From assembly GCA_008632985.1 (NCBI GenBank), contig QPGO01000115.1, positions 186,001 to 250,000 of the forward strand: a stretch of DNA of 64,000 bases, written 5' to 3'. Below are positions 1-64,000 of the stretch, in pieces (position 1 is the first letter of the stretch; the number at the start of each line of letters is the position of its first letter). The notes under the pieces are model-generated. The model did not search any database and was not told where the DNA came from. It was given only the letters and a program-made list of their open reading frames with translations. The stretch is from Psammoneis japonica (Eukaryota). The position numbers were made by a program, and so were the translations under genes.

Positions 1-1478
1 AGTGCAAGTATAGACATGGACTAGGTAAGTGTGCTTGTTTCGATAGCAGGCCAGCGTCTCGTAGCATTGCATTGATGAACTAGCGTGGAAAGAAAGAGTT
101 TGCTGAATTTTTTTATGACTTGAAAGTTGACCGTGAAGTAAGCCGAAGACTGGACCACGCGGATGATGAAGAGTCACTCTCATTCATTGCCAATGGCCAT
201 CTTGTGTATGCTTTGGAGGACTTGCCTAGAAGAGCAAGTCTTTTTCCTGTTGACATGCGAGCTACTGGGCATGTCTCATCTTTTTCTCCGTTTACTTGCT
301 CACTAGTTAGTTAGTTCGTGGGAAAATAAAATAGTTAGTTTCTTGTGTGTTTGAATGACTGCGCTAGGTAATGGCTTATCTTACTCCAACGACCAAATCA
401 TCATTTGCTGTAGTAGCTGCCGTTCCTTTCCGCGTCGACTCCACAAGCAACAAGTAGCAGCGACAGCCTATTGTTGCTCTACTTGCTGCGCTTCAAACTC
501 CCGAATAGTCTAGTAGCATCTATAATCGTTTCCACATAGGGTAGTCTCTCTTGGTAGTCAGAGCTAGTTTGTCGTCATCCTATTTCTTTTGGAGTCACTT
601 CTTGGGGTCAACCGAGGCTCCAGGTAGATGACATTCGTGTGTGTAAAATCCTGCTGCAGCACATGACTACGCCTCCAAGACGCTCAGGCACTTGGACATC
701 TCTCCCAAGACGTCAGAACATCTTTTTTGCGATCGGGGCTTGTCATTATGACAGTGTGCGGTGTCATCGTCAGAATTCTCCTCCCGAAAATGAAGATTCG
801 ATAAGGAGACTTTCCGCTCTCGAGAGAGATCAAACAATGTTGACTCTGGTACACGGAGAAAAGAAAACTATGGACGGAGTCGGGATCATCCAGCTCAGAG
901 CCGTAAACCAGTCTCTAATCAGAATGCAAGACGAAACACAGGCCTCCTTCGCGTTGCTGCAAAAACGCTTTGCCCTACCGCTTTGCCCGTGGTATTCCCG
1001 GTGGGAATGGGAATGCACGAAGCGGCGTGATGTCCCACAAGAAATGGCTACCCCGATTTGCTCCTTTTTCCAAAGAAATGAGCAATGTCTAAAACGAGAC
1101 GCGCGTCCTTTTTCGTCGCGTCATGTTAAACCCCATACTGCAGTTTCTCTTCCCTCTAGCCTGCTGGGAAACTGCGAAGACACGGATGCAGAATGAAACG
1201 CGTTCAACAAGTAACGCGTGGTTCGAAGATGGTTGTTGCTGCAGCAGGTCAGGCGTCTTGTAATATTTGCAGTGATCAAATAGCGTGGAACATAGAGATA
1301 TGGGGACAATAATGAGTTCGTCTGATAGCTGCACTAGCGTTGTCTTTCCTTTTTGTCAAGCGGGCGCTTTTCCGACTTTGAACACGAACGCTGTGTTTAA
1401 GCTTCTTTTGCAGCAAGAAATTCTGAATCATTCATGAGGAGGTCATTCATGAGGAGGTTCCATCCCTGCGCCCTCTCT

Positions 1479-2600
1479 CTAGTCATACGGCGATGCTAAA
1501 CTGTCTAACAACCTGGTCACTTCACCATCTTTTGAAGACGGAAAGAGCATAGCCCGACCGCCCGTCTCGATCGAGGCTGGCGCAGAGCTCGGTTCAGACT
1601 GCTTCAATTCTGAACCTTGTTCATGGTTAGACTTACGATCCGGACTTTTCCCTTTTCTGGCTTTATCCAATTCACGCTGCACACCGTCACGACGGTCCTT
1701 CGCAGCTTTATATTCCTTCTTTAAACGTTTTCGTTGTTGCAACAATTGCTTTGAAATGGTTCGGCTTTCCTCAATCTCTTCACGTCGGAACTCATTTTTC
1801 TTTTCCAAGTCGTCGTCAATAATGTCTCTAAGTTTGGCATACTCCGCCGGAATCTACAATGAGAAGCGGATCCATTCGTGAAAGAGTAGGTAAGACGACT
1901 GGAAGAATAATGATCAGCAATGAACCAGTCATGGATTCAAACATACCTTTGCAACATTCAGTTTCTGTCGCACCCTGGCAACAATCTCTTCTACATGCTG
2001 TTCAGACTTCTTTTGAACTCGACGACTTTCAGCAAGTCGACCGTCTTCTTTGAGCCGCTGAGCAACAGACTCGATTGTTCGAGACGCTTCTTGTGACATG
2101 ATTTTGAATGCAAATCGACTCGCTGACGGATGAATCCTTTTCCCGGAATTGCCTACAAAGTGAAGAACAGCATCAGTAGATCCCTGAGGTTTGTTCATCC
2201 TATGGTTGCTGGACTTGATGTCTACAGATGATGATGATGATGATGATGATGATGACTCGTCTTGTCCAATGTCGTTGCCGTCGCTCTGATTTGTGCTACC
2301 TTTAGAATCGGTTCGACGGGCAACATGCTTACGCTGGCTTGGCTTTAACAAGGAGGGTTTCGCTGCTGCAGCAAACATTTCAGTCAAGGAGCAATTTTTA
2401 GCAGGACGGGGTCGCTTCCTCCTGTGAACTTTCGGGGTTCTTCTAGTATCATCTTCTGAGCTGCTCGAGATGTCGCTGTAGGTTACAACAGGTCGCTTCC
2501 TCTTGACAACTGGGTAACTGAGATAATCTTCCTCGCTGCTATCTGAAGATTCAGTGTTTGCTTCCTCACCACATTTGGTAACGACATTGCGTGGCCTTTG
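1479..2600 (-). pseudogene. Hypothetical low-complexity (S/K/R-rich, coiled-coil) gene fragments, frame-broken; may extend toward ~350
   Basis: Minus ORFs 1929-2387 (open upstream to ~2615, KRKRP motifs, poly-Ser from a GAT microsatellite) and 1479-1808; normal TA content; no recognisable domain. Confidence 0.3.
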
Positions 2601-2718
2601 ATATGTTATGGTGTCTCACAATTTCGATTGCGTCTTTGGCAGCAATGGTGTGTCCTTAATCTCCAAATCCATAAATGCGTTGCGTTCATGAATCTCACAT
2701 TATCATGGTCGATCTTAG

Positions 2719-2870
2719 CACAGCAAAGAATGGACCGAATTTTTTCTGTCCATTTTCAGTCCACTCGCGCGCATCGCGCATGGCTGGACCGATGATGGAC
2801 CCGCAAAACCAAAAATTTTTCGGTCCACCTTTTGCCACGTTCTACGATGTTATTTTCAGTCCACCAGCCC
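2719..2870. repeat. Putative DNA-transposon terminus with subterminal TGGACCGA / TCRGTCCA repeats
   Basis: Begins CACAGCAAAG at 2719; motif recurs in both orientations at ~2731, 2756, 2785, 2795, 2820, 2856; coincides with the block edge; partner end not found. Confidence 0.35.
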
Positions 2871-5249
2871 GCGCGACTTGCACGGCTTTGTTGTGTTGCT
2901 TCAACCGAATGGAAAATCTGGTTGAGGGACACGCACCCGCTTCAGCTTCCCTTGAAACCATGGTGCAAAGTGTTGGCTGTGTCTCTTTCATGGTGGCAGC
3001 CCCATTTGAGCACAGCGTCACTCACACCTCGGCCGGCAGCACTGTGAGAAAGCCCCCTGTGGATGACGACAGCACAACAACAATGAGTGGCAGCAAAGGC
3101 AGTGTGGCAACAGCTGCCATGCAGCCTCAACACCCAGCACAAGCAGCACACATGTTTTTGGCACATTTTGTCACATGGCCATGAGACCAGTCATCTGTCA
3201 TGGGGGGGGTCTCCATCCCACAATTTCCGGCAAATTTGCAACAAAGAACCCGAGGGGCACCATGTCCCTGGGGAGCTTGCTTTGTCATGCACCCCTCCTG
3301 TGACATGCACAGTTTGGTCCTATTCATGCATTGACCATCATCTCACAACACTTGCATGTGCGTGGGAAAAAGATTTGGTTCACTTTTGTTCTTTGTCCAC
3401 CACTCAGCCAGCCCACCACATGCCTGCACGACTGCTGACCACAGTTTGGCCAGATCCATGCATTGACTGTTGTGTCACACCCATGTGTGAATCAACCAAA
3501 AATGGACTCTTGAACAAAATTCAGTCCAACTTCTTCCATTTTCAGTTCATTGGATGGTGAGAGGGTGTGTGTCAACACATCACAAAAAGCTCATGTTGAA
3601 GCTTTCATAAAACCAAGAATGGGAAACACAAATGGAGAGCCCTCTGCACCACAGTTGTTGAGAGCAAAGCAATTGGATGGTGCTCAGGTGGCATGGCTGT
3701 GATGGAGACTAAGATCCTCAATTTTGCAGCTTTGGTGGCAAGAGGTGGTGTGGGAACTGTCATGGTGATGGTCATGCACTCCAACAGCACAGGGGCTTTC
3801 ACTTGACTTCTGCACACATGATGTGTGGTCATTGCTGTGCTTGCTTTGACAGCAGCCAGCAACAACAAACCACTGCCAAGCAAGCTTGCTTCAGATCTGA
3901 GTGCAGGCCAACAGCACCTGTTGTGGTGGCAATGAACAATGAGTGCGCCATGGCAAAAAGAACAGCAACAGGGCTGACATTCTTGTCAGATGGCTGTGAA
4001 TTGAGGTGAGTGGAAAAATGGTGATGACTTGAGCACTGCATGAGAAAAACATGCAGAAATCTGCAAGTGGGCACTTGCCAAAATCATGTGTGGCTCTTGG
4101 GGCCTGAAAAGCTCAGCAGCCATTGTTGTTTTCATGTTTTTTCAGTGTTTTTAAACACCACATTGTGGCAAATCTTTACAAACCTTGAAGGTCAAATGTG
4201 ACTGCCAAGCCACTTGGGAGCTGCTTGTTCAGAATTCTCTTCTCTGAGATTCTTGGACAGTTGTCACTTGAGATGGCTCACTTTGACAGTCAAGATCACA
4301 ACACAAACAGTGCAGTTTTTCACACCACAGTGCAGACCAAAACCAACGCCAAGTTGAAGAGTCACAAACAATGCACTCCATGAGTTGAACATGCTGTGTC
4401 TGTTCTTTTGGGCTGGTTTTTCGCAAGTCCCAGGCCTTCTTTGTGGTGCCAATTGCAGCTGTGTTCTTGTTCTCCTGACAAAGCTGATGTGCCCACTCAA
4501 GTTGTCAAAAACAGAAAGGTTGGTTATTTTTCACTGCTTTTGCAGTCTTGTTTGTCTGAGCAGATGCAAGTTCGACCTGATTCATTCACTCCATCAGAGC
4601 TGTGACATGCACAAGACATGGCAGAATGCAAAAATGGAAAGCAGTTTGTCTGATGCAACCAAACAATGTGGCTGTTGCAAATGCAAGCATGAGGCAATGT
4701 GGTGCAGGATGGCAGAAATGCAAATGCTGTCAATTTGTCAACATGAATGGCCTCAGCCATGTGTGTGTTTGCACACCATCCCCATTGTTCTCAACATGTG
4801 AGCAGGTGTGGAGCTTGCAACACATTGGGCACACAATGCTCAGAGCAGCCATTTGCTCATCTGACAAAAAAGACATTGGGTTTGATCAGCCCATGGTGTT
4901 GGTCTGAACAAATTGGGCCAAACTTGCTGCTGTTCAGCCAAATCAGACTGCAGAAGCAGTGGAGGGAATCAACCTTTCTGTTGACTCTACAAAGGGAAAT
5001 TGTGAGTGGCTCTGCAGATCATCCACAAGCCACCAAAGAACAACCAATCATGACACATTTTATTGTGACACACCTCAATCATTGAACTTGACTGACATGA
5101 AGACAGACACAGTGGGATGGACCACCAAAACACTGCAATTCATTTGGTCCCCACAAAACCAAGCAAGAGAAACAAAGTCAACTCATCTTGAAACAATGTG
5201 AAACATGTTCCAAGCATGGAAGCAAAACACAAACCCAAACTGCTGGCTT

Positions 5250-6300
5250 GGGAGGCAAACATGTGGGCAACATGCAACAGGTGTTGGACCTTCTTGGCAC
5301 AGAGGACCATGCCAAAACAAATGAAAGCAAAGCAAATTTTCCATCTCACCTGACCAGTCACACACTTTGCCAAAATGTCTGTGAGGTGTGTTTCACCATT
5401 TTCTTTTCCAACTCTCAACACACAGGCCACTGCTGCTTCATGAATGACATGGAAGTTGACACCATTGTGCTTCCTGTGCAAAACTAACCTCTGGGATGCT
5501 CACATTCTTGACGACACCACTGTTGTCACAGAATGCATTTGCTGGACCTCAACTGGAGCACCAAACATTTGCAGCTTGTGTCTCTCTGCAACAATCAAAT
5601 TCTTTGCAGTCACAAGAGCAACCAAACTCACTTGCAAAAGTTGTGGACTTTGCTGCATTTTGCCTTTCACTGAACCAAATTGTCAGTGCATTCTGTGCAA
5701 AGATCAACGTTCCACTGTGCAACCCACCCATTGCAACATTTCCAGCATGATTGGCATCAACAAAACACAGTGCAGCAACTGTGGGATTCATTGAGGTTTT
5801 GTCATTTTGGATGACGATTCTTCTTTGACCTCTCTGCAAAAGTCAGCCCAGCCTGCATTTGTGCTGAAAACCAATTTGTTGATCTTGGGTCTAATCAAGT
5901 CATGCCCCATCCATCCAAGATCTCATTGTTTCTTTAAATGCCTGAACACATGACACAACACCTCCAAATGACCTTCCCTGGGATTTGCTTGACAATGAGA
6001 CAAACATGAGACTTCATTGAAAATGTCAATTTTTCCAAGCTCAATTGCTCATTGACAAATTCCAATCAATTGCAAATGCCACGACATTCCATCAGGTCCC
6101 AACTTTGCCATTGCATCTAACTCCAGTTTGCAATTTAAAGGCAAGGGGTCCCTGATGTTGTTTTTCAATGCTTGGCCCTTTCCATCCTTGGTTGACAGTT
6201 CCTCAGTTCCTCAACAACTTCAATCACCTCCTTGACTCATGATTTTGAAGAACTTCCCCAAATGGTGTGATGTGTGACCATCTTGCATCTGACTCAACAT
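5250..6300 (-). mobile_element. Degenerate Ty1/Copia RT-RNase H remnant
   Basis: FVDANHAGN...IWFSERQN..STTFASEF and KHNGVNFHVIHEA...LRVGKENGETHLTDILAK match the Copia RNase H; many stops and frameshifts. Confidence 0.85.
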
Positions 6301-6949
6301 CAGCACAACAGACGCCTGCTGATTGAGGCTCCTGTTGGCACCAAACTCCAACAGGCTGACTTCTTGATGAAAATGCTGCTGGACCTGTCAACGTTCATTG
6401 GCCATCACATGTCTGTGCAGGGTTGACAACAACTTGGACATTTTTGTGTGAGGGAGTGTGAGAACACATGATGTGTTCATGTGTCAATGTGCCATCAAGT
6501 CCAAGAGTCACAAAGACCAGCAGGAAACTGCCATCAACATCTCAACCAATCACAGATCAAGCAACCCACAGGATTGGAGGTCTGGGGTTCAAAAAAAAAT
6601 CGAGCCTCACTTCTCTTCTTCTTTTGTGCAATCAAGAACTTCTCGTTCTTGACAAGTCTTTGCGCCATGTTCATCTGTGTTAATCTCAGCACAAAGACGA
6701 GTCACTTCATGTTTTCTTTCTTTTGTCGTTGGTTGTCGAGTGGCACAATTTTGGTCTCACAATTTGGAAATTGGCAAAAACGTTTCCTGCTTGACAAAGA
6801 GAAAGTGGGTGTTGTGCAGTCAACGCAGTCGTGCGAATGAGGGGCAGTTGTCGCGCGCAAGATTGCAGGCTGTGCGCGCAAAATTTGAAATGGTTGTGGT
6901 GCCGTTTTCAGGGTGGTGGTGGGTTTTTGTCAACTTCCAGGCACGACAT

Positions 6950-9400
6950 CGATGTTGCAGGTGGATGGTCGGTTGGTGTGTTGTCTGGAAGGGTGCGAAT
7001 CGGTTGGGGGGGGTCATTTGGTGTCTGCACAGGGACAGACCAGCACCGTCTTCCCACTGGGGTCGTCTGGAGCTGATGTGAGAGGCGGGAATGCGGGATC
7101 CCTGGAGGCAACGGTGAGTGCCCGGACTGTGGCAATGCTCATTCTCGCGTTGACACAGCCACATGCTTCAGAGCATGGCTTTTGCCATTTGTCTGATGGT
7201 CTCAAGGCTGTCTTGCGGAGCATTGCCTTGGCTTCTTTGCCAAAGAGTCCGTCGCATGACACTGCGAAGGGCGTGAAATGATGGCATTGCTCAAGACAGG
7301 GCTTGAGGTGCTTGCGCTTTTTCTCCCATTCGTGCATTGCTGGGACATCCTCTGGTGTTTTGGACAGGTGTGACTTCGCATCCATGTCGGGAACACGAAC
7401 ATCCGTCACCATGTCTGTCCTTCCATCCCAGAATCGCATGCTGAGAAGGTCGCCGCAATCGCCATCCTTGGACTTGTTGGAGTCAGTGTTTCCTGGGGAG
7501 CCAGTGGGGGTGCTTGAGCTTCCTGCGCTGCAACCAGTGGGGTTGATTGGAGGTTCGTCACGTACGTGGGAAGGTTTGTAAGCCTTGCCCATTGGGTCAC
7601 CCAGGTTGTCACGGACTTCATCGTGTCGTGAGATGACTGGGCTGCCCTTCTTGCACTGAAGGGCGTGGTTCATTGTGAATTTGCATCCACATCCATCGCA
7701 GTGCTCCGGGAGGTCAGGTGGAGCACTGCCATGCCGTGGGGAAAAGCGCGTCGCGGAACTCTTGGCATGAGAGTTCCGTGCCATTCAGTGATGAAGGGCA
7801 CACTGACAGCCACGCGCCTGTCTTGGTGCTGCACTTGACAGCTCTGGCCTGGAGGTCGAGTGGGGTCCTGAGGATCGTTTTGAGGGTCTCCCCATGCGCT
7901 GCAACCTTTTGATCGGCTGCTTCTTGTTTCACTTTGTGCATGGTGTCCTTGTGGATTGCGGATGAGAACTGGGAGCGGCCGCAGAGTGAGTCGATCACGT
8001 GGGAACACGTGAGAGTGCTCACTTCGTAGTTGTGAGCTGCGGACTCAGTTGGACGAGGGATGGACAGTCCCGAAAATTTGATTGGGAGGGCGGACAGGGC
8101 TGGTCTCGGGTCGTCGTCTGCTGGGGTCTCACCTGTCAAAGCCAGCAGGAAGTTGCGCTGCATTGCGCATTCTACGTCGACAAACGATTCGCCGCAGTCC
8201 TTAACCACACGTTGGACGCATTGCCACTGGTGTTGCAGGGACTTCTGCAGACCGGCGCAGGCGGTCTGAGGGTGATGAATCACGATTTTGGCGAGTCCCT
8301 GGATGACCGAGGTCCATGACTTGGCTTTTTCCGCTGGCCATTGGTCGCGCATGTCGGACTCTCCCACAAAGCCTCCGAGGCAACGGCTGCCAGACTTGAT
8401 GGTAAAGCCTGGATCTCCAAAGCATGTTCCAGCGTTTTCCAGGTTGCGTTCTGGGACTGCTGGGATGTTCTTGGAGTTGTCGGCAGGGCAGCAGCCATGT
8501 TTGGGGCCTTCGGCTCGGAGACTGAGGAAGAATTCTTGCAGTGTCGCGAAATTTCCTGCTGCTGCGGAGTCGTCGGCGTACCATGGCGTGAACACGTCTT
8601 TGAAACGCTCATTCATTTCACGGACTAGTGGAAGAAGGCCTGGTCCGCATGCCACCACACCAAGTGGATCGCCCTGCGTGACACCTTCCTTGCTGAACAA
8701 GATGAAGGCGGTTCCAAAGTTTCCACGGATGATCAGGATGCTCCAACACTTGCAATTGTTGAAGGTGAACCTTGCGCCCGATGGCCACAGGTGCCTTGCA
8801 TTGTACAGCATGAGGATCCGATTCTCTTCGTTGAATCCATTAGAGGCGTCGACAAAGAGGAAACCGCAGTCATCTTCGAATTTGTGTTGCTCCCAGAGCA
8901 GGTTCATCATGTGAACGGCACCTTCGATGCCTGCTTCTAGTCCAGCACAAAGCTGATCTGTCCCACAAGCTTCCTTGGCTTCTGCTCCAGCAACTGGGAG
9001 AACGGCTTTGGCGGTGGCTCGTTGCCACACCTCCCCTGTGCCGACCGGGCGCACGCCTGGATTTTTGTCTAGCGCGACGAGTCTCTTAGCCATGATTGCA
9101 CGGCATGCGGCCCACGGGGGGGACTCGTTTGCCAGCCAGTTCGCAAATGTGCACAACGCTTCTCCAAGCAATCCGCTGGCTTTTCCGTGACGGAGAAGCC
9201 ATTCTGACACTGTGTTGGCATCAGACCCGCCAAGTCCTGCGCCTCCGGATGGTCTCCGCGTGACGGTTTGATGGTGCCGTCGGTGATGAGTGTGTCCTGG
9301 AGTTCAGGTAGTTGCTGAATTTGTGAAAGTGGTCTTCGTCCGGGATCCTCTGGTTTGGATGTTTCTTCTGAAGGACTTGTCTTGCTTTGCCATTTTGCTC
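6950..9400 (-). mobile_element. Non-LTR retrotransposon, CRE/R2-like (RT + C-terminal CCHC and restriction-like endonuclease), apparently 5'-truncated and mutated
   Basis: ORF 7714-9210: LDKNPGVRPVG.GE, FVDASNGFN, GVTQGDPLG, WYADD; ORF 7014-7784: CDGCG..HALQC, RHDEVRD, GDLL..R..DVRV.D, EKKRKH, FTPF.VS.DG. Confidence 0.88.
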
Positions 9401-9989
9401 TCTACGGCGTAAACTGCCACAAACCCACACATGGTTTTGGCATTCGGGGTGTCTGACGAAGCTTGGCTCAAACCATCAACAATCCGCGTCTCGCCATGTT
9501 CCGCGACATCAGCCTCCATCGAACCTTTTGTTCTGTTGCCTTTTGAATGCAATGCATTGCACCCTTTCCGATCATTGCATGCGCAGCATGACGAGAGATG
9601 CCAGTTTTTTCTTTCAACTTTAATGTCAATTCCGGCTGCGTCAAGAATGAATGTGCATGTGGCGTGCTGTGCTGTGCGGGCGGGTGAAGCTCGTCAGTGC
9701 CATCATCAAGAACAACAGTTGCGGCCGCACCCACTGTTTCTGGCATTTGTTGGTGCCAAGCGTGGATGTTGCGTTGGCAGCAAGAGCAACAGGAGTCAGA
9801 ACAGTCGAAACCGATGGATTGAATGTGCAAGCGTGTGCTTTGCACCGCAAATCTGCCAGCCAAAGCCATGTTCTTGATTCTTTGTCTGTTGTGTCATGCG
9901 GGACAATGACCCTGCCTCGGCTCAGGTGCTCAGAAAGATGAGTGTGTCTTGTTGTGCTGGTTTCACAAAGCCGCACCATTGCCAACGGT

Positions 9990-11470
9990 TAGATTGAATC
10001 TGTTCAAGCACTCCCGTGTAGAATGGTCGACCCATTCGAAAGGAGGCAGTTGCTCCATGCGTGCAGTGCGGCGAGCTCGCAATGACCAAGTCTGACTCAC
10101 CAATCAGGTGCCAATCAATCATGGCCTCTGCAAAGTCAGCAGAAGAAGTGTTTCTGGCGAGTTTGCTGTGAATGCCGCGTGCGTCTGTGGTCACAATTTC
10201 TCGTGGAATGACTGTTGAACTCCATTTCCGATTGTCAGCCGGTGCACGCAAATTCGCATCTTGTCCATGACAAGAGTCGATGAACCACTTCTTGAACGGT
10301 GGCAGATCTGCAACCACCATCCACACAACCTTGGCAAATGAGGTTTTGTCATCTTCGCCACCTTTGGAAAGATGCTTCTCTTCGAGACTGAGAGCACAAT
10401 CCACTGCCGGCTGCACCACAGAGACACGGCTTGGACTCACTCCGTCATTGACATCCACAACTTTCAAACCCTTCTCAACCTGGGCAACTTTGTCAGTTTG
10501 CCCCGTTCGAACATAAATCGCCATGACCAAGGCATGTTCATCTCGAAAGAGTTGGTGGGATTCTCGAGAACAAGTCTGACTGAAACTGTGACACTGTGGG
10601 AGCTAGATCAAACAGCCCACCAATGGCGCACGCCATTCCTGTCTCTAGCTGAAAACCTGGAAGTGCCTGATGCAACTCTTTGAGCTTGTTCCGCTTTTGT
10701 TCATTTCTGGTGAGCCATCGAAAACCATCTTTGTGAAACCATCGACAATGCGGAATTAGAACCCCATCAGGAAAGTTGGGGTGTTTGGCACAGATTTTCG
10801 GCACAGACTTTGTGCAGTGGTTTTCATCATTGCAGGAAAAATTGTGCGGCACGGTCCAATTCATTGGGGCCGTCTTTGACAATGGAGCCGGCCCTGAAAA
10901 TGGCTGAAGAACGTGCCCCATTTCCACGTCTTTCCCACAGTCAAACAGAAGTCGGCAACCTTCCAGGGTTGCGGTGACATGTTCCGATGCTGCTTGAGCT
11001 GTCCATGCCGAGAGGCCTTCGTTCCACGCATTTTGCGGGCGGTGAAACAGCACACACTCCGTTTCGTGTTCTCCTGGTTCAGACAAGGTCCAACTGCATT
11101 TCTTCACAAACTGCTCTGATCCGCATCTTGGGAAGCGGCGAGAGACATGAGAAGAAGTCCCACGCCGGCTGAGCCTGAGGGTCAACTTGCACATGAGTGT
11201 GAAGCGATGATTTCTCTGAGAGAAAGACAGATGTTCCAGCCAACAACAGAAGAAGAACAACGAGATTCGGTGTTGAATGGCAGCTTCCTGGTGTCACTTG
11301 AGCCTTTTCTGCTTCGTGTTTTCTTTCTTTGCAAGAGCATTGTTCACGCTCTTCTCCTTGGACGCATGTTGTTTCGAGGTTTCTCCTGAACATTGTTGGT
11401 GTCTTTTCTCGTCGTCATTTTCACACGAAGTCAATCAACAGGCAAAAATGACGCTGGCCGTCATGTCATT
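9990..11470 (-). pseudogene. Fucosyltransferase-like (GT23/GT37/NodZ-type) host gene, disabled
   Basis: AIYVRTGQTD and EAMIDWHLIGESDLVI..S..THGATA resemble the FucT motifs H/Y.R.GD and D..LL...D....S.F; frameshifts; Tyr->Cys/His pattern. Confidence 0.55.
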
Positions 11471-14199
11471 GGCAATCCACAGAAATTGTCTGTCCCAAAG
11501 AGAGCAGAGAGCTGAGCGAGTGATCGATGGAGCGAGTGCGCAAGAATCGCAGTGGCGGTCTGTCTGTGCGGTGATTTCCACGCATGTTTTGCATTTTCGT
11601 CCATCCCTGCCACCTCCAGCCCGAACTGCCAGTGCGATTCTCGCTGATTTGCTGGAAGTGCAGAAGGGCAAAACAAGTGCACTTTCAACAAATGCATGCA
11701 CAACAGATCAAACTCTTTGTGTGATGGCAGCTTCAGAAACTTGTGCTGGCTGTGCCAATGCAGAGGCAAAGGCAGACCGGTGCTGTGGATCTTTTGGTCC
11801 ATTGCCTCCATCAAGCACAGAACCAAGCAGCCCATGCAAAAACCATGGTGATGAGCCTTGTTGAGCATTGCCTCTTCTTGCAAAAGACAATGGACAGTGG
11901 CACAAAAAAGCTGAGTCCCATTGGGCACCCATCCCAGCACCACACGCATCAATGCCATCTTCTCTGGGTGAGTCAACTTTTGGTGAGTGCTTTGTCCAGC
12001 TTGAGGATGTGCTGCGCTGACAAAGTGGTGTGACTGGGGCTGCAATTGCATGGAAGCTTCTTGGAATTAAATCCAGGGATGCAACAAAAAGCCTTGCCAC
12101 CTTCCAGTGTGTCATGATCAAGTTGACAACGTGCAACATCCAGCTCTCTGCATTTGTGGCACACAAAATCAATGCACTCCTGATGAAGATTGATTTTGGC
12201 ACCCACTGAAAAAAGACTTCTCCTTTGTCCACAACCCAAGACAGCAAGGCACTTGCACTTTCTGTTTGGTGCAGCACCTTTGGAGAGACCCAGAGTCATG
12301 GCATGCAGCAGTCATTGTGCAGGGTCAAAGAAGTTGGGGTTGTGCTTGTCAGTGTGAATGCCAAGAGGCTCCTCCTCATCTGTGGTGCCAATGTGCTGGC
12401 CAGCCATGAAGACACACCCACCCCAGAAACACATCCTGGGAATGCTTTGTCCCAGGGTGCTCTTCATCTTTGTGAGAAAATGCAGACTCCCTGTCCTCCA
12501 CAAAGTCATGCCATCATGACTTTGCACTGTCCAACAAGACACGCATGGCATTCTGGATGGTGGGATGATTGGTGTGAGGCCTGGTCAATGGATGTGCAAT
12601 GCCACACTCACTCTCAGCATTTGATGAGCAGCTGCCCCACTGGTCTTTCTAACACCCAGTGACATTGCCTGATGACAATGGGAACCATGAATGGTGCCAA
12701 GCTCTGTGGCTGGATTGGCCAATTCTTGAAAATCCATGCAATCAGTGAAAGAGCAGGCATTGTCAAGATGCAAGAAATCATTTGTCAGGAGCCAACTCTT
12801 GATGGATTGCTGTTGTGCCAAAGACTGTCAGTGCATTGGATCATCCAGAAAACAAAGCACTCTCTGAGCAAACCTGCAGAATGCAAAAAATGGAATCTCC
12901 TGTGGAAGGTGCGTGACCTTGCAAATGAGCAGCAATGTGGTGCTGTGGTTCCTGGCACACCGGAGGCATGTTAAAAGCAGCTGAGGTTTTTTTCAGGACT
13001 GCATCACAAACCCCACAACCCACACATCATTGGAAAGCTCATGACAAGCTGAATGAGGTCAAACAAATGATGATGTGACATTGATCAGAGTGAGTGGAAA
13101 CTGAATGTTTGTTGTTAAAAATGAGTTTGTCACTTCAGCAAAATCAACTGTTTGAGCAATTCTTCAAATTTTTTTTGTGTTGTGTTCAGAAATTGACAGC
13201 ATCACAAATGTGACATTTGGGTCAGAGTTCAGAATGCTCACACAGGTTTGCATGCTGTGCAAATTGCTTGAGGGACCACTTGTTTTGAGACTTTGCTCTT
13301 GCTCTGGAGCCTTCGCCATGGACATCACCAAAAATCAACTTTCATCAGTCACTTTAACTGGGTGTGAAAAGTCGATTTTTGTCAAGCTTTCATCATGTCA
13401 AAATTTTTGAACAGCTGAAACAACTCTTGGCTGCTTTTAACATGCCCCCAGCAGCACTCTCACCCTTGTCTCTCTCTGGCCACCTGCCAGCTAGAGAGTG
13501 AATTGCTCACACAGCTGTCCACACAATTCCTGTGAAGATCAAGAAGGGAGGTCATCTGCTGCTTTTTTCAGCTCAAATTTGGCCAAATGGCTTGTGACCC
13601 ACATGATTTTTCCTCAATTTTACCGCGCTTCACCGTGGTGAAGAACATCAAGCCACAAGTCTGTGATGGAGTTGGCCCATCTCTGCCAACTCTCATTCAT
13701 TTTATGTTCATTGTGTGTCAAAGGTCACATGTGCTGCACCAAGAAATGTTTGTGGACAGACTGCTGTGTTTTGGAGAAATGTTGATGCCATTGTTGTTTT
13801 GTCTCAATTGTGGTGCATGATGTTTTTCATTTTTGTGCATGATCCGGTGTGAATGTGAACAATTTTTGCATTCAAAAATTAACACTGTAAATGACCTGAT
13901 TCAAATGCCAAAGCAATTCCAGCATGAACCCACAGATGAAACCCCCTCAACTGCATGCCCAATCTGCCACACCTCTGGCAACATGGGCCAAGACAGATTG
14001 CACCACTCAGATTCACTTGGTCCCTGTGAACCAGCAACAAGAATTGACAGTTTGTCCACTGGAAACATTCTCTCAACACAACAGACAAAATGCAAGCCAC
14101 ATGTCAGCTGCCAGCTGGTCTGGCTTGAGAGGTCACAAGGCATGAACACAAGCTGCAGGCCCTGGACCTTGACAGTGGAGGACTGTTGCTGCCAAGACA

Positions 14200-15450
14200 G
14201 GAATGAAAACCACAATGGCCAACACGTTTTGCCTGTCACAAGCTTTGTCAATGGATCAGCCAAGTTCGTCTCCGCACCCTCCTTTCCAAAACTCTGACAA
14301 TTCCAGCTGCAGCTGCTTCTCTTGTCGTGTGCTGACAATTGACTGCATTGTGCTTCTTGCACAAAGCAGATTCTGGGATGCTGACATTCTTCGCCACACA
14401 ATGGTTGTCACAAAGCACATTTGCCGGTCCATCAATTGGCACTCCAAATGTGCGCAACATGCAATGGCACGCAATGCAACAATCGTGTCTTTGCAACTTG
14501 CATTGCAGCCAACTCACTGCCAAATGGAGACAATTCAACCATGTTCTGATGTTTGCTGAGCCACATGATCAGGGAGTCATTCACAAAGACAATGATGCCA
14601 GAGTGTGACCTGCACATGACAACATTTCCAGCATGACTTGCACGAACAAAGGCCTGGTCAGTTGCCGCTGGATTCTCACATGGTTTGGGCATCCTGGGTG
14701 GCAATTCTTCCTTGATGTCACAACACAATTCAGTCCAATCTGCCACAGCATCAAACACAGAAGCATCAATCTTGGGACTCTTGGGATTAAAGCCAACATT
14801 CTTCCCCTGCTTGGGTGCTTCTTCATGTGTGTGCATGTGGGTGGTGCAAAGCTTTCAAACAACCCTTCCTTGGATTCACCTGACATCAACAAAGTGAAGA
14901 CACTTCAAACAAAACATCAATGCCACCCAACTTGATTGCCCGGCATCTTGCAATGCCAACAAGTTGCAAGCATCAGGACATCAACTTGGGACTCAACTCA
15001 TCCATCACATCTGACTCTCATCAAGCTTGCACATCATTGCCAGGGTGGATCCTTCAATTGTTCTTCAGAACCTCACCATCTCCATCTTTGCTCAGCAAGT
15101 CTTCCACTGTCTTGATTGTGCTCTTCACACCATCCCTTGGTGAGCTGGTCCAAATTGTTCGGCCACTCTGCATCTGAATCTTCTCTGTCATTGCTCCGAG
15201 AAAAGTCGTGAGCAGCTCAGCTTCGCTCCCAGGCTTGATCTTGCAGCACTCAGCAGTGGACTCAACAATTGACTTTCCTTGGTGCAATGCTGTCAATGGC
15301 ATGTCATCTGTGCAAACCAGTGACATCTTGCAGCACTCATGTCCGTCCTCACGGGCTGCTGCTTGCAGGCGAATGAAACACGGCAGTTTGGTGGTCTACC
15401 CTGCTGTGTCTGTCCTTGTGTCAGCCAAGCGTCACTGTTGAGGTGTCACG
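14200..15450 (-). mobile_element. Second degenerate Ty1/Copia RT-RNase H remnant
   Basis: LVCTDD (RT YxDD with Y->C), DIKEELPPRMPKP, ASHAGNVV..RSHSGIIVFVN, KKHNAVN...REAAAAG, ETNLADPLTK. Confidence 0.85.
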
Positions 15451-15849
15451 ATCAAAAGTGTCACGATTGCTTGGTCATTCTTTTGGTGACTTGCTTGTGG
15501 ATGATGTTCTGTAGAACCACTCATAATTTTTCCCTTGTAAATCTCTCTCTAGCACCGGCTGAGCCACTGTTGGCTGTGTGCCTCAAATTGCATTGGAACA
15601 ACGACAACGAACAAGCGCACGGCGATGGAGGAGAATTTCCCTAAGCAGATGAATGATCCGAGTGACGCAAACTAGGCTTTGCCTTGATTCGTTGTCTTCA
15701 AGTTTCGTTACATTATGAACATGTCGATGGCTCCGCATTGAAAGGCGATTGAGCATTCAACGCTACTTTAGGATGCATGCACATTTGCAGTGATCATGTC
15801 TACTCCCTACTGTATGCTCCTTTTTTGTTGATAGAGGCCAAAGAAGTCG

Positions 15850-17466
15850 CTAACCCGAACGGTCAGATGAGTCAAGGGAGATGTGTACAGGAAATCCACC
15901 CTTCATAGACTCCACCAACGACCACTGGTAGTCACCCGAATGGCCCAGCTTGTCTACAATTTTCAAGTCGGAAGTCAGCAGTATACTCAGGGCGAGTTTC
16001 ATATTCATGAGAGCTAAAGGCTTGCCCAAACATGCACGGGGTCCACCGTTAAACATGGGAAACATAAATGGCGAGGGCTCCTTCTTCTCCAAAAATCGCT
16101 CAGGCTTGAAGACTTCTGCATCCTGTCCCCAGATATCGGTACTCCGCCCCATGGCGTAAAAGCACAAATCCACACCGCCGCCAGCTGGTATCATGTTTCC
16201 GTCTGGCAATGTGTCATTGCCCAAGGCATAGCGAGGATCGTTTGTGACGGGCGGGTGCAACCTCAGCACCTCCATGGCAACGCAGTGCGTATACTTGAGT
16301 CGAGCCATGGTATCGTATGAATATTCTGCGTTCGGTCCCTTGCCACAAGTGGATTCCACTTCTTGAACGATACGAGTTACAACCTCGGGATGTCGGGTGA
16401 GCTCAAAAAACGTCCAACTCAACGAGACGGCGGTCGTATCCCGACCCGCCAGGAGAATATTCATGACAACGTCCCGTAGTTCCTGATTGGAACTCTTGCC
16501 GGCATCAATAAAGCGACTCAACAGGTCAGGACCGAGTGGCGAGCCTTGATCGGCGGAACGTCGCTTCTGCTGAATCACGTCGAGGCAAAAGTCGTCCACC
16601 ACTTGTTTGAGATGACGAATGCGGCGTTCCCTCTTGCTTACTCTTAAAAAGCGTTTGATTTCGAACAGAGGATCGAACAGAGGATCGAGAAAGCGTTTTT
16701 GGCACAACGTGGAAAGTTCATCGAAGGCTTGAGCAAAGGCGGGTGCTTGTGCTTGACCGAGACTGTCTAAATCAACCCCCAAGGCGATTTTGGAGGTGAT
16801 ATCCATGGTCATGCGATAAAACGCATCTTGCAAGTCCACATCAATGCCTTTGGTATCATCCTCCTGCTCCTGTGATGCCGTCCCGCCTGCCACATTATCA
16901 TTTATGGCGTCTTGCCACATCTTTACGGCCTGTCTCAATTTTTCTACCGTCACTACAGCCGTGTGACGCAGCAAGTTGCGTGAAAACATGTTGGCCATCA
17001 ATTTTCGATGCGCCTGCCACGGTTCCCCATCGACGGCAAAAATCCCTTCGCCCAACAATTCCCCCAGGACTCTCCGCCACAAGTCACCCTTGCCATAATT
17101 AGTGAATCGCGATTGCAAAATTTGGCGTACATTGTTTTCGCTGCAAATGTAAAAGTAACAGCCCGGTAATCCTCCAAAATGCGGCATGGGACCTCCCCAC
17201 GTGCGACCATTGTACTTTCGGAATTGTCGCAATGTTTCGGCTGGCCAATCGTCCCATTTGGAAAGCGGGAACCAGAGGTAGCCAATAAAAGGATAACGCC
17301 GCGGCCCTGGCAGGTCAGAAGGTACTGGTAAGGGCTTTATTCGGAGATAGATGATCCACAAAGCCCCAGCTGCAGCAGCCAAGGAGAAATAGATCGTCGC
17401 TGTCGATGGTCCCCATGATGAGCCGGAAAAAGCGGATTCTAAGGAAGACGGCAACCAGGTGATCAT
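15850..17466 (-). CDS. Cytochrome P450 (CYP86/94/704-like), intronless, ~538 aa
   Basis: N-terminal TM and proline hinge, AGRDTT I-helix, EVLR, PERF, heme loop FNGGPRACLG; first ATG at 17466. Confidence 0.95.
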   Translation of the reverse strand: MITWLPSSLESAFSGSSWGPSTATIYFSLAAAAGALWIIYLRIKPLPVPSDLPGPRRYPFIGYLWFPLSKWDDWPAETLRQFRKYNGRTWGGPMPHFGGLPGCYFYICSENNVRQILQSRFTNYGKGDLWRRVLGELLGEGIFAVDGEPWQAHRKLMANMFSRNLLRHTAVVTVEKLRQAVKMWQDAINDNVAGGTASQEQEDDTKGIDVDLQDAFYRMTMDITSKIALGVDLDSLGQAQAPAFAQAFDELSTLCQKRFLDPLFDPLFEIKRFLRVSKRERRIRHLKQVVDDFCLDVIQQKRRSADQGSPLGPDLLSRFIDAGKSSNQELRDVVMNILLAGRDTTAVSLSWTFFELTRHPEVVTRIVQEVESTCGKGPNAEYSYDTMARLKYTHCVAMEVLRLHPPVTNDPRYALGNDTLPDGNMIPAGGGVDLCFYAMGRSTDIWGQDAEVFKPERFLEKKEPSPFMFPMFNGGPRACLGKPLALMNMKLALSILLTSDLKIVDKLGHSGDYQWSLVESMKGGFPVHISLDSSDRSG

Positions 17467-17949
17467 GGTATGAGAAGAAAGCAAAGCCCTGGTAACAACA
17501 TAAGCTTGTGTAACATTGACGTCTGATTGTGAGACAGCAGACAGCACCTGCACAATAGCCGTGGATCGAATCGACCGGATCGAGCTTTTCTCTTTTTTTT
17601 TTGCACTGCACGCGGCATTTTTTTACCTGGTGTGGGCAGCAGGTTTTGATTAACTCGACTCGAGCGAAGCGAGAGTCAACTCGCAAAAGTAACCCGGATG
17701 TTAAAGTGGGGAGAACAAACAACTCTGCACAAGCACCCATCACCAAAGGCATCTCCTCTCAAAAGGACAAGGAACAACATTTGAAGCAAAGTGCAACATG
17801 CAGACAAGGAGCTTGTGCCAAAACAGAGTGTCTGGCCACAGCACCAGTGGCTGCAACAAAAGGCAAAGCAGCAAGAAGCAAAAAAGATGCACAGAAAGCC
17901 AGAGGAAGAGGGGCAAGAGCTGGGGTGCAGAGAGGAGAGTGGTGTGTGC

Positions 17950-18480
17950 TGTGCACTGAAGAACTGGGTGGAAGGGGTGAACAAAATGCCAAAAAGGGAA
18001 AATTGTGAGACTGTTTTGGGCACCAAAAGCAAGCAGCAGTTGAGAGATGCTCTGCAGCGTGTTGTGCTGTGACCCAGCAGCAAGAGAGCTGGCTGCTGCC
18101 CCCCAGCTGGCCCCAGCCAAGAAGGCCAAAGGTTGTCCGCAGCCAAGCAGCACCCCACAAAGTGTTTTCAATGCCATTTTGGGGTGTGTGACAGCTGCAC
18201 CAGTTGAGATTTGCCTCACAATTTGGTGTGAAACAAAGTGTGGCGTGCAGACAAGGAGAGTTTGTGCAGAACCAGTGTGTCCAGCTACAGCTCTGATGGC
18301 TGCAAGAGGCAAAGCAAAAGAAGCCAGGATGGCACCACATGCCAGCTCTCACAGAGAGCCCTGCTGCATGCTGCATCTTGAAGAATCAGGTGGAAGGGAT
18401 GAACAAGATGCCAAAAGAGAAACTTGTGAGATGGCTTTGGGTGCCAAAAGCACAAGCAGCTGAGATTCTCTACACAGCAC
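17950..18480 (+). repeat. Diverged direct repeat (~100 bp core, ~420 bp spacing)
   Basis: gaagaactgggtggaaggggtgaacaaaatgccaaaa (~17958) vs gaagaatcaggtggaagggatgaacaagatgccaaaa (~18380). Confidence 0.7.
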
Positions 18481-19790
18481 AACCCAGCAAGAGCTCATTG
18501 CCACCACAGCAAGCCAGCTGAGAAACTCTGCATGTTGTCCATGACCAAGCAACACCTTGCAAACTGCAAGTGTTCTCAGCACCACTTTGGGGTTTGGCCC
18601 AGTTGTTGTTGAGAGCTGCCTCACAAAGAACTGCTGCTTTGGTGCTTGTTGCAGATCTGGAAAATCATCTCTTTGCAGCTTTGGCAAGGAGCTCCCCAGC
18701 ATGATGATCATGAACAAAAGCAGCAGCAGCAGCAGCAGCAAAAAAGCAGTGCTCTGTGTGTTGGAGCAGCAAGAAGCCAGAGCAACAACAAAAAGAAAAG
18801 ACAAAAAGCACAGACAAGTTCACAGGCATGCAGCATCTGAGGTGGCCAGAAATGATCTCCAGCACATGCCAAAGCCCAAGGTGAGCAGCAGCAGAAATCA
18901 GAAGCAGGGCAAGGAAACAAAGGCTTGCTTTTGTGAGGATGGCATGAGCAAAGTCAAGAAGCCACAGCGCCAAGCTTTTCGGATGAATTGCACAATTTTT
19001 GTTAAGAAATCAAAAACAAACAGGAAAATCGGCGAAAGCGTCATTGAGACATCATGCCGTAAAGTGAGACACCGGCAGCACGCATCATTGTGGTGCTGCA
19101 GTTTGTTGCGTGGTGCCTGCGAAGCATGCATGTTCATCGATGCATGTCGGCAATCCAAACTGAAAATTGACCCATTGCCTTTCTGTCTTTCTTCACAATT
19201 GTGGATGTCACTTTGTGGCGCACACAGGGGAGATTTGCAGCGCACACAGAAGCAGAATGACCCCACAACGTCAGCAGCTCTTTATGTGTGCCATAAACTT
19301 CACAGCGCACATGGGGCCACTTGCTCAAAGGATGACCGTCTGCGTCAGCAACGTCGTCATGTGCGCCAACCCACACCATTTGACGACCTGCCCTGCACGC
19401 GCATGAACCGGAGCCGGTGTCCTCTCTCTCCACGTGGAGCTTTCAGTTGAAGTGAGATCGACAAAGCTCGAGCACCACAGCAGCTTGCCTTGGTTCAGGG
19501 GGGAGTGGCTGGTGCCCAGGCAGGTGAGAGATGTCATAAGAAGTGCAAGTGGCTCTGTCAGATTGGTGGGGCAAAAGCTGCTTGTGCTGCTGGTGCCGCT
19601 GTGTTTTTTGTCTCCCATCCTTTTCTTCCAGCACACACTGCCTGCAGCGCTGGGAGAGCTTTCCAAAAGCCAACCCTTGGCTGCAAGTGCAACATCAATG
19701 GGAAACAAAAAGTTGCCCACTTGTGCTTTGTGAGCCCAGAGGCGTGGCAGCACCCAGCCACTGCAACACTGCACAAAGGCTCAAGCCACA

Positions 19791-20066
19791 TGACAGGAAT
19801 TGAAGGCAAATGGCAAGAATTCAAACAATGACTCCTTGCTGCTGTCTAAATGGCAGATGAGTCTCCGCTCAGAGACCATCATGGGAGCCGAAAGACGTGC
19901 AAGTCGGCACAATCGGGCTGCTGTTGTTGTTCTTGTGATCCTTGTGGCTTGAAAGCAAACTGCATCGCGCGCGAATGCGCGGAACTAAAGCACACAAAAC
20001 TGTGTGCGGCAAACTAAACAGCACGCGACATTTCGCGTGCACCCAAATCCTGTTCAAATCCTGTCA
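19791..20066 (-). repeat. 3' LTR of the Copia element (276 bp)
   Basis: Aligns end to end with 27002-27278. Confidence 0.95.
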
Positions 20067-20099
20067 CTCCCCAGTTTGCTTGAGGAGCCACAGAAACAG

Positions 20100-23000
20100 A
20101 TTCGACTTCGGATGGAATGAAGTTCCAGAACATGAGGGGGCGGAGAAGGTCCCAGATTTGGGAGTGACCCCAATGCTTGCTGAGAATGTCAGCAGGGTTG
20201 CGGGAGCCTTCGATGAAGTGGAACTCAAGGCAACCAGAGGCAATTGCCTCACGCACACGGTGGAACGACAGTGCGGTGTGTCACTTGTGTAACTTGGAGT
20301 GCGGGATGGAGGCACTGTCTACAACCGACTTGTTGTCACCGAACATGTGACTGACATCACGGATCGGGACGCCAAGGCAGCGCAGGGTGATGCGCAGGTC
20401 GACAATCTGCTCAACACAAGTCCTTGCGGCAACAAATTCAGACCTGCAGGTCGCAGTCTCCACGGTGGCTTGCTTCTTAGAGAACCAATCAGCTGGGAAT
20501 TTGTTGAGGAAGTGGAGCATTCCCATGACAGAGCGTCCGGTGAGCATGCAATGGCACAAGTTTGCATCGACGCAGTGGGTGGCAGTGACGAACTTGCCAA
20601 GGGGCGGTGGAGCGTCCTTCGGGATCATCTCTTCTGCTTCGCCACACACTGAATGCATCCATTCATGGGCCGGAGCAGGGAGATCCGAATGGTTGGGCTC
20701 TTCTGTGCGAACGCGGAGAGCGCCGTGTCGCATCTTGGAGAGGCACCCACAGACGCGTTTGGCACGATCCAAGTGGCCTTGACGGGGTGCAGCTCGGAAG
20801 CTAGAGAGTGACATGATGGCCGTGGCAATGTCAATTCGACCAAGGGACACTGCCCATTGGAGGGAACCAACAAGAGACTGGAACTTGTGAATGCCATTGG
20901 GCTCCAGCAGTTCGGAAGTGTCCAGTTCGGGGTGGTCACCCTTCTCCAGAGGTGACAGGGCATTGGTGGTGGGTTTCTCCCCAAACAGTCGGGTGCAGCT
21001 GTCGACCATGCGCTCGATGTACTTGCGCGGAGACAGGCACAAGGTGCCGTCGGGATCCCGGGAAAAGTCGCAACCCAGATGGAACTCAATGGGTCCCGCA
21101 CCCTTGAGCTTGAACTTGCACTTTTCCGTGAGAGTGTCGACAAAAGATTGAGGGTCCTTCACAGCAATGGCGAGGTCATCCACATAAATGGCAATGCATT
21201 CACAGTGGTCGCCGTTCCTGCGCATCCAAATGTCGGGTTCGGCGCGGCAGGGGAAGAAGCCTTCAGCTCGCAGGCAGTCGGCGAAGCGCTCGTGCCAGCG
21301 GAGACCAGAGCTGCGCAGTCCATGCAGGGCCTTGTGGATGACAAGGATGTGTCCTTCGAGTTTGCCAAGTTCGGGTCCGGCCATAATGTAGAGCTTCTCC
21401 TTGGTGGTGGCTTCAAGGCAGGCATTGCCAATGTTGGTGGCCCATGTCTCCAACTCGTTGAGTTCGGCCAGGAAAATCATCAGCCGAAGGCCACGGAGGG
21501 AGACTGCTCTGGAGTGGACACTGTCGATGGGTGCATCCGTGAGGTGCCCATCGGCTGCGAGTCGTGCCTTGTGGCGACCGTCGTGTTTCACGTCGTGCAC
21601 CAGGTGCACTCGGATCTTCTTGTGTCCCGCAGGAGGAGTGGAAGACTCGAAGGGCCCGCAGTCATGGAAGACTTCGTACTCCTCGAGTTGGTCCATCTCG
21701 AGATTAGTTGCGTCTCCCCATTTGCGGTTGCCGTTGCGTTCGTCCAGTGACATGGCGTGTTTGCAGTTCCGGGGAACTTCGTGTCCGCACTTGTGGCGAG
21801 GTGCAGTGCAGAAGGAGCGAAGCTTGGCTTGGTTGGCCATGCGAAATGGCTTCTTCTGGCGCCTCGCGATGGTGCGGAACCGCTTCCAGCCATCAGTGTC
21901 GAGAAGTCCGTTCTCTCGTGCATAGATGGCGCAGGTGACGGGGTCATCCTTGGCGATGATGGCAAGAGGCTCGGACGTGATCTCCCCACTTTCCCATTCA
22001 AGCATGATGTTGTAGCTTGAGCCTTTCCAGGTTGGGTCATGAGGCTTCAGAGGTCCTTCGTGTGACACGATGCGTCGAAATTTCCAAACAGCAGTGTCTT
22101 CGTCTTCTTGCTCAATGTGATTCATGATGTCGTTGTGGGCAAGGACTTCCTCGCATTCGTCGTTGTTGACAGAGCAGACGAATTTAGTGAGCTCGGGATT
22201 GCCGTTCACTTTCCATTCGTGGTCTTTGATGGCCTTGACGATGCAAGCTCTGTGGCGTTGTCTGTCCTCTTGTGGCTGCATGAGGAAGGTGCGTCCGATG
22301 ATGTCTTGCGGATCGAAAACTGGCATCTTGGGTGTCCTGATCTCCCCATCAGGAGAATCGACGGGGTTGTCGTCATGGCGAGATTTGATGATGGGTTCAG
22401 GTGGCTCCCCATCAGGAGGATCAAGACGCAGGTTTCAAACGGCAGGATCAGTGGCAGCGGATCGTACGTTGGACCGGTGGAGGATCTTCTGAGTCTCGTC
22501 AGAGAGAATCTTGAAGGTCATCTGGTGGCCGACGTGCTCAGCAATGCCAACAAAGCATCCACGCAACTCACGGGATTCGGACGGCCAAGCGGAGTCATCG
22601 AGGTGGAAGTGCATGGGTTCCCACCAGTGAAAGTGAAGCAATGGGCTGATGTCCGGGGTGGAGCCAGTGAGAGTCTCGAGGGGCGTGTGCCAGTGGAGAC
22701 ATGGGGACGCTGCATGGTTGAGTGTGAAGCACACGCACATGAGCGCCAGCAGCCATGTGTGGGCAGGCGAACCGAAACGATCCATGACAGTGTTCGCCAT
22801 GTGCTTCACGGTCTGGTGTCGACGCTCGGCAAAGTTTTGGTGTTGCTGGTGAGGCTCACTTTGCCAGCTGGAGATGAAGAGGGCTCGCAGGATCCCGAGC
22901 ACCTTGTTGCTGATCTCAACTTGAGCACGGTCGCCAGTGAGTTTGGATGGGGCACCACGCTCACGGATCTGATCCTCGAGTGTGTTGACAAACTCTTTGT

Positions 23001-26000
23001 CCATCTTGGTGCCGCAGACGTCAGTGACGGTAGACTCGGTGCCAACAAACAGTTGGGCGCTGGACGCGTTCCAGCCCTGGGTGGGAGCTCGCAGTGCTGA
23101 TGTGTGACAACAACAATTTTTGTCATCCGTCGCATGTTTCGCACGTAGATTTCTACGTGTGACATTTAAAAAAAATTGTCCAGACTCGCTGTTTTGCGAA
23201 GCCCCAGACGTTTTACATGACAAATTTACAGAAACAACAATGCGCGCCAGTTGCATTCTTCAATGTCTGAAGAATGTAACTGGCCAAGTAAAAAATGATG
23301 TGCTTCAATCATGTGCGAGTTTGTGCGTTCGCAAAATTGCCTCATTTTCTGTTTGCGATCATTGACATTTTAATTGCTGCACAATTTTGCTGCGGAGCTC
23401 GCACGCAGAAGTCTACGGGCCCAATGTCACACAGATTCCCACCCACGTCTGGAACGCGTCGCTGGTGCAACCAGAGTCGACGGCCGGGGTGTTGGCACAA
23501 ACGGTGTCAGTGGCGACAGGCTCGTTGCGGCGGTGCACATTAAGGGCGGGGTTGGGTGATTTGTGGGCCTTCCCAAGGTGTGCACCGGTGGGCATGCGGG
23601 CGTGCTGCGTGGTGCAGTCAAAAGTACGACGGACCGTGTCAGCAGGCAGGAAGCCAAAGCAAGGCCAAAGAGACTCGAAGGGGGGGTCCTTGGGCTGCAC
23701 AGTGCGCTCCGGGGGTGGAACATCGTCGTCCTTGGGGTCAGTCGTGTGCAGATGACACTCGCAGAACACGTCGTCGTTCGGAATGAGGTGATCGGCAGAC
23801 AAGGAAGCGGACATGATGGTCTCGTTGACAATGACACGATGACGGCAGTTGCCGTGTTCGTTGAATGGGTTGGCAGTGGGATCGTCCTGCAGGTCAGAGA
23901 TTGTGTCGCACCACTGGTCATTGTCAGTGACAGAGTGATCGAGGACGGAAGGATCCCATGTGTCATCACCAGTGAGGAGGACATGGGGCAGGGTGTCCCA
24001 CTCGGTGTCAGTGTGAGGTCGCATGGCAACATGAGGCAGGCCGCCCTTGATGTCAATGGGGATGACACAGCCATCAGGAGTGGCAATGTGTTGCAAGCCG
24101 TTGGGCACCTTGACAGAGCGATCGTTGACATCCTGTTTGCACCATTCGAGCTGGCCGCAGGAATGAATGGTCTTGCCCTTGCCCGTGCATGCGTGCTGAT
24201 GGAGGATGGCGATGACGGGACCATGCTGGGTCTCAATGACGGCACCAGCGGTGACAATGGGGATGTCCACCAATTGATGGTCATCAATGCCCTGAACGTC
24301 GACTTGGCGAGAGGTGCATGCAATGACGCGAACGTCGTCGCCAGCAATGCTGCCATTGGCCCCACGATCGACTGGAGCACCAGTGCGTGTGGAGCGATGA
24401 GCAGAGGCAGAGCAAATGACATTGTGGTCATTGACGCGGCAGCAAGTGCGGCCGTTAAGTTCTGTGTCATCGGCAGGAACTGGCGGGGCAGAGGGAGCGG
24501 CGGATGGCCCCGGCCGACCAGCGTTGGGGGCTTGGTTAGGAGACAACAGACGTTGCAGATCACCGGGTGGCAGTGGCTTGCGCTTGGTGAGGTGCGCCAG
24601 GATGGGATTGTCCAAAGTGGCACCCACATTTGGAGCGGGGTCACCAGAGTCAGCAGGAGTCGTGTTGGACAAGTTGACATCACCGTCACTCCCAAGGCGT
24701 TGGTCGTGAAGGTTGGCCGCAACGGACTCATGGCAGTTGCTGTCTTGCGGGTTGCGGGGAGGCGGACGAGAATGCTCGAGGATGATCGCCTTGGAGGAAT
24801 GGGGCAACGAATCCCAAATCCGTTGGTGGTTGGGAGGGAGACGTTTCCATTGGTCACCGGCGAGGCTGGGACCACGGGTGCAGGCAGCGCCAGCCTGAAG
24901 GACGTCAATGTCGCTGTCAATGTCGTAGAACACATCGTCGGACGGTTCCTCGGAGCAGATGTCGTGTGCACACATGGCACGTCGGGGAGCTTGAGGTGTC
25001 ATCTTGGGTTGAAACGTGCTGTCGCATTGAGCCGCCGCGGAGAGGAGCAAGCCACAGCATTGATCGCATGTGAGGCTCTTGCCACTCTGCGTGCGATGCT
25101 GATCAGCTTGGTTCTTGACAGCACGGAGTTCCTCGACAGGGTGTGCGGCATTCTCGAGCATGACGCGCTTCTGTCCTTCAGAGAAGTGGTCACTGGCCGG
25201 GATGAGTGCCTCGCACTTGCGCAACTGATCTTGCCAATGAAGGATGAACCCGTGGGTCGGACCTTTCCAAGTGCCATCACCAAGACGTGCGGTGGCAAGG
25301 TGCGTGAGCAAGGTGGAGGACTCGACAGATGCGCGGGTGGAGGCAAGCGCATGCTCAGACAAGGCGCGGCAGACGGTCTGGGCATCAGAAGACCCCACAT
25401 TTTCGCGAATGAGAGCCTTGCCCTTGTCGGTGAGAAGGATGCGTTCGAAGACGGCGAACATGTGCTTTTGCTGTTCAGCAAAGAGCAGTTTGTCTTCGGG
25501 GCTGGTCGGTTTGTACGACGAGTCTAGAGTGCACTCGACATCTTGGGCACGGGCTTGTGCCACAAGTGAGGTGTGCCAAGTGTGCCACTGCTTGTCGGAT
25601 TTGAGAGCCGTGAAAGCGGTGGGGTCACGCTTGATGCCTCGCTTGAAGTCTCGCACCGGGTCGCGTGCCTTGGTCGGGTTGGTGACATGCGGAGGTGCGA
25701 GGGGTGAGCTGCCGACGGACACAGAAGACATGCAGTCGGGGCTGAGGCGGTGGGCAAGGAACTCGTCATGCGTGAACAACGAGGAGTCATTGGCAACGTC
25801 AAGACCTTCGTGTGCTTTGACAATGTACAGACTAATTAGAGCTGCTAACATGTTCTTATAACCGCGGGGCAAAGGGATCACATCAGTGCCGTTGTCGCAC
25901 TCAAGCGAGTCGATTTGGGACGGCATGAACGTGAACAGTTCTTGATGCGAGTCCGTGCCGTCTTGGGTCAAAGCCAAACGAAGAGGGCTCCCAGCACCTT

Positions 26001-26064
26001 GGGCAAGCACGGTTCCAACAACGTGCTCGAAACCATTGGTTTGTTGCTGACGAGTGAGAACCAT
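20100..26064 (-). pseudogene. Copia gag-pol polyprotein, disrupted by a MITE, a frameshift and a premature TGA
   Basis: ATG 26064; gag RDFKRGIKRDP; protease VDRGANG; integrase PVATDTV..., QSEPHQQHQNFAERR; RT YVDD; RNase H VDAN..TGRS, KKQATVETAT; premature TGA at 20281-20283 (probably CGA). Confidence 0.92.
23063..23460. mobile_element. MITE (398 bp, ~24-bp TIRs, 4-bp TSD GCTG) inserted in the Copia integrase
   Basis: Left GACGCGTTCCAGcccTGGGTGGGA; reverse complement of right end GACGCGTTCCAGacgTGGGTGGGA; GCTG at 23059-23062 and 23461-23464; removal restores ...DSGCTS-AQLFVG. Confidence 0.9.
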
Positions 26065-27001
26065 GGTAGACAGAAGTGGTGTCAGGACAAGCAATTCTTG
26101 TTGGGAAGCGAAGATGGACTTGAAACTTGGGTGAGAATGGACTTGACTTGAAGTGGACTTGACTTGAAATCTTGAACTACCTTAAAATCAGAAGTCGCCG
26201 GGCTGTGCTATCCCGTTCGTTGTCAAGTGCTAAACTTCCCATCTGGTCCGCAGAGTTGTGCCGGCACGTCCGAACCCGCAGCCAGCGGCGCTTTGGGTTG
26301 CTTGCAAGCAGAGCAGCGGGTTGTGAACCCCTGCAGGCAAGCTGACTGGAGGTGGACAAGACCCCCGAACCGTTCTTGTTTTACATCGGTTGGATTTCCC
26401 GATCAGGTTGGCCAGTTGACGCAGGTGTCAGGCGCTGTGGACGAACGAACAAACGCGGGAAAACACCCTCGCCCCAACGCAGGCTGCAATCACGGCTGCT
26501 TGCTCTCACAGTCATCCTCGTGGACCTGGTGGAACTGCAGAGCACCAGCAGTCCAGGGTGGATCAGGTGCAATGGACTCAGTGTGCTTGTAGAGTGGCAG
26601 CAAAACCGTGGTCCGAAGAGTGGGTGCAAGTTCTTGGCCGTGAAGACACGCACACATGTGCATGGCTTCAGCGACGAAGATCCTTGAATGTGCGGGGTTC
26701 TTGACCGTTAACCGATGAACGGGTGTGTCAAGGGATGAGGATCAAGGATGGACTTGGATGTGTCCGTTGATGCATGTCTTCAGCGATCAAAGGCAGCACA
26801 ATCAATCCAGATGTCCAGCGGCAAGGAGACTTGACGGTGACGTTAAATTCCTGCCGATGCCTGGTGTTGAACGCACGTGGACTTGCCGATGCATGTAGAA
26901 CACACACGGAGGTCCACACAGAATTTAAGTGGAGTCGTCGGTAAATCAACGACGACGATGGCGGTTGCTCAATGGGTTGACAATGAGCAAGACTGTTGGT
27001 C

Positions 27002-27278
27002 TGACAGGGAGCTGAAGGCAAATGGCAAGAATTCAAACAACAACTCCTTGCTGCTGTCTAAACAGCAGATGAGTCTCCGCTCAGAGACCGTCACAGGAGC
27101 CGAACGACGTGTGAGTCGGTGTAATCGGGCTACTGTCATTATTCTTGTGAGCCTTGTGGCTCGAAAGCAAACTACATCGCGCGCGAACGCGCGGAACTAA
27201 AGCACACAAAACTGTGCGCGGTAAACTAAACAGCGCGCGACATTTCGCGCGCACCTGAATCCTGTTCAAATCCTGTCA
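27002..27278 (-). repeat. 5' LTR of the Copia element (277 bp)
   Basis: Aligns with 19791-20066; followed by TSD CCACA. Confidence 0.95.
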
Positions 27279-30200
27279 CCACAGCACCAGAGAACAAGAG
27301 AAGACACTCTCTCAGCGGCCCAAAAAATCTCTTGAGCTCAAGCACACAAGAGTTCTCTTGAGCACAAGCACACAAGAGCACAGGAGGCAGCTGGCTTTAA
27401 CTTGCCCCTCAGATTTGGCAGCAATTTTGAACTTTGCCTTGAGTTTCTTGGCATCTCCAGCCAGACAGGTTGCCTTGAACAAGCTGCCCACTGGGGCCAT
27501 GTGATGCTTTCTTTTTTGCATGATGGGAAAGAGCAGTTTTTGCCAAGTGCTGCAAAAAATGGAGCTTGATTTCCAAATGCCAAAAAATTCTTGCTGTTGG
27601 CAAAAAGTGCTTTCTCTGTCAGATCCTTTGAAAGCTGAAAACCAACACCAATTTTTTGAATCTCACATTTCAGGGGCAACAAGTGGTTGTTGTGTTGGCT
27701 TGTCAGGATCTCCAGCATGGCTCTGTGCTCCCCCAATCTCATCAAACTTGCAAGCATGGGCTGCAAGAAAATGAACTTGATGACAGCAGCTCAGTCAACA
27801 TCAACTCAAGTGCCAGTTGGCAGAAGCAATGGTGGCAGCAAACATCGACAAGATCTCCATTGTCAATTGTGAGAAATTTCCACCTTTCTGCATGGTTCAG
27901 TGGGGTGGGGGGGTGAAAAACTGAGGCATCACTTGTGCTGCCATTTTCTTTGCACTTGTCTGCAGGTTTCTCAAATGCTCACTCCCCATGAGAAACTTTT
28001 TGCACAGCAATCATGAAGCAAAGTTTTTGCGAAACTGAGATGTCACCACAATGTTGTGGTTGTTCCACTTTACAATGAGAGGCCCACCACGCTTGTCTGC
28101 AGGCTTCCAGGTTGTCACACACCTTCAAAAATGAGTGGGGTCACTCTTTTGTTCTTGCCAAAGATGATGCACATTTGTTTGTTGCATGTTGCCATCAAAG
28201 CAAAAACATCATCCATCATGACTTGAACAAGTGCAGACAATGCATTGAAAAAACACTCTGACTTGTCATCAAGACTTGTGTTGTTCCTTTGTGGCCATTG
28301 CCAAATCCATGAAGAAGAGTGTCAAAAAGAGTTCTGCACTTGGCAATCTGAGAAAGAGAGAAAGAGATGTGTGGTCCTGCCCAAATGCACCAGAGCCATC
28401 AAATCTGTTGTTCTTGCTGTCAGCACGCAGGTGCTCACTCAAGAAGGGGGCAAGGATGCACACTCCTTGTCTGCATCATCCTCCAATGTGCACTTCTTTT
28501 TCTGCCAAAAAAGCCACAAAACATCAAAACAGCAATGTTTGGCACCACTTCCACACTGCTGCCTGCTGTTTCTCAGACAGTGCCTCACTTGTTGGGCAGA
28601 AGCTTCTTGTTTTACAGTGCTGATGTGTTGCTTGTGCATGATCTCCTCTTGATCTGATGCCAATGGCTCCATGCAGCAGAGCTGAGACACAAAAAAGTTC
28701 CACCACCAGCATCAGATTGAGAGAAAGAGATGTTCTTACAATTGATGCCAGCAACAACAGGAAGCTGCACAACAAGCAATGTTGATGCACTGGTCACAGT
28801 CATTGAAGAAGCTGCATCATTGTTGGATGTGTCCATGCCTGCTGACCAAGTGCCAACCACAACAATGGGTCAAGGGACACCAGGATTGGCGATTGGCACA
28901 CGTGAGTGTTGTCTTTTTTCCTCAGCACCTGTGGATCAACATGTGAGCAGACAAATTGGCCAGCAAGCATGAAGGTCAACACGTGTTTGATTTGACACAA
29001 GCAACTCCCTTTCCTTGTTGCCAAGCACATCTGAGTCTGTCAGATGGCAAAATTGCAGCTGGGTGAAAAGTGAAAAGTGTCAGTCCATTGAGCAGTTGTG
29101 GCCGCTGTCCCAATGGAACATGTCTGACAACAAAACAACTGGGATGAAACAGTGTGACAGACATGATTGGCTGAAAAGTGCTGACCTTGTTTGAAATTTT
29201 TTAAGAAGCGTGTGTCAACGGCAAAGATGATTCATGAATTTCTCCCTGCAAATGAGATTGCCAACCAACACAATCCAGTGAGACCATGTCATTGCCTTGA
29301 TGCTTGTGAGCACTCAATTGAGAACAGGGATCACACACTCAAATGTCCTGACAATGAAGCCTGGTGACAAACTTTTTTCAAGGCCTTCACAAGCATTGTG
29401 ACAAGATTGATGCTGTGCCCCCCTCCCCTGCAAGATTTCCTTTTGTCATCTGTCAAGGCACAGCTCTGTGACCAGATGGTTTGCCAGAGTTGGAAGCATG
29501 GTGCCCCATGCTTCATCTGCTGTGGAGACCTCAGTCAGATGCTGGCTGGCATCAACAATTGTTCAATGGTTGCTTCTCAACCCTGTGGAATGCCTTCCAG
29601 GAGTTGCACCTTCAAGAGCTGGGACTTCCAACATGGCATCAAAATAAAAACCATCTTCTCCAGCATGGGCACTTCTAATCAGATCACACACATGACACAT
29701 GGAGGTCATGGCTGGGCCCTTGGGAGAAGCACAACAAGGCAGCTCATGATGGGCACAATGCAGACACTGAGAAATCCTCTCAACACTGACAAGCAGAAGC
29801 AGAGCTTGCCACCACACACAACAAACACCAAGAATCATGTCTTGCAAAGGATGGAGAAGTTCTGATGGATCATTTCTCTGGATGAACACATGACACATGG
29901 CACCTCTTGGATTCAGAGCTGGGTCACCATGGCAATCGGCACAGCTGGCAAAGGAGTGGTTGTGCTTGAAATTGGTTTTTGTTACAGTCATTGCCAGCAA
30001 CAGCAGCAGCAGCAGTGAGAGCAAGAGATGGCAGCAACAGCAGCAGCAGCGAAAAGTCATTTTGTGAGTTTTGTGTTCTGTTGACACAAAACATTGAGAA
30101 GCTGCCCATGAGAAGAAGATGACCCACCTTGTTTTTGCACTTGTGCACTGCAGTTGCACAGCTTCATTTGTTGTGGAACAACTTGTGAAAAAAGAGCTCT

Positions 30201-30685
30201 CTCTCTCTCACACACACCAGGCTTCCATGCCTCCCAGTTGTGCCCCAGAGCAGAAAAATTGGCTTGCCACCACCTGGAGCTCCAGCAGTGCATTGGCCCA
30301 GTCCCCCCCCCCCCCCCCTGCAACTTGTTTGTGCATGCTGTTGTGGTTGTGTGTCTGTTGCATGAATGCCACCACTAGTCTCTTTGGCGCTGACTGTACC
30401 ATACGTGTAGCGGATACGCAAAGTGGTCGACAGAGCTAGCGAAATTGCCAATTTATGTGTAGAGGTAGAGCAGCTTGTTTAGAACCTCTATCCAGTGCGT
30501 CATGTCATTTTAAGCTCCTCGGGAAAGCACTTGATAAAGTACGACTGCATCCCGCTTGTTAAGAAACTGAACTAGGGCCCTATGTCACGCAAATTTCCGT
30601 CGGTGGTTTCCATGGACGAGTAATAACGATGAGGAGCCGGCAAATTCTTGTCGTGCACATGGTACTTTCTCTATTTTTAAAGTTT

Positions 30686-32450
30686 CTAGGTATTCCTACT
30701 ACCTACCGAAACGAAAAGCGTACCTGCCATATTGGTACCGGAGTAGGAATGAAGTGCTACCCTTGGCGATCCGTCCACTGGCTTGGAAAGTCTTCCATAT
30801 ATCTCATGGCGAAATGCGTTCTCGAGATGCTGGCCCGTGGTATAAATCTTGTCTGAAAACCTAATTGCTTGCCGCGGCACCTTTGTGACAATATGCATCT
30901 CAACCATTGGAACCCGCTCCTCTAAAGTGAGACCATAACGATTTCGAATCAAGACTGTGAACAAAAATATGTAGTCCCTTTTCCACTTTGAACTTTGTCA
31001 CGGGCTAAGACTGAACAGGGTCTTAAATTACGGAGTTCAAATAATCGAGGTGAAAACGCCCATTCAAATACAGAGGCTTCTCCAGCTGTACCCTCCACGA
31101 CCTCGTCCTTGATCTCTCTGTATCGATAAAAACAGGATGCAAATAGATGTTCGGTATGGATGAGCCGCCTGTTCACGTTGCGTACGTAGCCGACTTGTCA
31201 CAACGTCTTCCATCACGTAAGCAGGTGTGTACATGTCTGCGCCTTCAACAGGTTTCCAAGATCCAACATGACGATCCCTCGCTTCTTGCCATGCTTTTCC
31301 ATAGTCGATGAAGACTTCTTGTCCCGGAGCTGTGTCCTGCGCAGCTACAAGTTCCAGCAAGAGACTCGTCTTATTAGATGAACGAGTCTCTGCTAACTTC
31401 TTTTCAATCCAACCGTTGTCTATTGAATGCTGAGACCATTGTAGCTTTGTTTGTCTTTGTTGACTAGGTTGACCAATGGCGACTACGGATAAAGGAGGAG
31501 GGAGGAAATTGGCATGACCAAGACAATATTTGAGCAGGAGCTGGTAGCCATCAACGACAACATCGCCTGTCTGTATAAGCTTTTCCGCAATGGTCCTGGG
31601 CCTTATTGTTCGCGTGGAGAGGAAAAGGCTATGGAACGTGAATCAATCACAACCACGGGTACGGGAGCAATTACCGATCTCTTCTTTAGCAGCCTTGTCG
31701 CAAAGGCACCCCGCCAGCATCGAAGTACCCGGTTTCCAATTGTCGAGGCACCAGGCATTCTCCTTCAACCATCGACTGATCTCTGATCTTTGGCTCGTCT
31801 ACACCGTTCAAGCTTGAAATACGTTCTTGAAAGTAGCCTCTGCCGTAATTCACAATATAGTTGTGATAGTGCGTGATTGCTCCTGCACCCGGAGAGCTTG
31901 TTCGAACGAGATCACCTTCACTCTCTTGGGGAACAACGGGCAAAAACTTTGATCCAGAAGCGCTGCCGAGACCGTTTACTAGCATACCCATCCCAGTTAT
32001 CACAGAAAAGACCTTCCCGCCTTCATAGAAGCCACCCGATCCTTGTCTGTCCCGCCCAGGTGTAATCTTGGAGTAGCCGACGTAATCTGTGGGCATAAGT
32101 CGCGTTGATATCTGCAACTTGAATCACGAGGTCACCGAAAGAAACAGGAACGCCTCGAGTTGTTTCCGCCATGGTAAAGGCACCGCAGCCACTGTTGGGA
32201 ATATATGATTCGGCCGTGACGAGACTACATGAGTGTGGGACTGGGTCGAAGGAACGGGTAGTCTCATCTGCTTGACAGCTCCTCTCAATCAAGAGATGTA
32301 CCGGCAATGGTATTACCGGTATGCTCCTGCAGGAAAAGTATTTTTGTTTCCGGGACGGAATGATCGGTAGTTGCTACTTCTTGGAAGACGCTGCCAACAA
32401 CCAGTATCACTTTCGCAAAGAGGCTTGCGTATTTCCTCCTTGTGCCTCTC
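30686..32450 (-). pseudogene. Diatom-type secreted SET-domain-like protein, frame-broken
   Basis: CSLVTAESYIPNSG.G.F, GMGMLVN, SPGAGAITHYHN, A.QD.APGQEVFIDYGKAWQEA..RHV..WKP, VPRQAIRF.D..YT..QHL.NAFRHEI; several stops and frameshifts with normal TA content. Confidence 0.65.
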
Positions 32451-32749
32451 ATCACTGTCTTTCTTGGTAGCCGAAACTTCGATCTTTCGGGGGCGACGCC
32501 ATTGTAATGCTCTCTGACAACGTCTGACGCCCAGACGGAATTTCGCGGCAACCGTCAAGAAAAAAATTTGAATTTTTGAAAATCTCACCAAAAAATTCCA
32601 ACGGTTTTTCTCGGCAGCGGCAGCGTAGCGGCAGGCCCATGCCGGTTCCGTACGATACTTTCATCTCTCCTTTATTTGATCCACCACTTCGAAACAGTCA
32701 TACATATATCATAAGAGTAGGGTATCTCGACGTACAGTATTTCAGCGAC

Positions 32750-33606
32750 ATGAAGTTCTTACAAAGATTGTTCCAGTTGAAATGCGTATGGTTTGTCCTT
32801 TCAAGCGCGGGCGCAGAGGCGAGAACAAGCAACCACGATGGATTGATTCGGCCGTCTCACAGCAAGAAGTGGGTAGCTGAAATTGTCGGAAAGCGGTTCG
32901 GTCTTTTAGACAGTAGCTTTATCAGTCGTCTCAAGGATGCCAAAGAATCTACAGAGCCATTCGCTGACTTTCTCAACAAAAGAGTCATTCAGTCCTCGGA
33001 CAGGGTGACGACCTTGTGAAGCCTGGTTTCAAAGAGGCGCAGCCCCGGTTAACACCAATCCGTCTTGGAAGCATGTCGCTAGTCACACTAGTTCTTACCA
33101 AAACATTGAATTCGTGCAAGTGTTTAACAAGTCAAGACGTTCCCAAGAATGACGAAAAAGAGAGGCGTCGATGGTGGCAGCGAAGACGAAAAGTCTCTGC
33201 CATTCACGTAGTAAAGAAAAAGTGTGATACCGTCATGAACCATGGATTCTATGCATTGCCTCCAGAGTGTCAATGTGCCATTGGGGTGTTTAGTGGCCTT
33301 CTGCTGTGGCCTCTGGCATGGTCTGTAGGACCAACAGCTCTTTTTGAAGGCAGTATCGCCTATCTCGTTACCGGCGTGGATAGTATGAAACAATCTTTAC
33401 GAAAGACAAATGAGGCAAATCAAGGTGATGATAAAAAGACAATCATTGAGCTAGTGGGATTAATGACAGTCGTGGAAGCAATCTTTCATCGAATTCAGCA
33501 ACGGCTTCCCCGTGACATCCGATCCGTTGCACCAAATGTGCGTCGTGGATACCTCAGCGGTGTCATTGCTGGCTTGGCGGTTCACATTATAGTAGGACAA
33601 CGATAA
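32750..33606 (+). CDS. Hypothetical membrane protein (signal peptide, C-terminal hydrophobic segments), one frame break near 33016
   Basis: Adjacent ORFs 32576-33019 and 33016-33606; ATG at 32750 followed by a hydrophobic leader. Confidence 0.4.
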
Positions 33607-33829
33607 TGCCTGCTTCTAGGCGAGCTTTTTCAATGATTTTTTAATTTATAAGAAAGGTAGTGTGCAGATGAGTAGCATTTGTAAAGAAAATACAAGGCAG
33701 GCAAGATCAATGTCACGCAACACCTTTCTACCATGTAACTCTTTTCGCAACACCTCGTCACCTTGGCATATGTGACTATTTTCAACTACAATGTCACTTT
33801 TTTCTCTCTCTACCGGCAGCATGTTAGTC

Positions 33830-36800
33830 ACTCCGAGATGCCGGGAATCACTGGACGAGGGTGACCGGCCATGGAAACCACCTCACCAGGGAGATCATTG
33901 ACAAGCTTTGGAAGTTGCTGATTTAATCTGAAGAATTTGCCCATGCAAGTTGCGACACACCAGAACATTTTGCCAGGGGAGGTTCCAGTCTGACAACGCT
34001 TTGCTGGATCAATGTCCAATGCACCATCCATGGCTTGAATTTGGGATCCAAGATAAAACAAAATGGAGTCAGGGCAATGCAGCTGAGGAATGACATGCAT
34101 TTTCTCTGATGGGGCATGTTGTTTTTGAATTGCTTTATCGCACTCATTCAGATTGGACAACACCAGCAAGAGAGAATGAGAAATTCGGGTTGATCTTTCA
34201 GAGCTTCCATGAGCACCATCAATGCATCTTTGGCATTTTTGTGTGAAGCCTCAATGGAGTGAAATTCCGCATGAAATGATTTTTGTTTCAGAGAAGAAAC
34301 CATTGAGGAATGAGCTGGATGGGGAGCTTGGCACAGTGTTTGAGAGCCAAGTCTTTTGAGTGACATTGTGATAAATCATTTTACAAAAGTTGTGCAGTGT
34401 GAATCATGCCTGTCCCACTGTTTCATCCCACTCATGGCAGCACATGTGTGTGGCATTGTCTTTCAATGTCTCTTGCAAACAAAAGTGTCATGATGTGAAT
34501 CTCAGGTGGTGCCAGAAAAGTGTGGACATGGCGAACAATGATGTGCAAGCAAGTGCAGGGGAGCGATGGTGAGGTCCACCAACATGATGTCTGATGAAGT
34601 GTTGAGAATGAGCAATGCCCAAGGTCCGCTCAACCATGCATGTCTCTGGAAGTTGTTGACCATGATTTGAGCAAATGTTGAGACTCAGTTTGGTGGCTCC
34701 TGCCATTGGATCTTGGGATGCTTTCTATTTTTGGGGTGCATGGAGGATGACAGTGCAGCCTGTGGCCAGCACAGCAGATGTGGTGTTGGGCTCACCCACA
34801 TGTGAGTTCAAAACAAAAAGAGCAATCTCCTGCATTTCAGAACAGCTGGAAACACCAGAGAAGCCAGCTCTGGTGGGAGCAAGGGTGTTCACTCCACAAT
34901 GGGAGGAGCGGGTCAGTCCAAGAGGGGCACCAGTGGGGCTGGCCTGCAATGGCAGAGGGTGGGCTTGCAATGGCGACAATTTCTTGGTGCAGAAGATGTG
35001 CAAAATTCTTTTCAGCAACCACTGGCATGCAACCTCTTCACAGTGTTGGTCAGCATCACTGTCCCAACAGTGTCAACACAGTCCAAGATGAAAGGGAGCA
35101 CTCTCTGCAAAGTCCATTTGATGCTCCAACAAGTGGTTGGAGCCAGCCACCGGCAACATGACCCAGGATTGGATGAGTGTCTTTTCTCCATCCTCAAATG
35201 CTGAACTGGCTCAAATGTTGATGTCATGGACAAGCACACAGGTGAGCCATTGGGGTCCCACATGTAGATGGCCCTTGCTGCCACAGCACAAAAACAGGTC
35301 TTGTGACCTGGAGACAACCGGGTCATTTTTGAAGATCCCTGTTCTCTTTGAGAATGGAAGAAAGTGTGCCCCCCTCTTGAGGCTCATGAGAAGCATGTCG
35401 TTGGACTTCTCTGTTGCTGCAAATCACCTGACTTCTTTTTCAATGTCACGCACCAAAATTGGACTTTGCTGAAAGTGTGACACCAATCTCTGGCTCTTTG
35501 GGAAAAGCCGGAAAGAGTGCAGATGGAAAGCTCAACACTGTTTGTTTGCAGTGGTCATGTCTTCAAATCCACAGATCCAGACAACTTGCTGCTGATGTGA
35601 TGAAGTTCTTCTGCATTGCCAAAACAATCCAGTGATGACTTCCCACTCAAAAGTTCAAACAAGGCTTGTTGCTCATCACTCTTTCTGCTCCACAGTGTTG
35701 CACTGGATTGGAGCATTTTTCTGCACAAATCATCACAAAAAGTGGCTGGCATTGCACCACAACAGCAACAGCATGTGCCAACATGATGGAATTCTGATGG
35801 TTTGATTTGACCCCATGTGTCAGATTGCATTGGGGGGGAGGGGGCATTTGTCTCTGTGCTCATTTTGGGAGCTCCTCATCATGAGGACACAACACTGGGC
35901 TCTAATCACCACAGCTCTTCCTTTGCAATCATGGCATGCATGGATTTGTTGTTCTTCTTTGCTTTGTTGTTGTGGGCTTTGTTTGTCTCAGGACAAGGTG
36001 GAGTTGGCAAAGTTTGCTCTCACATTGCAAGATGCAGCTGTGTGACATGTGTTCTCTGTGTGTGTGGCAATGTGGGTGCCAGAAAGAAGTTTCACTGATT
36101 TGATTGAACAGAGCTGGGAGAACATGAGCACAAAGCCATGTGTCACAGTGCGTCATGGGAAACTTTGTGAAAACACAGGCTTGGGTGACCTTTGGTGCAC
36201 ACACATTCACACAACATGACCATTTCTTGGCATGTGTCCAACAGAGTTGGGTGCAGAGAGGGCAGCACATTCATGGATGGACCATCTTTGAACACTGCAG
36301 TTCTTTGGACAAAATGTCATGAGGGCTGATGATCAGCCCATTGTGCCAGTCTGTTGAGCAACCCCATTTTGCAGCCCCTCTCTGTGCAGAAGAAATGTGC
36401 TGCAGTGTGCAGGGTGTGTGTGCAATGGAAAAGAGCTCAGCTCAAGAACACTCTGCTGCTTGCCATTGTGCTCTCCCCCAATGTTTGTGCAACAAAGCTG
36501 TCCAAAAACTTGAACATCTTCTTTCACATGGGCTGCAATGATGCACAGTGCTTTGTGCAAGACATGAGAGAAAATCTCACATTTAGCTTGCTGGACATCA
36601 AAGGTGCCACAAGTTAAAAGGCTCTCTGCAAGATGCAACAAATTGCAAAATCCAAAATTTCAACCAAGTCAGCGCACATTGTGGGGCTGTTGGGCACGGT
36701 CTTGCTTGCCCACCCTTGTGGCATTTCTGCCTCTTCTCAGCCCTGGTTGCCATTTGTCTGAGTTTGCAGCAGCTGCAGCACATGGTGCCATTTGGGTGCC

Positions 36801-38880
36801 TGCCACTTGTGGCTGTGATGTGAGTCATGAAAAAATGATGTTGTCACTTTTTAGCTCAGTTTCTCACACAGTGCATGGCACCATTTTTTTGCAAAAAAGG
36901 TGGAAATGAGAAAAGCTCTTGGGTTCTTCAAAAATTGCCCACCTGCTGAGTCATCACAAAATGTTGCATTGATGACATCCTGTTTCAGCGTTTGAGTCTC
37001 AGCAGATGGCATGACATTGTCACATGGTGCAACACATGTCAAAACAAAAAACATCAAGAAAAGGTCATCAGACAAATGGCAGCCTCATTCAACAATTGTG
37101 CCACATCAGTCAGCCAGCACGCTCACCAAAACATGATGGCATCCACACAACTTTTCATTTTTTGAGCAAAAAAAACCAAAACAGGGAGCACACCAGCAGC
37201 TGTTGTTGTTTGGCACACCTCTGAAAGTCAAGCAAAAAATTTGATGAGACTTGAGAAGACTGGGCAAATCAAAGTCATTTTTGTGGTGCGCCTCTTCCCA
37301 AACACACAAGGCACGTTTTGAATGGCTTCATTTGGGTCTGCCACATCACAGCTGATCACTGATGAGACAGCACAAAAAAACTTTTGGGTCAGCCCTTTTT
37401 TTGCTGCAAACCATTTTTCAAAGGGTTGAAGTTGTGCTTGAAACCTGAAATGGGGGTGCATTGGTTCTCATCACTTCTTTTTCTTGGCATTTTTCTGGGG
37501 CCCTTGCTGGCAGAGTCCCAGCATGTGGCACATGGCACATGGCATGCTGCCCCCCACAGAAGTGCAGCCAATGGGCCAGCAGGTTTTGTTGCTGCACCTT
37601 GTTCTTTTTTTCTGCTCTTCCTGGCATCTGATTTGGTTCCTGACATGTGTGGTCATTGCTTTGTGTGATGGTCAAACAGGGCTGTAATTTGGGTTTGGCC
37701 AAAGAATGCCAAAATGGGGATGCTGCTGGGGTGTGCATTTGGTGGCTCACACAAAACAAAGTGGTTTCTGCTCCAAGAATGAGGCTTGTTTTGCAAGTTG
37801 GCATGTTGAACAGCAGCTCATCAGTCTGTGTGTGGTCTGTCAATTTTGCATGGTTTGTCATCCAAAAAAGCACCTCCATCACATCGTGATGCAGCAAACC
37901 ACCCCCACATTGACACTTCACATTGGAGCATGTCAGGCTTCATGTCAAGTTCCTTGCCATGAACACTCAGAACTTAGTTTAGAGAGCTGCAACAGTGTCA
38001 ACACGGCACAAGCTCATTGTGAGTTGGGAGGAACACATCAAACAAAATAGTTTCTGCTCCAAGGAGGAGGCTTGTTTTACAAACTGGCGCTGCGGCACCG
38101 TTGGACAGCACATCATCAGTCTGCATGGTCTGTTGACTTAGCTGGTCTGTCATCCAAAAAACATGGTGCTCTTTGCCATGAGCACAGAACTTTAGAAGGC
38201 TGCAAAAGATGTCAAGGATAACAAGAGGAGCAGATCACACCAATGTTGAGATTGCAACAGATGTGCAGTTGCCACCAAAGGCACAGCCATTTCCACAGCC
38301 AAAAAGAGCAGCAGCATTGGCTCAGAGTTTGTGTCAGTTAATTTTAGAAAAAGCACTGCACCAGAAAGTTGAATCAATTGGGAGGGCAAGTGGGAACAGC
38401 TGCACTTGAAATGGCAGTCTTTCGGAGCACCTTTTGGCCCCTTTCAAAATGCTTCACCAGGTGGCTAGTCAAGTGATGTTGGAAGTGCTGCTGCATGAAA
38501 TGGTCTCAGAGGATGAAAAAAGGAACATTTAAAGTTCAGTCCAATGGTGATTGTCACATGCCCTGTGGCTGCTGCAACATTGTGATTAGTTCTTGACAGA
38601 TGACATGTGGGACTTTGTCCACCATGATTGACCGAACCATGTGTGCTTGGTTGTGCTCTCTGAGAAGTGTCAAAAGAGATCAGGAAGACAAATTGCAGGA
38701 AATGCAGAAGCTGCCACAAAAGTCCATGTGGCCAAGATGAGAAGTTTTTGTTTGATGCATCCAATGCCAAGGAAGAAAAGTTTCACATTCCGACTGCAGA
38801 GCCTCCTGTCCACGTCTGCCAGGCTGTCTTTTGACAGCAAGTTACCAGCGATGCCGAAGGAACACCGCACACCGCTGCCT
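33830..38880. other. TpA- and CpG-depleted degenerate block C (unidentified old repeat or transposon)
   Basis: TA and CG both rare; no recognisable domain; internal ~120-bp direct repeat 37755-37870 / 38040-38165. Confidence 0.75.
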
Positions 38881-39223
38881 GTCGAGGACAGTCAAAATTT
38901 CTCTCTGCTGCTCTGCCGAACTTAATTCCGTTGTAAGAAAACACTGCAGCATTTGGTGTTGACGGTTCCGATTCTCGGACAGGCTGCAAAGAGTGAGAGG
39001 TCCTGGCACCACCGTATCCTTAGAAGTGTTCGTCACATCACACAAGGCAAACGGCTCAAAAATCACAGCCTACAATGTGGCATATCGTAATCGATCTTTA
39101 ATTGTTATAGTTTTCTTGCATTGAGCGATTGCAGTGCAAGGTCAGACAACGTCGTGAATGGGCGAAGCTACTCCTCAACTGGCTTTGGTTGAGCTAAATT
39201 GAAAATGGGAAAGATAACAAGTT

Positions 39224-40405
39224 TCACGTTGATGTCTTTGTGTAAACCACGTCATAGAATCTGACGTCAATTGGTCTTCCTCTAGCATATTCCCATGCTC
39301 GCATGGCAATGGGGTCTTCCTGGCTGGGCAAGAGAAAAGTAGCGGATCGCTGTCTGCAATTGATTTCGGTAACTTCACCCTCTTGCTTTTTCTTTGGCAC
39401 GACGGCCGTGTATAGCGACGTGGTTTCAATTTCCTTTAGCAAGGACGATCGTTTCGGTGTAAACACTGGACTTTCTCCACTTTGACTTAAGGGTGATACG
39501 ATTTGTCGAACTACCTCGGCACAATCAAAGTTAAAAGGTTTCGCAATATCTTCGTCTTCTTGCCGACGAGCTAGCACAATCAGATCCACAGATAGCATGG
39601 ATGGCGAGTTCTTTGGTGACAAGACGCACGAAAACTTGTTGGGGGTCACGGTTGAAACATCCACGACACTATTTGTCCCCATGGCTGCCTTGGCAATAGC
39701 CTTGACATTGTATTCACGGTCTGCGATTACATCGCCTTTTCCGTTTGGGATGAAGCGACTGCGATACGTGAGAGTTTCGCCAATTTCCTTTTGCGCCTCG
39801 AGATAAGTTGCATTTCCACCAAACAGTGCAACTCCGCAGGGAGCCTCGACCTGTGTTGTGGTGGACGATACATCCCACACTCCCGAAAACCACCTAGATT
39901 CTCAACATTGTGTAAGACACAGCACAACACCTTTTTGCTTTTCGAATTAAAAGAAGTTCCATTCAACTTACGTTGGGTAGAAAATGTCTGAGCCTTCCAG
40001 CTCGTAGGGCGGTGGACTCATTACATTTTCATTAACGCGAACTTCCAACAAGCCGCTCTCTAACATGGATGATTGTGCTGCTGGAGCAACCAGTTCTGAC
40101 AGCGCGTTGTCAGTGTCAGCTAGTGCAGCCGTTGCAGCTGTGGCTGCACCACTGACAAATGCGCATGTAGAAAAGAGGGCGCGCCTTCGACTTATTTGCT
40201 TGTCTCTCCATTGAAACGACTCGTCTGATTCCACTTCTTCTAATTTGAAGCTTTCGGCACCCAGAATTAGTGGCGATACTCTTTGTTGCCAGTTTTGACA
40301 ACGTGATCTACTAGTCGAAGAGATACGAGCAGGAAATAGCTCAAAGGAATCAGCCAAGAAAGCAAAATTCAAGAGAAGCGCCGCTTTAAATCCAAGCCGC
40401 AACAT
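39224..40405 (-). CDS. DUF6816-like plastid (probably thylakoid lumen) protein, 2 exons (40405-39972, 39893-39224)
   Basis: Signal peptide ending ..ADSF, twin-arginine SRRRALF; GTAAGT...CTAG intron joins DIFYPT-WFSGVWDV; ADREYN, EIETTSLY. Confidence 0.75.
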
Positions 40406-40993
40406 CGTGCCTTCTACTGTATCACGGCTTTCCTTGCTTAGGACCTCGATCCTCGCTCTCGTTGTGATGGCTGATGGCTTGTGGCAACAAGTGGCAAGAT
40501 GATGTTGACTGTTGACCGATGACAATGTCAACAGCACCTACTCTACTAGAGTAGACCCTGGCCCCTGGCCCGGATTCCCGATTCCACATTGGTGGCACGA
40601 GTTCGGGAATGAGAAACGTCATCATCACCTTCACCCATTACCGGTGTTCTTTGTTGCGGAAGGACTTCCGTCATGAAGTGCGTCCGCAAGATGAGCTTAC
40701 GCATACAAGGCTCACAATCAGAAAGCCGTGACACCGACCAATCAAAAGCCTGCCTGCACACAAAGGTTGATGGGCATTGGAAAATGGAACCGGATGTTTA
40801 GTTTGTGGCAGCTCAGGTAGAGAAGAAACCAGGTTTCAGTCGACAAAGCAATCTATATCATTGGCCGGCTAACGAAATCTTTAGCAGGTTACATACTGCA
40901 CTATGCCTTCAACTGTATCTCTAGAATTACGTGGACTGCTCTGAACTAAAACAAAAACTTCCAATTTTTCGAGGTCGCTCCATCCATGTTTGC

Positions 40994-41634
40994 TCAGCTG
41001 TGTCCGTCAAATTCATACCAGCGAGAAGGATGGTTTCGGTCGTAGTTAGACATCTGGTGATAACCTCCATCGCCATGGCCGCCTAGGTAGTTTGGATAGC
41101 TGCTTGAATAGTACCCTCCTCTTCCATATGAGCGAGAATAATCACCTGGGTAGGCTGTGTCGACGTATCGCTGTCCCAATGACGAATAAGGACGACCCCG
41201 GGTCCAAGAATTGTCGTAGTAGCCTCCTCCGCCGTACCCTTGCTCTCGCTCGACTTGACTGATGCGATCTTGCAGGTACCTCTGTTTCACGAATGACCAA
41301 AGAGGAGGTGTTCTGTGAGAAACATGCTGTCGGTGAACATGCTAAAGAAAGAAAAGAATGAACGTTTACTTACGATTCGTTGTTCTCGGCCACTGTTGTA
41401 ATAGTCACGGTTTACTCCTCCGCCGTTGTAATAGTCACGGTTTGCTCCTCCGCCGTACCCATACCCGCCGTAATCATAATTCTGACCTCTGCGATAGTTG
41501 ACATCCTCATCCATTGCCCAATGATACGCAAACAGAGGCTTCACCGCCTCTGTCTTGGGCGCAGGAACGACAAAGGCCGTGGCTCCAAAAAAGGGAAGCA
41601 CGCAAAGAGCAAGGAGGTTAAAGTAGGTCTTCAT
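40994..41634 (-). CDS. Gly/Tyr/Arg-rich low-complexity protein 1, 2 exons (41634-41374, 41281-40994)
   Basis: MKTYFNLLALCVLPFFGATAF leader; GYGG repeats; C-terminal YDRNHPSRWYE; canonical in-frame intron. Confidence 0.8.
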
Positions 41635-41760
41635 CGTGTTCAACAACAACAACGACAAGCAGGAAGCAACAACAAATATCTTGAAAGTTTTGTGAGAGAA
41701 AGTCACAGCTCGAGCAGGTCGGAGGGAGAAAGGTGAATTTCAATCTTTTGTTCTTCGAAA

Positions 41761-41770
41761 TGACGTGGCC
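41761..41770. promoter_or_regulatory. TGACGTGGCC ACGT-core (bZIP-type) box upstream of protein 1
   Basis: Identical 10-mer upstream of all three paralogues. Confidence 0.55.
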
Positions 41771-42186
41771 CTGTGTTGCGAGAATCTCTGACATCATCGC
41801 GTCTCGGTGGCATGTTTGTAATCGTACCGGTACTACCAGCAACCCTACCAATTTCTACGTACGGTGTCGGCGGCATATTTTGCTTTTCGAAATATTTAGA
41901 GCAGTAACGACTGTACACACAATTACTAGTACATTTCGTACGTAGGATTCGGACTGCAGCAGAAATGTTTGAGAAGTGATGACGCAAAAGAGACCGCATC
42001 CCACAGTACGTACAGTATTACAAAATGTTCTCTACTCTACTAGCTAGACTGTAGGTACTAACTACTCTAGCTAGCTAGCTAGAGAGCGGAGTAGTACAGT
42101 ACCTTTTTTAAATGCTCTAGAGTCTTACAGCATCACTATACAGGATAAAAAAAACGACACCTCCTCCATCTATTGGGCAAACCAAT

Positions 42187-43042
42187 TCAGTACCTCTTCG
42201 GTTGTCCCGTATGTTCGTACCAACGCGAGGGATGGTTTCGATTGTAACGGGACATGGGTTTGTCACTGTGGTACCTATCCGAGTCGTATCCTGTGTCCAT
42301 GTACCGTCCTTCATCAGTGTGAACCAGAAAAAAGAGAGTTAACATTTCGACGAGACAGCGGGCAAGGGACCGATGAAAATGAAGCACGTTGAGGCAACCA
42401 AAGCCCCATCACCCCAAATGGAACAACAGGAAAGCATGCCACACAATGGTAATTGACGCAACAAACCTCATTGACGCACAACAGAGCAACTCACCTCCAT
42501 AGCCTCGGTAGAAGTCTGAAATGTATCCACCATTGTGGTGTCGTCCACCAAACTTGTCTACATAGTCTTGGCCTCTTCCATACGTGCCTCGTCCGCGCTC
42601 AATGTAGCTGGGAGCTCCGTGGTAGTGACCGTCGTTTCCAAAGTAACGCTCGTCATTGAAGGAGCCGTTGCCATCACTTCCGTACCGATGTCCGTACCCA
42701 AATCTGTCATACCTGCCATAATTGCCAAAATCTCTGTCGTCTCTCTTTGATTGTTTGTAGATGAAAAAGCACTGTTAGGAGCCGATTCTCGATTCAACAC
42801 AACAATCAGAGCATACTAGTCTAAATTCCCGGCTCAACGCATCACTACAAAAAAGGATCACTTACCATGCGCTCGTCGTGGTAAGCATCATATTGGTTTT
42901 CGTATTCGGAGCGTCCACCGTAGTAGTAGGCTTCAAGCGAGGACTTCGCGGCGTTGGACGATGAAGCGAGAAATGCGCTACAACACGTAGCTCCCAAGAT
43001 TTGCAACACAGAGATTGCCAAGATGGTAACGTAAATCTTCAT
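42187..43042 (-). CDS. Gly/Tyr/Arg-rich low-complexity protein 2, 3 exons
   Basis: MKIYVTILAISVLQILGATCCSAF leader; Y/G/R/D-rich middle exon ~42750-42496; C-terminal YNRNHPSRWYE. Confidence 0.75.
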
Positions 43043-43248
43043 GTGTGCGTTCTCAATAGATCCGGGAGGAGAGTTTCTTTGTGGTTGGGTGGTGCCGGTA
43101 GATCGAGAAAGGAAAAGAGCAGGGACGGATACGCACTTCCTCTCGACAGATCGGTTTCGCGCCTTGATGTCAACTTCTCCCAATTCCTTCCAACGCGTCT
43201 TGTGATGTTGTGATACCCCCGCCCCGCACCCACGACAGGGAACATCGA

Positions 43249-43258
43249 TGACGTGGCC
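43249..43258. promoter_or_regulatory. TGACGTGGCC box upstream of protein 2
   Basis: Same 10-mer, ~207 bp from the ATG. Confidence 0.55.
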
Positions 43259-43796
43259 TCAAAGAAGACTCACGACGTCAGCGTTGTTTAACATCCTGCC
43301 TGACAGTGTCGACTTGAAATGAAAATAAGGTCCTCCATGTCTGAATACTTTCAAAAGCTAAAATTTTCGAAAATTTTACGAAACTGAAAAACTTCCCTCC
43401 GACACGGCGGCACGAGCGGAAAGGCAATGGCCATCCCTGCTATTCCCGTTTTCCTGCCACCAGCAACGGGCGGTATCCTCCCAACATCGCGTTTCCAATG
43501 AAACTCATTTAGAGAGCTCTTCATGAGGAGAGATTTCGTAGCTTGGGATTGCCCCGTTTTCGCCACGTTTCACCCCTCCGGAGTTACGTGCAGTAGAGAC
43601 CCGGTCTCACCTCTTCGAGATTCATCAAAGCGAAGGCAATACTCGGTCGCTAAGTAGTACAAGAACTAGATGGGAGCATTTTTAAAAGGCTTTTATAAAT
43701 CATAGTAGCACCCAAACAGACTCAGCTTTCCGCATCTGCTACGTTTTATAAATATATAAACCGTCACGCTTTCTCTTCCTCTTCTTGTTTCCTCCT

Positions 43797-44840
43797 TTAG
43801 TACGAGTTCTCGTACCAACGTCCCGATCCGTAGCCCGATCCGTAACCCGATCCGTAGCCTCGCCCATAATAATTGTTGTACCTCTGCATTATCAACGAAA
43901 ACAGATGTCGTGAGTGAGAGAATGGCTTTTGTTAAGGAAAGGGCGGAAACAAGACACCTTGAATCAACTTACATCGCCGTATCCAGAGTACTAAATTTTC
44001 AAAAGAAACAAATGAGAACACAGAGTGAGTGAGAGAGTTACTTTTCCAAAAAGGCCAAGCACAACGAATCAACTCACGTAGTTTCCGCCATAGTTACGGC
44101 CGTACGATCCGTATCCGCCCTGCATTTTCAACAAAGCCAGAAAACATGGTATGAGTGAGAGTGCGTTGTGAGTGAGAGAATGGATCTGTTTCAAAGACTG
44201 AGCACCGTGAATCAACTTACATAGCCAGATCCGTATCCTCCGTAGTTTCCATATCCACCGTAGTTTCCGTATCCACCGTACCCATAATCGCTCCTCATGT
44301 CTGCATTCGGAACAAAACAGGTGGATCAAATGAGTAAAAGTCAAAGAGAGAGAACAAAACAAAACAAGAGAGAGCGCGACACTTACAAGAAGGGCGGCGG
44401 TCGTAGTAAGACCCATAGTAGCCGGAACCTGATCCGTAGTAGCGGTCATTATCATAGTAACGATCCCCGTATCCTCCTCCCGAGTAGTAACCCCTTCCGT
44501 ACGGCCCGCGAGAATAACCACGGTTTCCGTAATATCCTCCACGGCTGTTGTAGCGCTACACCGTCAAGGAAAAAGTTGCAACACAGTGAGAGAGTGGTAT
44601 GCAAGGGAAGCAACACGATGCATTGAGTGCACGTACGTCATAGCGGTAGGGCCTATCCATAACGCTGCCATAGCGGTAGTTTGCGTCGGGTTCCATCGCC
44701 CAGTGGTAAGCTTCGAGGGGCTTCACCTCAGTCTCGCGGACAGCAGGCTTCATCTCGGTCTTGACGGCCGGAGCAACAAAGGCGGTGGCTCCCCATAGCT
44801 GCAAGACGCAGAGCGCAAGGATGCTAAAGTAGGTCTTCAT
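43797..44840 (-). CDS. Gly/Tyr/Arg-rich low-complexity protein 3, multi-exon with micro-exons
   Basis: MKTYFSILALCVLQLWGATAF leader; AYHWAM shared with protein 1; YGGYGN and GYGS repeats; ends GRWYENSY-TAA; several GT-AG introns. Confidence 0.78.
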
Positions 44841-44927
44841 GGTGCAAACAAGTTTGTTTCGAGAAAGGTTGACGAAAATGTGAGAAAAAGTTGCGCCACC
44901 ACGAGAAGGAGAAGGCATTCTTCTTTC

Positions 44928-44937
44928 TGACGTGGCC
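44928..44937. promoter_or_regulatory. TGACGTGGCC box upstream of protein 3
   Basis: Same 10-mer, ~88 bp from the ATG. Confidence 0.55.
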
Positions 44938-45952
44938 TTTTCCTACATAAGGTCTACGCAAATTCTGATATCACGCTTGCGTCAGCATTTTTCGTACGAG
45001 CGAATCACTGTAGAAATTTTACGTACACGTCACCGTGACCGGGTGCGCAGCTGTTGTTTTCTTCTTGAAGTGGAGCGGGAGGGTGTCAGCTTATCTCCCA
45101 AACTTGACACCAAGGCTCGAGACGCATTTTGATTGGAGGCGTGGCATTGGTGGCTGACTCTAAGATTCCGCGGGTATTTGCGCGCGAAGTGGGATTGGCT
45201 TCCACGAGATCGTCGGAGCCCGAGTACCACCGGCAAGAGTCGTCTTTGCTCCAATTTGGGCGCGAAAAAATGCTCTAGAGTAGAAGTCGCAGTATGCGAT
45301 TCTCAAATGACATGCACCTCAAGGGTTTTGCTCATTCCTTTATTGAGATTTCTGTACAGTATCCTTCGTTCTCCGGTCACTTCTGGCACAATGTGCTGCT
45401 TGTTTGAATGGGCCCAAAACAGAAATCTTCCATGCTAGCACAAAAGAAAAACTACTCCTATAACATTTCAACATTATCGTCTTATATTCATTATCCATAT
45501 TAGAAGATAGAGGGACAATTTCGATACCGTCGTCTCAGACAAGGTCGGGAATCTAATCACATTTTGCTTTTGTCAAGAAAAGTACGTTCAGGCCACACGC
45601 GGCATCTTTCCGCGGAGGACCACATTCGTGCGCCTTACACTTTTCATAATGAACAAACCAGCAGCATTTTATTTTAAGCATGCGTATAGAGATCGCTTAC
45701 ATGTTGTATCGTTATCTAGTTCGCATCGGTTCCAACTCCATGCCATGAAGCAATCGATCGGAAGGAACCTTCGTTTCTCTTCCATACGACGGCGCGCCAA
45801 AGGTTTCGCGCCTTGTTCCCGCGTTTTGGATTCTACGATGACGTCAGCGCACATCGCGCGCTTTTTTCGAAAACGACGATGCATGCCGATGAAAAAGGAC
45901 CGCATCCGGCAAAGCCACATTGCACCTGGTAGCGTTAACAACGGCCTTCAAA

Positions 45953-46885
45953 ATGGCGGTGCTCCGCGATGTTTTGCTTTTATTCTTCAGTCTACAAAAG
46001 GCACATGGCTGGACGGTACCATCGTTTCCAGCAAAAAGTCGTTCCGTTTCTTCGAATCACCATGTCCTCAGCATGAATCTACTCAGCGACATTGGTGCAA
46101 TGATGACGGGAGGAAAGCTCGTGCCACAAAAATCCTTGCCGTACGGTGAGCCGCTGAGTTCATCCAGTTCCGTTGACTCTGAAGAATCAAGGACCTTTGC
46201 GGTACAGGAACGAGCACTGAGCTTCACGGGGGAAGATTTTGACGTGTACAGCCAAGACAACACACCTTTTATGCGTGTCCGTGGTGCAATGATGCATTTG
46301 CCAGGAAAAGACAAAATGAGGCTTTACACGAGCGACGGAGAGGAAGTCGCTGTTTTAGACAGAAAGCTTGTCAGTATGACTTGTACTTATGACATTTATA
46401 GAGGTGGCATGGGGGCTGAAAAGATTGGGTGGATAGAAAAGAAGTTGGTTTCTCTTACCGAGTCCTTTTCAGTTTACATGGAGGGTAAAGGAGGTTTCGG
46501 TCTCTTAAAGCCCCACCAGCATATCAATTAGAAGGAGATTTCATTGAACGAAACTTGTCATGAAGAATGACAAGGGTGAAGTAGTGGCAAAAGTTGCAAA
46601 GGTAAATATATCGATGGTTCGTGGTTTTTTGTTGACGATGATGCAGCCTTTCTTGTGTTAATCATTCTGCCTTTTCCTTTGGGGTTCACCGCCTATCCTG
46701 ACGGGTTACAGGATGGAATTATACAGTTTGATGCATTCAATCACTACCAGGTTCAGGTTGCCCCCGGGATGGACGCCGCTCTTGTTCTAGCTTGTGCTTG
46801 TGCCATTGACGAAGAGTTCGATGAGGAGCACGCGGAACGAAAGCGCAAAGAAGAGGAAGAGGGAAGTGGCGGTTGGTTTGGTTAG
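45953..46885 (+). CDS. LURP-one / tubby-C / scramblase-like protein; intron 46602-46711; two apparent 1-bp deletions near 46512 and 46556
   Basis: FAVQERALSFTGEDFDV, LEGDFIERN, YQVQVAPGMDAALVLACACAIDE; N-terminal signal peptide. Confidence 0.8.
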
Positions 46886-47013
46886 AGAAAGCACATGTTA
46901 TTTGGCTGGCAGGCCTGAACACTGACGGTGTCATATTTTTAAATCATAGATAATACTACTAGCTAGAGTACTACGACTAGAGAGGATAACCTAACCTTTT
47001 CTAACTAAGGCAC

Positions 47014-50000
47014 TCAAGCTGCCGGTTTATGAGAGAGCGCTTTCTTGTGGACAGTCGCGTACTTGCTCGTCTCTTCACTATCCGTCGCCGAGGCGTACTT
47101 GATAATACCAAATCGGGCATTCACGTCGACCCACGGGAAAAGATGGCGATCCTTGGCACAGTCGAATGACGCTTGATCAATATCTCGTTGGGTACGAACA
47201 AATTCCACTTCGTCACTCAACGGGCTCCAGTGATGCGTTCGCTGAATAGCACCCAACCCAACGCAACAGTTCTCCAAAATTTGGCCATTGCGATTCTTTG
47301 TGTAAATGGGATAGCCTACCGCATCATATACGTGCACCTGAGAATCATGGAGAGGCGACCCGCTTTGCTTTGTGAGGGCGTGGGAAACCATCTCCAACGA
47401 TTCCGGTGTCGTGTGTTCTTCCAAGACACCACGGAGGGTACAGGTTGGAATATGATCTAAATGCTGCGATTCTCTCCAGAAGATCCTAGCTCCATCTGGA
47501 AGCATTGTCTGAGCTCCACCAAGAAACTTCTGAAAAGGAGCAGAGTCTAGAACGGAGTTTAGAAAGTCCAACAGCGTTCCAGAAAATGCTCTGCTGAAGT
47601 AGCCCTGCTGGTACTTGAAGAATTCTTCGCACATAATAATAAGTTTCTGAATCTTAGCATCGACCGCAGGTCCATGGCATGATCCATTGGCCGCCGAAAA
47701 TAAGAGCTGGCGACAAACAAGTCCAGCGTCAGGATTCGAAAGCGCCCGCTGTTGCATTGGCGAACCTTAGACAAGAAGAAGAGCAGAGGAAAGCCATGAG
47801 ACAAAATGCCACTTCGGGCAAAGATGACGTTCCGTCAGTGCCACTGTACCTGAAAGGAGGATGGACTCCGCCATTAAAGCATTGCACATCCCTGCGAATA
47901 TCCCACTAATCCGTACGGTTTCTTCAGCTTCTGTGCCGCCTCGATTGCCTCTTCAATTTTCGCAGCGTTGAATTCGAATGACCTTGCTGTGGCGGTATCT
48001 GAACGGATAGTCAGTACACCCCGTTGTGCCTCGAGTCTCTCCATCGCATGAATTAGTTCGAGGCCTTTCTTGCCTTCTGTGATCACCCCCATTGCTGTGA
48101 CAATCGAAAAGTCATAGAATCCCGGAGGATTAGGAATTAAGAGCCGAACAAGTGGGTCTTTCCGGAGCCTCTCTCTGTCATCTTCCTCGAAGATAATTGC
48201 ATCGAGGATTCCATCTACTAATTCCTGCTCTTTGCTTGTGTCTGGGTTAGTAAACAAGTGGTCCGAATCCTCAATGTTGACCCATGGAGATGATGTTGGC
48301 GCCTTTGATCGTTCAGGCGTGCTCGGTGGTGAGCTGGAACCGGCGCTGGCGACCTGCCCTTCGGCGTGGGCGCGATCTCGGCATCGCTTGGCGCCACACC
48401 GGAGTGCATCAAGCCTGTCATGTGCGTAACAAAACAGAGGTCAAGGTTAGAACTCCTGGGTCCATTTCATATCTGACAAATCTTGTACTGGTTCCCGAGC
48501 CCATTCGTATACACCTACCAATGTCGAACACTGTCAATGTCTTGAATCACGTTGTCATACATAGACATCACCATCAACGCGTCGTAATTTCTCCTGTAAA
48601 AATCGCTGAACCAATCCATTTGGAAAGCTAACTTGTCAAGTTCTAGCACTTTGGTGCAGGCCGCAAATGCATCTTCGTATGAAGAAACTGCACTTTTGTA
48701 CTCCTCAGTCTCTTTCGTCGAAGTTGCGTCTGCAATGAGTTTGTCGATGATGAGTACGCCTTGTCGGTCGGCTTCGGCAATCTGTGATCCCAGAGACATT
48801 GAAACGGCGAAAATGTGAAGATAATTCGATCGATCAAAGAGGAGGGAGAGAGTTCTGAGTATGAGTTGTATGCGTACCTTCTCTTTTGCATCATTCGTTG
48901 CTTCTGCGAGCTTCGATGGACGAGAGCCTCCTACGTTCGTCGAAAAGCTGTCTATGTCAATTCCCACGTCGTAGTCCTTGCCCTCAGCTTCTCGTGGGCG
49001 TCGTATGGGATCTTCTTCTTTGTGATGACGGACTCTCTGTACATGTCCCTGAAGAAAGAATAAAAGACGTGAGAAAGGCCGAAGAAGCGCAAAACACGAC
49101 AAGAACAAGACGCCATCGAACATACTTTCAACGCGAAATAGCACTCCGCATCTTCAAGAATGTCCGTTGCTGTGGCATAGATGGCTTCATAGAAGCTTTG
49201 ACGTGCCCAGCGCCCACCTGCCAGGTAGTCACCTCTTCGCGGAATCTTGAAGCCTGGCAACCATGATTCTAGGAGTGCGTGCATGTCAAGACGATGAACC
49301 TGTGTGAATGAGCTCTGATCAAGCTCAAGCAACGCCATCAACGCTGAAGAGACCGACGAACACGAGCATGTAAGAATGTGGTAAGTCAATGTACGATTCC
49401 ATAATAACAACAACATCATGCGGGACATGCTAAACCTACCATGGGAGAGACCGCGAGGAGAAACCTGGCCTCCGGGAGAGCCGATCTCGGCGAGAACCGC
49501 GACAGCAAAGCCTGGTGGCTGACTAGCAACCAAGTCGAGCAGCATTCTCTGGTTTAACTGGACAACCGTGGAACTTTTCATAGCGCTTGTAAGACCGGCT
49601 TGGAGAAGAATTGCTACGTCGTACGGACCAAGAAGGGAATCTCCGAGGTGGTATTCATCGTCTTGTGGTAACAGAGCACCGGCCTCGTTTTCCTCTAAGT
49701 CTAACACCAGTTCCTTGGGGATTTTGCTGTCCTGGACGTCCACGTAAGAAGCTACTCGCCCAGCCGGTGTCAACACAAAATCGTCTTCTGCAATCTCAGG
49801 GACTTCTCCAAGAACCCCACCGCCTGCTTTTGGTGCATGGATTCGTTTCCTTCGAAGCATTGACAGAGTAGACACATTATTGGATTTGTTGGAAGACCAA
49901 CCGTCAAGTCTGGCGTTTCGATTCCGTTTCTTTCCGCTATACTCGGCTCGAAGAGTAGCTCTGGTTGCTTCTCCTAAGAATACTGAAACGAGAAAGCTCT

Positions 50001-53000
50001 GAGGCAAGAATGTAAGGCCACCATAGCTTTCCGATATTTCCAATACCCTTTTCTTCACTGAATACACATAACGCAGCCTCCGAAGGTCTGAGGGTTGCCA
50101 ATCTGTGGACGACCTCGCACTCAAGAGGTACTCCACTTGGCGGAAACTCATGTAAGGCGCGACGCGACTCACAAGGTTCGAAAACGATGGATCAAGCGGC
50201 AGCTGTGGTTTATCATGGATTTGTTCGTACAGGTTCTTGGCAGAGGGTATGCCCCGAAACTTCCTTGCATAGTTTGCGACTTGGCTGAGCGGAATGACGT
50301 TGTTCTCGACATACGGCGGGCGAACGGCCATGGGATCCAGCATGACTACGAATTGAAGAGAAGATTGTCAAAGGCTATCAGCAAAGCCAGGTACTCCGAG
50401 TGAAACTATTTGGATTTGGTCATTGCAGAAAGCTTCGAAACACGTACCTGCAGCCCATCGAACCACACGGTCGATCTCAGGCGCCCATTCGTCGTAGACT
50501 TCTACATTCTCCCGAATCAACTCTTTGACTTTTAAAGTATCGAGACCATCGCCGTTTGTGACTCTTCTAATGACAGGGAGAATCGAGTCAACTTCGTTAA
50601 CATCACCGCACAAGAAAAGTGAAATGAGTCGTGCCATCTTATGGCCAGGAATAGCTTTCCCTGGGTCAGAAACACCTTCCGCATCAAAAATTTCTTTTGC
50701 CCTCCAAACTGTGCATATCACAACACAATATCGCGAATGAGTCTGGTTTCAGATTTTGAATAAGGATTCAATGATGCTGCAACCAGGGACGCTTACCTTG
50801 CTCGAGAATGTATCTCAGCAATCTATGCAAATCTGAATTTATCAGTTCAACAACTTGGAGAAGCTTTTCCATGGTAGTTTTGTCATGAAGGACTTTAAGA
50901 ATAATCTCCGCCGACTCCTCGTCAGGAGAAACAAGAGCGTTGAAAAATTTCCAGTCATAAAGCCCTTCACGATCTTCGCGCATTGTAGACGCCTTTTGAA
51001 TTCCGATCCCGCCAACAGAAGAAACATGAAACTGCAGTCTCCCCTGCTGCAACGCAGGAATAAGCAATGGCACCTGGTCTTTGTTTTCGTGATCTGTGTA
51101 TGCTGGAGAGTGCCCAACTTTGGTTACCTGGAGAATCGGAGACGAACCTTGAAAGTCCCAGCTCAGCTCGCAACGAGTATCGCCTTCAAGCGACATATCC
51201 ACAACGCTTTCGACAATCTTCACAACGGCTGTCGTCTCTGTAGGGATAATGATACGCCTGTGACCCAACGTGGCGCTGTACTCCTTCAGCTTTAGAAACA
51301 CAGAAGATCCCGAGAACACTATCTCGTACGCTTCAAGGGGATTGAAAATATTTGGTCCCGTCGTAGATAGGGAAGTACCAAGCTTCTGAGGTCGAAGATA
51401 ACTGGACACTCTTCCATTGAATGCTCCTGACAGAAGAGACAAGAGCTTCGTTCCTTCAAAGATTTCAAGTTCCGGGAACTAGACGCCGCAAAAAAGTGTC
51501 GTCGAGGGAAAGAAAAACAAAATAGTAAGCGTAGAAGCAACGTGAAGAAACGAATTTGAAGTTTACTATCTCACCTCAGCAACATTCGTCGCATTGTTCA
51601 TTGAAAAGGATGCCACAGCGAAGTCAGCAACAAGCTTGATTCCGTCAGAAACGGGTGATACGGAATCACCCTCTTTTCCGGGCTTCTCATCAGCTGCTAT
51701 TCCTCCAACAATACGAGCCATCATTCGAAGTCCATCCATCTCAGGAATAAACATGGTTTGTCCATCATCTGAATAGCTCATGCTCTCGGGAGGAATAAAC
51801 GCATTCTGAATCCCAAATGTGAAATCCACTGCAGGCAAATGGCGCAAAATGTTTCGCTTTCGCTGTGGCTCGTAAGGCTCGAGCTTCGCCCCGGCTCGTG
51901 CCGTAAGGGAACCAAATGCGTAAATTGATTCCAGTTGAGTACTAATCATCGTCCCGCCTTTGAGCATCGGATGTGAAGCCCCAATCGACAACGACACTGC
52001 TTCCAGCTGCGTGTCTTCCCATACGTTGAACGCGTAGTCATATTGCAGCATGTCCATTTTCAAGATTTGCTGACTTTGGCCGCAACTTGATCGGGAAACA
52101 GTAGCAGTGCCAACACCGACGACGACTCTTCGTCATCGTTTAGAGCAGATAGGTGATGCAGACCACCAGGATGCTTTTTTCTTACGAGGTTTCCAGGTTG
52201 AGCAGCCGTCTGATCCTTCACCGAAGCAGGATCAGCCTTCCAAATCGCCACGCTTCCTGCTGTAGAAAACTTGCTCTTTTGAAGAATCGTAGCTCCACAG
52301 TCATCATGAAGTGCTGAGAGCTTCAGAACGTGCAAGGTTGCTTTCTCTTTGCTAACGGTACCCTTTGCGGCAAACTGAAACAGCCAGGGAACGAGTTTGT
52401 TTGCATCAAAGGGTGGTGATGGTCTCACGGAAGTGCCCGCTGCGTTCTGGTTGAGTGAAAAATGCGATTGCCGCTTGGACCGCAAGTAACTTCCAGAATC
52501 AGGGTTGGTCGTCCAAGATGACAGTGAGTCTGAATCTCCTCCGCCAACAGGGAAGGATGGTGGTGGCTGCTGCAGGTCGGAAGTGTCTTGTCGACGCATA
52601 CCTGGTCCAACATCTCGTCCGTGCATCATCTCGACAGCTACAGTAATGCCGCCAGGGAGCGTTACGTCCACACCTATTGCCGGTGGAGTTGCTACAGCCT
52701 TGACGTCCACATTCCATCCCACCAAAGTGTCCAACGCCGCCAGTGCGATGCGCTTTTCCGCAATGTTTTCGCGTCGCAACTTCGCCGAAGCAAGAGGTTG
52801 GGCTGTGAGAAGGTGCTCCAGCAGTGCATGAGGCTGCGGTATAATGAATGTAGGAAGAACAACGCTGATGAAGGGAATCGGTATCCACCCAAAGAGTAAT
52901 ACGTGGCCACTAAAGGCAAGACTGAGCCGCCATTCAGGATGTTTTTTGTCAGTACTACCTTTGAAGACAGGAGTCACTCGAACCTTTGAAAGGTGGATCT

Positions 53001-54054
53001 GGCACTTGCTTTCGATAATCCATAAGACCTTCTCGATAAAGGAAGATAAGGAGATGATGAAATCAACTGCCAATCGTACAATCTGGATACCTCGTAGAGT
53101 GGGCACAACGTTATCTTCGAATAGCGTCGGGAAGTGAATCAATGTTGGTGCTACGTTGGCAAGCGGGAGAGGAGGGTCCAGTACGAGTCCGGCGTGCTTG
53201 ACCATTGGCTTTGATCGCGACGTGGTGGGCTTTGTCACATCCAAGTCTTCATTGGTGGAAAATCCATCACTACCCACCGCAGCCACAGCCGTAATGCGAC
53301 ACCCGGCCTTGCGCACATCCAGTACCAACTGAGGCCGCGAGTTATCCTTGTCCAAGGGTATTTCGTGTCTTCCCTCTCGGATGCGTACGCCACCTTCCAA
53401 ATGAACAGCATGTAAAAGATCTGTCGTGAGCTGATTATGCAATACCTCCATTTGGGATGATGATAGCAAGGGGGCAAACGAATCGGGTAAGTCATGAGAG
53501 TGCAAAAAGGGAGACTCAGCTGGAGTGGATGCGTCATCTTCGTCTTCCGAAAACCCATCTGCCCGACCAGCTGAAGAAGCATCGCTTCCCATCCAATGTT
53601 CAAACCTGGGGTGACTCGCCACCTCTGATGGACCACGATCAACCAACGGCGGCGTCGGAACAACCGGTTCCTTTAGCGAGGGAGCAATTCCTGCGCCTCT
53701 GAGCAGAGACTGAGTCATGGACTTCATCAAATCGGAAGGTCTTCGCCTCAGCGGACTGGACGTCGAAGACTGTTGAGACTGCACAGTCTTTTGCTGGATG
53801 CTCGCATTAGAAGAGGAGGCGATTTCATCTGGCTTGAAGAGGACTTGCAAGATTGGTCTCCTTGGCAACTTCTTTGTCGGGACTGGTGGTGGCCTTGCAA
53901 ATGCGCGGAGCTGGATGAAAACCGCACACGTAAGAACCACACATGCTATCCCAAGATAGTAGTCAGCGTATGGGACTGACTCCAGAAGCATCCACGACGC
54001 CATAGATTCTAATGGCGGAGGAAGTTGGTGGATGTAGGGACTGAGATCGATCAT
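47014..54054 (-). CDS. Very large multi-exon protein (~2000 aa): N-terminal TM and C-terminal alpha/beta-hydrolase (lipase-like) domain; could be two genes
   Basis: Chain of minus ORFs bounded by GT-AG sites; GYSQG nucleophile elbow, HDSQV and THHW as candidate Asp and His; apparent 1-bp break near 52060. Confidence 0.65.
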
Positions 54055-54547
54055 TGTTGCACCTTTTCTTCAGTGAGTGGTATCACTCGTATCATCGATG
54101 GGGTTCAGCTCTGAAAGCTTATCAATCAACTGACTGTTGCTCAAACTACACTCTAGATTCAGTTTGACGACTCTAACACATCGGCTAAAATGTGTTTGCT
54201 GTTTTTCGTTTTGTTTGGCGACTCGGATGTATGAGAGTAATGCGTAATGCTTCAAGCGCAATGATGACGGTCGGTTTTGTGAGTGATGGCATGCCGGATG
54301 ATGATTTCGCGCGCTTTTTCGGGAGGAGCGGGAATGACGTCACCTCGGGTTTGACTCGATCGATCGAATCATTTCAAATCGTTCGGTGCATCAGGGCTAG
54401 CTAGTCTCTAGCTAGAGGGAGGCCTACAGTTAGACACGAAAAGCGTTCAACAACGATACGCAAGACCTACTTTTTACTCAACCAATGCCAGAGAATTCAT
54501 TCCCATGTACGGTACTAGACTACTAGTCTTCTGGGTTACTAACCCGC

Positions 54548-56796
54548 TCACGCCTGCCCTTTCAAATCTCCGGCCTTGTGCTTCTCGTATAAGCGTAGAC
54601 CCTTTCTCAAATCCTTCTCTTCGAAATCCTCCTTGTCCTCATCATCATAAGTGACATGCCACAGCGCACCTTCGTTATCATCCGAGTCCCCGGATTGATA
54701 ATCGTCAACCGTGCCATAGTACAGTTCGGTTCCAAATCTCTTTGCCACTCGCTTGTTCATATACCAGGTTGGCTCGTGCTCTAACCCTTTCTTCTTCTTC
54801 TTTGCTGGCTTCTCAGAAGACGTCTTGGGGGAGCTTGTGTAGGATCTCTTTTGCGAGCCACTAATTTCTGCTGCAGGCTCAGCCGGAACTTGTTGAGTCT
54901 GTTCGACGGTTCCGTCAGCATTCTCTTTGTTGCCGTTTTCGGCAGCAGCACTCGCAGCCGCCTGTTCCTCACCGGTGGAAAGTTCGCATTCCTTGGTAAT
55001 CAATTCCGCAGCCGCTTTCGCCTTTTCCTTCTTTGCTAATTCCTCTTCCTTGTCGGCGCCTTCTTTTGCCTTTTCTCCCCTTTCGCAATAAAGCCGAAGC
55101 GCTTCTGAATGATCCGAGAGAAGGAGACAAATAGTCAGAACAACAAGATACATCCCGTGAAACGATGTGTAGGACGCGACAACTTACCGCATATTTCCGC
55201 AGCCTCCATTTCCTCCGAGTCGCCATCGTCGTAAAAAACCTTGAAAAGGTCACCCGATCTTTTCTGCCCGCTCGTCACGAAACGGATCGTTCCTCTGAAA
55301 ATGGCGTCTCCATCGGCATCTTCCATCGAAAACAACTTGGCGACTCTGGTTCCCACTATTGCCATTTCCCAGGCCTGATATTCAGGGTCTCTCTGTCGTA
55401 GCTCCGTCTGTTTCGAAAGGAGTGCCGATATGCCGTATTGGGTAAGTTTCTTCATCTGACGCACTTCGTACTGAGGCGGTTCTGGGTTCGTCGAACCAGG
55501 CTCTGCCTCGAGAACACCCGAACGATCAGGCTGGAGTAGCTTGGAAATAACGTCGCTGTCTCCTCCAGTAACATACACCACGCGCTGACGATTCACTAAC
55601 TCCTCGTCTTCCTCTCCGGTGGTTATTTTGACTCCGCCCGTCTTCATTTCCTCCATTTTGGCTCCGCCGCTCTTGTCTGCATCCGCAACTGTTGGTGAGC
55701 TTTCGGCCGACCCAACCCTTTCAATCCATTGCTTGATAACGTTCCGTCCACTACAGGCAATCTCATTTAGGTTGCTGGCCGTGATTGCCTCCTTCGTGTT
55801 GCGAGCAAAGAGGTCGATCGGCTTTCCCGTTTCTGCTTGTTCTACAATCTTCCCCAGTTCCTCATCCCCAATATAAGGGAGGGCACTGGCGTATTCAGAT
55901 ACGGCGAAAAACCTCTTGCCCACCCCTACACTAATTCCACCGCCCATAATGTTCCCATTCGTATCCAGCGCAGTGTAAGTCATTGCTGTCCCACCATCAA
56001 ACACCAAGGTCGGTGGCCCAACAAGCTCGGACGCAGCGTACAGAGCAGCCAACCGATCTGCTCCCATGGTATCGTATCTTCCCTGTTCCTTGGTAAAGAA
56101 GTTATCTCCGTCAAGCATCCACACCTGGCTAGGAACTTCTGACCAGAGGTGTGCCACACGTTCTGCTTGATCCTGGTTGGAAGCCACCATGTACACACTG
56201 AACTTGGGCGAAAGTCTGTCCCGGCTTGCATTCTCTGCTGCCTCCTTGGTCGGCTCGTTTCCCTTTCCGAAAATGTACTCGTGAACGGAATCGGGGATGT
56301 ACTTTGACAGAGCCATCAACGAGCCCGCCTTCATCTCTTCCTCTCCGAGATGAGGTGTCCTGGAGGAGCAGATCGAATAACGCATAAGTGAGAAAAACAA
56401 AAACTTATGGCCAAAACTACGATACCATACTTTTTATAGAGTCAACATAGACAATATCGGGCAACAATGAGGCAAACTAAGGACGCCATGGCACTTTCAT
56501 GATCCAACAAAGACATAGCACGTCTCAGCATTCTAACTTCTTCTGCGAAAGATCTTTCTGTAGAAACAACGTAGAAACCATACGAGAAAATAACGCGCGA
56601 CATGGATCGCGCCACACGTTTCGTACCGCCAGTAAAGCGTGGGGGCGAACCCGCTTGATTTTCCTTCGTGGAACGCCCAATGGAGATGGGTGTTGCCACA
56701 TATGATGCTGGCAACATGTTCGTCGTCATGCTTGGGAGCAGCGTCGGGCCACCTGGCTGGCGGAACGGGCGCGTACTTCTTTTCTTTCTGCCCCAT
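54548..56796 (-). CDS. coaX: Type III pantothenate kinase with two C-terminal Tudor-like repeats; exons 56796-56627, 56359-55188, 55104-54548
   Basis: CGNTHLHW, MGADRLAA, VFDGGTAMT, GGGISVG, VTGGD; then RVAK.F...(F/Y).GT....(F/W).V.YDD.D.E twice. Confidence 0.85.
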
Positions 56797-58549
56797 GGCT
56801 GCGCCGCTTTCGGGGGTTGTGCTGTGGATTTTCACGGGTGGAACGGCCCACGGGTGACAGGACGTGCTATCGTATGTTTCTACGCAATCGCTACCAAGCC
56901 AAGCAAGCAACGGAAATTAGTATCGAGTCTGTGCTTCTACCGGTGCCAGGTTAGCCTGAGCGGAGTTTCGGGTTTCGGGAATAAGTTGGAGTCGTCACAC
57001 TCTAAGCTTACAAGAGTGTGAGTTAGCCGGGGCAGGGCCAGTTGGTCACGCACATGTGGGTTTGATCTGACCATGCAACTGGCCACACCCTGCAGGAAAA
57101 GCTGTGTTGGTGGTTGGTGGCACCACCCTGCGAGCAGAAGCTTCAAAAAGCAAAGCAGCACACACGGCGTGTGGGTCAAAACGTTGTAAAATGACATGAC
57201 AACAAGCAATGAAAAGAAACCCAACTTGACCCAGGAATGAAGAACATTGATGTTGTTCAATCACTTTGATCTCATCTGGAAATGCCTGCTTGAGGATCAA
57301 CGGTGCTCGCACATTGCTCGCCGCTGTGCTGTTGTGCGTTGTCCCAAAGCTCTGGGCCCCAACAACCCTTGAGTGGGGGTTCAAACTGGCATGGCAGGTG
57401 TGCTCCTAATGAGCACACAGACCATCACCATGAGGCTGTCATGAGAAGTAAATTTGATCAAAACTCATGCCCACGATGGTGGTTGCTGCAACGCTGTGAA
57501 AGTTGCGCAAACCTTTGTTTTTGCGAGAGTGCATTTGGCATGTTTTCAATTGGTGTCTGTCTGACAGGTGTGCAAGTGCATTCTTCACAATTTTGATTTT
57601 GTGGCAAGTTGTTGACAAAGACACCGATTCAATCATTCATGATGCAATGTCACGTGCCGATTCTTCATCCACCACCCATGCCACCGCCCCTTCCATCAGA
57701 GTGCACGATGTCGCAATGTCTGCACACATGACAAAAATGTGTTGCTGTGTTGTAAAATCCACTTGTCTGCACATGATGGTTTTTGTTGTTTGGTCAATTG
57801 TCAATCTCCTGCCATTCTTCATGTTTGAACACAGATGCTTTTTAATTTTTGTGCCCAGCCTTTTTCACAACTGCTGACGATCTTTAACGACAAGCCAAAC
57901 ATTGCAGTTGCATGCAATGAAATTTTCATCATGTAAAGTGTGCACTGATTGTTCAGTCAATGACTGTGCTCCAATTGGCTTGTTCGTCCGCATCGTCCTC
58001 TTCATTCCACATGTCTTGTCCGCTCTCTTGCAAGAATTTCAAATGTGTGCGCCGCTGCCGCGTTGGATGTTTCCTCGTCACCGTTCCAAAAAAGCCACAC
58101 TGCATTTCTTGCATTTGGGTGAACATCATCAAGAGGAAGAGGTCCCTCGAAATGCAGAATTGCATCGCTGCTCCCCTCTTGACATCGTGTCGTCTGCTTC
58201 TTTTTCCATTTCTTCGTTGCTCCACGGGGCCCTTGACGATTTGAGAAGGAAAGACGTTGCCTTGCAGCGACAGTGGCGAGCTTTGTATGATCTGTGGCCA
58301 GGCACAGATCAAATGCAGGGAGGGACATGGACCACGATCCGGGCTGTGGACGAAGAAGCCGTGGCAAGAGAAAGGGTCCTGCAGCTGGCATTGCAAATCA
58401 AGGCACAATTGGTGGCTGTCAACCAGCCTGACCACAGCGCCGACTTTCAGCAGGCGATTGTGGCTGCCAGGGAACATTTCATGGTGCAGGATGACCAAAT
58501 GGACCATGTGAGTGGACACTGCATGGAATCTGTGAGGAAGCAATTGCTC

Positions 58550-61500
58550 TAAAAATGCACACACTGTGAGTGAATGATGGATTGACATGCGCATCCTGTT
58601 TTAGAAACAAATCTGACCAACACTTCCTTCTGTCCTGTGTGGCCCAAACAAACAGGGCCTTTTCTTGCGCTTCTGCTGCTCCTGGACATTCTTCACAAAC
58701 CAAAACATTGTCCCCAATTGCTTCGATGGGGACAACACGCAACTTGGGTGGGTGCTGAGTCTTCTCAGGCGTTGACAGCCAGTTGTTTTGTTTGTGATCA
58801 AGCTGCCAGCAACCAACCAAGTCTGCATGCTGATGCCGTTGCCTCGCAGTTCTCTGGTCAGCTTGACAAGCAGTTGGATGGACAACTGCAAAAATCGATC
58901 CTGTGTCTTCCTGTTTGAAGAAACACAGCAAATGGGAGGGAAACTGTTGATTGCCCTTTCGTGTGCCAAAGGTCAAACAGGCAAAGTCATGCCATGGTCC
59001 TTCGCTTTTGAAATCGGGGTGCGCACGGCACGCATCCCTCCCGTTTGCATTGCAAAACTCTGTCTTACAAGTCAGGTGTGTGTTTTCACTGTCTTCACCA
59101 ACACAATCTTCCCACTTTTCCGACATGAAGTTTGGTGACACAGGATGAACTTGGCAATGAGTGTGCTCACTGTTCCACTCAAACGTCACAGCGCCAATCC
59201 CTCGGCTGCAGGTGAGAGTGAACGCACTTCCTCCCAGTGTGTGATTGTCCATCCTGACTCTTGATGATTCCTTTTTCCCAGTTGGCAAAATCCAACTGTT
59301 GGCTGAAATTGCGGCGTTGAGCCTCATTTGGTCCTCCATGCGCGACACGACCTGCTTCAGAAAACTGTCGAGGTTGCGTTGTTGTGTGGCAGATGATGGC
59401 AGCTTGAAAAAGTCTTTCAAGAGACACCCCCCCAAGCCTGCATCAAAGTTCATCGCATGTCGGTGATGACAAAGAAACACTGGGAGATGGAGTGTTTTAT
59501 GAAGCTTTTGAAGCTTCCACCCATGTCCTTCTGTTCGCGGGACGAATTGCACTGTCCGGTCAATGAGGAGACGGATTTTCTTGTTTATTTTCTGAACAGA
59601 TGAACTGGGAGTTACGCTTGTGATGGGTGGATCGCCTGGCCTGTGCCATGCGTGGAAGACAAGAAGGTCCTCGAGCAATTGAATGAATTGCCGGACGCTG
59701 CAGCCAAGTCTTTTTCCCTTGCATTTTTTCTTTTTTTGGTTGTCGTCACCATCCTCAGCCTCACTCTCCTCTTTCTCATCCTCATTTTTGTCCTGGTCAC
59801 CCTCTTTGGACTCCTCCGACCTTTCATTGTCGAGTCGTCCAAGCACTCACTAGGTTGGTGGCAACTCTCAAAGTTTGCTTTGGGCATCTTGCGATTCTCT
59901 GGAACAATGGGTTCGTCTGCGTCCTCGTCAAGGAAGCATGACTCACATGCGTTTCGTCCCTCACTGGTCAACAGGAGAAGGCAGAAAACAAAAGCCATTC
60001 CAGCCCAGTGGTGAGAGTTGAGGAAGGCAAGCAACATTGCTCCTCCTTTGAAGTTTGTTTGCAAAAAGGATGCTTCACAAGTTGACCGGTGATTGCTGAA
60101 AATCCTTTCCACCATGCTGTCCACCTCACTTGCGACCACAGGTGTCATGCTGTCTGCAAATGAATTGATTGCCCTTTTCAAGGTGCTGTTTTCAAAGAGA
60201 TGCATCATGTTGCTTGCTGTCACAAGGGCGATGCCAAAGTCTGCCTCAAAAAGACAGGCAATGCAAGATGCCCAACCAGTGCTTCCTTTCTTGGTCTGAT
60301 CTGTTGTCGTCATTGGCCTTAGTTTGCACTTGGTGGAGATCCAGTCCTTGGATGAACTTGCATTCAATCCATGGGTCATCCAGTTTGTTGAAGCCAGTTG
60401 GGCAAAAACGAAAGCAACGTTGACGACAGTTGTGACCTCCGCATCGTCCGACGAGACAGTCACCGCTTTTTGCGTCTCCTGTGATGAGAACGATCAGTGG
60501 GATTGCGTGGAGGCATCGCATCTCATCCCCTCGTCGCACGCATGTTTTCATGCCTCCTTTTCTCATGACTTCCAAAAGTGGCTCCAAAACAACACGCAAG
60601 CAAGTGTGGCAGTCTCTCAACGAGCGGCCCTTCTCCACCTTGCGATTGTTTGAGAGATTCTTTGCCGCAGATGACGACATCTTTTCCAAATCCGGGAGAC
60701 AACCAAGAGGTTTCCAGACACTCTTGTCTGACCATTTGTTGAAGGCAACATGCGCAGAGGTCATGATCACTGGTTCTCCGCAACATGATCCCATCCCTTG
60801 TGTCCTGCCAGTTTTGTCGAGGCAAATGACATTGCACCCGAGAAATTGTTTCTCTGGGTCAGTTGTCCGTTCTTCGCAACTGCGCCTGCACCACTCACCC
60901 ACCAAAAGGCGCTTGTCATCCAGTCCCTTCGCTTTGCACTTCCCAAAAGGATTGTCTGGATCAGCCATGTTCTCTCTGCTGCACCACAGGTGAGGATCGA
61001 GTAAAAACTGTTCCCAAACCTTTGTGAAATCCCATCTTGGCACTGACACTCGTTTTGGCAAACCGATTTTGAAATTTTTGGTTTCTAGAGTGACAGGAAT
61101 GGACTCGCTGGGTGGAAGAGGGAAATGCTTGGTTGAGGTGCGCATCAACTCTTTTCTCCTTGGCAGAACTGTCAAGCTCAATGTTGCTGTTGCCAGTGTG
61201 CCTCTCCATGAAATCAACAATGCAATCGCACAACTCCAGGGGAGCACCACGTGTGTCCATGAGCTTCTTGCACAACTCTGCGCAAGCTCCGTCAAGATTT
61301 GTCAAAGAGGGAGTAGAAGCCAAGGCCTCTTCTGCAGGAGCATCACACCTGCTCCCCAAACGTTGATCCTCATCGTCAATGTCCTCTTCCTCCTCCATTG
61401 TCACGTCCAACACTGCAGCAAAGGATTGACCACCGCCAACATCCAACTCGTTCATTGCCAAAAGTTCAACTCCTTGCATGCTGTGGTTTGATGAAATGGA

Positions 61501-61827
61501 GGACATGTCGTCCATTCCGTGCGGTGCGTCATCCGGGGAGGGGAACAAGGGGCTGCTGCTCGGATCACTCGTTGAAGATCTTGGGAATCTGCTGTGAGTT
61601 GATCGCCTGGGATGGGGCTCGTCATCATCAGAGGATGAAGAAGAAGAGCTGCCGCTTTCTTTGGGTGGCCCCTCTGTTGTGGCAGGAATGTCGCTTTGAT
61701 CTGGGACCAGATCTTGGGTTTGCAACTCTTGGGCAACTGAGTGACATGTCGGCGAGCATCTCCAATGGCAGGCCATTCGCAAAAAACTTTGGCCACAACC
61801 GGGACAGAGAAGAGGGTTTCCGTCCAT
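58550..61827 (-). mobile_element. Plavaka-like transposase pseudogene with N-terminal zinc finger
   Basis: CPGCGQSF....HW...C; GEW.RR, VICLDKTG, EPVIMT, WKPLGCLPDLE, RDCHTCLRVVLEPL, ITGDAKSGD; GWKLQKLH, NFDAG, RAHPDF...GPWHD; frameshifted. Confidence 0.8.
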
Positions 61828-62280
61828 TGTAAATCAGACAATGTTGACAGGGCCTTCATCAAGACTCATGCTCGTCGTCCTTGTCTTGTGGATGAGAAGG
61901 GAAAAAAGAACAACACGCAAAAAATGGCGGGAAATTGGCAAGCATTGCATTGTCTTCCAGATTGGGATGATTCTCACAGGTGTGGCGCATCTGCATTTTG
62001 ATTTTTTATCTGGCATCCACAATGAGAACATTGTGCTTTTTATTTGCTGTCAAAATGCAGGATGTCATCTCCGTTGAAACGCAATGACAGCCATGTCAAA
62101 AAGTGAGTTGGGCTGTTCGTTGTTGTGTGTGAATGTGTTTTCAAATTTCAATGTTGCTGACAACAACTCATGCAATGTCACAGAGAAAAATGGAGTGCCT
62201 GGCTGTCTCAACATGACCCAAACGACGGTTGCACTGTCGAACAGCACCGCTCCTCTCATTGTTGCCATGAAAAGATCAAG

Positions 62281-63560
62281 ATGTCATCTCCAGCACAACC
62301 GGCAAAGAAGAGAAAGAAAAATGAGACTGTTGAGCCAATGAGCCCGAGACTTCAGGCAGTGTTGAAGAGAACAGGTGCGCAGGCAGCGCACAGTGCATTG
62401 AAATCAGAAGTGGAGAAGGTGGCCAGAAATGATCTCTTTCCACAGGTGAAGTTTCTCAGTCCGTCTGAATTGGCAAGCAATGGGAGCGTCTCAATGTTTG
62501 TCAAGAAACAGATTGCTGGTGGCAACATGGACACTTCAAATTGGTCAGGAACTTGGGAGGAATGGGCAAAAAAGGCGGTAAAAAGGCAAACCAACAATCG
62601 CAGAAACACGGTGTGTTCGGCTGTTGGGGCGGAGGCAATGGCACGTAAGTTGAGTGACCAATGTGTGTGATTCGAGAGTTGCGTGTGTCTCACAAGAAGA
62701 TGACGGTGATGCTTTGTCCACACAGGCATTGTCACTGAGGAAGAGGGAAAGGAAAAAGAAAAGAAACTCAAGGTGGCAGACAGGAGGAAAAAGAGGAAAA
62801 AGTCAAGCCGTGACAAGAAAGAAGAGAATGACATCCCGTTTGTGCCGACATGGGATCTGTTTAGCCTGGACACTGTCGCCGGTGGCAAACGAAGGAACAA
62901 GCAGGCACACAAGTGGTTCTGTGATCACATCCTGCCTCAAACCAAGCAAAAGCAGGCATGGAGCAGCACCGTCAAAACTGGGAATGCACAGGTCTCACAG
63001 TTGTTTACGATCGGTGACAAAGCTTTGGCGCTGTTGGCTGTGGAGAATTGTTGGCAGGTGTGGGCATGCAGGAACAAGGAGGAGGCGGTGGAAGAATTGG
63101 ATGAGGAAATGGAGCCCGAAGAAACAAGGCCTGCCCCTCGGTGCACGAAGCCAAAGAAACAACGAGTGTCTTGGGGAGACAACAGAATCAATTGGTTCAA
63201 CGATTTATGCGAAGAGGTGATGAAAGACAGAGACTCCAAGGAGGGCAATGAGTTTGAAAAGTGGCACGCGGAGATCAAGAAAAGCGAGTGCGAGAAGTCC
63301 GGAGAAGCAAAAAAGAAGAAAAAGAAATCACCAACCGGTGATGCGGACAAGGTGAAGGCAATGAACAGCCCAATGGTGGAGAGCAGCAGGGACGAAAATG
63401 GCAACGACGATGAGCAGGAGGAAGGCGCAAAAGGCAAAACGGATGACGGAGGAGACGAGTCTGATGGAGACGAGTCCGATGATGATCGTTGGCTCAGTTT
63501 AAGAGAGTTGCAGCAAGAAAATGTGTGCACAGTTTACATGGCACTCGGTCATTGCACTGC
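62281..63560 (+). pseudogene. Transposon accessory gene divergent from the Plavaka transposase
   Basis: LFPQVKFL, W..W...V....NNRR, TIGDKALALLAVENCWQVW, PRCT, W....I..FN.LC..V..DR, acidic tail; no Tyr in either part except the last few residues of ORF 62773-63579. Confidence 0.55.
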
Positions 63561-64000
63561 AGACGCAACAAGGGATTGACTTGACCGATGAAATGCTTTT
63601 CTCGTTTAAGACAATGTTTGCAAAAATTGCCAAACCAAGGATTGTGTGGAAATGCAACCACGCATTGGCACATGGCAACAAGGTGGAGGCAGATGCAGTG
63701 ATGTGGACACAGTGAAAAACAGCATGCACAATTCTTGGTGAGTCATTGCAATGTTGGCACAGCAAACTTGCAACCAGAGGTTGGCCTTTCATCACATGAC
63801 AACAATGTTTTGCAACATTTTGATGAATTGTTGTCATGTAAATCTACACATTTTTAACATTTCGTGCACTCTGATGTCCTTCCCACACGTGCTTGTTGGC
63901 ACAAGGACGAACCATCAGATCCGATGAGGCAACGGAGAGCGATGACGAAAATGATGCGGTCTTGTCAGTCGCATTCGTGGATGGAGTCGACAAGGTCGTG

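Follow-up and report, generated by a model that had tools for sequence, protein, structure and literature searches.

Locally targeted TpA-to-TpG/CpA mutation of mobile-element DNA beside normal genes in a diatom nuclear locus

Why should four blocks of DNA have lost nearly all of their TA dinucleotides when the genes beside them have kept theirs? The question is raised by a stretch of 64,000 nucleotides of Psammoneis japonica, referred to here as the window. The window is nuclear DNA of a diatom rather than of a fungus, as the best named relatives of a cytochrome P450 gene lying between two of the blocks are from diatoms; the term "inverse RIP", by which a preliminary description of this DNA had labelled the pattern, is therefore usable only as an analogy. 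With high confidence, the blocks record a post-integration, locally targeted mutation of TpA to TpG or CpA in the DNA of mobile elements, which struck both strands and was accompanied by a slower decay of CpG. The preliminary description knew of no precedent; in fact, the same signature is described in a 2026 preprint on Bigelowiella natans (bioRxiv 10.64898/2026.01.13.699255), and targeted hypermutation of this rare kind has so far been reported only that once, in an alga unrelated to diatoms.

Extent and composition of the TA-poor blocks

The four blocks (Table 1), pooled, contain 177 TpA in 36,104 bp versus 996 in 24,402 bp of normal flanking DNA, so the contrast originally described between blocks without nearly all TA and TA-rich genes is borne out by the counts. 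In 1-kb windows the observed/expected ratio of TA is 0.00-0.23 over 3001-15000, 18001-30000, 34001-38000 and 57001-64000 and 0.19 in 38001-39000, with values of 0.46-0.92 in the gene regions; the kilobase 11001-12000 is entirely free of TA, within the longest gap of 1311 bp (10757-12068). The edges are sharp in 100-bp bins (from 30000 onward, TA per 100 bp runs 0, 0, 0, 2, 9, 6, 8, 8). Depletion is absent from the P450 island (15400-17700) and from 30400-34200 and 38600-57200, so that, of the span 2719..64000 first given to the phenomenon, the start is correct, the end is merely the edge of the window and three undepleted stretches lie inside. The P450 gene, some 100-450 bp from two TA-poor blocks, served as a negative control: its TA ratio is 0.55 and five of its six conserved-tyrosine columns keep Tyr.

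Table 1. Features of the window, with strand and supporting data
Feature	Positions	Strand	Basis
TA-poor block 1, composite	2720..15400	.	TA observed/expected 0.00-0.18
Reverse-transcriptase element (non-LTR-like)	7017..12066	-	ORF 7717-9303, 8393 relatives
Cytochrome P450 gene, unmutated island between two TA-poor blocks	15850..17622	-	PF00067, E 3.7e-64
TA-poor block 2	17700..30400	.	Dinucleotide composition; Copia insertion within older relics
Complete Ty1/Copia LTR retrotransposon, 7,488 bp	19791..27278	-	RVT_2 (E 9.4e-24); tblastn 20104-26064; LTRs and target-site duplication
3' LTR of Copia	19791..20066	-	Target-site duplication TGTGG at 19786-19790
MITE-like insertion in this Copia copy, 402 bp	23058..23459	.	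24-nt terminal inverted repeats 23063-23086, 23437-23460
5' LTR of Copia	27002..27278	-	Target-site duplication TGTGG at 27279-27283
TA-poor block 3	34200..38600	.	TpA 4.7 per kb, CpG 5.6 per kb: both depleted
TA-poor block 4, continues past window end	57200..64000	.	TA composition
Large transposase-like protein gene, frame-shifted	58605..61359	-	One relative, P0391 (1267 aa)

The loss is specific to a dinucleotide and conservative in its products. The TA ratio is 0.05 and 0.10 in the blocks versus 0.60 in genes, TG and CA rise to 1.46-1.89 versus 1.10-1.12, and the losses of TpA and CpG are matched by the gains of TpG and CpA. The TG-CA skew (0.008-0.045) indicates that the two strands were struck about equally, and GC content is higher in the depleted DNA, up to 0.60. 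Both AA (1.22 and 1.25 in the blocks, 1.18 in genes) and AT (0.83 and 0.88, versus 0.90) are unchanged. TA sites survive to an extent that depends on their flanking bases, from 0.585 for TTAA at the top down to 0 for ATAT.

That no mutation process acted, and that the pattern reflects native composition, GC-biased gene conversion or a sequencing or assembly artefact, is extremely improbable. Gene conversion would not be TpA-specific, in conflict with the unchanged AT and AA. An artefact could be suspected, as the sequence is known from only one sample or study and the platform of the public-read sample X1 is not on record; however, the depletion ends sharply at gene borders, unrelated metagenome assemblies contain TA-depleted relatives, and contigs assembled from public reads at a depth of about 57, corresponding to a single copy, reproduce it over 27322-29103 (10 differences) and 29105-30015 (4 differences), a check that is only partly independent as X1 may be the source sample of the window. 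The depth of block 2 is about 57-90 (single copy) over 27674-30341 and 533-1621 over 17002-19669. Since some TA-poor blocks are now at single-copy depth, and the target in B. natans is also single-copy, the earlier qualification of the process as repeat-directed is not supported.

Tyrosine loss and LTR divergence in the mobile elements

The clearest record is that of the Copia element, which has a perfect 5-bp target-site duplication and a gag-pol reading frame with only 2 stops in 1,893 codons, and from which about 90% of TpA has been erased. Conserved tyrosines, defined as columns in which 80% or more of 60 relatives have Tyr, number 43 and now read Y 6, C 22, H 11, F 3 and W 1; Cys or His thus stands at 33 of 43, as the preliminary description had perceived, and other residue types are mostly retained (75-100%). 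The active relatives carry Tyr at these sites, where a native Cys or His in active family members had been considered, and tyrosine makes up 0.5% of the window element versus 3.8% in relatives. At the second codon position, A-to-G changes affect 22 of the 43 sites preceded by T but only 6 of the 221 preceded by A, C or G (K to R 5/46, D to G 1/63, N to S 0/23, Q to R 0/23, H to R 0/30, E to G 0/36), an enrichment at TpA that had been in question; at the first position, T-to-C affects 11 of the 43 sites followed by A and 1 of 102 others. Of the other exchanges proposed initially, Val to Ala is weakly seen (4/48) and Ile to Thr is absent from Copia (0/36), with one case in five in the reverse-transcriptase element.

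These columns bear on error-prone repair, in which Pol eta-like patches in heterochromatin would give A-to-G at WA. Pol eta does have A-to-G hotspots at WA in somatic hypermutation, with TA above AA, which counts in its favour; but ApA is intact in the blocks, Lys and Asn codons are nearly spared, and transversions are few, both at Copia tyrosines (Y to F 3 and Y to N, D or S 0, versus 33 to C or H) and at the variable places across family copies (407 transitions versus 59 transversions). This mechanism, which had been among those first suggested, is contradicted by these data and is very unlikely.

The same loss was found in unrelated classes of elements, in agreement with the original observation. 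In the reverse-transcriptase element, five conserved-Tyr columns read Y 1 and C 4; its designation as a LINE is not supported, as four of six relatives scanned have an RVT_1 match and no endonuclease domain was found in them. In the transposase-like element the comparison rests on a single relative, P0391, whose 25 aligned tyrosines face Y 0, C 10, H 2 and F 7 in the window; no Pfam family was found in P0391, and the name Plavaka is not supported, as the Pfam match is weak and below threshold (E 0.0011, 18.7 bits versus a cut-off of 26.3). No recognisable protein domain emerged from a Pfam search of block 3. The affected DNA very probably comprises older relics as well as three elements, namely a Copia LTR retrotransposon, an RVT_1-type retroelement and a transposase-like element, and there is little doubt that TpA mutation has come near to completion in it, that ordinary sites have hardly changed and that the process halts within some 100-400 bp of the genes alongside.

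Set against 13 TA-normal relatives, the Copia element is poorer by about 55 TA per kb and richer by about 49 TG plus CA per kb. Among the relatives' loci from metagenomes, the TA ratio is 0.49-1.02 in 72 of 75; two contigs of a different Copia lineage stand at 0.02 and 0.06 with the same loss of Tyr to His or Cys, and a third is intermediate (0.31). The tyrosine content and TA levels of relatives, together with the LTR differences, exclude a native composition.

The LTRs of one element are identical at integration. In this Copia copy, 27 core columns differ between them, and 25 of these are changes between TA or CG and TG or CA (seven TG/CA doublets accounting for 14 columns, five TA versus TG/CA and six CG versus TG/CA), only two being of another kind; as a control, four pairs of TA-normal relatives carry 0-8 TG/CA doublets per 3.3-4.4 kb. 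Since the LTRs started out identical and now differ at TA, TG and CA, the DNA was mutated after integration and on both strands, and the differences argue that the copy was TA-rich when it integrated.

This comparison refutes, as sole cause, an editing of retroelement RNA or cDNA before integration (ADAR-like A-to-I with a preferred 5' U), followed by reverse transcription and insertion of already TA-depleted DNA. Retroelements account for two of the three elements that can be recognised, ADAR-type enzymes favour U 5' of the edited A according to the discussion of the B. natans preprint (bioRxiv 10.64898/2026.01.13.699255), and shared states are common: many TG/CA states of the window copy seem to recur in most family copies within 90% identity, and the relatives L059 and L062 have most of theirs in common. 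However, the seven doublets and the five TA versus TG/CA sites can only postdate integration, both strands are about equally affected, and depletion extends to non-coding relics and the transposase-like element and, in part, to a MITE-like DNA insertion, so this route is highly improbable. Part of the Copia depletion could nevertheless go back to a source copy that was itself already mutated. The MITE-like insertion is absent from most family copies (the joint of 23057 to 23460 is found in X1-X4) and, retaining 9 TpA, is only partially depleted.

Candidate mechanisms and known systems

The LTR, tyrosine and P450 data agree with the process proposed at the outset, a DNA-level, TpA-specific A:T-to-G:C change on both strands that spares genes. 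Because TpA is self-complementary, the sequence by itself does not reveal which of the two bases, A or T, is attacked. Neither change can create stop codons at TpA, so elements are disabled by missense and their frames stay open; tyrosine is nearly erased from their proteins, and TA-rich signals presumably as well.

Our best guess, held tentatively, is targeted adenine deamination in transposon DNA. An enzyme recruited to silenced chromatin would deaminate A following T, and the resulting hypoxanthine would pair with C; sites would be struck independently of one another rather than in long runs along a single strand. The candidate enzyme may be TadA/ADAT-like or another stramenopile deaminase. 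To our knowledge, a natural DNA adenine deaminase directed at transposons has yet to be demonstrated. TadA and ADAT2-3, as well as TadA-derived adenine base editors, deaminate A after U or T, which makes a deaminase of that fold a natural candidate, as is also argued in the B. natans preprint, although the substrates on which they act in nature are the anticodon loops of tRNA; stramenopiles also have deaminase families specific to them, of unknown role (PMC3239186). The process would be the counterpart of that in B. natans, where 230 of 231 mutations in two viral insertions of mutation-accumulation lines were A-to-G or T-to-C, the GC-biased ones all at TpA, and for which an ADAT2-like deaminase is proposed (bioRxiv 10.64898/2026.01.13.699255). 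The two cases share A:T-to-G:C transitions only, at TpA to TpG or CpA on either strand, confinement to foreign or mobile DNA in an otherwise normal host genome, and a long-term footprint of TpA loss with CpA and TpG gain; reverse-transcriptase and DDE domains are over-represented among the TpA-poor coding sequences of B. natans. They differ in the host, a rhizarian there and a diatom here, in the target, mainly single-copy insertions (integrated giant-virus and virophage DNA, TpA Rho 0.45) versus transposons at 0.05-0.10 with CpG decay in addition, and in the evidence, de novo mutations being measured there versus a historical footprint alone here. Our literature search returned no comparable TpA signature in diatoms.

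Two observations count against a deaminase. No strand-coordinated product runs were found, unlike what is known of single-strand DNA deaminases such as APOBEC, and the flanking bases that affect TA survival did not predict the choice of TG or CA at Tyr codons, although the numbers are small.

As the main rival reading, thymine could be the base attacked, a TET/JBP-type dioxygenase making 5-hydroxymethyluracil (5hmU) at TpA in silenced transposons, perhaps oxidised further, with mispairing with G or faulty repair leading to T-to-C; we regard this as possible but rather unlikely. Oxidised thymine causes T-to-C changes, and at TpA these yield products identical to those of A-to-G; the lack of strand runs would suit an enzyme acting on double-stranded DNA. 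Against this, 5hmU normally pairs with A. In its favour, dinoflagellates, which like diatoms belong to the SAR supergroup, produce 5hmU by means of a TET/JBP homologue; the mark is located mainly on repeats and has a silencing effect on transposons, and older work cited there found thymine preferentially replaced in TA and TC (PMC11572971). A TC target would lower TpC and raise CpC, but TC is 0.98 and 1.13 in the blocks versus 1.17 in genes and CC shows no rise (0.86 and 0.85 versus 0.90). Moreover, 5hmU is there an epigenetic mark, with no mutational outcome in the accessible text, the word "diatom" has 0 occurrences in that paper (PMC11572971), and our search found no report of 5hmU for diatoms.

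Whichever base is attacked, the likeness to fungal RIP lies in a DNA-level transition hypermutation with dinucleotide context, which inactivates transposons and whose strong dinucleotide footprint is fairly sharply bounded. RIP, however, converts C to T, typically CpA to TpA, so that DNA becomes AT-rich and stop codons are created; here A:T becomes G:C, GC content increases and stop codons are removed. AID/APOBEC enzymes likewise restrict mobile or foreign nucleic acid by mutation with a short context preference, but APOBEC acts on single-stranded cDNA, where it turns C into U, for the most part ahead of integration and in a strand-coordinated manner, unlike the post-integration A:T-to-G:C changes on both strands described here.

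CpG decay in the same blocks

About 15 kb of the blocks, overlooked in the preliminary description, are also depleted of CpG (observed/expected 0.11), and CpG has decayed to TpG or CpA there more slowly than TpA was lost, so that young elements lack only TpA and old relics lack both. In block 1, 2850-6400 and 12050-15350 are old relics from which both are gone, with Copia-like remnants at 5335-6177 and 14299-15017 (tblastn), and in 6450-12000 TpA is gone and most CpG is retained; in block 2, old relics poor in TA and CG (17750-19790 and 27284-30350) are split by the younger Copia. Decay of 5mC-methylated transposons accounts both for the missing CpG of the older sub-blocks and for the LTR sites at which CG stands against TG/CA, but cannot remove TpA; in diatoms, 5mC on transposons is DNMT5a-dependent (PMC9998398). 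Metagenome relatives with CpG loss but no TpA loss, such as L039 (CG 0.05, TA 0.70), show that the two processes are separable.

Near-total loss of TpA from mobile-element DNA

In 1-kb windows, the observed/expected ratio (obs/exp) of TA is 0.00-0.23 across 3001-15000, 18001-30000, 34001-38000 and 57001-64000, whereas the DNA between these TA-poor blocks gives 0.46-0.92; the pooled counts, 177 TA in 36,104 bp of the blocks versus 996 in 24,402 bp of normal DNA, likewise confirm the preliminary description, in which four blocks were said to have lost almost all TA beside TA-rich neighbors. Within the window, the kilobase 11001-12000 contains no TA at all and the longest TA-free gap extends for 1311 bp. 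The block borders are sharp, as seen from the number of TA per 100 bp, which runs 0, 0, 0, 2, 9, 6, 8, 8 from position 30000 and 3, 3, 3, 1, 0, 0, 0, 0 from position 17400. Among the dinucleotides, losses in the blocks are limited to TA and CG and gains to TG and CA. Two types of sub-block can be distinguished, a division absent from the preliminary description: about 15 kb have lost both TA (obs/exp 0.05) and CG (0.11), with GC near 0.47, and about 21 kb have lost TA (0.10) and mostly kept CG (0.72), with GC up to 0.53-0.60. In these two types, respectively, AA (1.22 and 1.25 versus 1.18 in normal DNA) and AT (0.83 and 0.88 versus 0.90) are unchanged. GC-biased gene conversion, a process that is not specific for TpA, was rejected on these unchanged ratios.

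The products TG and CA are evenly distributed between the strands (TG-CA skew 0.008-0.045) and do not occur in strand-coordinated runs: the run-test z lies between -2.1 and +2.1 in the blocks, no different from normal DNA, and is 0.39 for the series of products at tyrosine sites. An enzyme moving processively over long single-stranded stretches is therefore disfavored. The surviving TpA are strongly biased by their flanks: relative to normal DNA, survival is best for TTAA (0.585), falls to 0.28 for TTAG/CTAA, 0.03 for ATAG/CTAT and 0.005 for ATAC/GTAT, and is worst for ATAT (0). This ranking does not predict the product at tyrosine codons, and no clear dependence of TG or CA on the 3' neighbor emerged at 42 Tyr-derived sites.

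Mobile-element sequence or its relics are present in all four blocks (see table), and in the sub-blocks that have lost CG as well as TA, either eroded remnants resembling Copia or nothing recognizable is left. The best defined element is the Copia element, which has TG...CA LTRs of 277 and 276 bp (89% identical), a perfect 5-bp target-site duplication, TGTGG, found at both ends, and a pol of the RVT_2 type (Pfam, E 9.4e-24), as is characteristic of Ty1/Copia. In aquatic metagenomes its protein has 973 long relatives (about 1,900 aa), with identities of 58-69% for the 120 that were listed. A Pfam search of 144 block ORFs of at least 90 aa returned only RVT_2 and a sub-threshold Plavaka match, and relaxing it to an E of 1 gained nothing useful; tandem-repeat and Rfam scans of the window gave three short arrays and no RNA families, none of them relevant. 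The ORF of the RT element has no Pfam match of its own; RVT_1 was found in four of the six relatives scanned, in two of them above the 29.6-bit cut-off, and an endonuclease domain in none of the six, and from these sequence matches a LINE identity is plausible. The element at the end of the window had been labeled Plavaka, which is not borne out: the match to PF18759 (E 0.0011, 18.7 bits) lies below the 26.3-bit cut-off and P0391, the one long relative, has no match in Pfam, so that a Plavaka/KDZ transposase was rejected and the element is transposase-like in size only.

The sole intact gene between two blocks encodes a cytochrome P450, whose best named relatives are from the diatoms Thalassiosira profunda (59%) and Seminavis robusta (45%). 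The window is therefore diatom DNA; a fungal origin was rejected, and the 'inverse RIP' of the preliminary description holds as an analogy only. Elsewhere, in an ordinary gene region, two neighboring ORFs show an unusual pairing of Tudor and pantothenate-kinase domains, for which a link to hypermutation was not found.

Features of the window, by position
Feature	Position	Strand	Description
TA-poor block 1	2720-15400
RT element	7017-12066	-	RVT_1-type retroelement in block 1
RT-element ORF	7717-9303		8393 relatives
Cytochrome P450 gene	15850-17622	-	unmutated control
TA-poor block 2	17700-30400
Copia element	19791-27278	-	complete Ty1/Copia: two LTRs, target-site duplication, RVT_2 pol
Copia 3' LTR	19791-20066	-
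MITE-like insertion	23058-23459		402 bp, 24-nt terminal inverted repeats (92% complementary), inside the Copia copy
Copia 5' LTR	27002-27278	-
TA-poor block 3	34200-38600
Tudor ORFs	54551-56433	-	two neighboring ORFs with PTM/DIR17-like Tudor domains, one with a partial type III pantothenate-kinase domain
TA-poor block 4	57200-64000
Transposase-like element	58605-61359	-	single long relative, P0391, 1267 aa

Direction, context and timing of the changes

The Copia protein was aligned with 60 full-length relatives, and the 43 columns with Tyr in at least 80% of them were taken as conserved. At these columns the Copia copy has Tyr in 6, Cys in 22, His in 11, Phe in 3 and Trp in 1; the replacement of Tyr by Cys or His claimed from the sequence is thus borne out at 33 of 43 columns at which the relatives carry Tyr, and residues of other types are mostly 75-100% kept in the same alignment. 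Overall, the copy has 0.5% Tyr and 3.4% Cys, versus means of 3.8% and 0.9% in the relatives. Tabulated by context, as had been suggested, the changes proved to be enriched at TpA: A-to-G at the second codon position is found at 22/43 sites after T versus 6/221 after A, C or G, and T-to-C at the first codon position at 11/43 sites before A versus 1/102 elsewhere. Transversions at conserved Tyr are rare (three Phe and one Trp versus 33 Cys or His), and this, together with the undepleted AA, led to the rejection of mutagenesis at WA by Pol eta, one of the mechanisms initially considered, which should turn A into G, T or C at TA and AA alike. Compared with 13 TA-normal relatives, the Copia copy is short of about 55 TA per kb and carries an excess of about 49 TG plus CA per kb. 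The catalytic Tyr of the reverse-transcriptase YVDD motif is retained, which may be due to chance, as 6 of the 43 conserved Tyr are kept.

The other elements changed in the same manner. In the RT element, aligned with the 80 of 150 listed relatives covering at least 420 residues, Tyr has become Cys in four of five conserved columns, and in the transposase-like element all 25 aligned Tyr are lost (10 Cys, 7 Phe, 2 His). In the P450 control, about 100-450 bp from two blocks, five of six conserved Tyr are kept, the other being Phe, and TA obs/exp is 0.55. A native TA-poor composition of these elements was rejected, since Tyr content and TA levels are normal in the relatives: TA obs/exp is 0.49-1.02 at 72 of the 75 metagenome loci that encode Copia relatives. 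One locus is intermediate (L022, 0.31) and two are depleted (L059, 0.02; L062, 0.06), both with His, Cys or Phe in place of Tyr.

An insertion starts out with two identical LTRs, and any differences between them record what happened afterwards. In the Copia element, 27 of 267 core columns differ (about 10%): 14 columns form seven TG/CA doublets, 5 have TA versus TG or CA, 6 have CG versus TG or CA, one TACA/TGTG site having been classed by eye, and only 2 fall outside these classes, the other 25 of the 27 being transitions belonging to them. Each doublet represents an ancestral TA that became TG in one LTR and CA in the other. Seven such doublets are found here in 270 bp, versus 0-8 per 3.3-4.4 kb in the control pairs of TA-normal relatives (n = 4, 87-96% identical). 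It follows that the Copia element still had an ordinary TA content when it integrated, that the changes arose after integration, in chromosomal DNA and on both strands, and that TA was changed far faster than CG, and CG faster than ordinary sites; a rough estimate of the loss per LTR is about 65-85% of TA, about 15% of CG and about 0.4-0.7% of other sites. Editing of RNA or cDNA before integration by an ADAR-like activity, as the sole cause, predicts equal states in the two LTRs and was rejected on the seven doublets and the five TA differences. The higher rate at TA also accounts for the two types of sub-block, young elements being without TA only and old relics without CG too.

An artefact of sequencing or assembly was also considered. 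Contigs derived from reads at single-copy depth (about 57) reproduce the TA-poor stretches, with 10 differing letters over 27322-29103 and 4 over 29105-30015, and an artefact of assembly or base calling would have given about 100 differences; an artefact is thus contradicted, by a read check that is only partly independent, as the public run behind these contigs may be the source sample of the window. More independent support comes from the TA-depleted relatives in unrelated metagenome assemblies. The two depleted loci, L059 and L062, come from different assemblies, are 95.8% identical over 1168 bp and have nearly all TG/CA states in common, their 49 differences including three CA/TG doublets and 20 sites with CG versus TG or CA; the two assemblies probably sampled a single locus or lineage, so that the pair adds no independent mutation events. 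Six further relatives (L039, L001, L014, L007, L057 and L066) have low CpG obs/exp (0.05-0.25) and TpA that is kept (0.49-0.70, within the range of the relatives), which makes the two processes separable. In their hosts, these elements are apparently methylated, and the TpA process is either missing or has not been directed at them.

Copia-family copies differ from one another by 407 transitions versus 59 transversions. Among the 40 variable places listed, of roughly 500, the TG of the window is TA in most copies at 21795 and 26325, and its TG or CA is CG in most copies at many sites; some of the TpA loss in this copy may already have been present in its source. At 15156-15157, TG in the window corresponds to CA in a single-copy read-derived contig, a doublet that hints at recent independent events on one ancestral TA in different haplotypes or strains. 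The summed k-mer depth of the family, 58,000-122,000 versus about 57 for single-copy sequence, corresponds to roughly 1000-2000 copies, which would amount to some 10 Mb of genome; yet some depleted blocks are at single-copy depth.

Comparison with known systems and candidate mechanisms

Fungal RIP, set off premeiotically by duplicated sequence and involving a RID-type DNMT, converts C to T (CpA to TpA), turns repeats AT-rich and creates stop codons. The direction is opposite in the window, where TA is lost, GC is 0.53-0.60 in young elements and the gag-pol frame of the Copia element is interrupted by only 2 stops over 1,893 codons. A full-text search outside subscription journals retrieved TpA hypermutation only in a preprint on Bigelowiella natans, and nothing for diatoms; this 2026 preprint renders out of date the initial statement that no description of such a process was known. 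The preprint reports 231 de novo mutations for two integrated viral regions, 230 of them A-to-G or T-to-C and every GC-biased one on TpA, along with 124 TpA-poor clusters in the genome and an enrichment of reverse-transcriptase and DDE domains among TpA-depleted coding sequences (bioRxiv 10.64898/2026.01.13.699255). The changes in the window are likewise almost exclusively A>G/T>C, limited to TpA and confined to mobile DNA, with genes spared, as is seen in the normal P450 gene and in borders sharp to 100 bp. Judged from this historical footprint, the window has every sequence-testable defining feature of B. natans-type hypermutation. It is important to note the differences: de novo mutations were scored in mutation-accumulation lines of B. 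natans, whereas the window holds the historical footprint alone, and the window belongs to another major lineage, concerns ordinary transposons, is far more completely depleted and shows CpG decay alongside.

Taken together, the blocks were very probably shaped by an A:T-to-G:C process that is specific for TpA, works on both strands of already integrated DNA and is confined to mobile elements. We infer an enzyme directed to silenced chromatin, since the blocks also show CpG decay, as expected from 5mC, which diatoms are reported to put on transposons (PMC9998398). The mutation process in the preliminary description thus stands, and two of the element labels, the absence of publications and the dependence on repeats call for revision; this last is not established, given the depleted blocks now at single-copy depth and the single-copy target in B. 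natans.

As to the chemistry, TadA/ADAT-fold enzymes naturally act on A after U, and an adenine following T would similarly be deaminated in the DNA of silenced elements. This deamination is the chemistry that we prefer, tentatively and at slightly less than an even chance. The same idea is proposed by the B. natans authors (bioRxiv 10.64898/2026.01.13.699255), and stramenopile-specific deaminase families of unknown function, including deaminase-SAM-Tudor proteins, are on record (PMC3239186). The main rival, clearly the less probable of the two, is oxidation of the thymine in TpA by a TET/JBP enzyme, in line with 5hmU on dinoflagellate transposons, for which a preference for TA/TC is cited (PMC11572971). 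As TpA is self-complementary, sequence alone cannot separate adenine deamination from thymine oxidation. Opinion can be evenly divided on the broader reading, namely that diatoms possess an enzymatic genome defense converting TpA to TpG/CpA in silenced mobile-element DNA, homologous or convergent with that of B. natans and perhaps ancestral to SAR.

Consequences for the elements and local exceptions

Changes of A to G or T to C at TpA create no new stops and destroy TAA and TAG, so that the elements are disabled by missense while their frames stay open, which is the opposite of RIP. As a result of this erasure, both strands of the blocks carry long ORFs (200-900 aa) in several frames (e.g., 23413-26181, 23560-25527 and 22066-23100); most of those in other frames are spurious, without a Pfam match. 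Regions of this kind, with long ORFs and no Tyr codons, mislead gene callers and domain searches, and Pfam in fact missed most of the elements. Furthermore, dating by LTR divergence would overestimate the age of the insertion about tenfold, with about 10% of the columns differing versus about 1% at ordinary sites.

Both RIP and APOBEC, hypermutation systems used by cells against mobile DNA, act from C to T. The A:T-to-G:C counterpart was previously represented by one unreviewed preprint on one rhizarian alga, and a second, much stronger footprint in a diatom suggests that the process is no single-species curiosity and that it strikes ordinary transposons besides integrated viruses. If the broader reading is correct, this would be the first natural mutagenic defense to act through adenine deamination in DNA, or thymine oxidation, erasing about 90-95% of TpA while the LTRs gain about 1% of ordinary divergence, and never creating a stop. 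Diatoms count as some of the most important primary producers, and genetic work is feasible in several species; a search for the enzyme could use knock-outs and a comparison of diatoms that have the footprint with those that do not, and a natural, context-specific A:T-to-G:C DNA enzyme would be of interest to the base-editing field.

Depletion is not uniform within the Copia element. The MITE-like insertion, missing from most copies of the family (in all four runs, 23057 is joined to 23460), is only partially depleted, with 9 TpA kept, and may have inserted once the hypermutation was largely over. The 5' end of the element (5' LTR, leader and start of gag, 25800-27300) is far richer in TpA than the rest, with about 30 in 1.5 kb, including contexts erased elsewhere, and the 5' LTR has 8 TpA versus 3 in the 3' LTR; targeting may be weaker near the LTR promoter. 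All three TpA common to both LTRs sit in TTTAG.

What the first reader, a model, noticed from the sequence alone, without database searches (positions are those of the whole stretch)
19791..27278. LTR pair shows the mutation happened in the chromosome after insertion
LTRs are identical at insertion (established). By manual alignment, 18 of about 21 differing sites fall in YR dinucleotides: 5 are TA vs TG/CA, 7 are TG vs CA (each copy changed differently from TA or CG), and 6 are CG vs TG/CA. All retained TA and CG alleles are in the 27002-27278 LTR, so the two ends were hit unequally. This argues against ADAR-type RNA editing or RT error. It also means LTR-divergence dating would overestimate the age of this element.
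Basis: partly seen in the sequence, partly recalled or inferred. Interest (0 to 1): 0.85.

Follow-up and report, generated by a model that had tools for sequence, protein, structure and literature searches.

The report
Diatom retrotransposon mutated after insertion
The two end-repeats of a dead jumping gene in a diatom genome, identical when it inserted, now differ almost only at TA and CG steps that have turned into TG or CA, which suggests the DNA was mutated in the chromosome by a targeted process so far reported in only one other alga.

Summary
LTRs at 19791-20066 and 27002-27278 (5-bp target duplication CCACA) bound a 7.5-kb Ty1/copia element on the minus strand of a diatom genome. They differ at 29 bases (27 transitions) plus one indel. 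26 of the 29 lie in YR dinucleotides (P=1e-5): 7 TG-vs-CA sites, 6 CG-vs-TG/CA and 5 TA-vs-TG/CA. All 11 CG and TA alleles sit in the 27002 LTR.

Polarity was tested independently in the coding region. 16 of 21 conserved Tyr codons are changed (11 Cys, 3 His), against 0 of 30 conserved Arg. 29 of 43 departures from conserved residues are TA>TG/CA or CG>TG/CA. TA is therefore ancestral.

The whole window shows sharp transposon-like blocks with TpA o/e 0.00-0.10, some also with CpG about 0.1. Host genes stay normal. TA loss depends on context: ATAT is gone and TTAA is largely spared.

The changes hit both strands in each LTR, which rules out RNA editing or cDNA editing as the sole cause.

The closest precedent is TpA hypermutation of integrated viral DNA in Bigelowiella natans (2026 preprint). 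I found no diatom report.

Caveats: one LTR pair only, LTR-site polarity seen directly at only 3 sites, and gene conversion or mis-assembly not excluded.

The parts
19786..19790 (.). Target-site duplication CCACA, left copy
   Evidence: Identical to 27279-27283. Chance of a 5-mer match in this DNA is 0.0022.
19791..20066 (-). LTR_A, the element's 3' LTR (276 nt). It is the more heavily mutated copy: no private CG or TA alleles, and only 3 TA left, all in CTAAA.
20067..20075 (-). Putative polypurine tract. The sense strand reads CTGGGGAG immediately upstream of the 3' LTR.
   Evidence: Read directly from the alignment flank. Inference only.
20284..26181 (-). A single gag-pol reading frame of 1966 codons, broken by 5 in-frame stops: TAG at 23415-23413, and TGA at 23361, 23307, 23262 and 22437.
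   Evidence: Full-length homologues align to 20125-23169 and 23434-24150.
20998..21633 (-). Reverse transcriptase domain RVT_2 (Ty1/copia type)
   Evidence: PF07727, E=8.5e-24, residues 232-443 of ORF 20281-22326
27002..27278 (-). LTR_B, the element's 5' LTR (277 nt). It is the less mutated copy and holds all 6 private CG and all 5 private TA alleles.
27279..27283 (.). Target-site duplication CCACA, right copy
17800..19785 (.). Older repeat DNA into which the element inserted. It is nearly free of both CG and TA, except for a piece at about 19000-19600 that has CG but little TA. The last 190 bp next to the element hold 2 CG and 0 TA.
27284..30300 (.). Continuation of the older repeat DNA on the right side, with 0-3 CG and 0-2 TA per 200 bp

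Best explanation
The feature is a structurally complete but dead Ty1/copia LTR retrotransposon in a diatom genome. It is nested in older repeat DNA. After integration, the chromosomal copy accumulated transitions almost only at the two self-complementary pyrimidine-purine steps.

The dominant process turns TpA into TpG or CpA, an A:T>G:C change on either strand. It depends strongly on the neighbouring base: for the A in TA, the 3' neighbour ranks T > C > G >> A, so ATAT is erased and TTAA is largely spared. The slower process is the classical CpG>TpG/CpA decay expected of methylated transposon DNA. Both run towards a state in which every YR step is TG or CA. The two LTRs are simply at different stages: LTR_A is nearly saturated for TA and has lost about a quarter of its CG, while LTR_B is about half-way for TA and has lost no detectable CG.

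Shown here: the pattern, the polarity in the coding region, both-strand action, restriction to repeat blocks with sharp edges, and the context rule.

Inferred: that the TpA process is enzymatic and targeted. A DNA adenine deaminase of the ADAT/TadA type has been proposed for Bigelowiella. Thymine modification is an alternative that these data cannot separate. It is also inferred that the CpG part is 5-methylcytosine deamination.
For: - LTR pair. 26 of 29 substitutions lie in YR dinucleotides, 27 of 29 are transitions, and all 11 private CG/TA alleles are in LTR_B. An intact 5-bp TSD argues for a single insertion.
- Polarity. Conserved Tyr is changed at 16 of 21 columns against Arg at 0 of 30 (Fisher P=3e-9). 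A second alignment with 43 long homologues gives Tyr changed at 17 of 21 and Arg at 0 of 36. Of 43 departures from conserved residues, 29 are single TA or CG > TG/CA steps.
- Composition. TpA o/e is 0.15 in the element interior and 0.00-0.10 in repeat blocks, with TG+CA o/e 1.8-2.0. Host-gene blocks stay at TpA 0.26-0.99 and CpG about 1, and block edges are sharp within 500 bp. A P450 gene at 15853-17622 is spared between two depleted blocks.
- Family level. 3,520 contigs of run X1 lie on 26300-27480 at 80% likeness or more. 81 of the 90 places of change tallied for X1 are transitions. Of the 40 sites shown, 35 are transitions inside YR dinucleotides. At 21 sites this copy has TG/CA where other copies have TA, and at 8 sites where they have CG.
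- Strand test. Changes private to LTR_A go both ways on the sense strand (G>A 4, C>T 2, T>C 3, A>G 2), and the TG/CA sites split 4:3.
- Kinetics. The 3 TA kept by both LTRs are all CTAAA, a resistant context (survival 0.28). The 5 kept only by LTR_B are GTAA, CTAC and TTAT (0.10-0.19).
- Nesting. The interrupted host DNA is more depleted than the element.
- Precedent. De novo TpA>TpG/CpA mutations in chromosomal integrated viral DNA of Bigelowiella natans mutation-accumulation lines (bioRxiv 10.64898/2026.01.13.699255; abstract, Results and Discussion read).
Against: - There is only one LTR pair in the window.
- Other copies could be read at only 3 of the LTR's differing sites, because one search showed 40 of 91 variable places. 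At 27132 the family is split (TG 52%, TA 48%). At 27121, 77% read A. At 27105 the LTR_B allele is derived.
- With thousands of related contigs, ectopic gene conversion or a chimeric assembly of one LTR cannot be excluded. No listed contig spans the laid stretch.
- The origin of the 7 TG-vs-CA sites, TA or CG, is not settled. If all came from TA, and as many same-direction double losses are hidden, the LTR would have started with about 22 TA, which is high for this genome.
- Some family sites carry all four YR states (26693/26694). The simple two-process model does not produce that in one step.
- In the interior, TA>TG outnumbers TA>CA on the sense strand 15 to 5 (P=0.04). A strand-symmetric chromosomal process does not predict this. 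It leaves room for a transcription-linked bias or some RNA-level contribution.
- No enzyme, modification or methylation was observed, and no whole genome was available.
Confidence: 0.75

Rival explanations
1. The two LTRs are not an undisturbed pair. One of them, most simply LTR_A, was overwritten by ectopic gene conversion from another of the many family copies, or was threaded from another copy by the assembler. The differences would then be differences between copies, and they would say nothing about when the changes arose at this locus.
For: The family is very abundant: 3,520 related contigs lie on the laid stretch, and no listed piece spans it. Most variable family sites are the same kind of YR transition, so a foreign LTR would look just like this one.
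Against: The matching 5-bp TSD excludes a crossover between two insertions. The differences are spread over the whole LTR (27011-27257) rather than clustered in a tract. All 11 private ancestral-type alleles sit in one LTR, and that agrees with a TA-retention gradient extending 1.5 kb into unique internal sequence. A swapped LTR does not explain this. Even under this rival, copy-private losses at conserved Tyr codons must postdate the last functional ancestor.
Confidence: 0.12
2. All changes are C>T deaminations of methylated cytosine at CpG and at CpA/CHG, in the manner of RIP or plant transposons. TA would then be the derived state. LTR_B gained 5 TA and LTR_A lost 6 CG, and the TG-vs-CA sites are CpGs hit on opposite strands.
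For: This reading needs only one well-known chemistry. It makes the two LTRs about equally hit (13 vs 12 events). Diatom transposons are reported as CpG-methylated (passages of PMC2806351 and PMC6604790 seen).
Against: It predicts TpA enrichment, but TpA is depleted 5- to 20-fold in every repeat block. Conserved Tyr (TAY) has become Cys/His at 14 of 21 columns, which is the opposite polarity. It also needs LTR_A to be hit only at CpG and LTR_B only at CpA (6:0 vs 0:5, Fisher P=0.002). If the 7 double sites were CpG-derived, all 7 sites lost in LTR_B would also have to be lost in LTR_A, although LTR_A lost only 6 of the 22 CG that LTR_B kept (P about 1e-4). At 27121, 77% of the summed depth of other copies reads A, which fits a TA or CA origin, not CG.
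Confidence: 0.04
3. The letters were changed before or during integration. The mechanism would be ADAR-type A-to-I editing of the element's RNA, deaminase editing of the single-stranded cDNA intermediates, or reverse-transcriptase error. The copy would then have arrived already hypermutated.
For: The interior shows a sense-strand excess of A>G at TA (15 vs 5). The T before the edited A matches the upstream-U preference of ADAR quoted in the preprint's Discussion. Editing of cDNA after plus-strand strong-stop synthesis could in principle make the 3' LTR differ from the 5' LTR (established reverse-transcription scheme; inference).
Against: RNA editing gives both LTRs the same sequence, yet 18 YR sites differ. 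cDNA editing predicts a single direction per LTR, yet 4 of the 11 LTR_A-private changes and 3 of the 7 double sites go the wrong way. The 3'-neighbour order T>C>G>>A is not the 3'-G preference recalled for ADAR. Post-insertion TA loss estimated from the LTR pair (5/8 to 12/15) already equals the loss in the interior (16/21). Older host DNA is more depleted than the younger insert.
Confidence: 0.05
4. The pattern is a sequencing artefact. Modified bases in repeat DNA would be systematically miscalled, so that TA and CG read as TG/CA in the assembly.
For: Modified bases are known to cause systematic miscalls on some platforms (recalled). The library type of the runs is not on record.
Against: Independent k-mer contigs of run X1 reproduce the unique flank without a single difference at depth 57 (record 8). 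690 of the 3,520 laid contigs are at least 99% like the stretch. At a given site some copies read TG, others CA and others TA, which a deterministic miscall does not give. Three metagenomic homologues from other sources show the same Tyr>Cys/His signature.
Confidence: 0.02

Closest known systems
TpA-targeted hypermutation of integrated NCLDV and virophage DNA in the chlorarachniophyte Bigelowiella natans (Mettrop et al., bioRxiv 10.64898/2026.01.13.699255; abstract, Results and Discussion read)
   Same: The changes are A:T>G:C transitions only at TpA, giving TpG or CpA depending on strand. They happen in chromosomal DNA and are confined to foreign or mobile sequence. The long-term signature is TpA depletion with CpA+TpG enrichment, and TpA-poor coding sequences are enriched for reverse transcriptase and DDE domains.
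   Different: The host here is a diatom (stramenopile), not a rhizarian. The targets are LTR retrotransposons and unidentified repeat blocks. Depletion is far deeper (TpA o/e 0.00-0.10, against 0.45 for their NCLDV region) and is accompanied by CpG loss. A tetranucleotide context rule is visible here; I saw none in the parts of the preprint that I read. Their evidence is experimental (mutation-accumulation lines), whereas this is inference from one LTR pair and from composition.
CpG decay of methylated transposons (5-methylcytosine deamination)
   Same: CG>TG/CA transitions are confined to repeats. Older blocks are almost free of CpG (o/e 0.00-0.17 in most class I windows). Six CG sites are lost in LTR_A.
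   Different: It explains only the CG part. It cannot produce TpA loss or Tyr>Cys/His changes, and here it is the slower of the two processes. Methylation itself was not observed.
Repeat-induced point mutation (RIP) of fungi
   Same: It is a repeat-restricted, chromosomal process that makes only transitions, acts on both strands and has sharp edges. It kills transposons, makes LTR dating unreliable and distorts dinucleotide content.
   Different: RIP is C:G>T:A, mainly at CpA, and enriches TpA (abstract of PMC2621366 in the listing). Here the direction is the mirror image: TpA is destroyed and G+C rises. No fungal machinery is implied.
ADAR hyper-editing or APOBEC editing of retroelements before integration
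   Same: These produce clustered transitions in retroelements, and ADAR prefers a U/T before the edited A.
   Different: They act on RNA or cDNA, mark one strand only, and leave both LTRs alike or strand-polarised. Here the LTRs differ and both strands are hit.
Diatom Ty1/copia elements (CoDi groups; Maumus et al. 2009, PMC2806351, passages seen)
   Same: The element has an RVT_2 reverse transcriptase, short LTRs with TG...CA ends, and a length (7.5 kb) and LTR size (277 bp) within the reported ranges of 5.2-8.1 kb and 153-844 bp.
   Different: The reported LTR pairs were 94-100% identical and were read as recent insertions. This pair is 89% identical because of YR-specific mutation. Placement in a CoDi group was not tested by a tree.

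Membership tests
Ty1/copia LTR retrotransposon | Reverse transcriptase of the RVT_2 (PF07727) type | tested here: met
   E=8.5e-24, 84.9 bits against a cut-off of 31.6
Ty1/copia LTR retrotransposon | Direct long terminal repeats with TG...CA ends and a 5-bp target-site duplication | tested here: met
   TGACAGG...CCTGTCA, with CCACA on both sides
Ty1/copia LTR retrotransposon | Integrase encoded upstream of reverse transcriptase | tested here: inconclusive
   Full-length homologues align upstream of the RT as far as 24150. However, no integrase family is detected by Pfam in this copy or in intact homologues, and there is no PDB match.
TpA-targeted DNA hypermutation (Bigelowiella type) | Mutations are A:T>G:C at TpA, giving TpG or CpA | tested here: met
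   Conserved Tyr changed at 16 of 21 columns (11 Cys, 3 His). 20 of 43 departures from conserved residues are single TA>TG/CA steps, against 2 other transitions.
TpA-targeted DNA hypermutation (Bigelowiella type) | TpA depletion coupled to CpA+TpG enrichment in clustered windows of foreign or mobile DNA, with host genes normal | tested here: met
TpA-targeted DNA hypermutation (Bigelowiella type) | Acts on the integrated chromosomal copy | tested here: met
   This is an inference from one LTR pair: 5 TA sites and 7 TG/CA sites differ between LTRs that were identical at insertion, and both strands are affected. It is not an observation of new mutations.
TpA-targeted DNA hypermutation (Bigelowiella type) | De novo mutations seen in mutation-accumulation lines, and presence of an ADAT2-like deaminase | not testable with these tools
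   No whole genome is held and there are no experimental lines.
Methylation-driven CpG decay | CpG loss with a TpG/CpA excess, confined to repeats | tested here: met
   Class I blocks have CpG o/e 0.00-0.17 in most windows. LTR_A lost 6 CG. 9 of 43 coding departures are CG>TG/CA.
Methylation-driven CpG decay | Cytosine methylation of the affected DNA | not testable with these tools
   No methylation data. Only literature on other diatoms was seen.
Fungal-type RIP | C:G>T:A transitions at CpA that raise TpA | tested here: not met
   TpA is depleted, not enriched, and the polarity is TA>TG/CA.
ADAR/APOBEC editing before integration | Changes on one strand only, and the same in both LTRs | tested here: not met
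   The LTRs differ at 18 YR sites. The directions are mixed, 7:4 for private changes and 4:3 for double sites.

The most novel reading that the evidence does not exclude
Diatoms possess a dedicated, repeat-targeted editor of chromosomal DNA that converts A:T to G:C at TpA, with a defined context (TAT > TAC > TAG >> TAA). It would be a mirror image of fungal RIP. Together with CpG decay, it would drive every self-complementary YR step in a transposon to TG/CA, erase TAA/TAG stops and Tyr codons, and make transposons unrecognisable to profile searches. The same signature in three unrelated metagenomic copia proteins suggests the process is widespread in marine protists, and perhaps shared with Bigelowiella across eukaryotic supergroups.
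Probability: 0.45. Interest if true: 0.85.

Novelty: new member of a known kind. Interest (0 to 1): 0.72.

Why it matters
If this is right, a second and very distant algal lineage has a genome defence that mutates integrated mobile DNA at TpA. Until a 2026 preprint there was no report of such a process.

The LTR pair gives sequence-only evidence that it acts on the chromosome.

The context rule (ATAT erased, TTAA spared) is a concrete fingerprint. It can be used to look for the enzyme and to recognise the process in other genomes.

There are also practical consequences:
- LTR-divergence dating in such genomes is inflated, here about 4-5 fold.
- Loss of TAA/TAG creates long spurious ORFs in all six frames.
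- Mutated transposons escape Pfam-based annotation: 0 of 92 ORFs in the depleted blocks were recognised.
- Repeats gain G+C.

Tried and rejected
- Whole-genome search for other copies: no genome is held.
- Other copies inside the window: blastn of the element against the window found only itself. The repeat finder over the whole window found no second LTR pair. A purine/pyrimidine-alphabet repeat search, which is blind to transitions, also found only this pair.
- Metagenome scan for a 21-nt LTR word: 0 matches.
- No RNA holder is listed among the runs.
- Pfam on 93 long ORFs of the repeat blocks found only a host P450, so I could not test whether DNA transposons are also affected.
- Integrase was not detectable by Pfam or by PDB sequence search.
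- Earlier-findings look-ups returned nothing.
- Literature searches for a diatom report of TpA-specific transposon mutation found none. The P. tricornutum mutation-accumulation paper mentions CG/CC/TG as the mutagenic contexts and does not mention TpA, in the passages seen.
- Rejected: GC-biased gene conversion, because it is not dinucleotide-specific (only 2 non-YR transitions among 43 coding departures).
- Rejected: selection for low UpA in the element, because the changes destroy conserved Tyr residues.
- The sense-strand excess of CG>CA over CG>TG (8:1) was set aside, because synonymous changes are invisible to the protein-based test.

Full report
WHAT IS THERE

A 272-nt direct repeat at 89% identity links 19796-20067 and 27008-27279. 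With one 1-nt gap the repeats extend to 19791-20066 (LTR_A) and 27002-27278 (LTR_B). They start with TGACAGG and end with CCTGTCA. They are flanked by the same five bases, CCACA, at 19786-19790 and 27279-27283. In the CA-rich surrounding DNA two random 5-mers match with probability 0.0022.

Between the repeats, the minus strand carries a reverse transcriptase of the Ty1/copia type (RVT_2, E=8.5e-24). It lies in a single 1966-codon frame broken by five in-frame stops. Full-length metagenomic homologues align to this frame from 24150 down to 20125. The element therefore lies on the minus strand. LTR_B is its 5' LTR and LTR_A its 3' LTR.

A host gene in the window, a type III pantothenate kinase with a Tudor domain at 55135-56433, has its named relatives in diatoms: Thalassiosira, Cyclotella, Attheya and Skeletonema, with a best identity of 46%. 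The genome is therefore that of a diatom without a close sequenced relative in the collection.

THE OBSERVATION

There are 277 columns, 29 substitutions (27 transitions, 2 transversions) and one indel. 26 of the 29 substitutions fall in YR dinucleotides, which cover 146 of 277 positions (P=1e-5).

The differing YR sites are 7 TG-vs-CA, 6 CG-vs-TG/CA and 5 TA-vs-TG/CA. All 11 CG and TA alleles are in LTR_B (binomial P=0.001).

POLARITY

I could not obtain a family alignment of LTRs, because no genome is held. I tested polarity in the coding region instead.

The RT/RNase H ORF has 1,250 homologues, with a best identity of 67%. I aligned it with the first 60 of the 120 listed. In that alignment 382 columns are at least 80% conserved, and this copy departs at 43 of them. 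Conserved Tyr is kept at 5 columns and changed at 16 (11 Cys, 3 His, 1 Trp, 1 Phe). Conserved Arg is kept at 30 and changed at 0 (Fisher P=3e-9).

I then reverted single letters to ask which departures a single step can explain:
- TA>TG or TA>CA: 20 of 43
- CG>CA or CG>TG: 9 of 43
- any other transition: 2 of 43
- a transversion or more than one change: 12 of 43

A second alignment with the 43 homologues of at least 1000 residues gives Tyr changed at 17 of 21 columns and Arg at 0 of 36, including the region upstream of the RT. This copy has therefore lost TA and CG to TG/CA. Because the losses hit invariant residues, they cannot have been carried by a replicating lineage.

THE WINDOW AS A WHOLE

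Dinucleotide maps show three kinds of DNA with edges sharp at the 500-bp scale.
- Host-gene DNA (1-3000, 15501-17500, 30501-34000, 39001-57000) has TpA o/e mostly 0.4-1.0 and CpG about 1.
- 'Class I' blocks (3001-6500, 11501-15500, 17800-19000, 27279-30300, 34001-38500) have TpA 0.00-0.10 in most windows, CpG mostly 0.00-0.17, and TG+CA at 1.8-2.0.
- 'Class II' blocks (6501-11500, the element itself, 57001-64000) have TpA 0.00-0.34 but CpG mostly still 0.6-1.0.

A P450 gene at 15853-17622 is normal although it sits between two depleted blocks.

The element interrupts class I DNA. The 190 bp to its left hold 2 CG and 0 TA, and the 3 kb to its right hold 0-3 CG and 0-2 TA per 200 bp. The older host sequence is thus further along than the younger insert. 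TA is lost faster than CG.

Because TAA and TAG vanish, TGA makes up 115 of the 142 stop triplets in the three sense frames of the element interior. This explains the long overlapping ORFs on both strands.

CONTEXT RULE

I compared 36.0 kb of depleted DNA with 25.7 kb of normal DNA in the window. Survival of TA depends on its neighbours:
- TTAA: 0.63
- CTAA/TTAG: 0.28
- GTAA/TTAC: 0.19
- CTAG: 0.12
- ATAA/TTAT: 0.12
- GTAG/CTAC: 0.10
- GTAC: 0.066
- ATAG/CTAT: 0.033
- ATAC/GTAT: 0.005
- ATAT: 0 (0 observed where 118 occur in the normal DNA)

The values fit a product of two per-strand factors set by the base 3' of the A: about 0.79 for A, 0.35 for G, 0.26 for C and about 0.1 for T. This fit is my own calculation.

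The LTRs obey the rule. The three TA kept by both are all CTAAA. The five kept only by LTR_B are GTAA (2), CTAC (2) and TTAT (1). LTR_B therefore looks like an earlier stage of the same process, not a different sequence.

TIMING

Both LTRs of a new insertion are copied from the same templates (established retroviral and retrotransposon reverse transcription). RNA editing or errors made before that step appear in both LTRs. The 18 YR differences therefore arose later, unless the pair has been disturbed.

A subtler route is deaminase editing of single-stranded cDNA after plus-strand strong-stop synthesis. That could mark one LTR only, but it predicts one strand direction per LTR. Read on the sense strand, the changes private to LTR_A are G>A 4, C>T 2, T>C 3 and A>G 2. 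The TG/CA sites split 4:3. Both strands were hit, as expected for double-stranded chromosomal DNA.

The amounts also agree. Of the 8 TA that LTR_B still has, LTR_A has lost 5. If the double sites were TA, it has lost 12 of 15. The interior has lost 16 of 21 conserved Tyr codons. Post-insertion loss alone accounts for the state of the element.

THE TG-VS-CA SITES

These could descend from TA or from CG. Three points favour TA for most of them.
- LTR_A lost only 6 of the 22 CG that LTR_B kept. Having all 7 sites lost in LTR_B also lost in LTR_A has P about 1e-4 if they were CG, against 0.04 if they were TA. The TA figure rises further if susceptible contexts go first.
- At the one double site visible in the read data (27120-27122), 77% of the summed depth of other copies reads A at 27121. 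This fits TA or CA, not CG.
- In the adjacent 5' UTR, two three-state sites (26530/1 and 26559/60) have A-shares larger than C-shares, which only a TA origin allows.

This is suggestive, not proof. If all 7 were TA, and as many same-direction losses are hidden, the starting TA count of the LTR would be high.

FAMILY DATA

One sample holds the stretch (runs X1-X4). It may be the source of the assembly. I laid its contigs on 26300-27480 at 80% likeness or more.

3,520 contigs of X1 attach, and summed depths in the LTR are thousands of times that of the unique flank (57). The family is therefore very abundant, although the tool warns that this is no copy number.

Of the 90 places of change tallied for X1, 81 are transitions. 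Of the 40 sites shown, 35 are transitions inside YR dinucleotides. They divide as follows:
- 21 sites where this copy has TG/CA and others have TA (12-88% of depth)
- 8 sites where this copy has TG/CA and others have CG, 6 of them at 93% or more
- 5 sites where this copy has CG and others have TG/CA
- 1 site where this copy has TA and others have TG

The unique flank is reproduced without a difference (record 8). This argues against a base-calling artefact.

UNEQUAL ENDS

Taking TA and CG as ancestral, all 11 single-copy losses are in LTR_A. The asymmetry continues into unique sequence. The 5' 1.5 kb of the element (25779-27278) has 26 TA against 83 expected from composition. The remaining 6 kb has 34 against 283 (P=8e-5). 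I have no explanation for this gradient. The DNA just outside LTR_B is fully depleted, so the neighbourhood is not the cause.

DATING

The p-distance is 0.105 (K2P 0.117). At non-YR positions it is 3/131 = 0.023, and for transversions alone 2/276. A clock applied to all sites would overstate the age about 4-5 fold.

WHAT IS KNOWN

A 2026 preprint (bioRxiv 10.64898/2026.01.13.699255; abstract, Results and Discussion read) reports mutation-accumulation lines of the chlorarachniophyte Bigelowiella natans. [quoted passage not shown] The changes are almost only A>G and T>C, and all of them fall on TpA. The authors also find TpA-poor, CpA+TpG-rich windows and coding sequences enriched for reverse transcriptase and DDE domains. 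They propose an ADAT2-like DNA adenine deaminase.

That is the closest known system, and the present case works like it. The differences are the host lineage, the targets, the much deeper depletion, the accompanying CpG loss and the context rule.

My searches found no report of such a process in diatoms. The classic diatom copia paper reports LTR pairs 94-100% identical (passage of PMC2806351). The P. tricornutum mutation-accumulation paper names CG/CC/TG as the mutable contexts (passages of PMC6604790).

Fungal RIP is analogous in logic but opposite in chemistry.

GENERALITY, SEEN IN PASSING

Among the 120 listed homologues, 117 have 0-2 Tyr>Cys/His changes at the 22 conserved Tyr columns. 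Three have many: P0107 has 18, P0074 has 9 and P0118 has 5.

Relatives of P0107 fetched from metagenome contigs (L001-L008, 76-82% identical) have TpA o/e of 0.41-1.07 per 1-kb window, most of them 0.45-0.8, and L001 and L002 carry intact ORFs. At the 737 columns where L001 and L002 agree, P0107 differs at 95. Of these, 32 are single TA>TG/CA steps (15 and 17), 6 are CG>TG/CA, 26 are other transitions and 31 are not a single transition. The same kind of damage therefore occurs in other copia families in the sea.

VERDICT

The interpretation, mutation in the chromosome after insertion, is the best-supported reading (confidence about 0.75). Gene conversion or chimeric assembly is the main rival.

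The mechanism is inferred: a targeted A:T>G:C process at TpA plus CpG decay. The phenomenon is a new member of a kind described so far only in a single 2026 preprint.

Noticed in passing
window 3001-6500, 11501-15500, 17800-19000, 27279-30300, 34001-38500: These blocks are almost free of both TpA and CpG (o/e mostly 0.00-0.17), with TG+CA o/e of 1.8-2.0. Their edges against host-gene DNA are sharp at the 500-bp scale. Pfam recognises nothing in them.
   Followed up: partly
window 6501-11500 and 57001-64000: These blocks have TpA nearly gone (0.00-0.22) but CpG mostly still 0.4-0.9, like the element studied. The first is nested between two fully depleted blocks, which suggests another younger insertion. 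No LTR pair was found for either.
   Followed up: partly
all depleted blocks of the window: TA survival depends on the flanking bases: TTAA 0.63, CTAA 0.28, GTAC 0.066, ATAC 0.005 and ATAT 0. The values fit a product of per-strand factors set by the base 3' of the A (T > C > G >> A in susceptibility).
   Followed up: yes
window 15853-17622 (-): An intact cytochrome P450 ORF (590 aa, PF00067, E=4e-64) with normal dinucleotide content lies as an island between two depleted repeat blocks. The switch to depleted DNA occurs within about 200 bp of the ORF.
   Followed up: partly
window 20067-27001, both strands: Because TAA and TAG are nearly absent, TGA makes up 115 of the 142 stop triplets in the sense frames. 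Long spurious ORFs appear in several frames, for example 654 aa on the plus strand at 23563-25527. A gene caller would report false proteins here.
   Followed up: yes
window 5314-6177 (-) and 14180-14752 (-): tblastn with full-length homologues detects weak remnants of other copia RT/RNase H regions (24-38% identity) inside fully depleted blocks.
   Followed up: no
proteins P0107, P0074, P0118 (metagenomic homologues): Three of the 120 homologues carry the same Tyr>Cys/His signature (18, 9 and 5 of 22 conserved Tyr). P0107 compared with its intact relatives L001 and L002 shows 32 single TA>TG/CA steps among 95 differences, with no strand bias (15 vs 17).
   Followed up: partly
L001:1-300 and 6373-6672; L002:593-807 and 7084-7298: Unmutated relatives of P0107 in metagenome contigs carry LTR-like direct repeats that are 100% and 98% identical, and their TpA content is ordinary. 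L001 appears to hold parts of two tandem or nested copies that are 92% alike.
   Followed up: no
window 25779-27278: The 5' 1.5 kb of the element keeps about three times more TA (o/e 0.30-0.33) than the rest (0.05-0.23). In the interior, TA>TG outnumbers TA>CA 15 to 5 on the sense strand. Neither asymmetry is explained.
   Followed up: partly
window 41548-41638 and 44754-44844: A 91-nt direct repeat, 76% identical and 3.2 kb apart, lies in host-gene DNA. Each copy ends in the reverse complement of an ATG, so the two may be the related 5' ends of neighbouring minus-strand genes.
   Followed up: no
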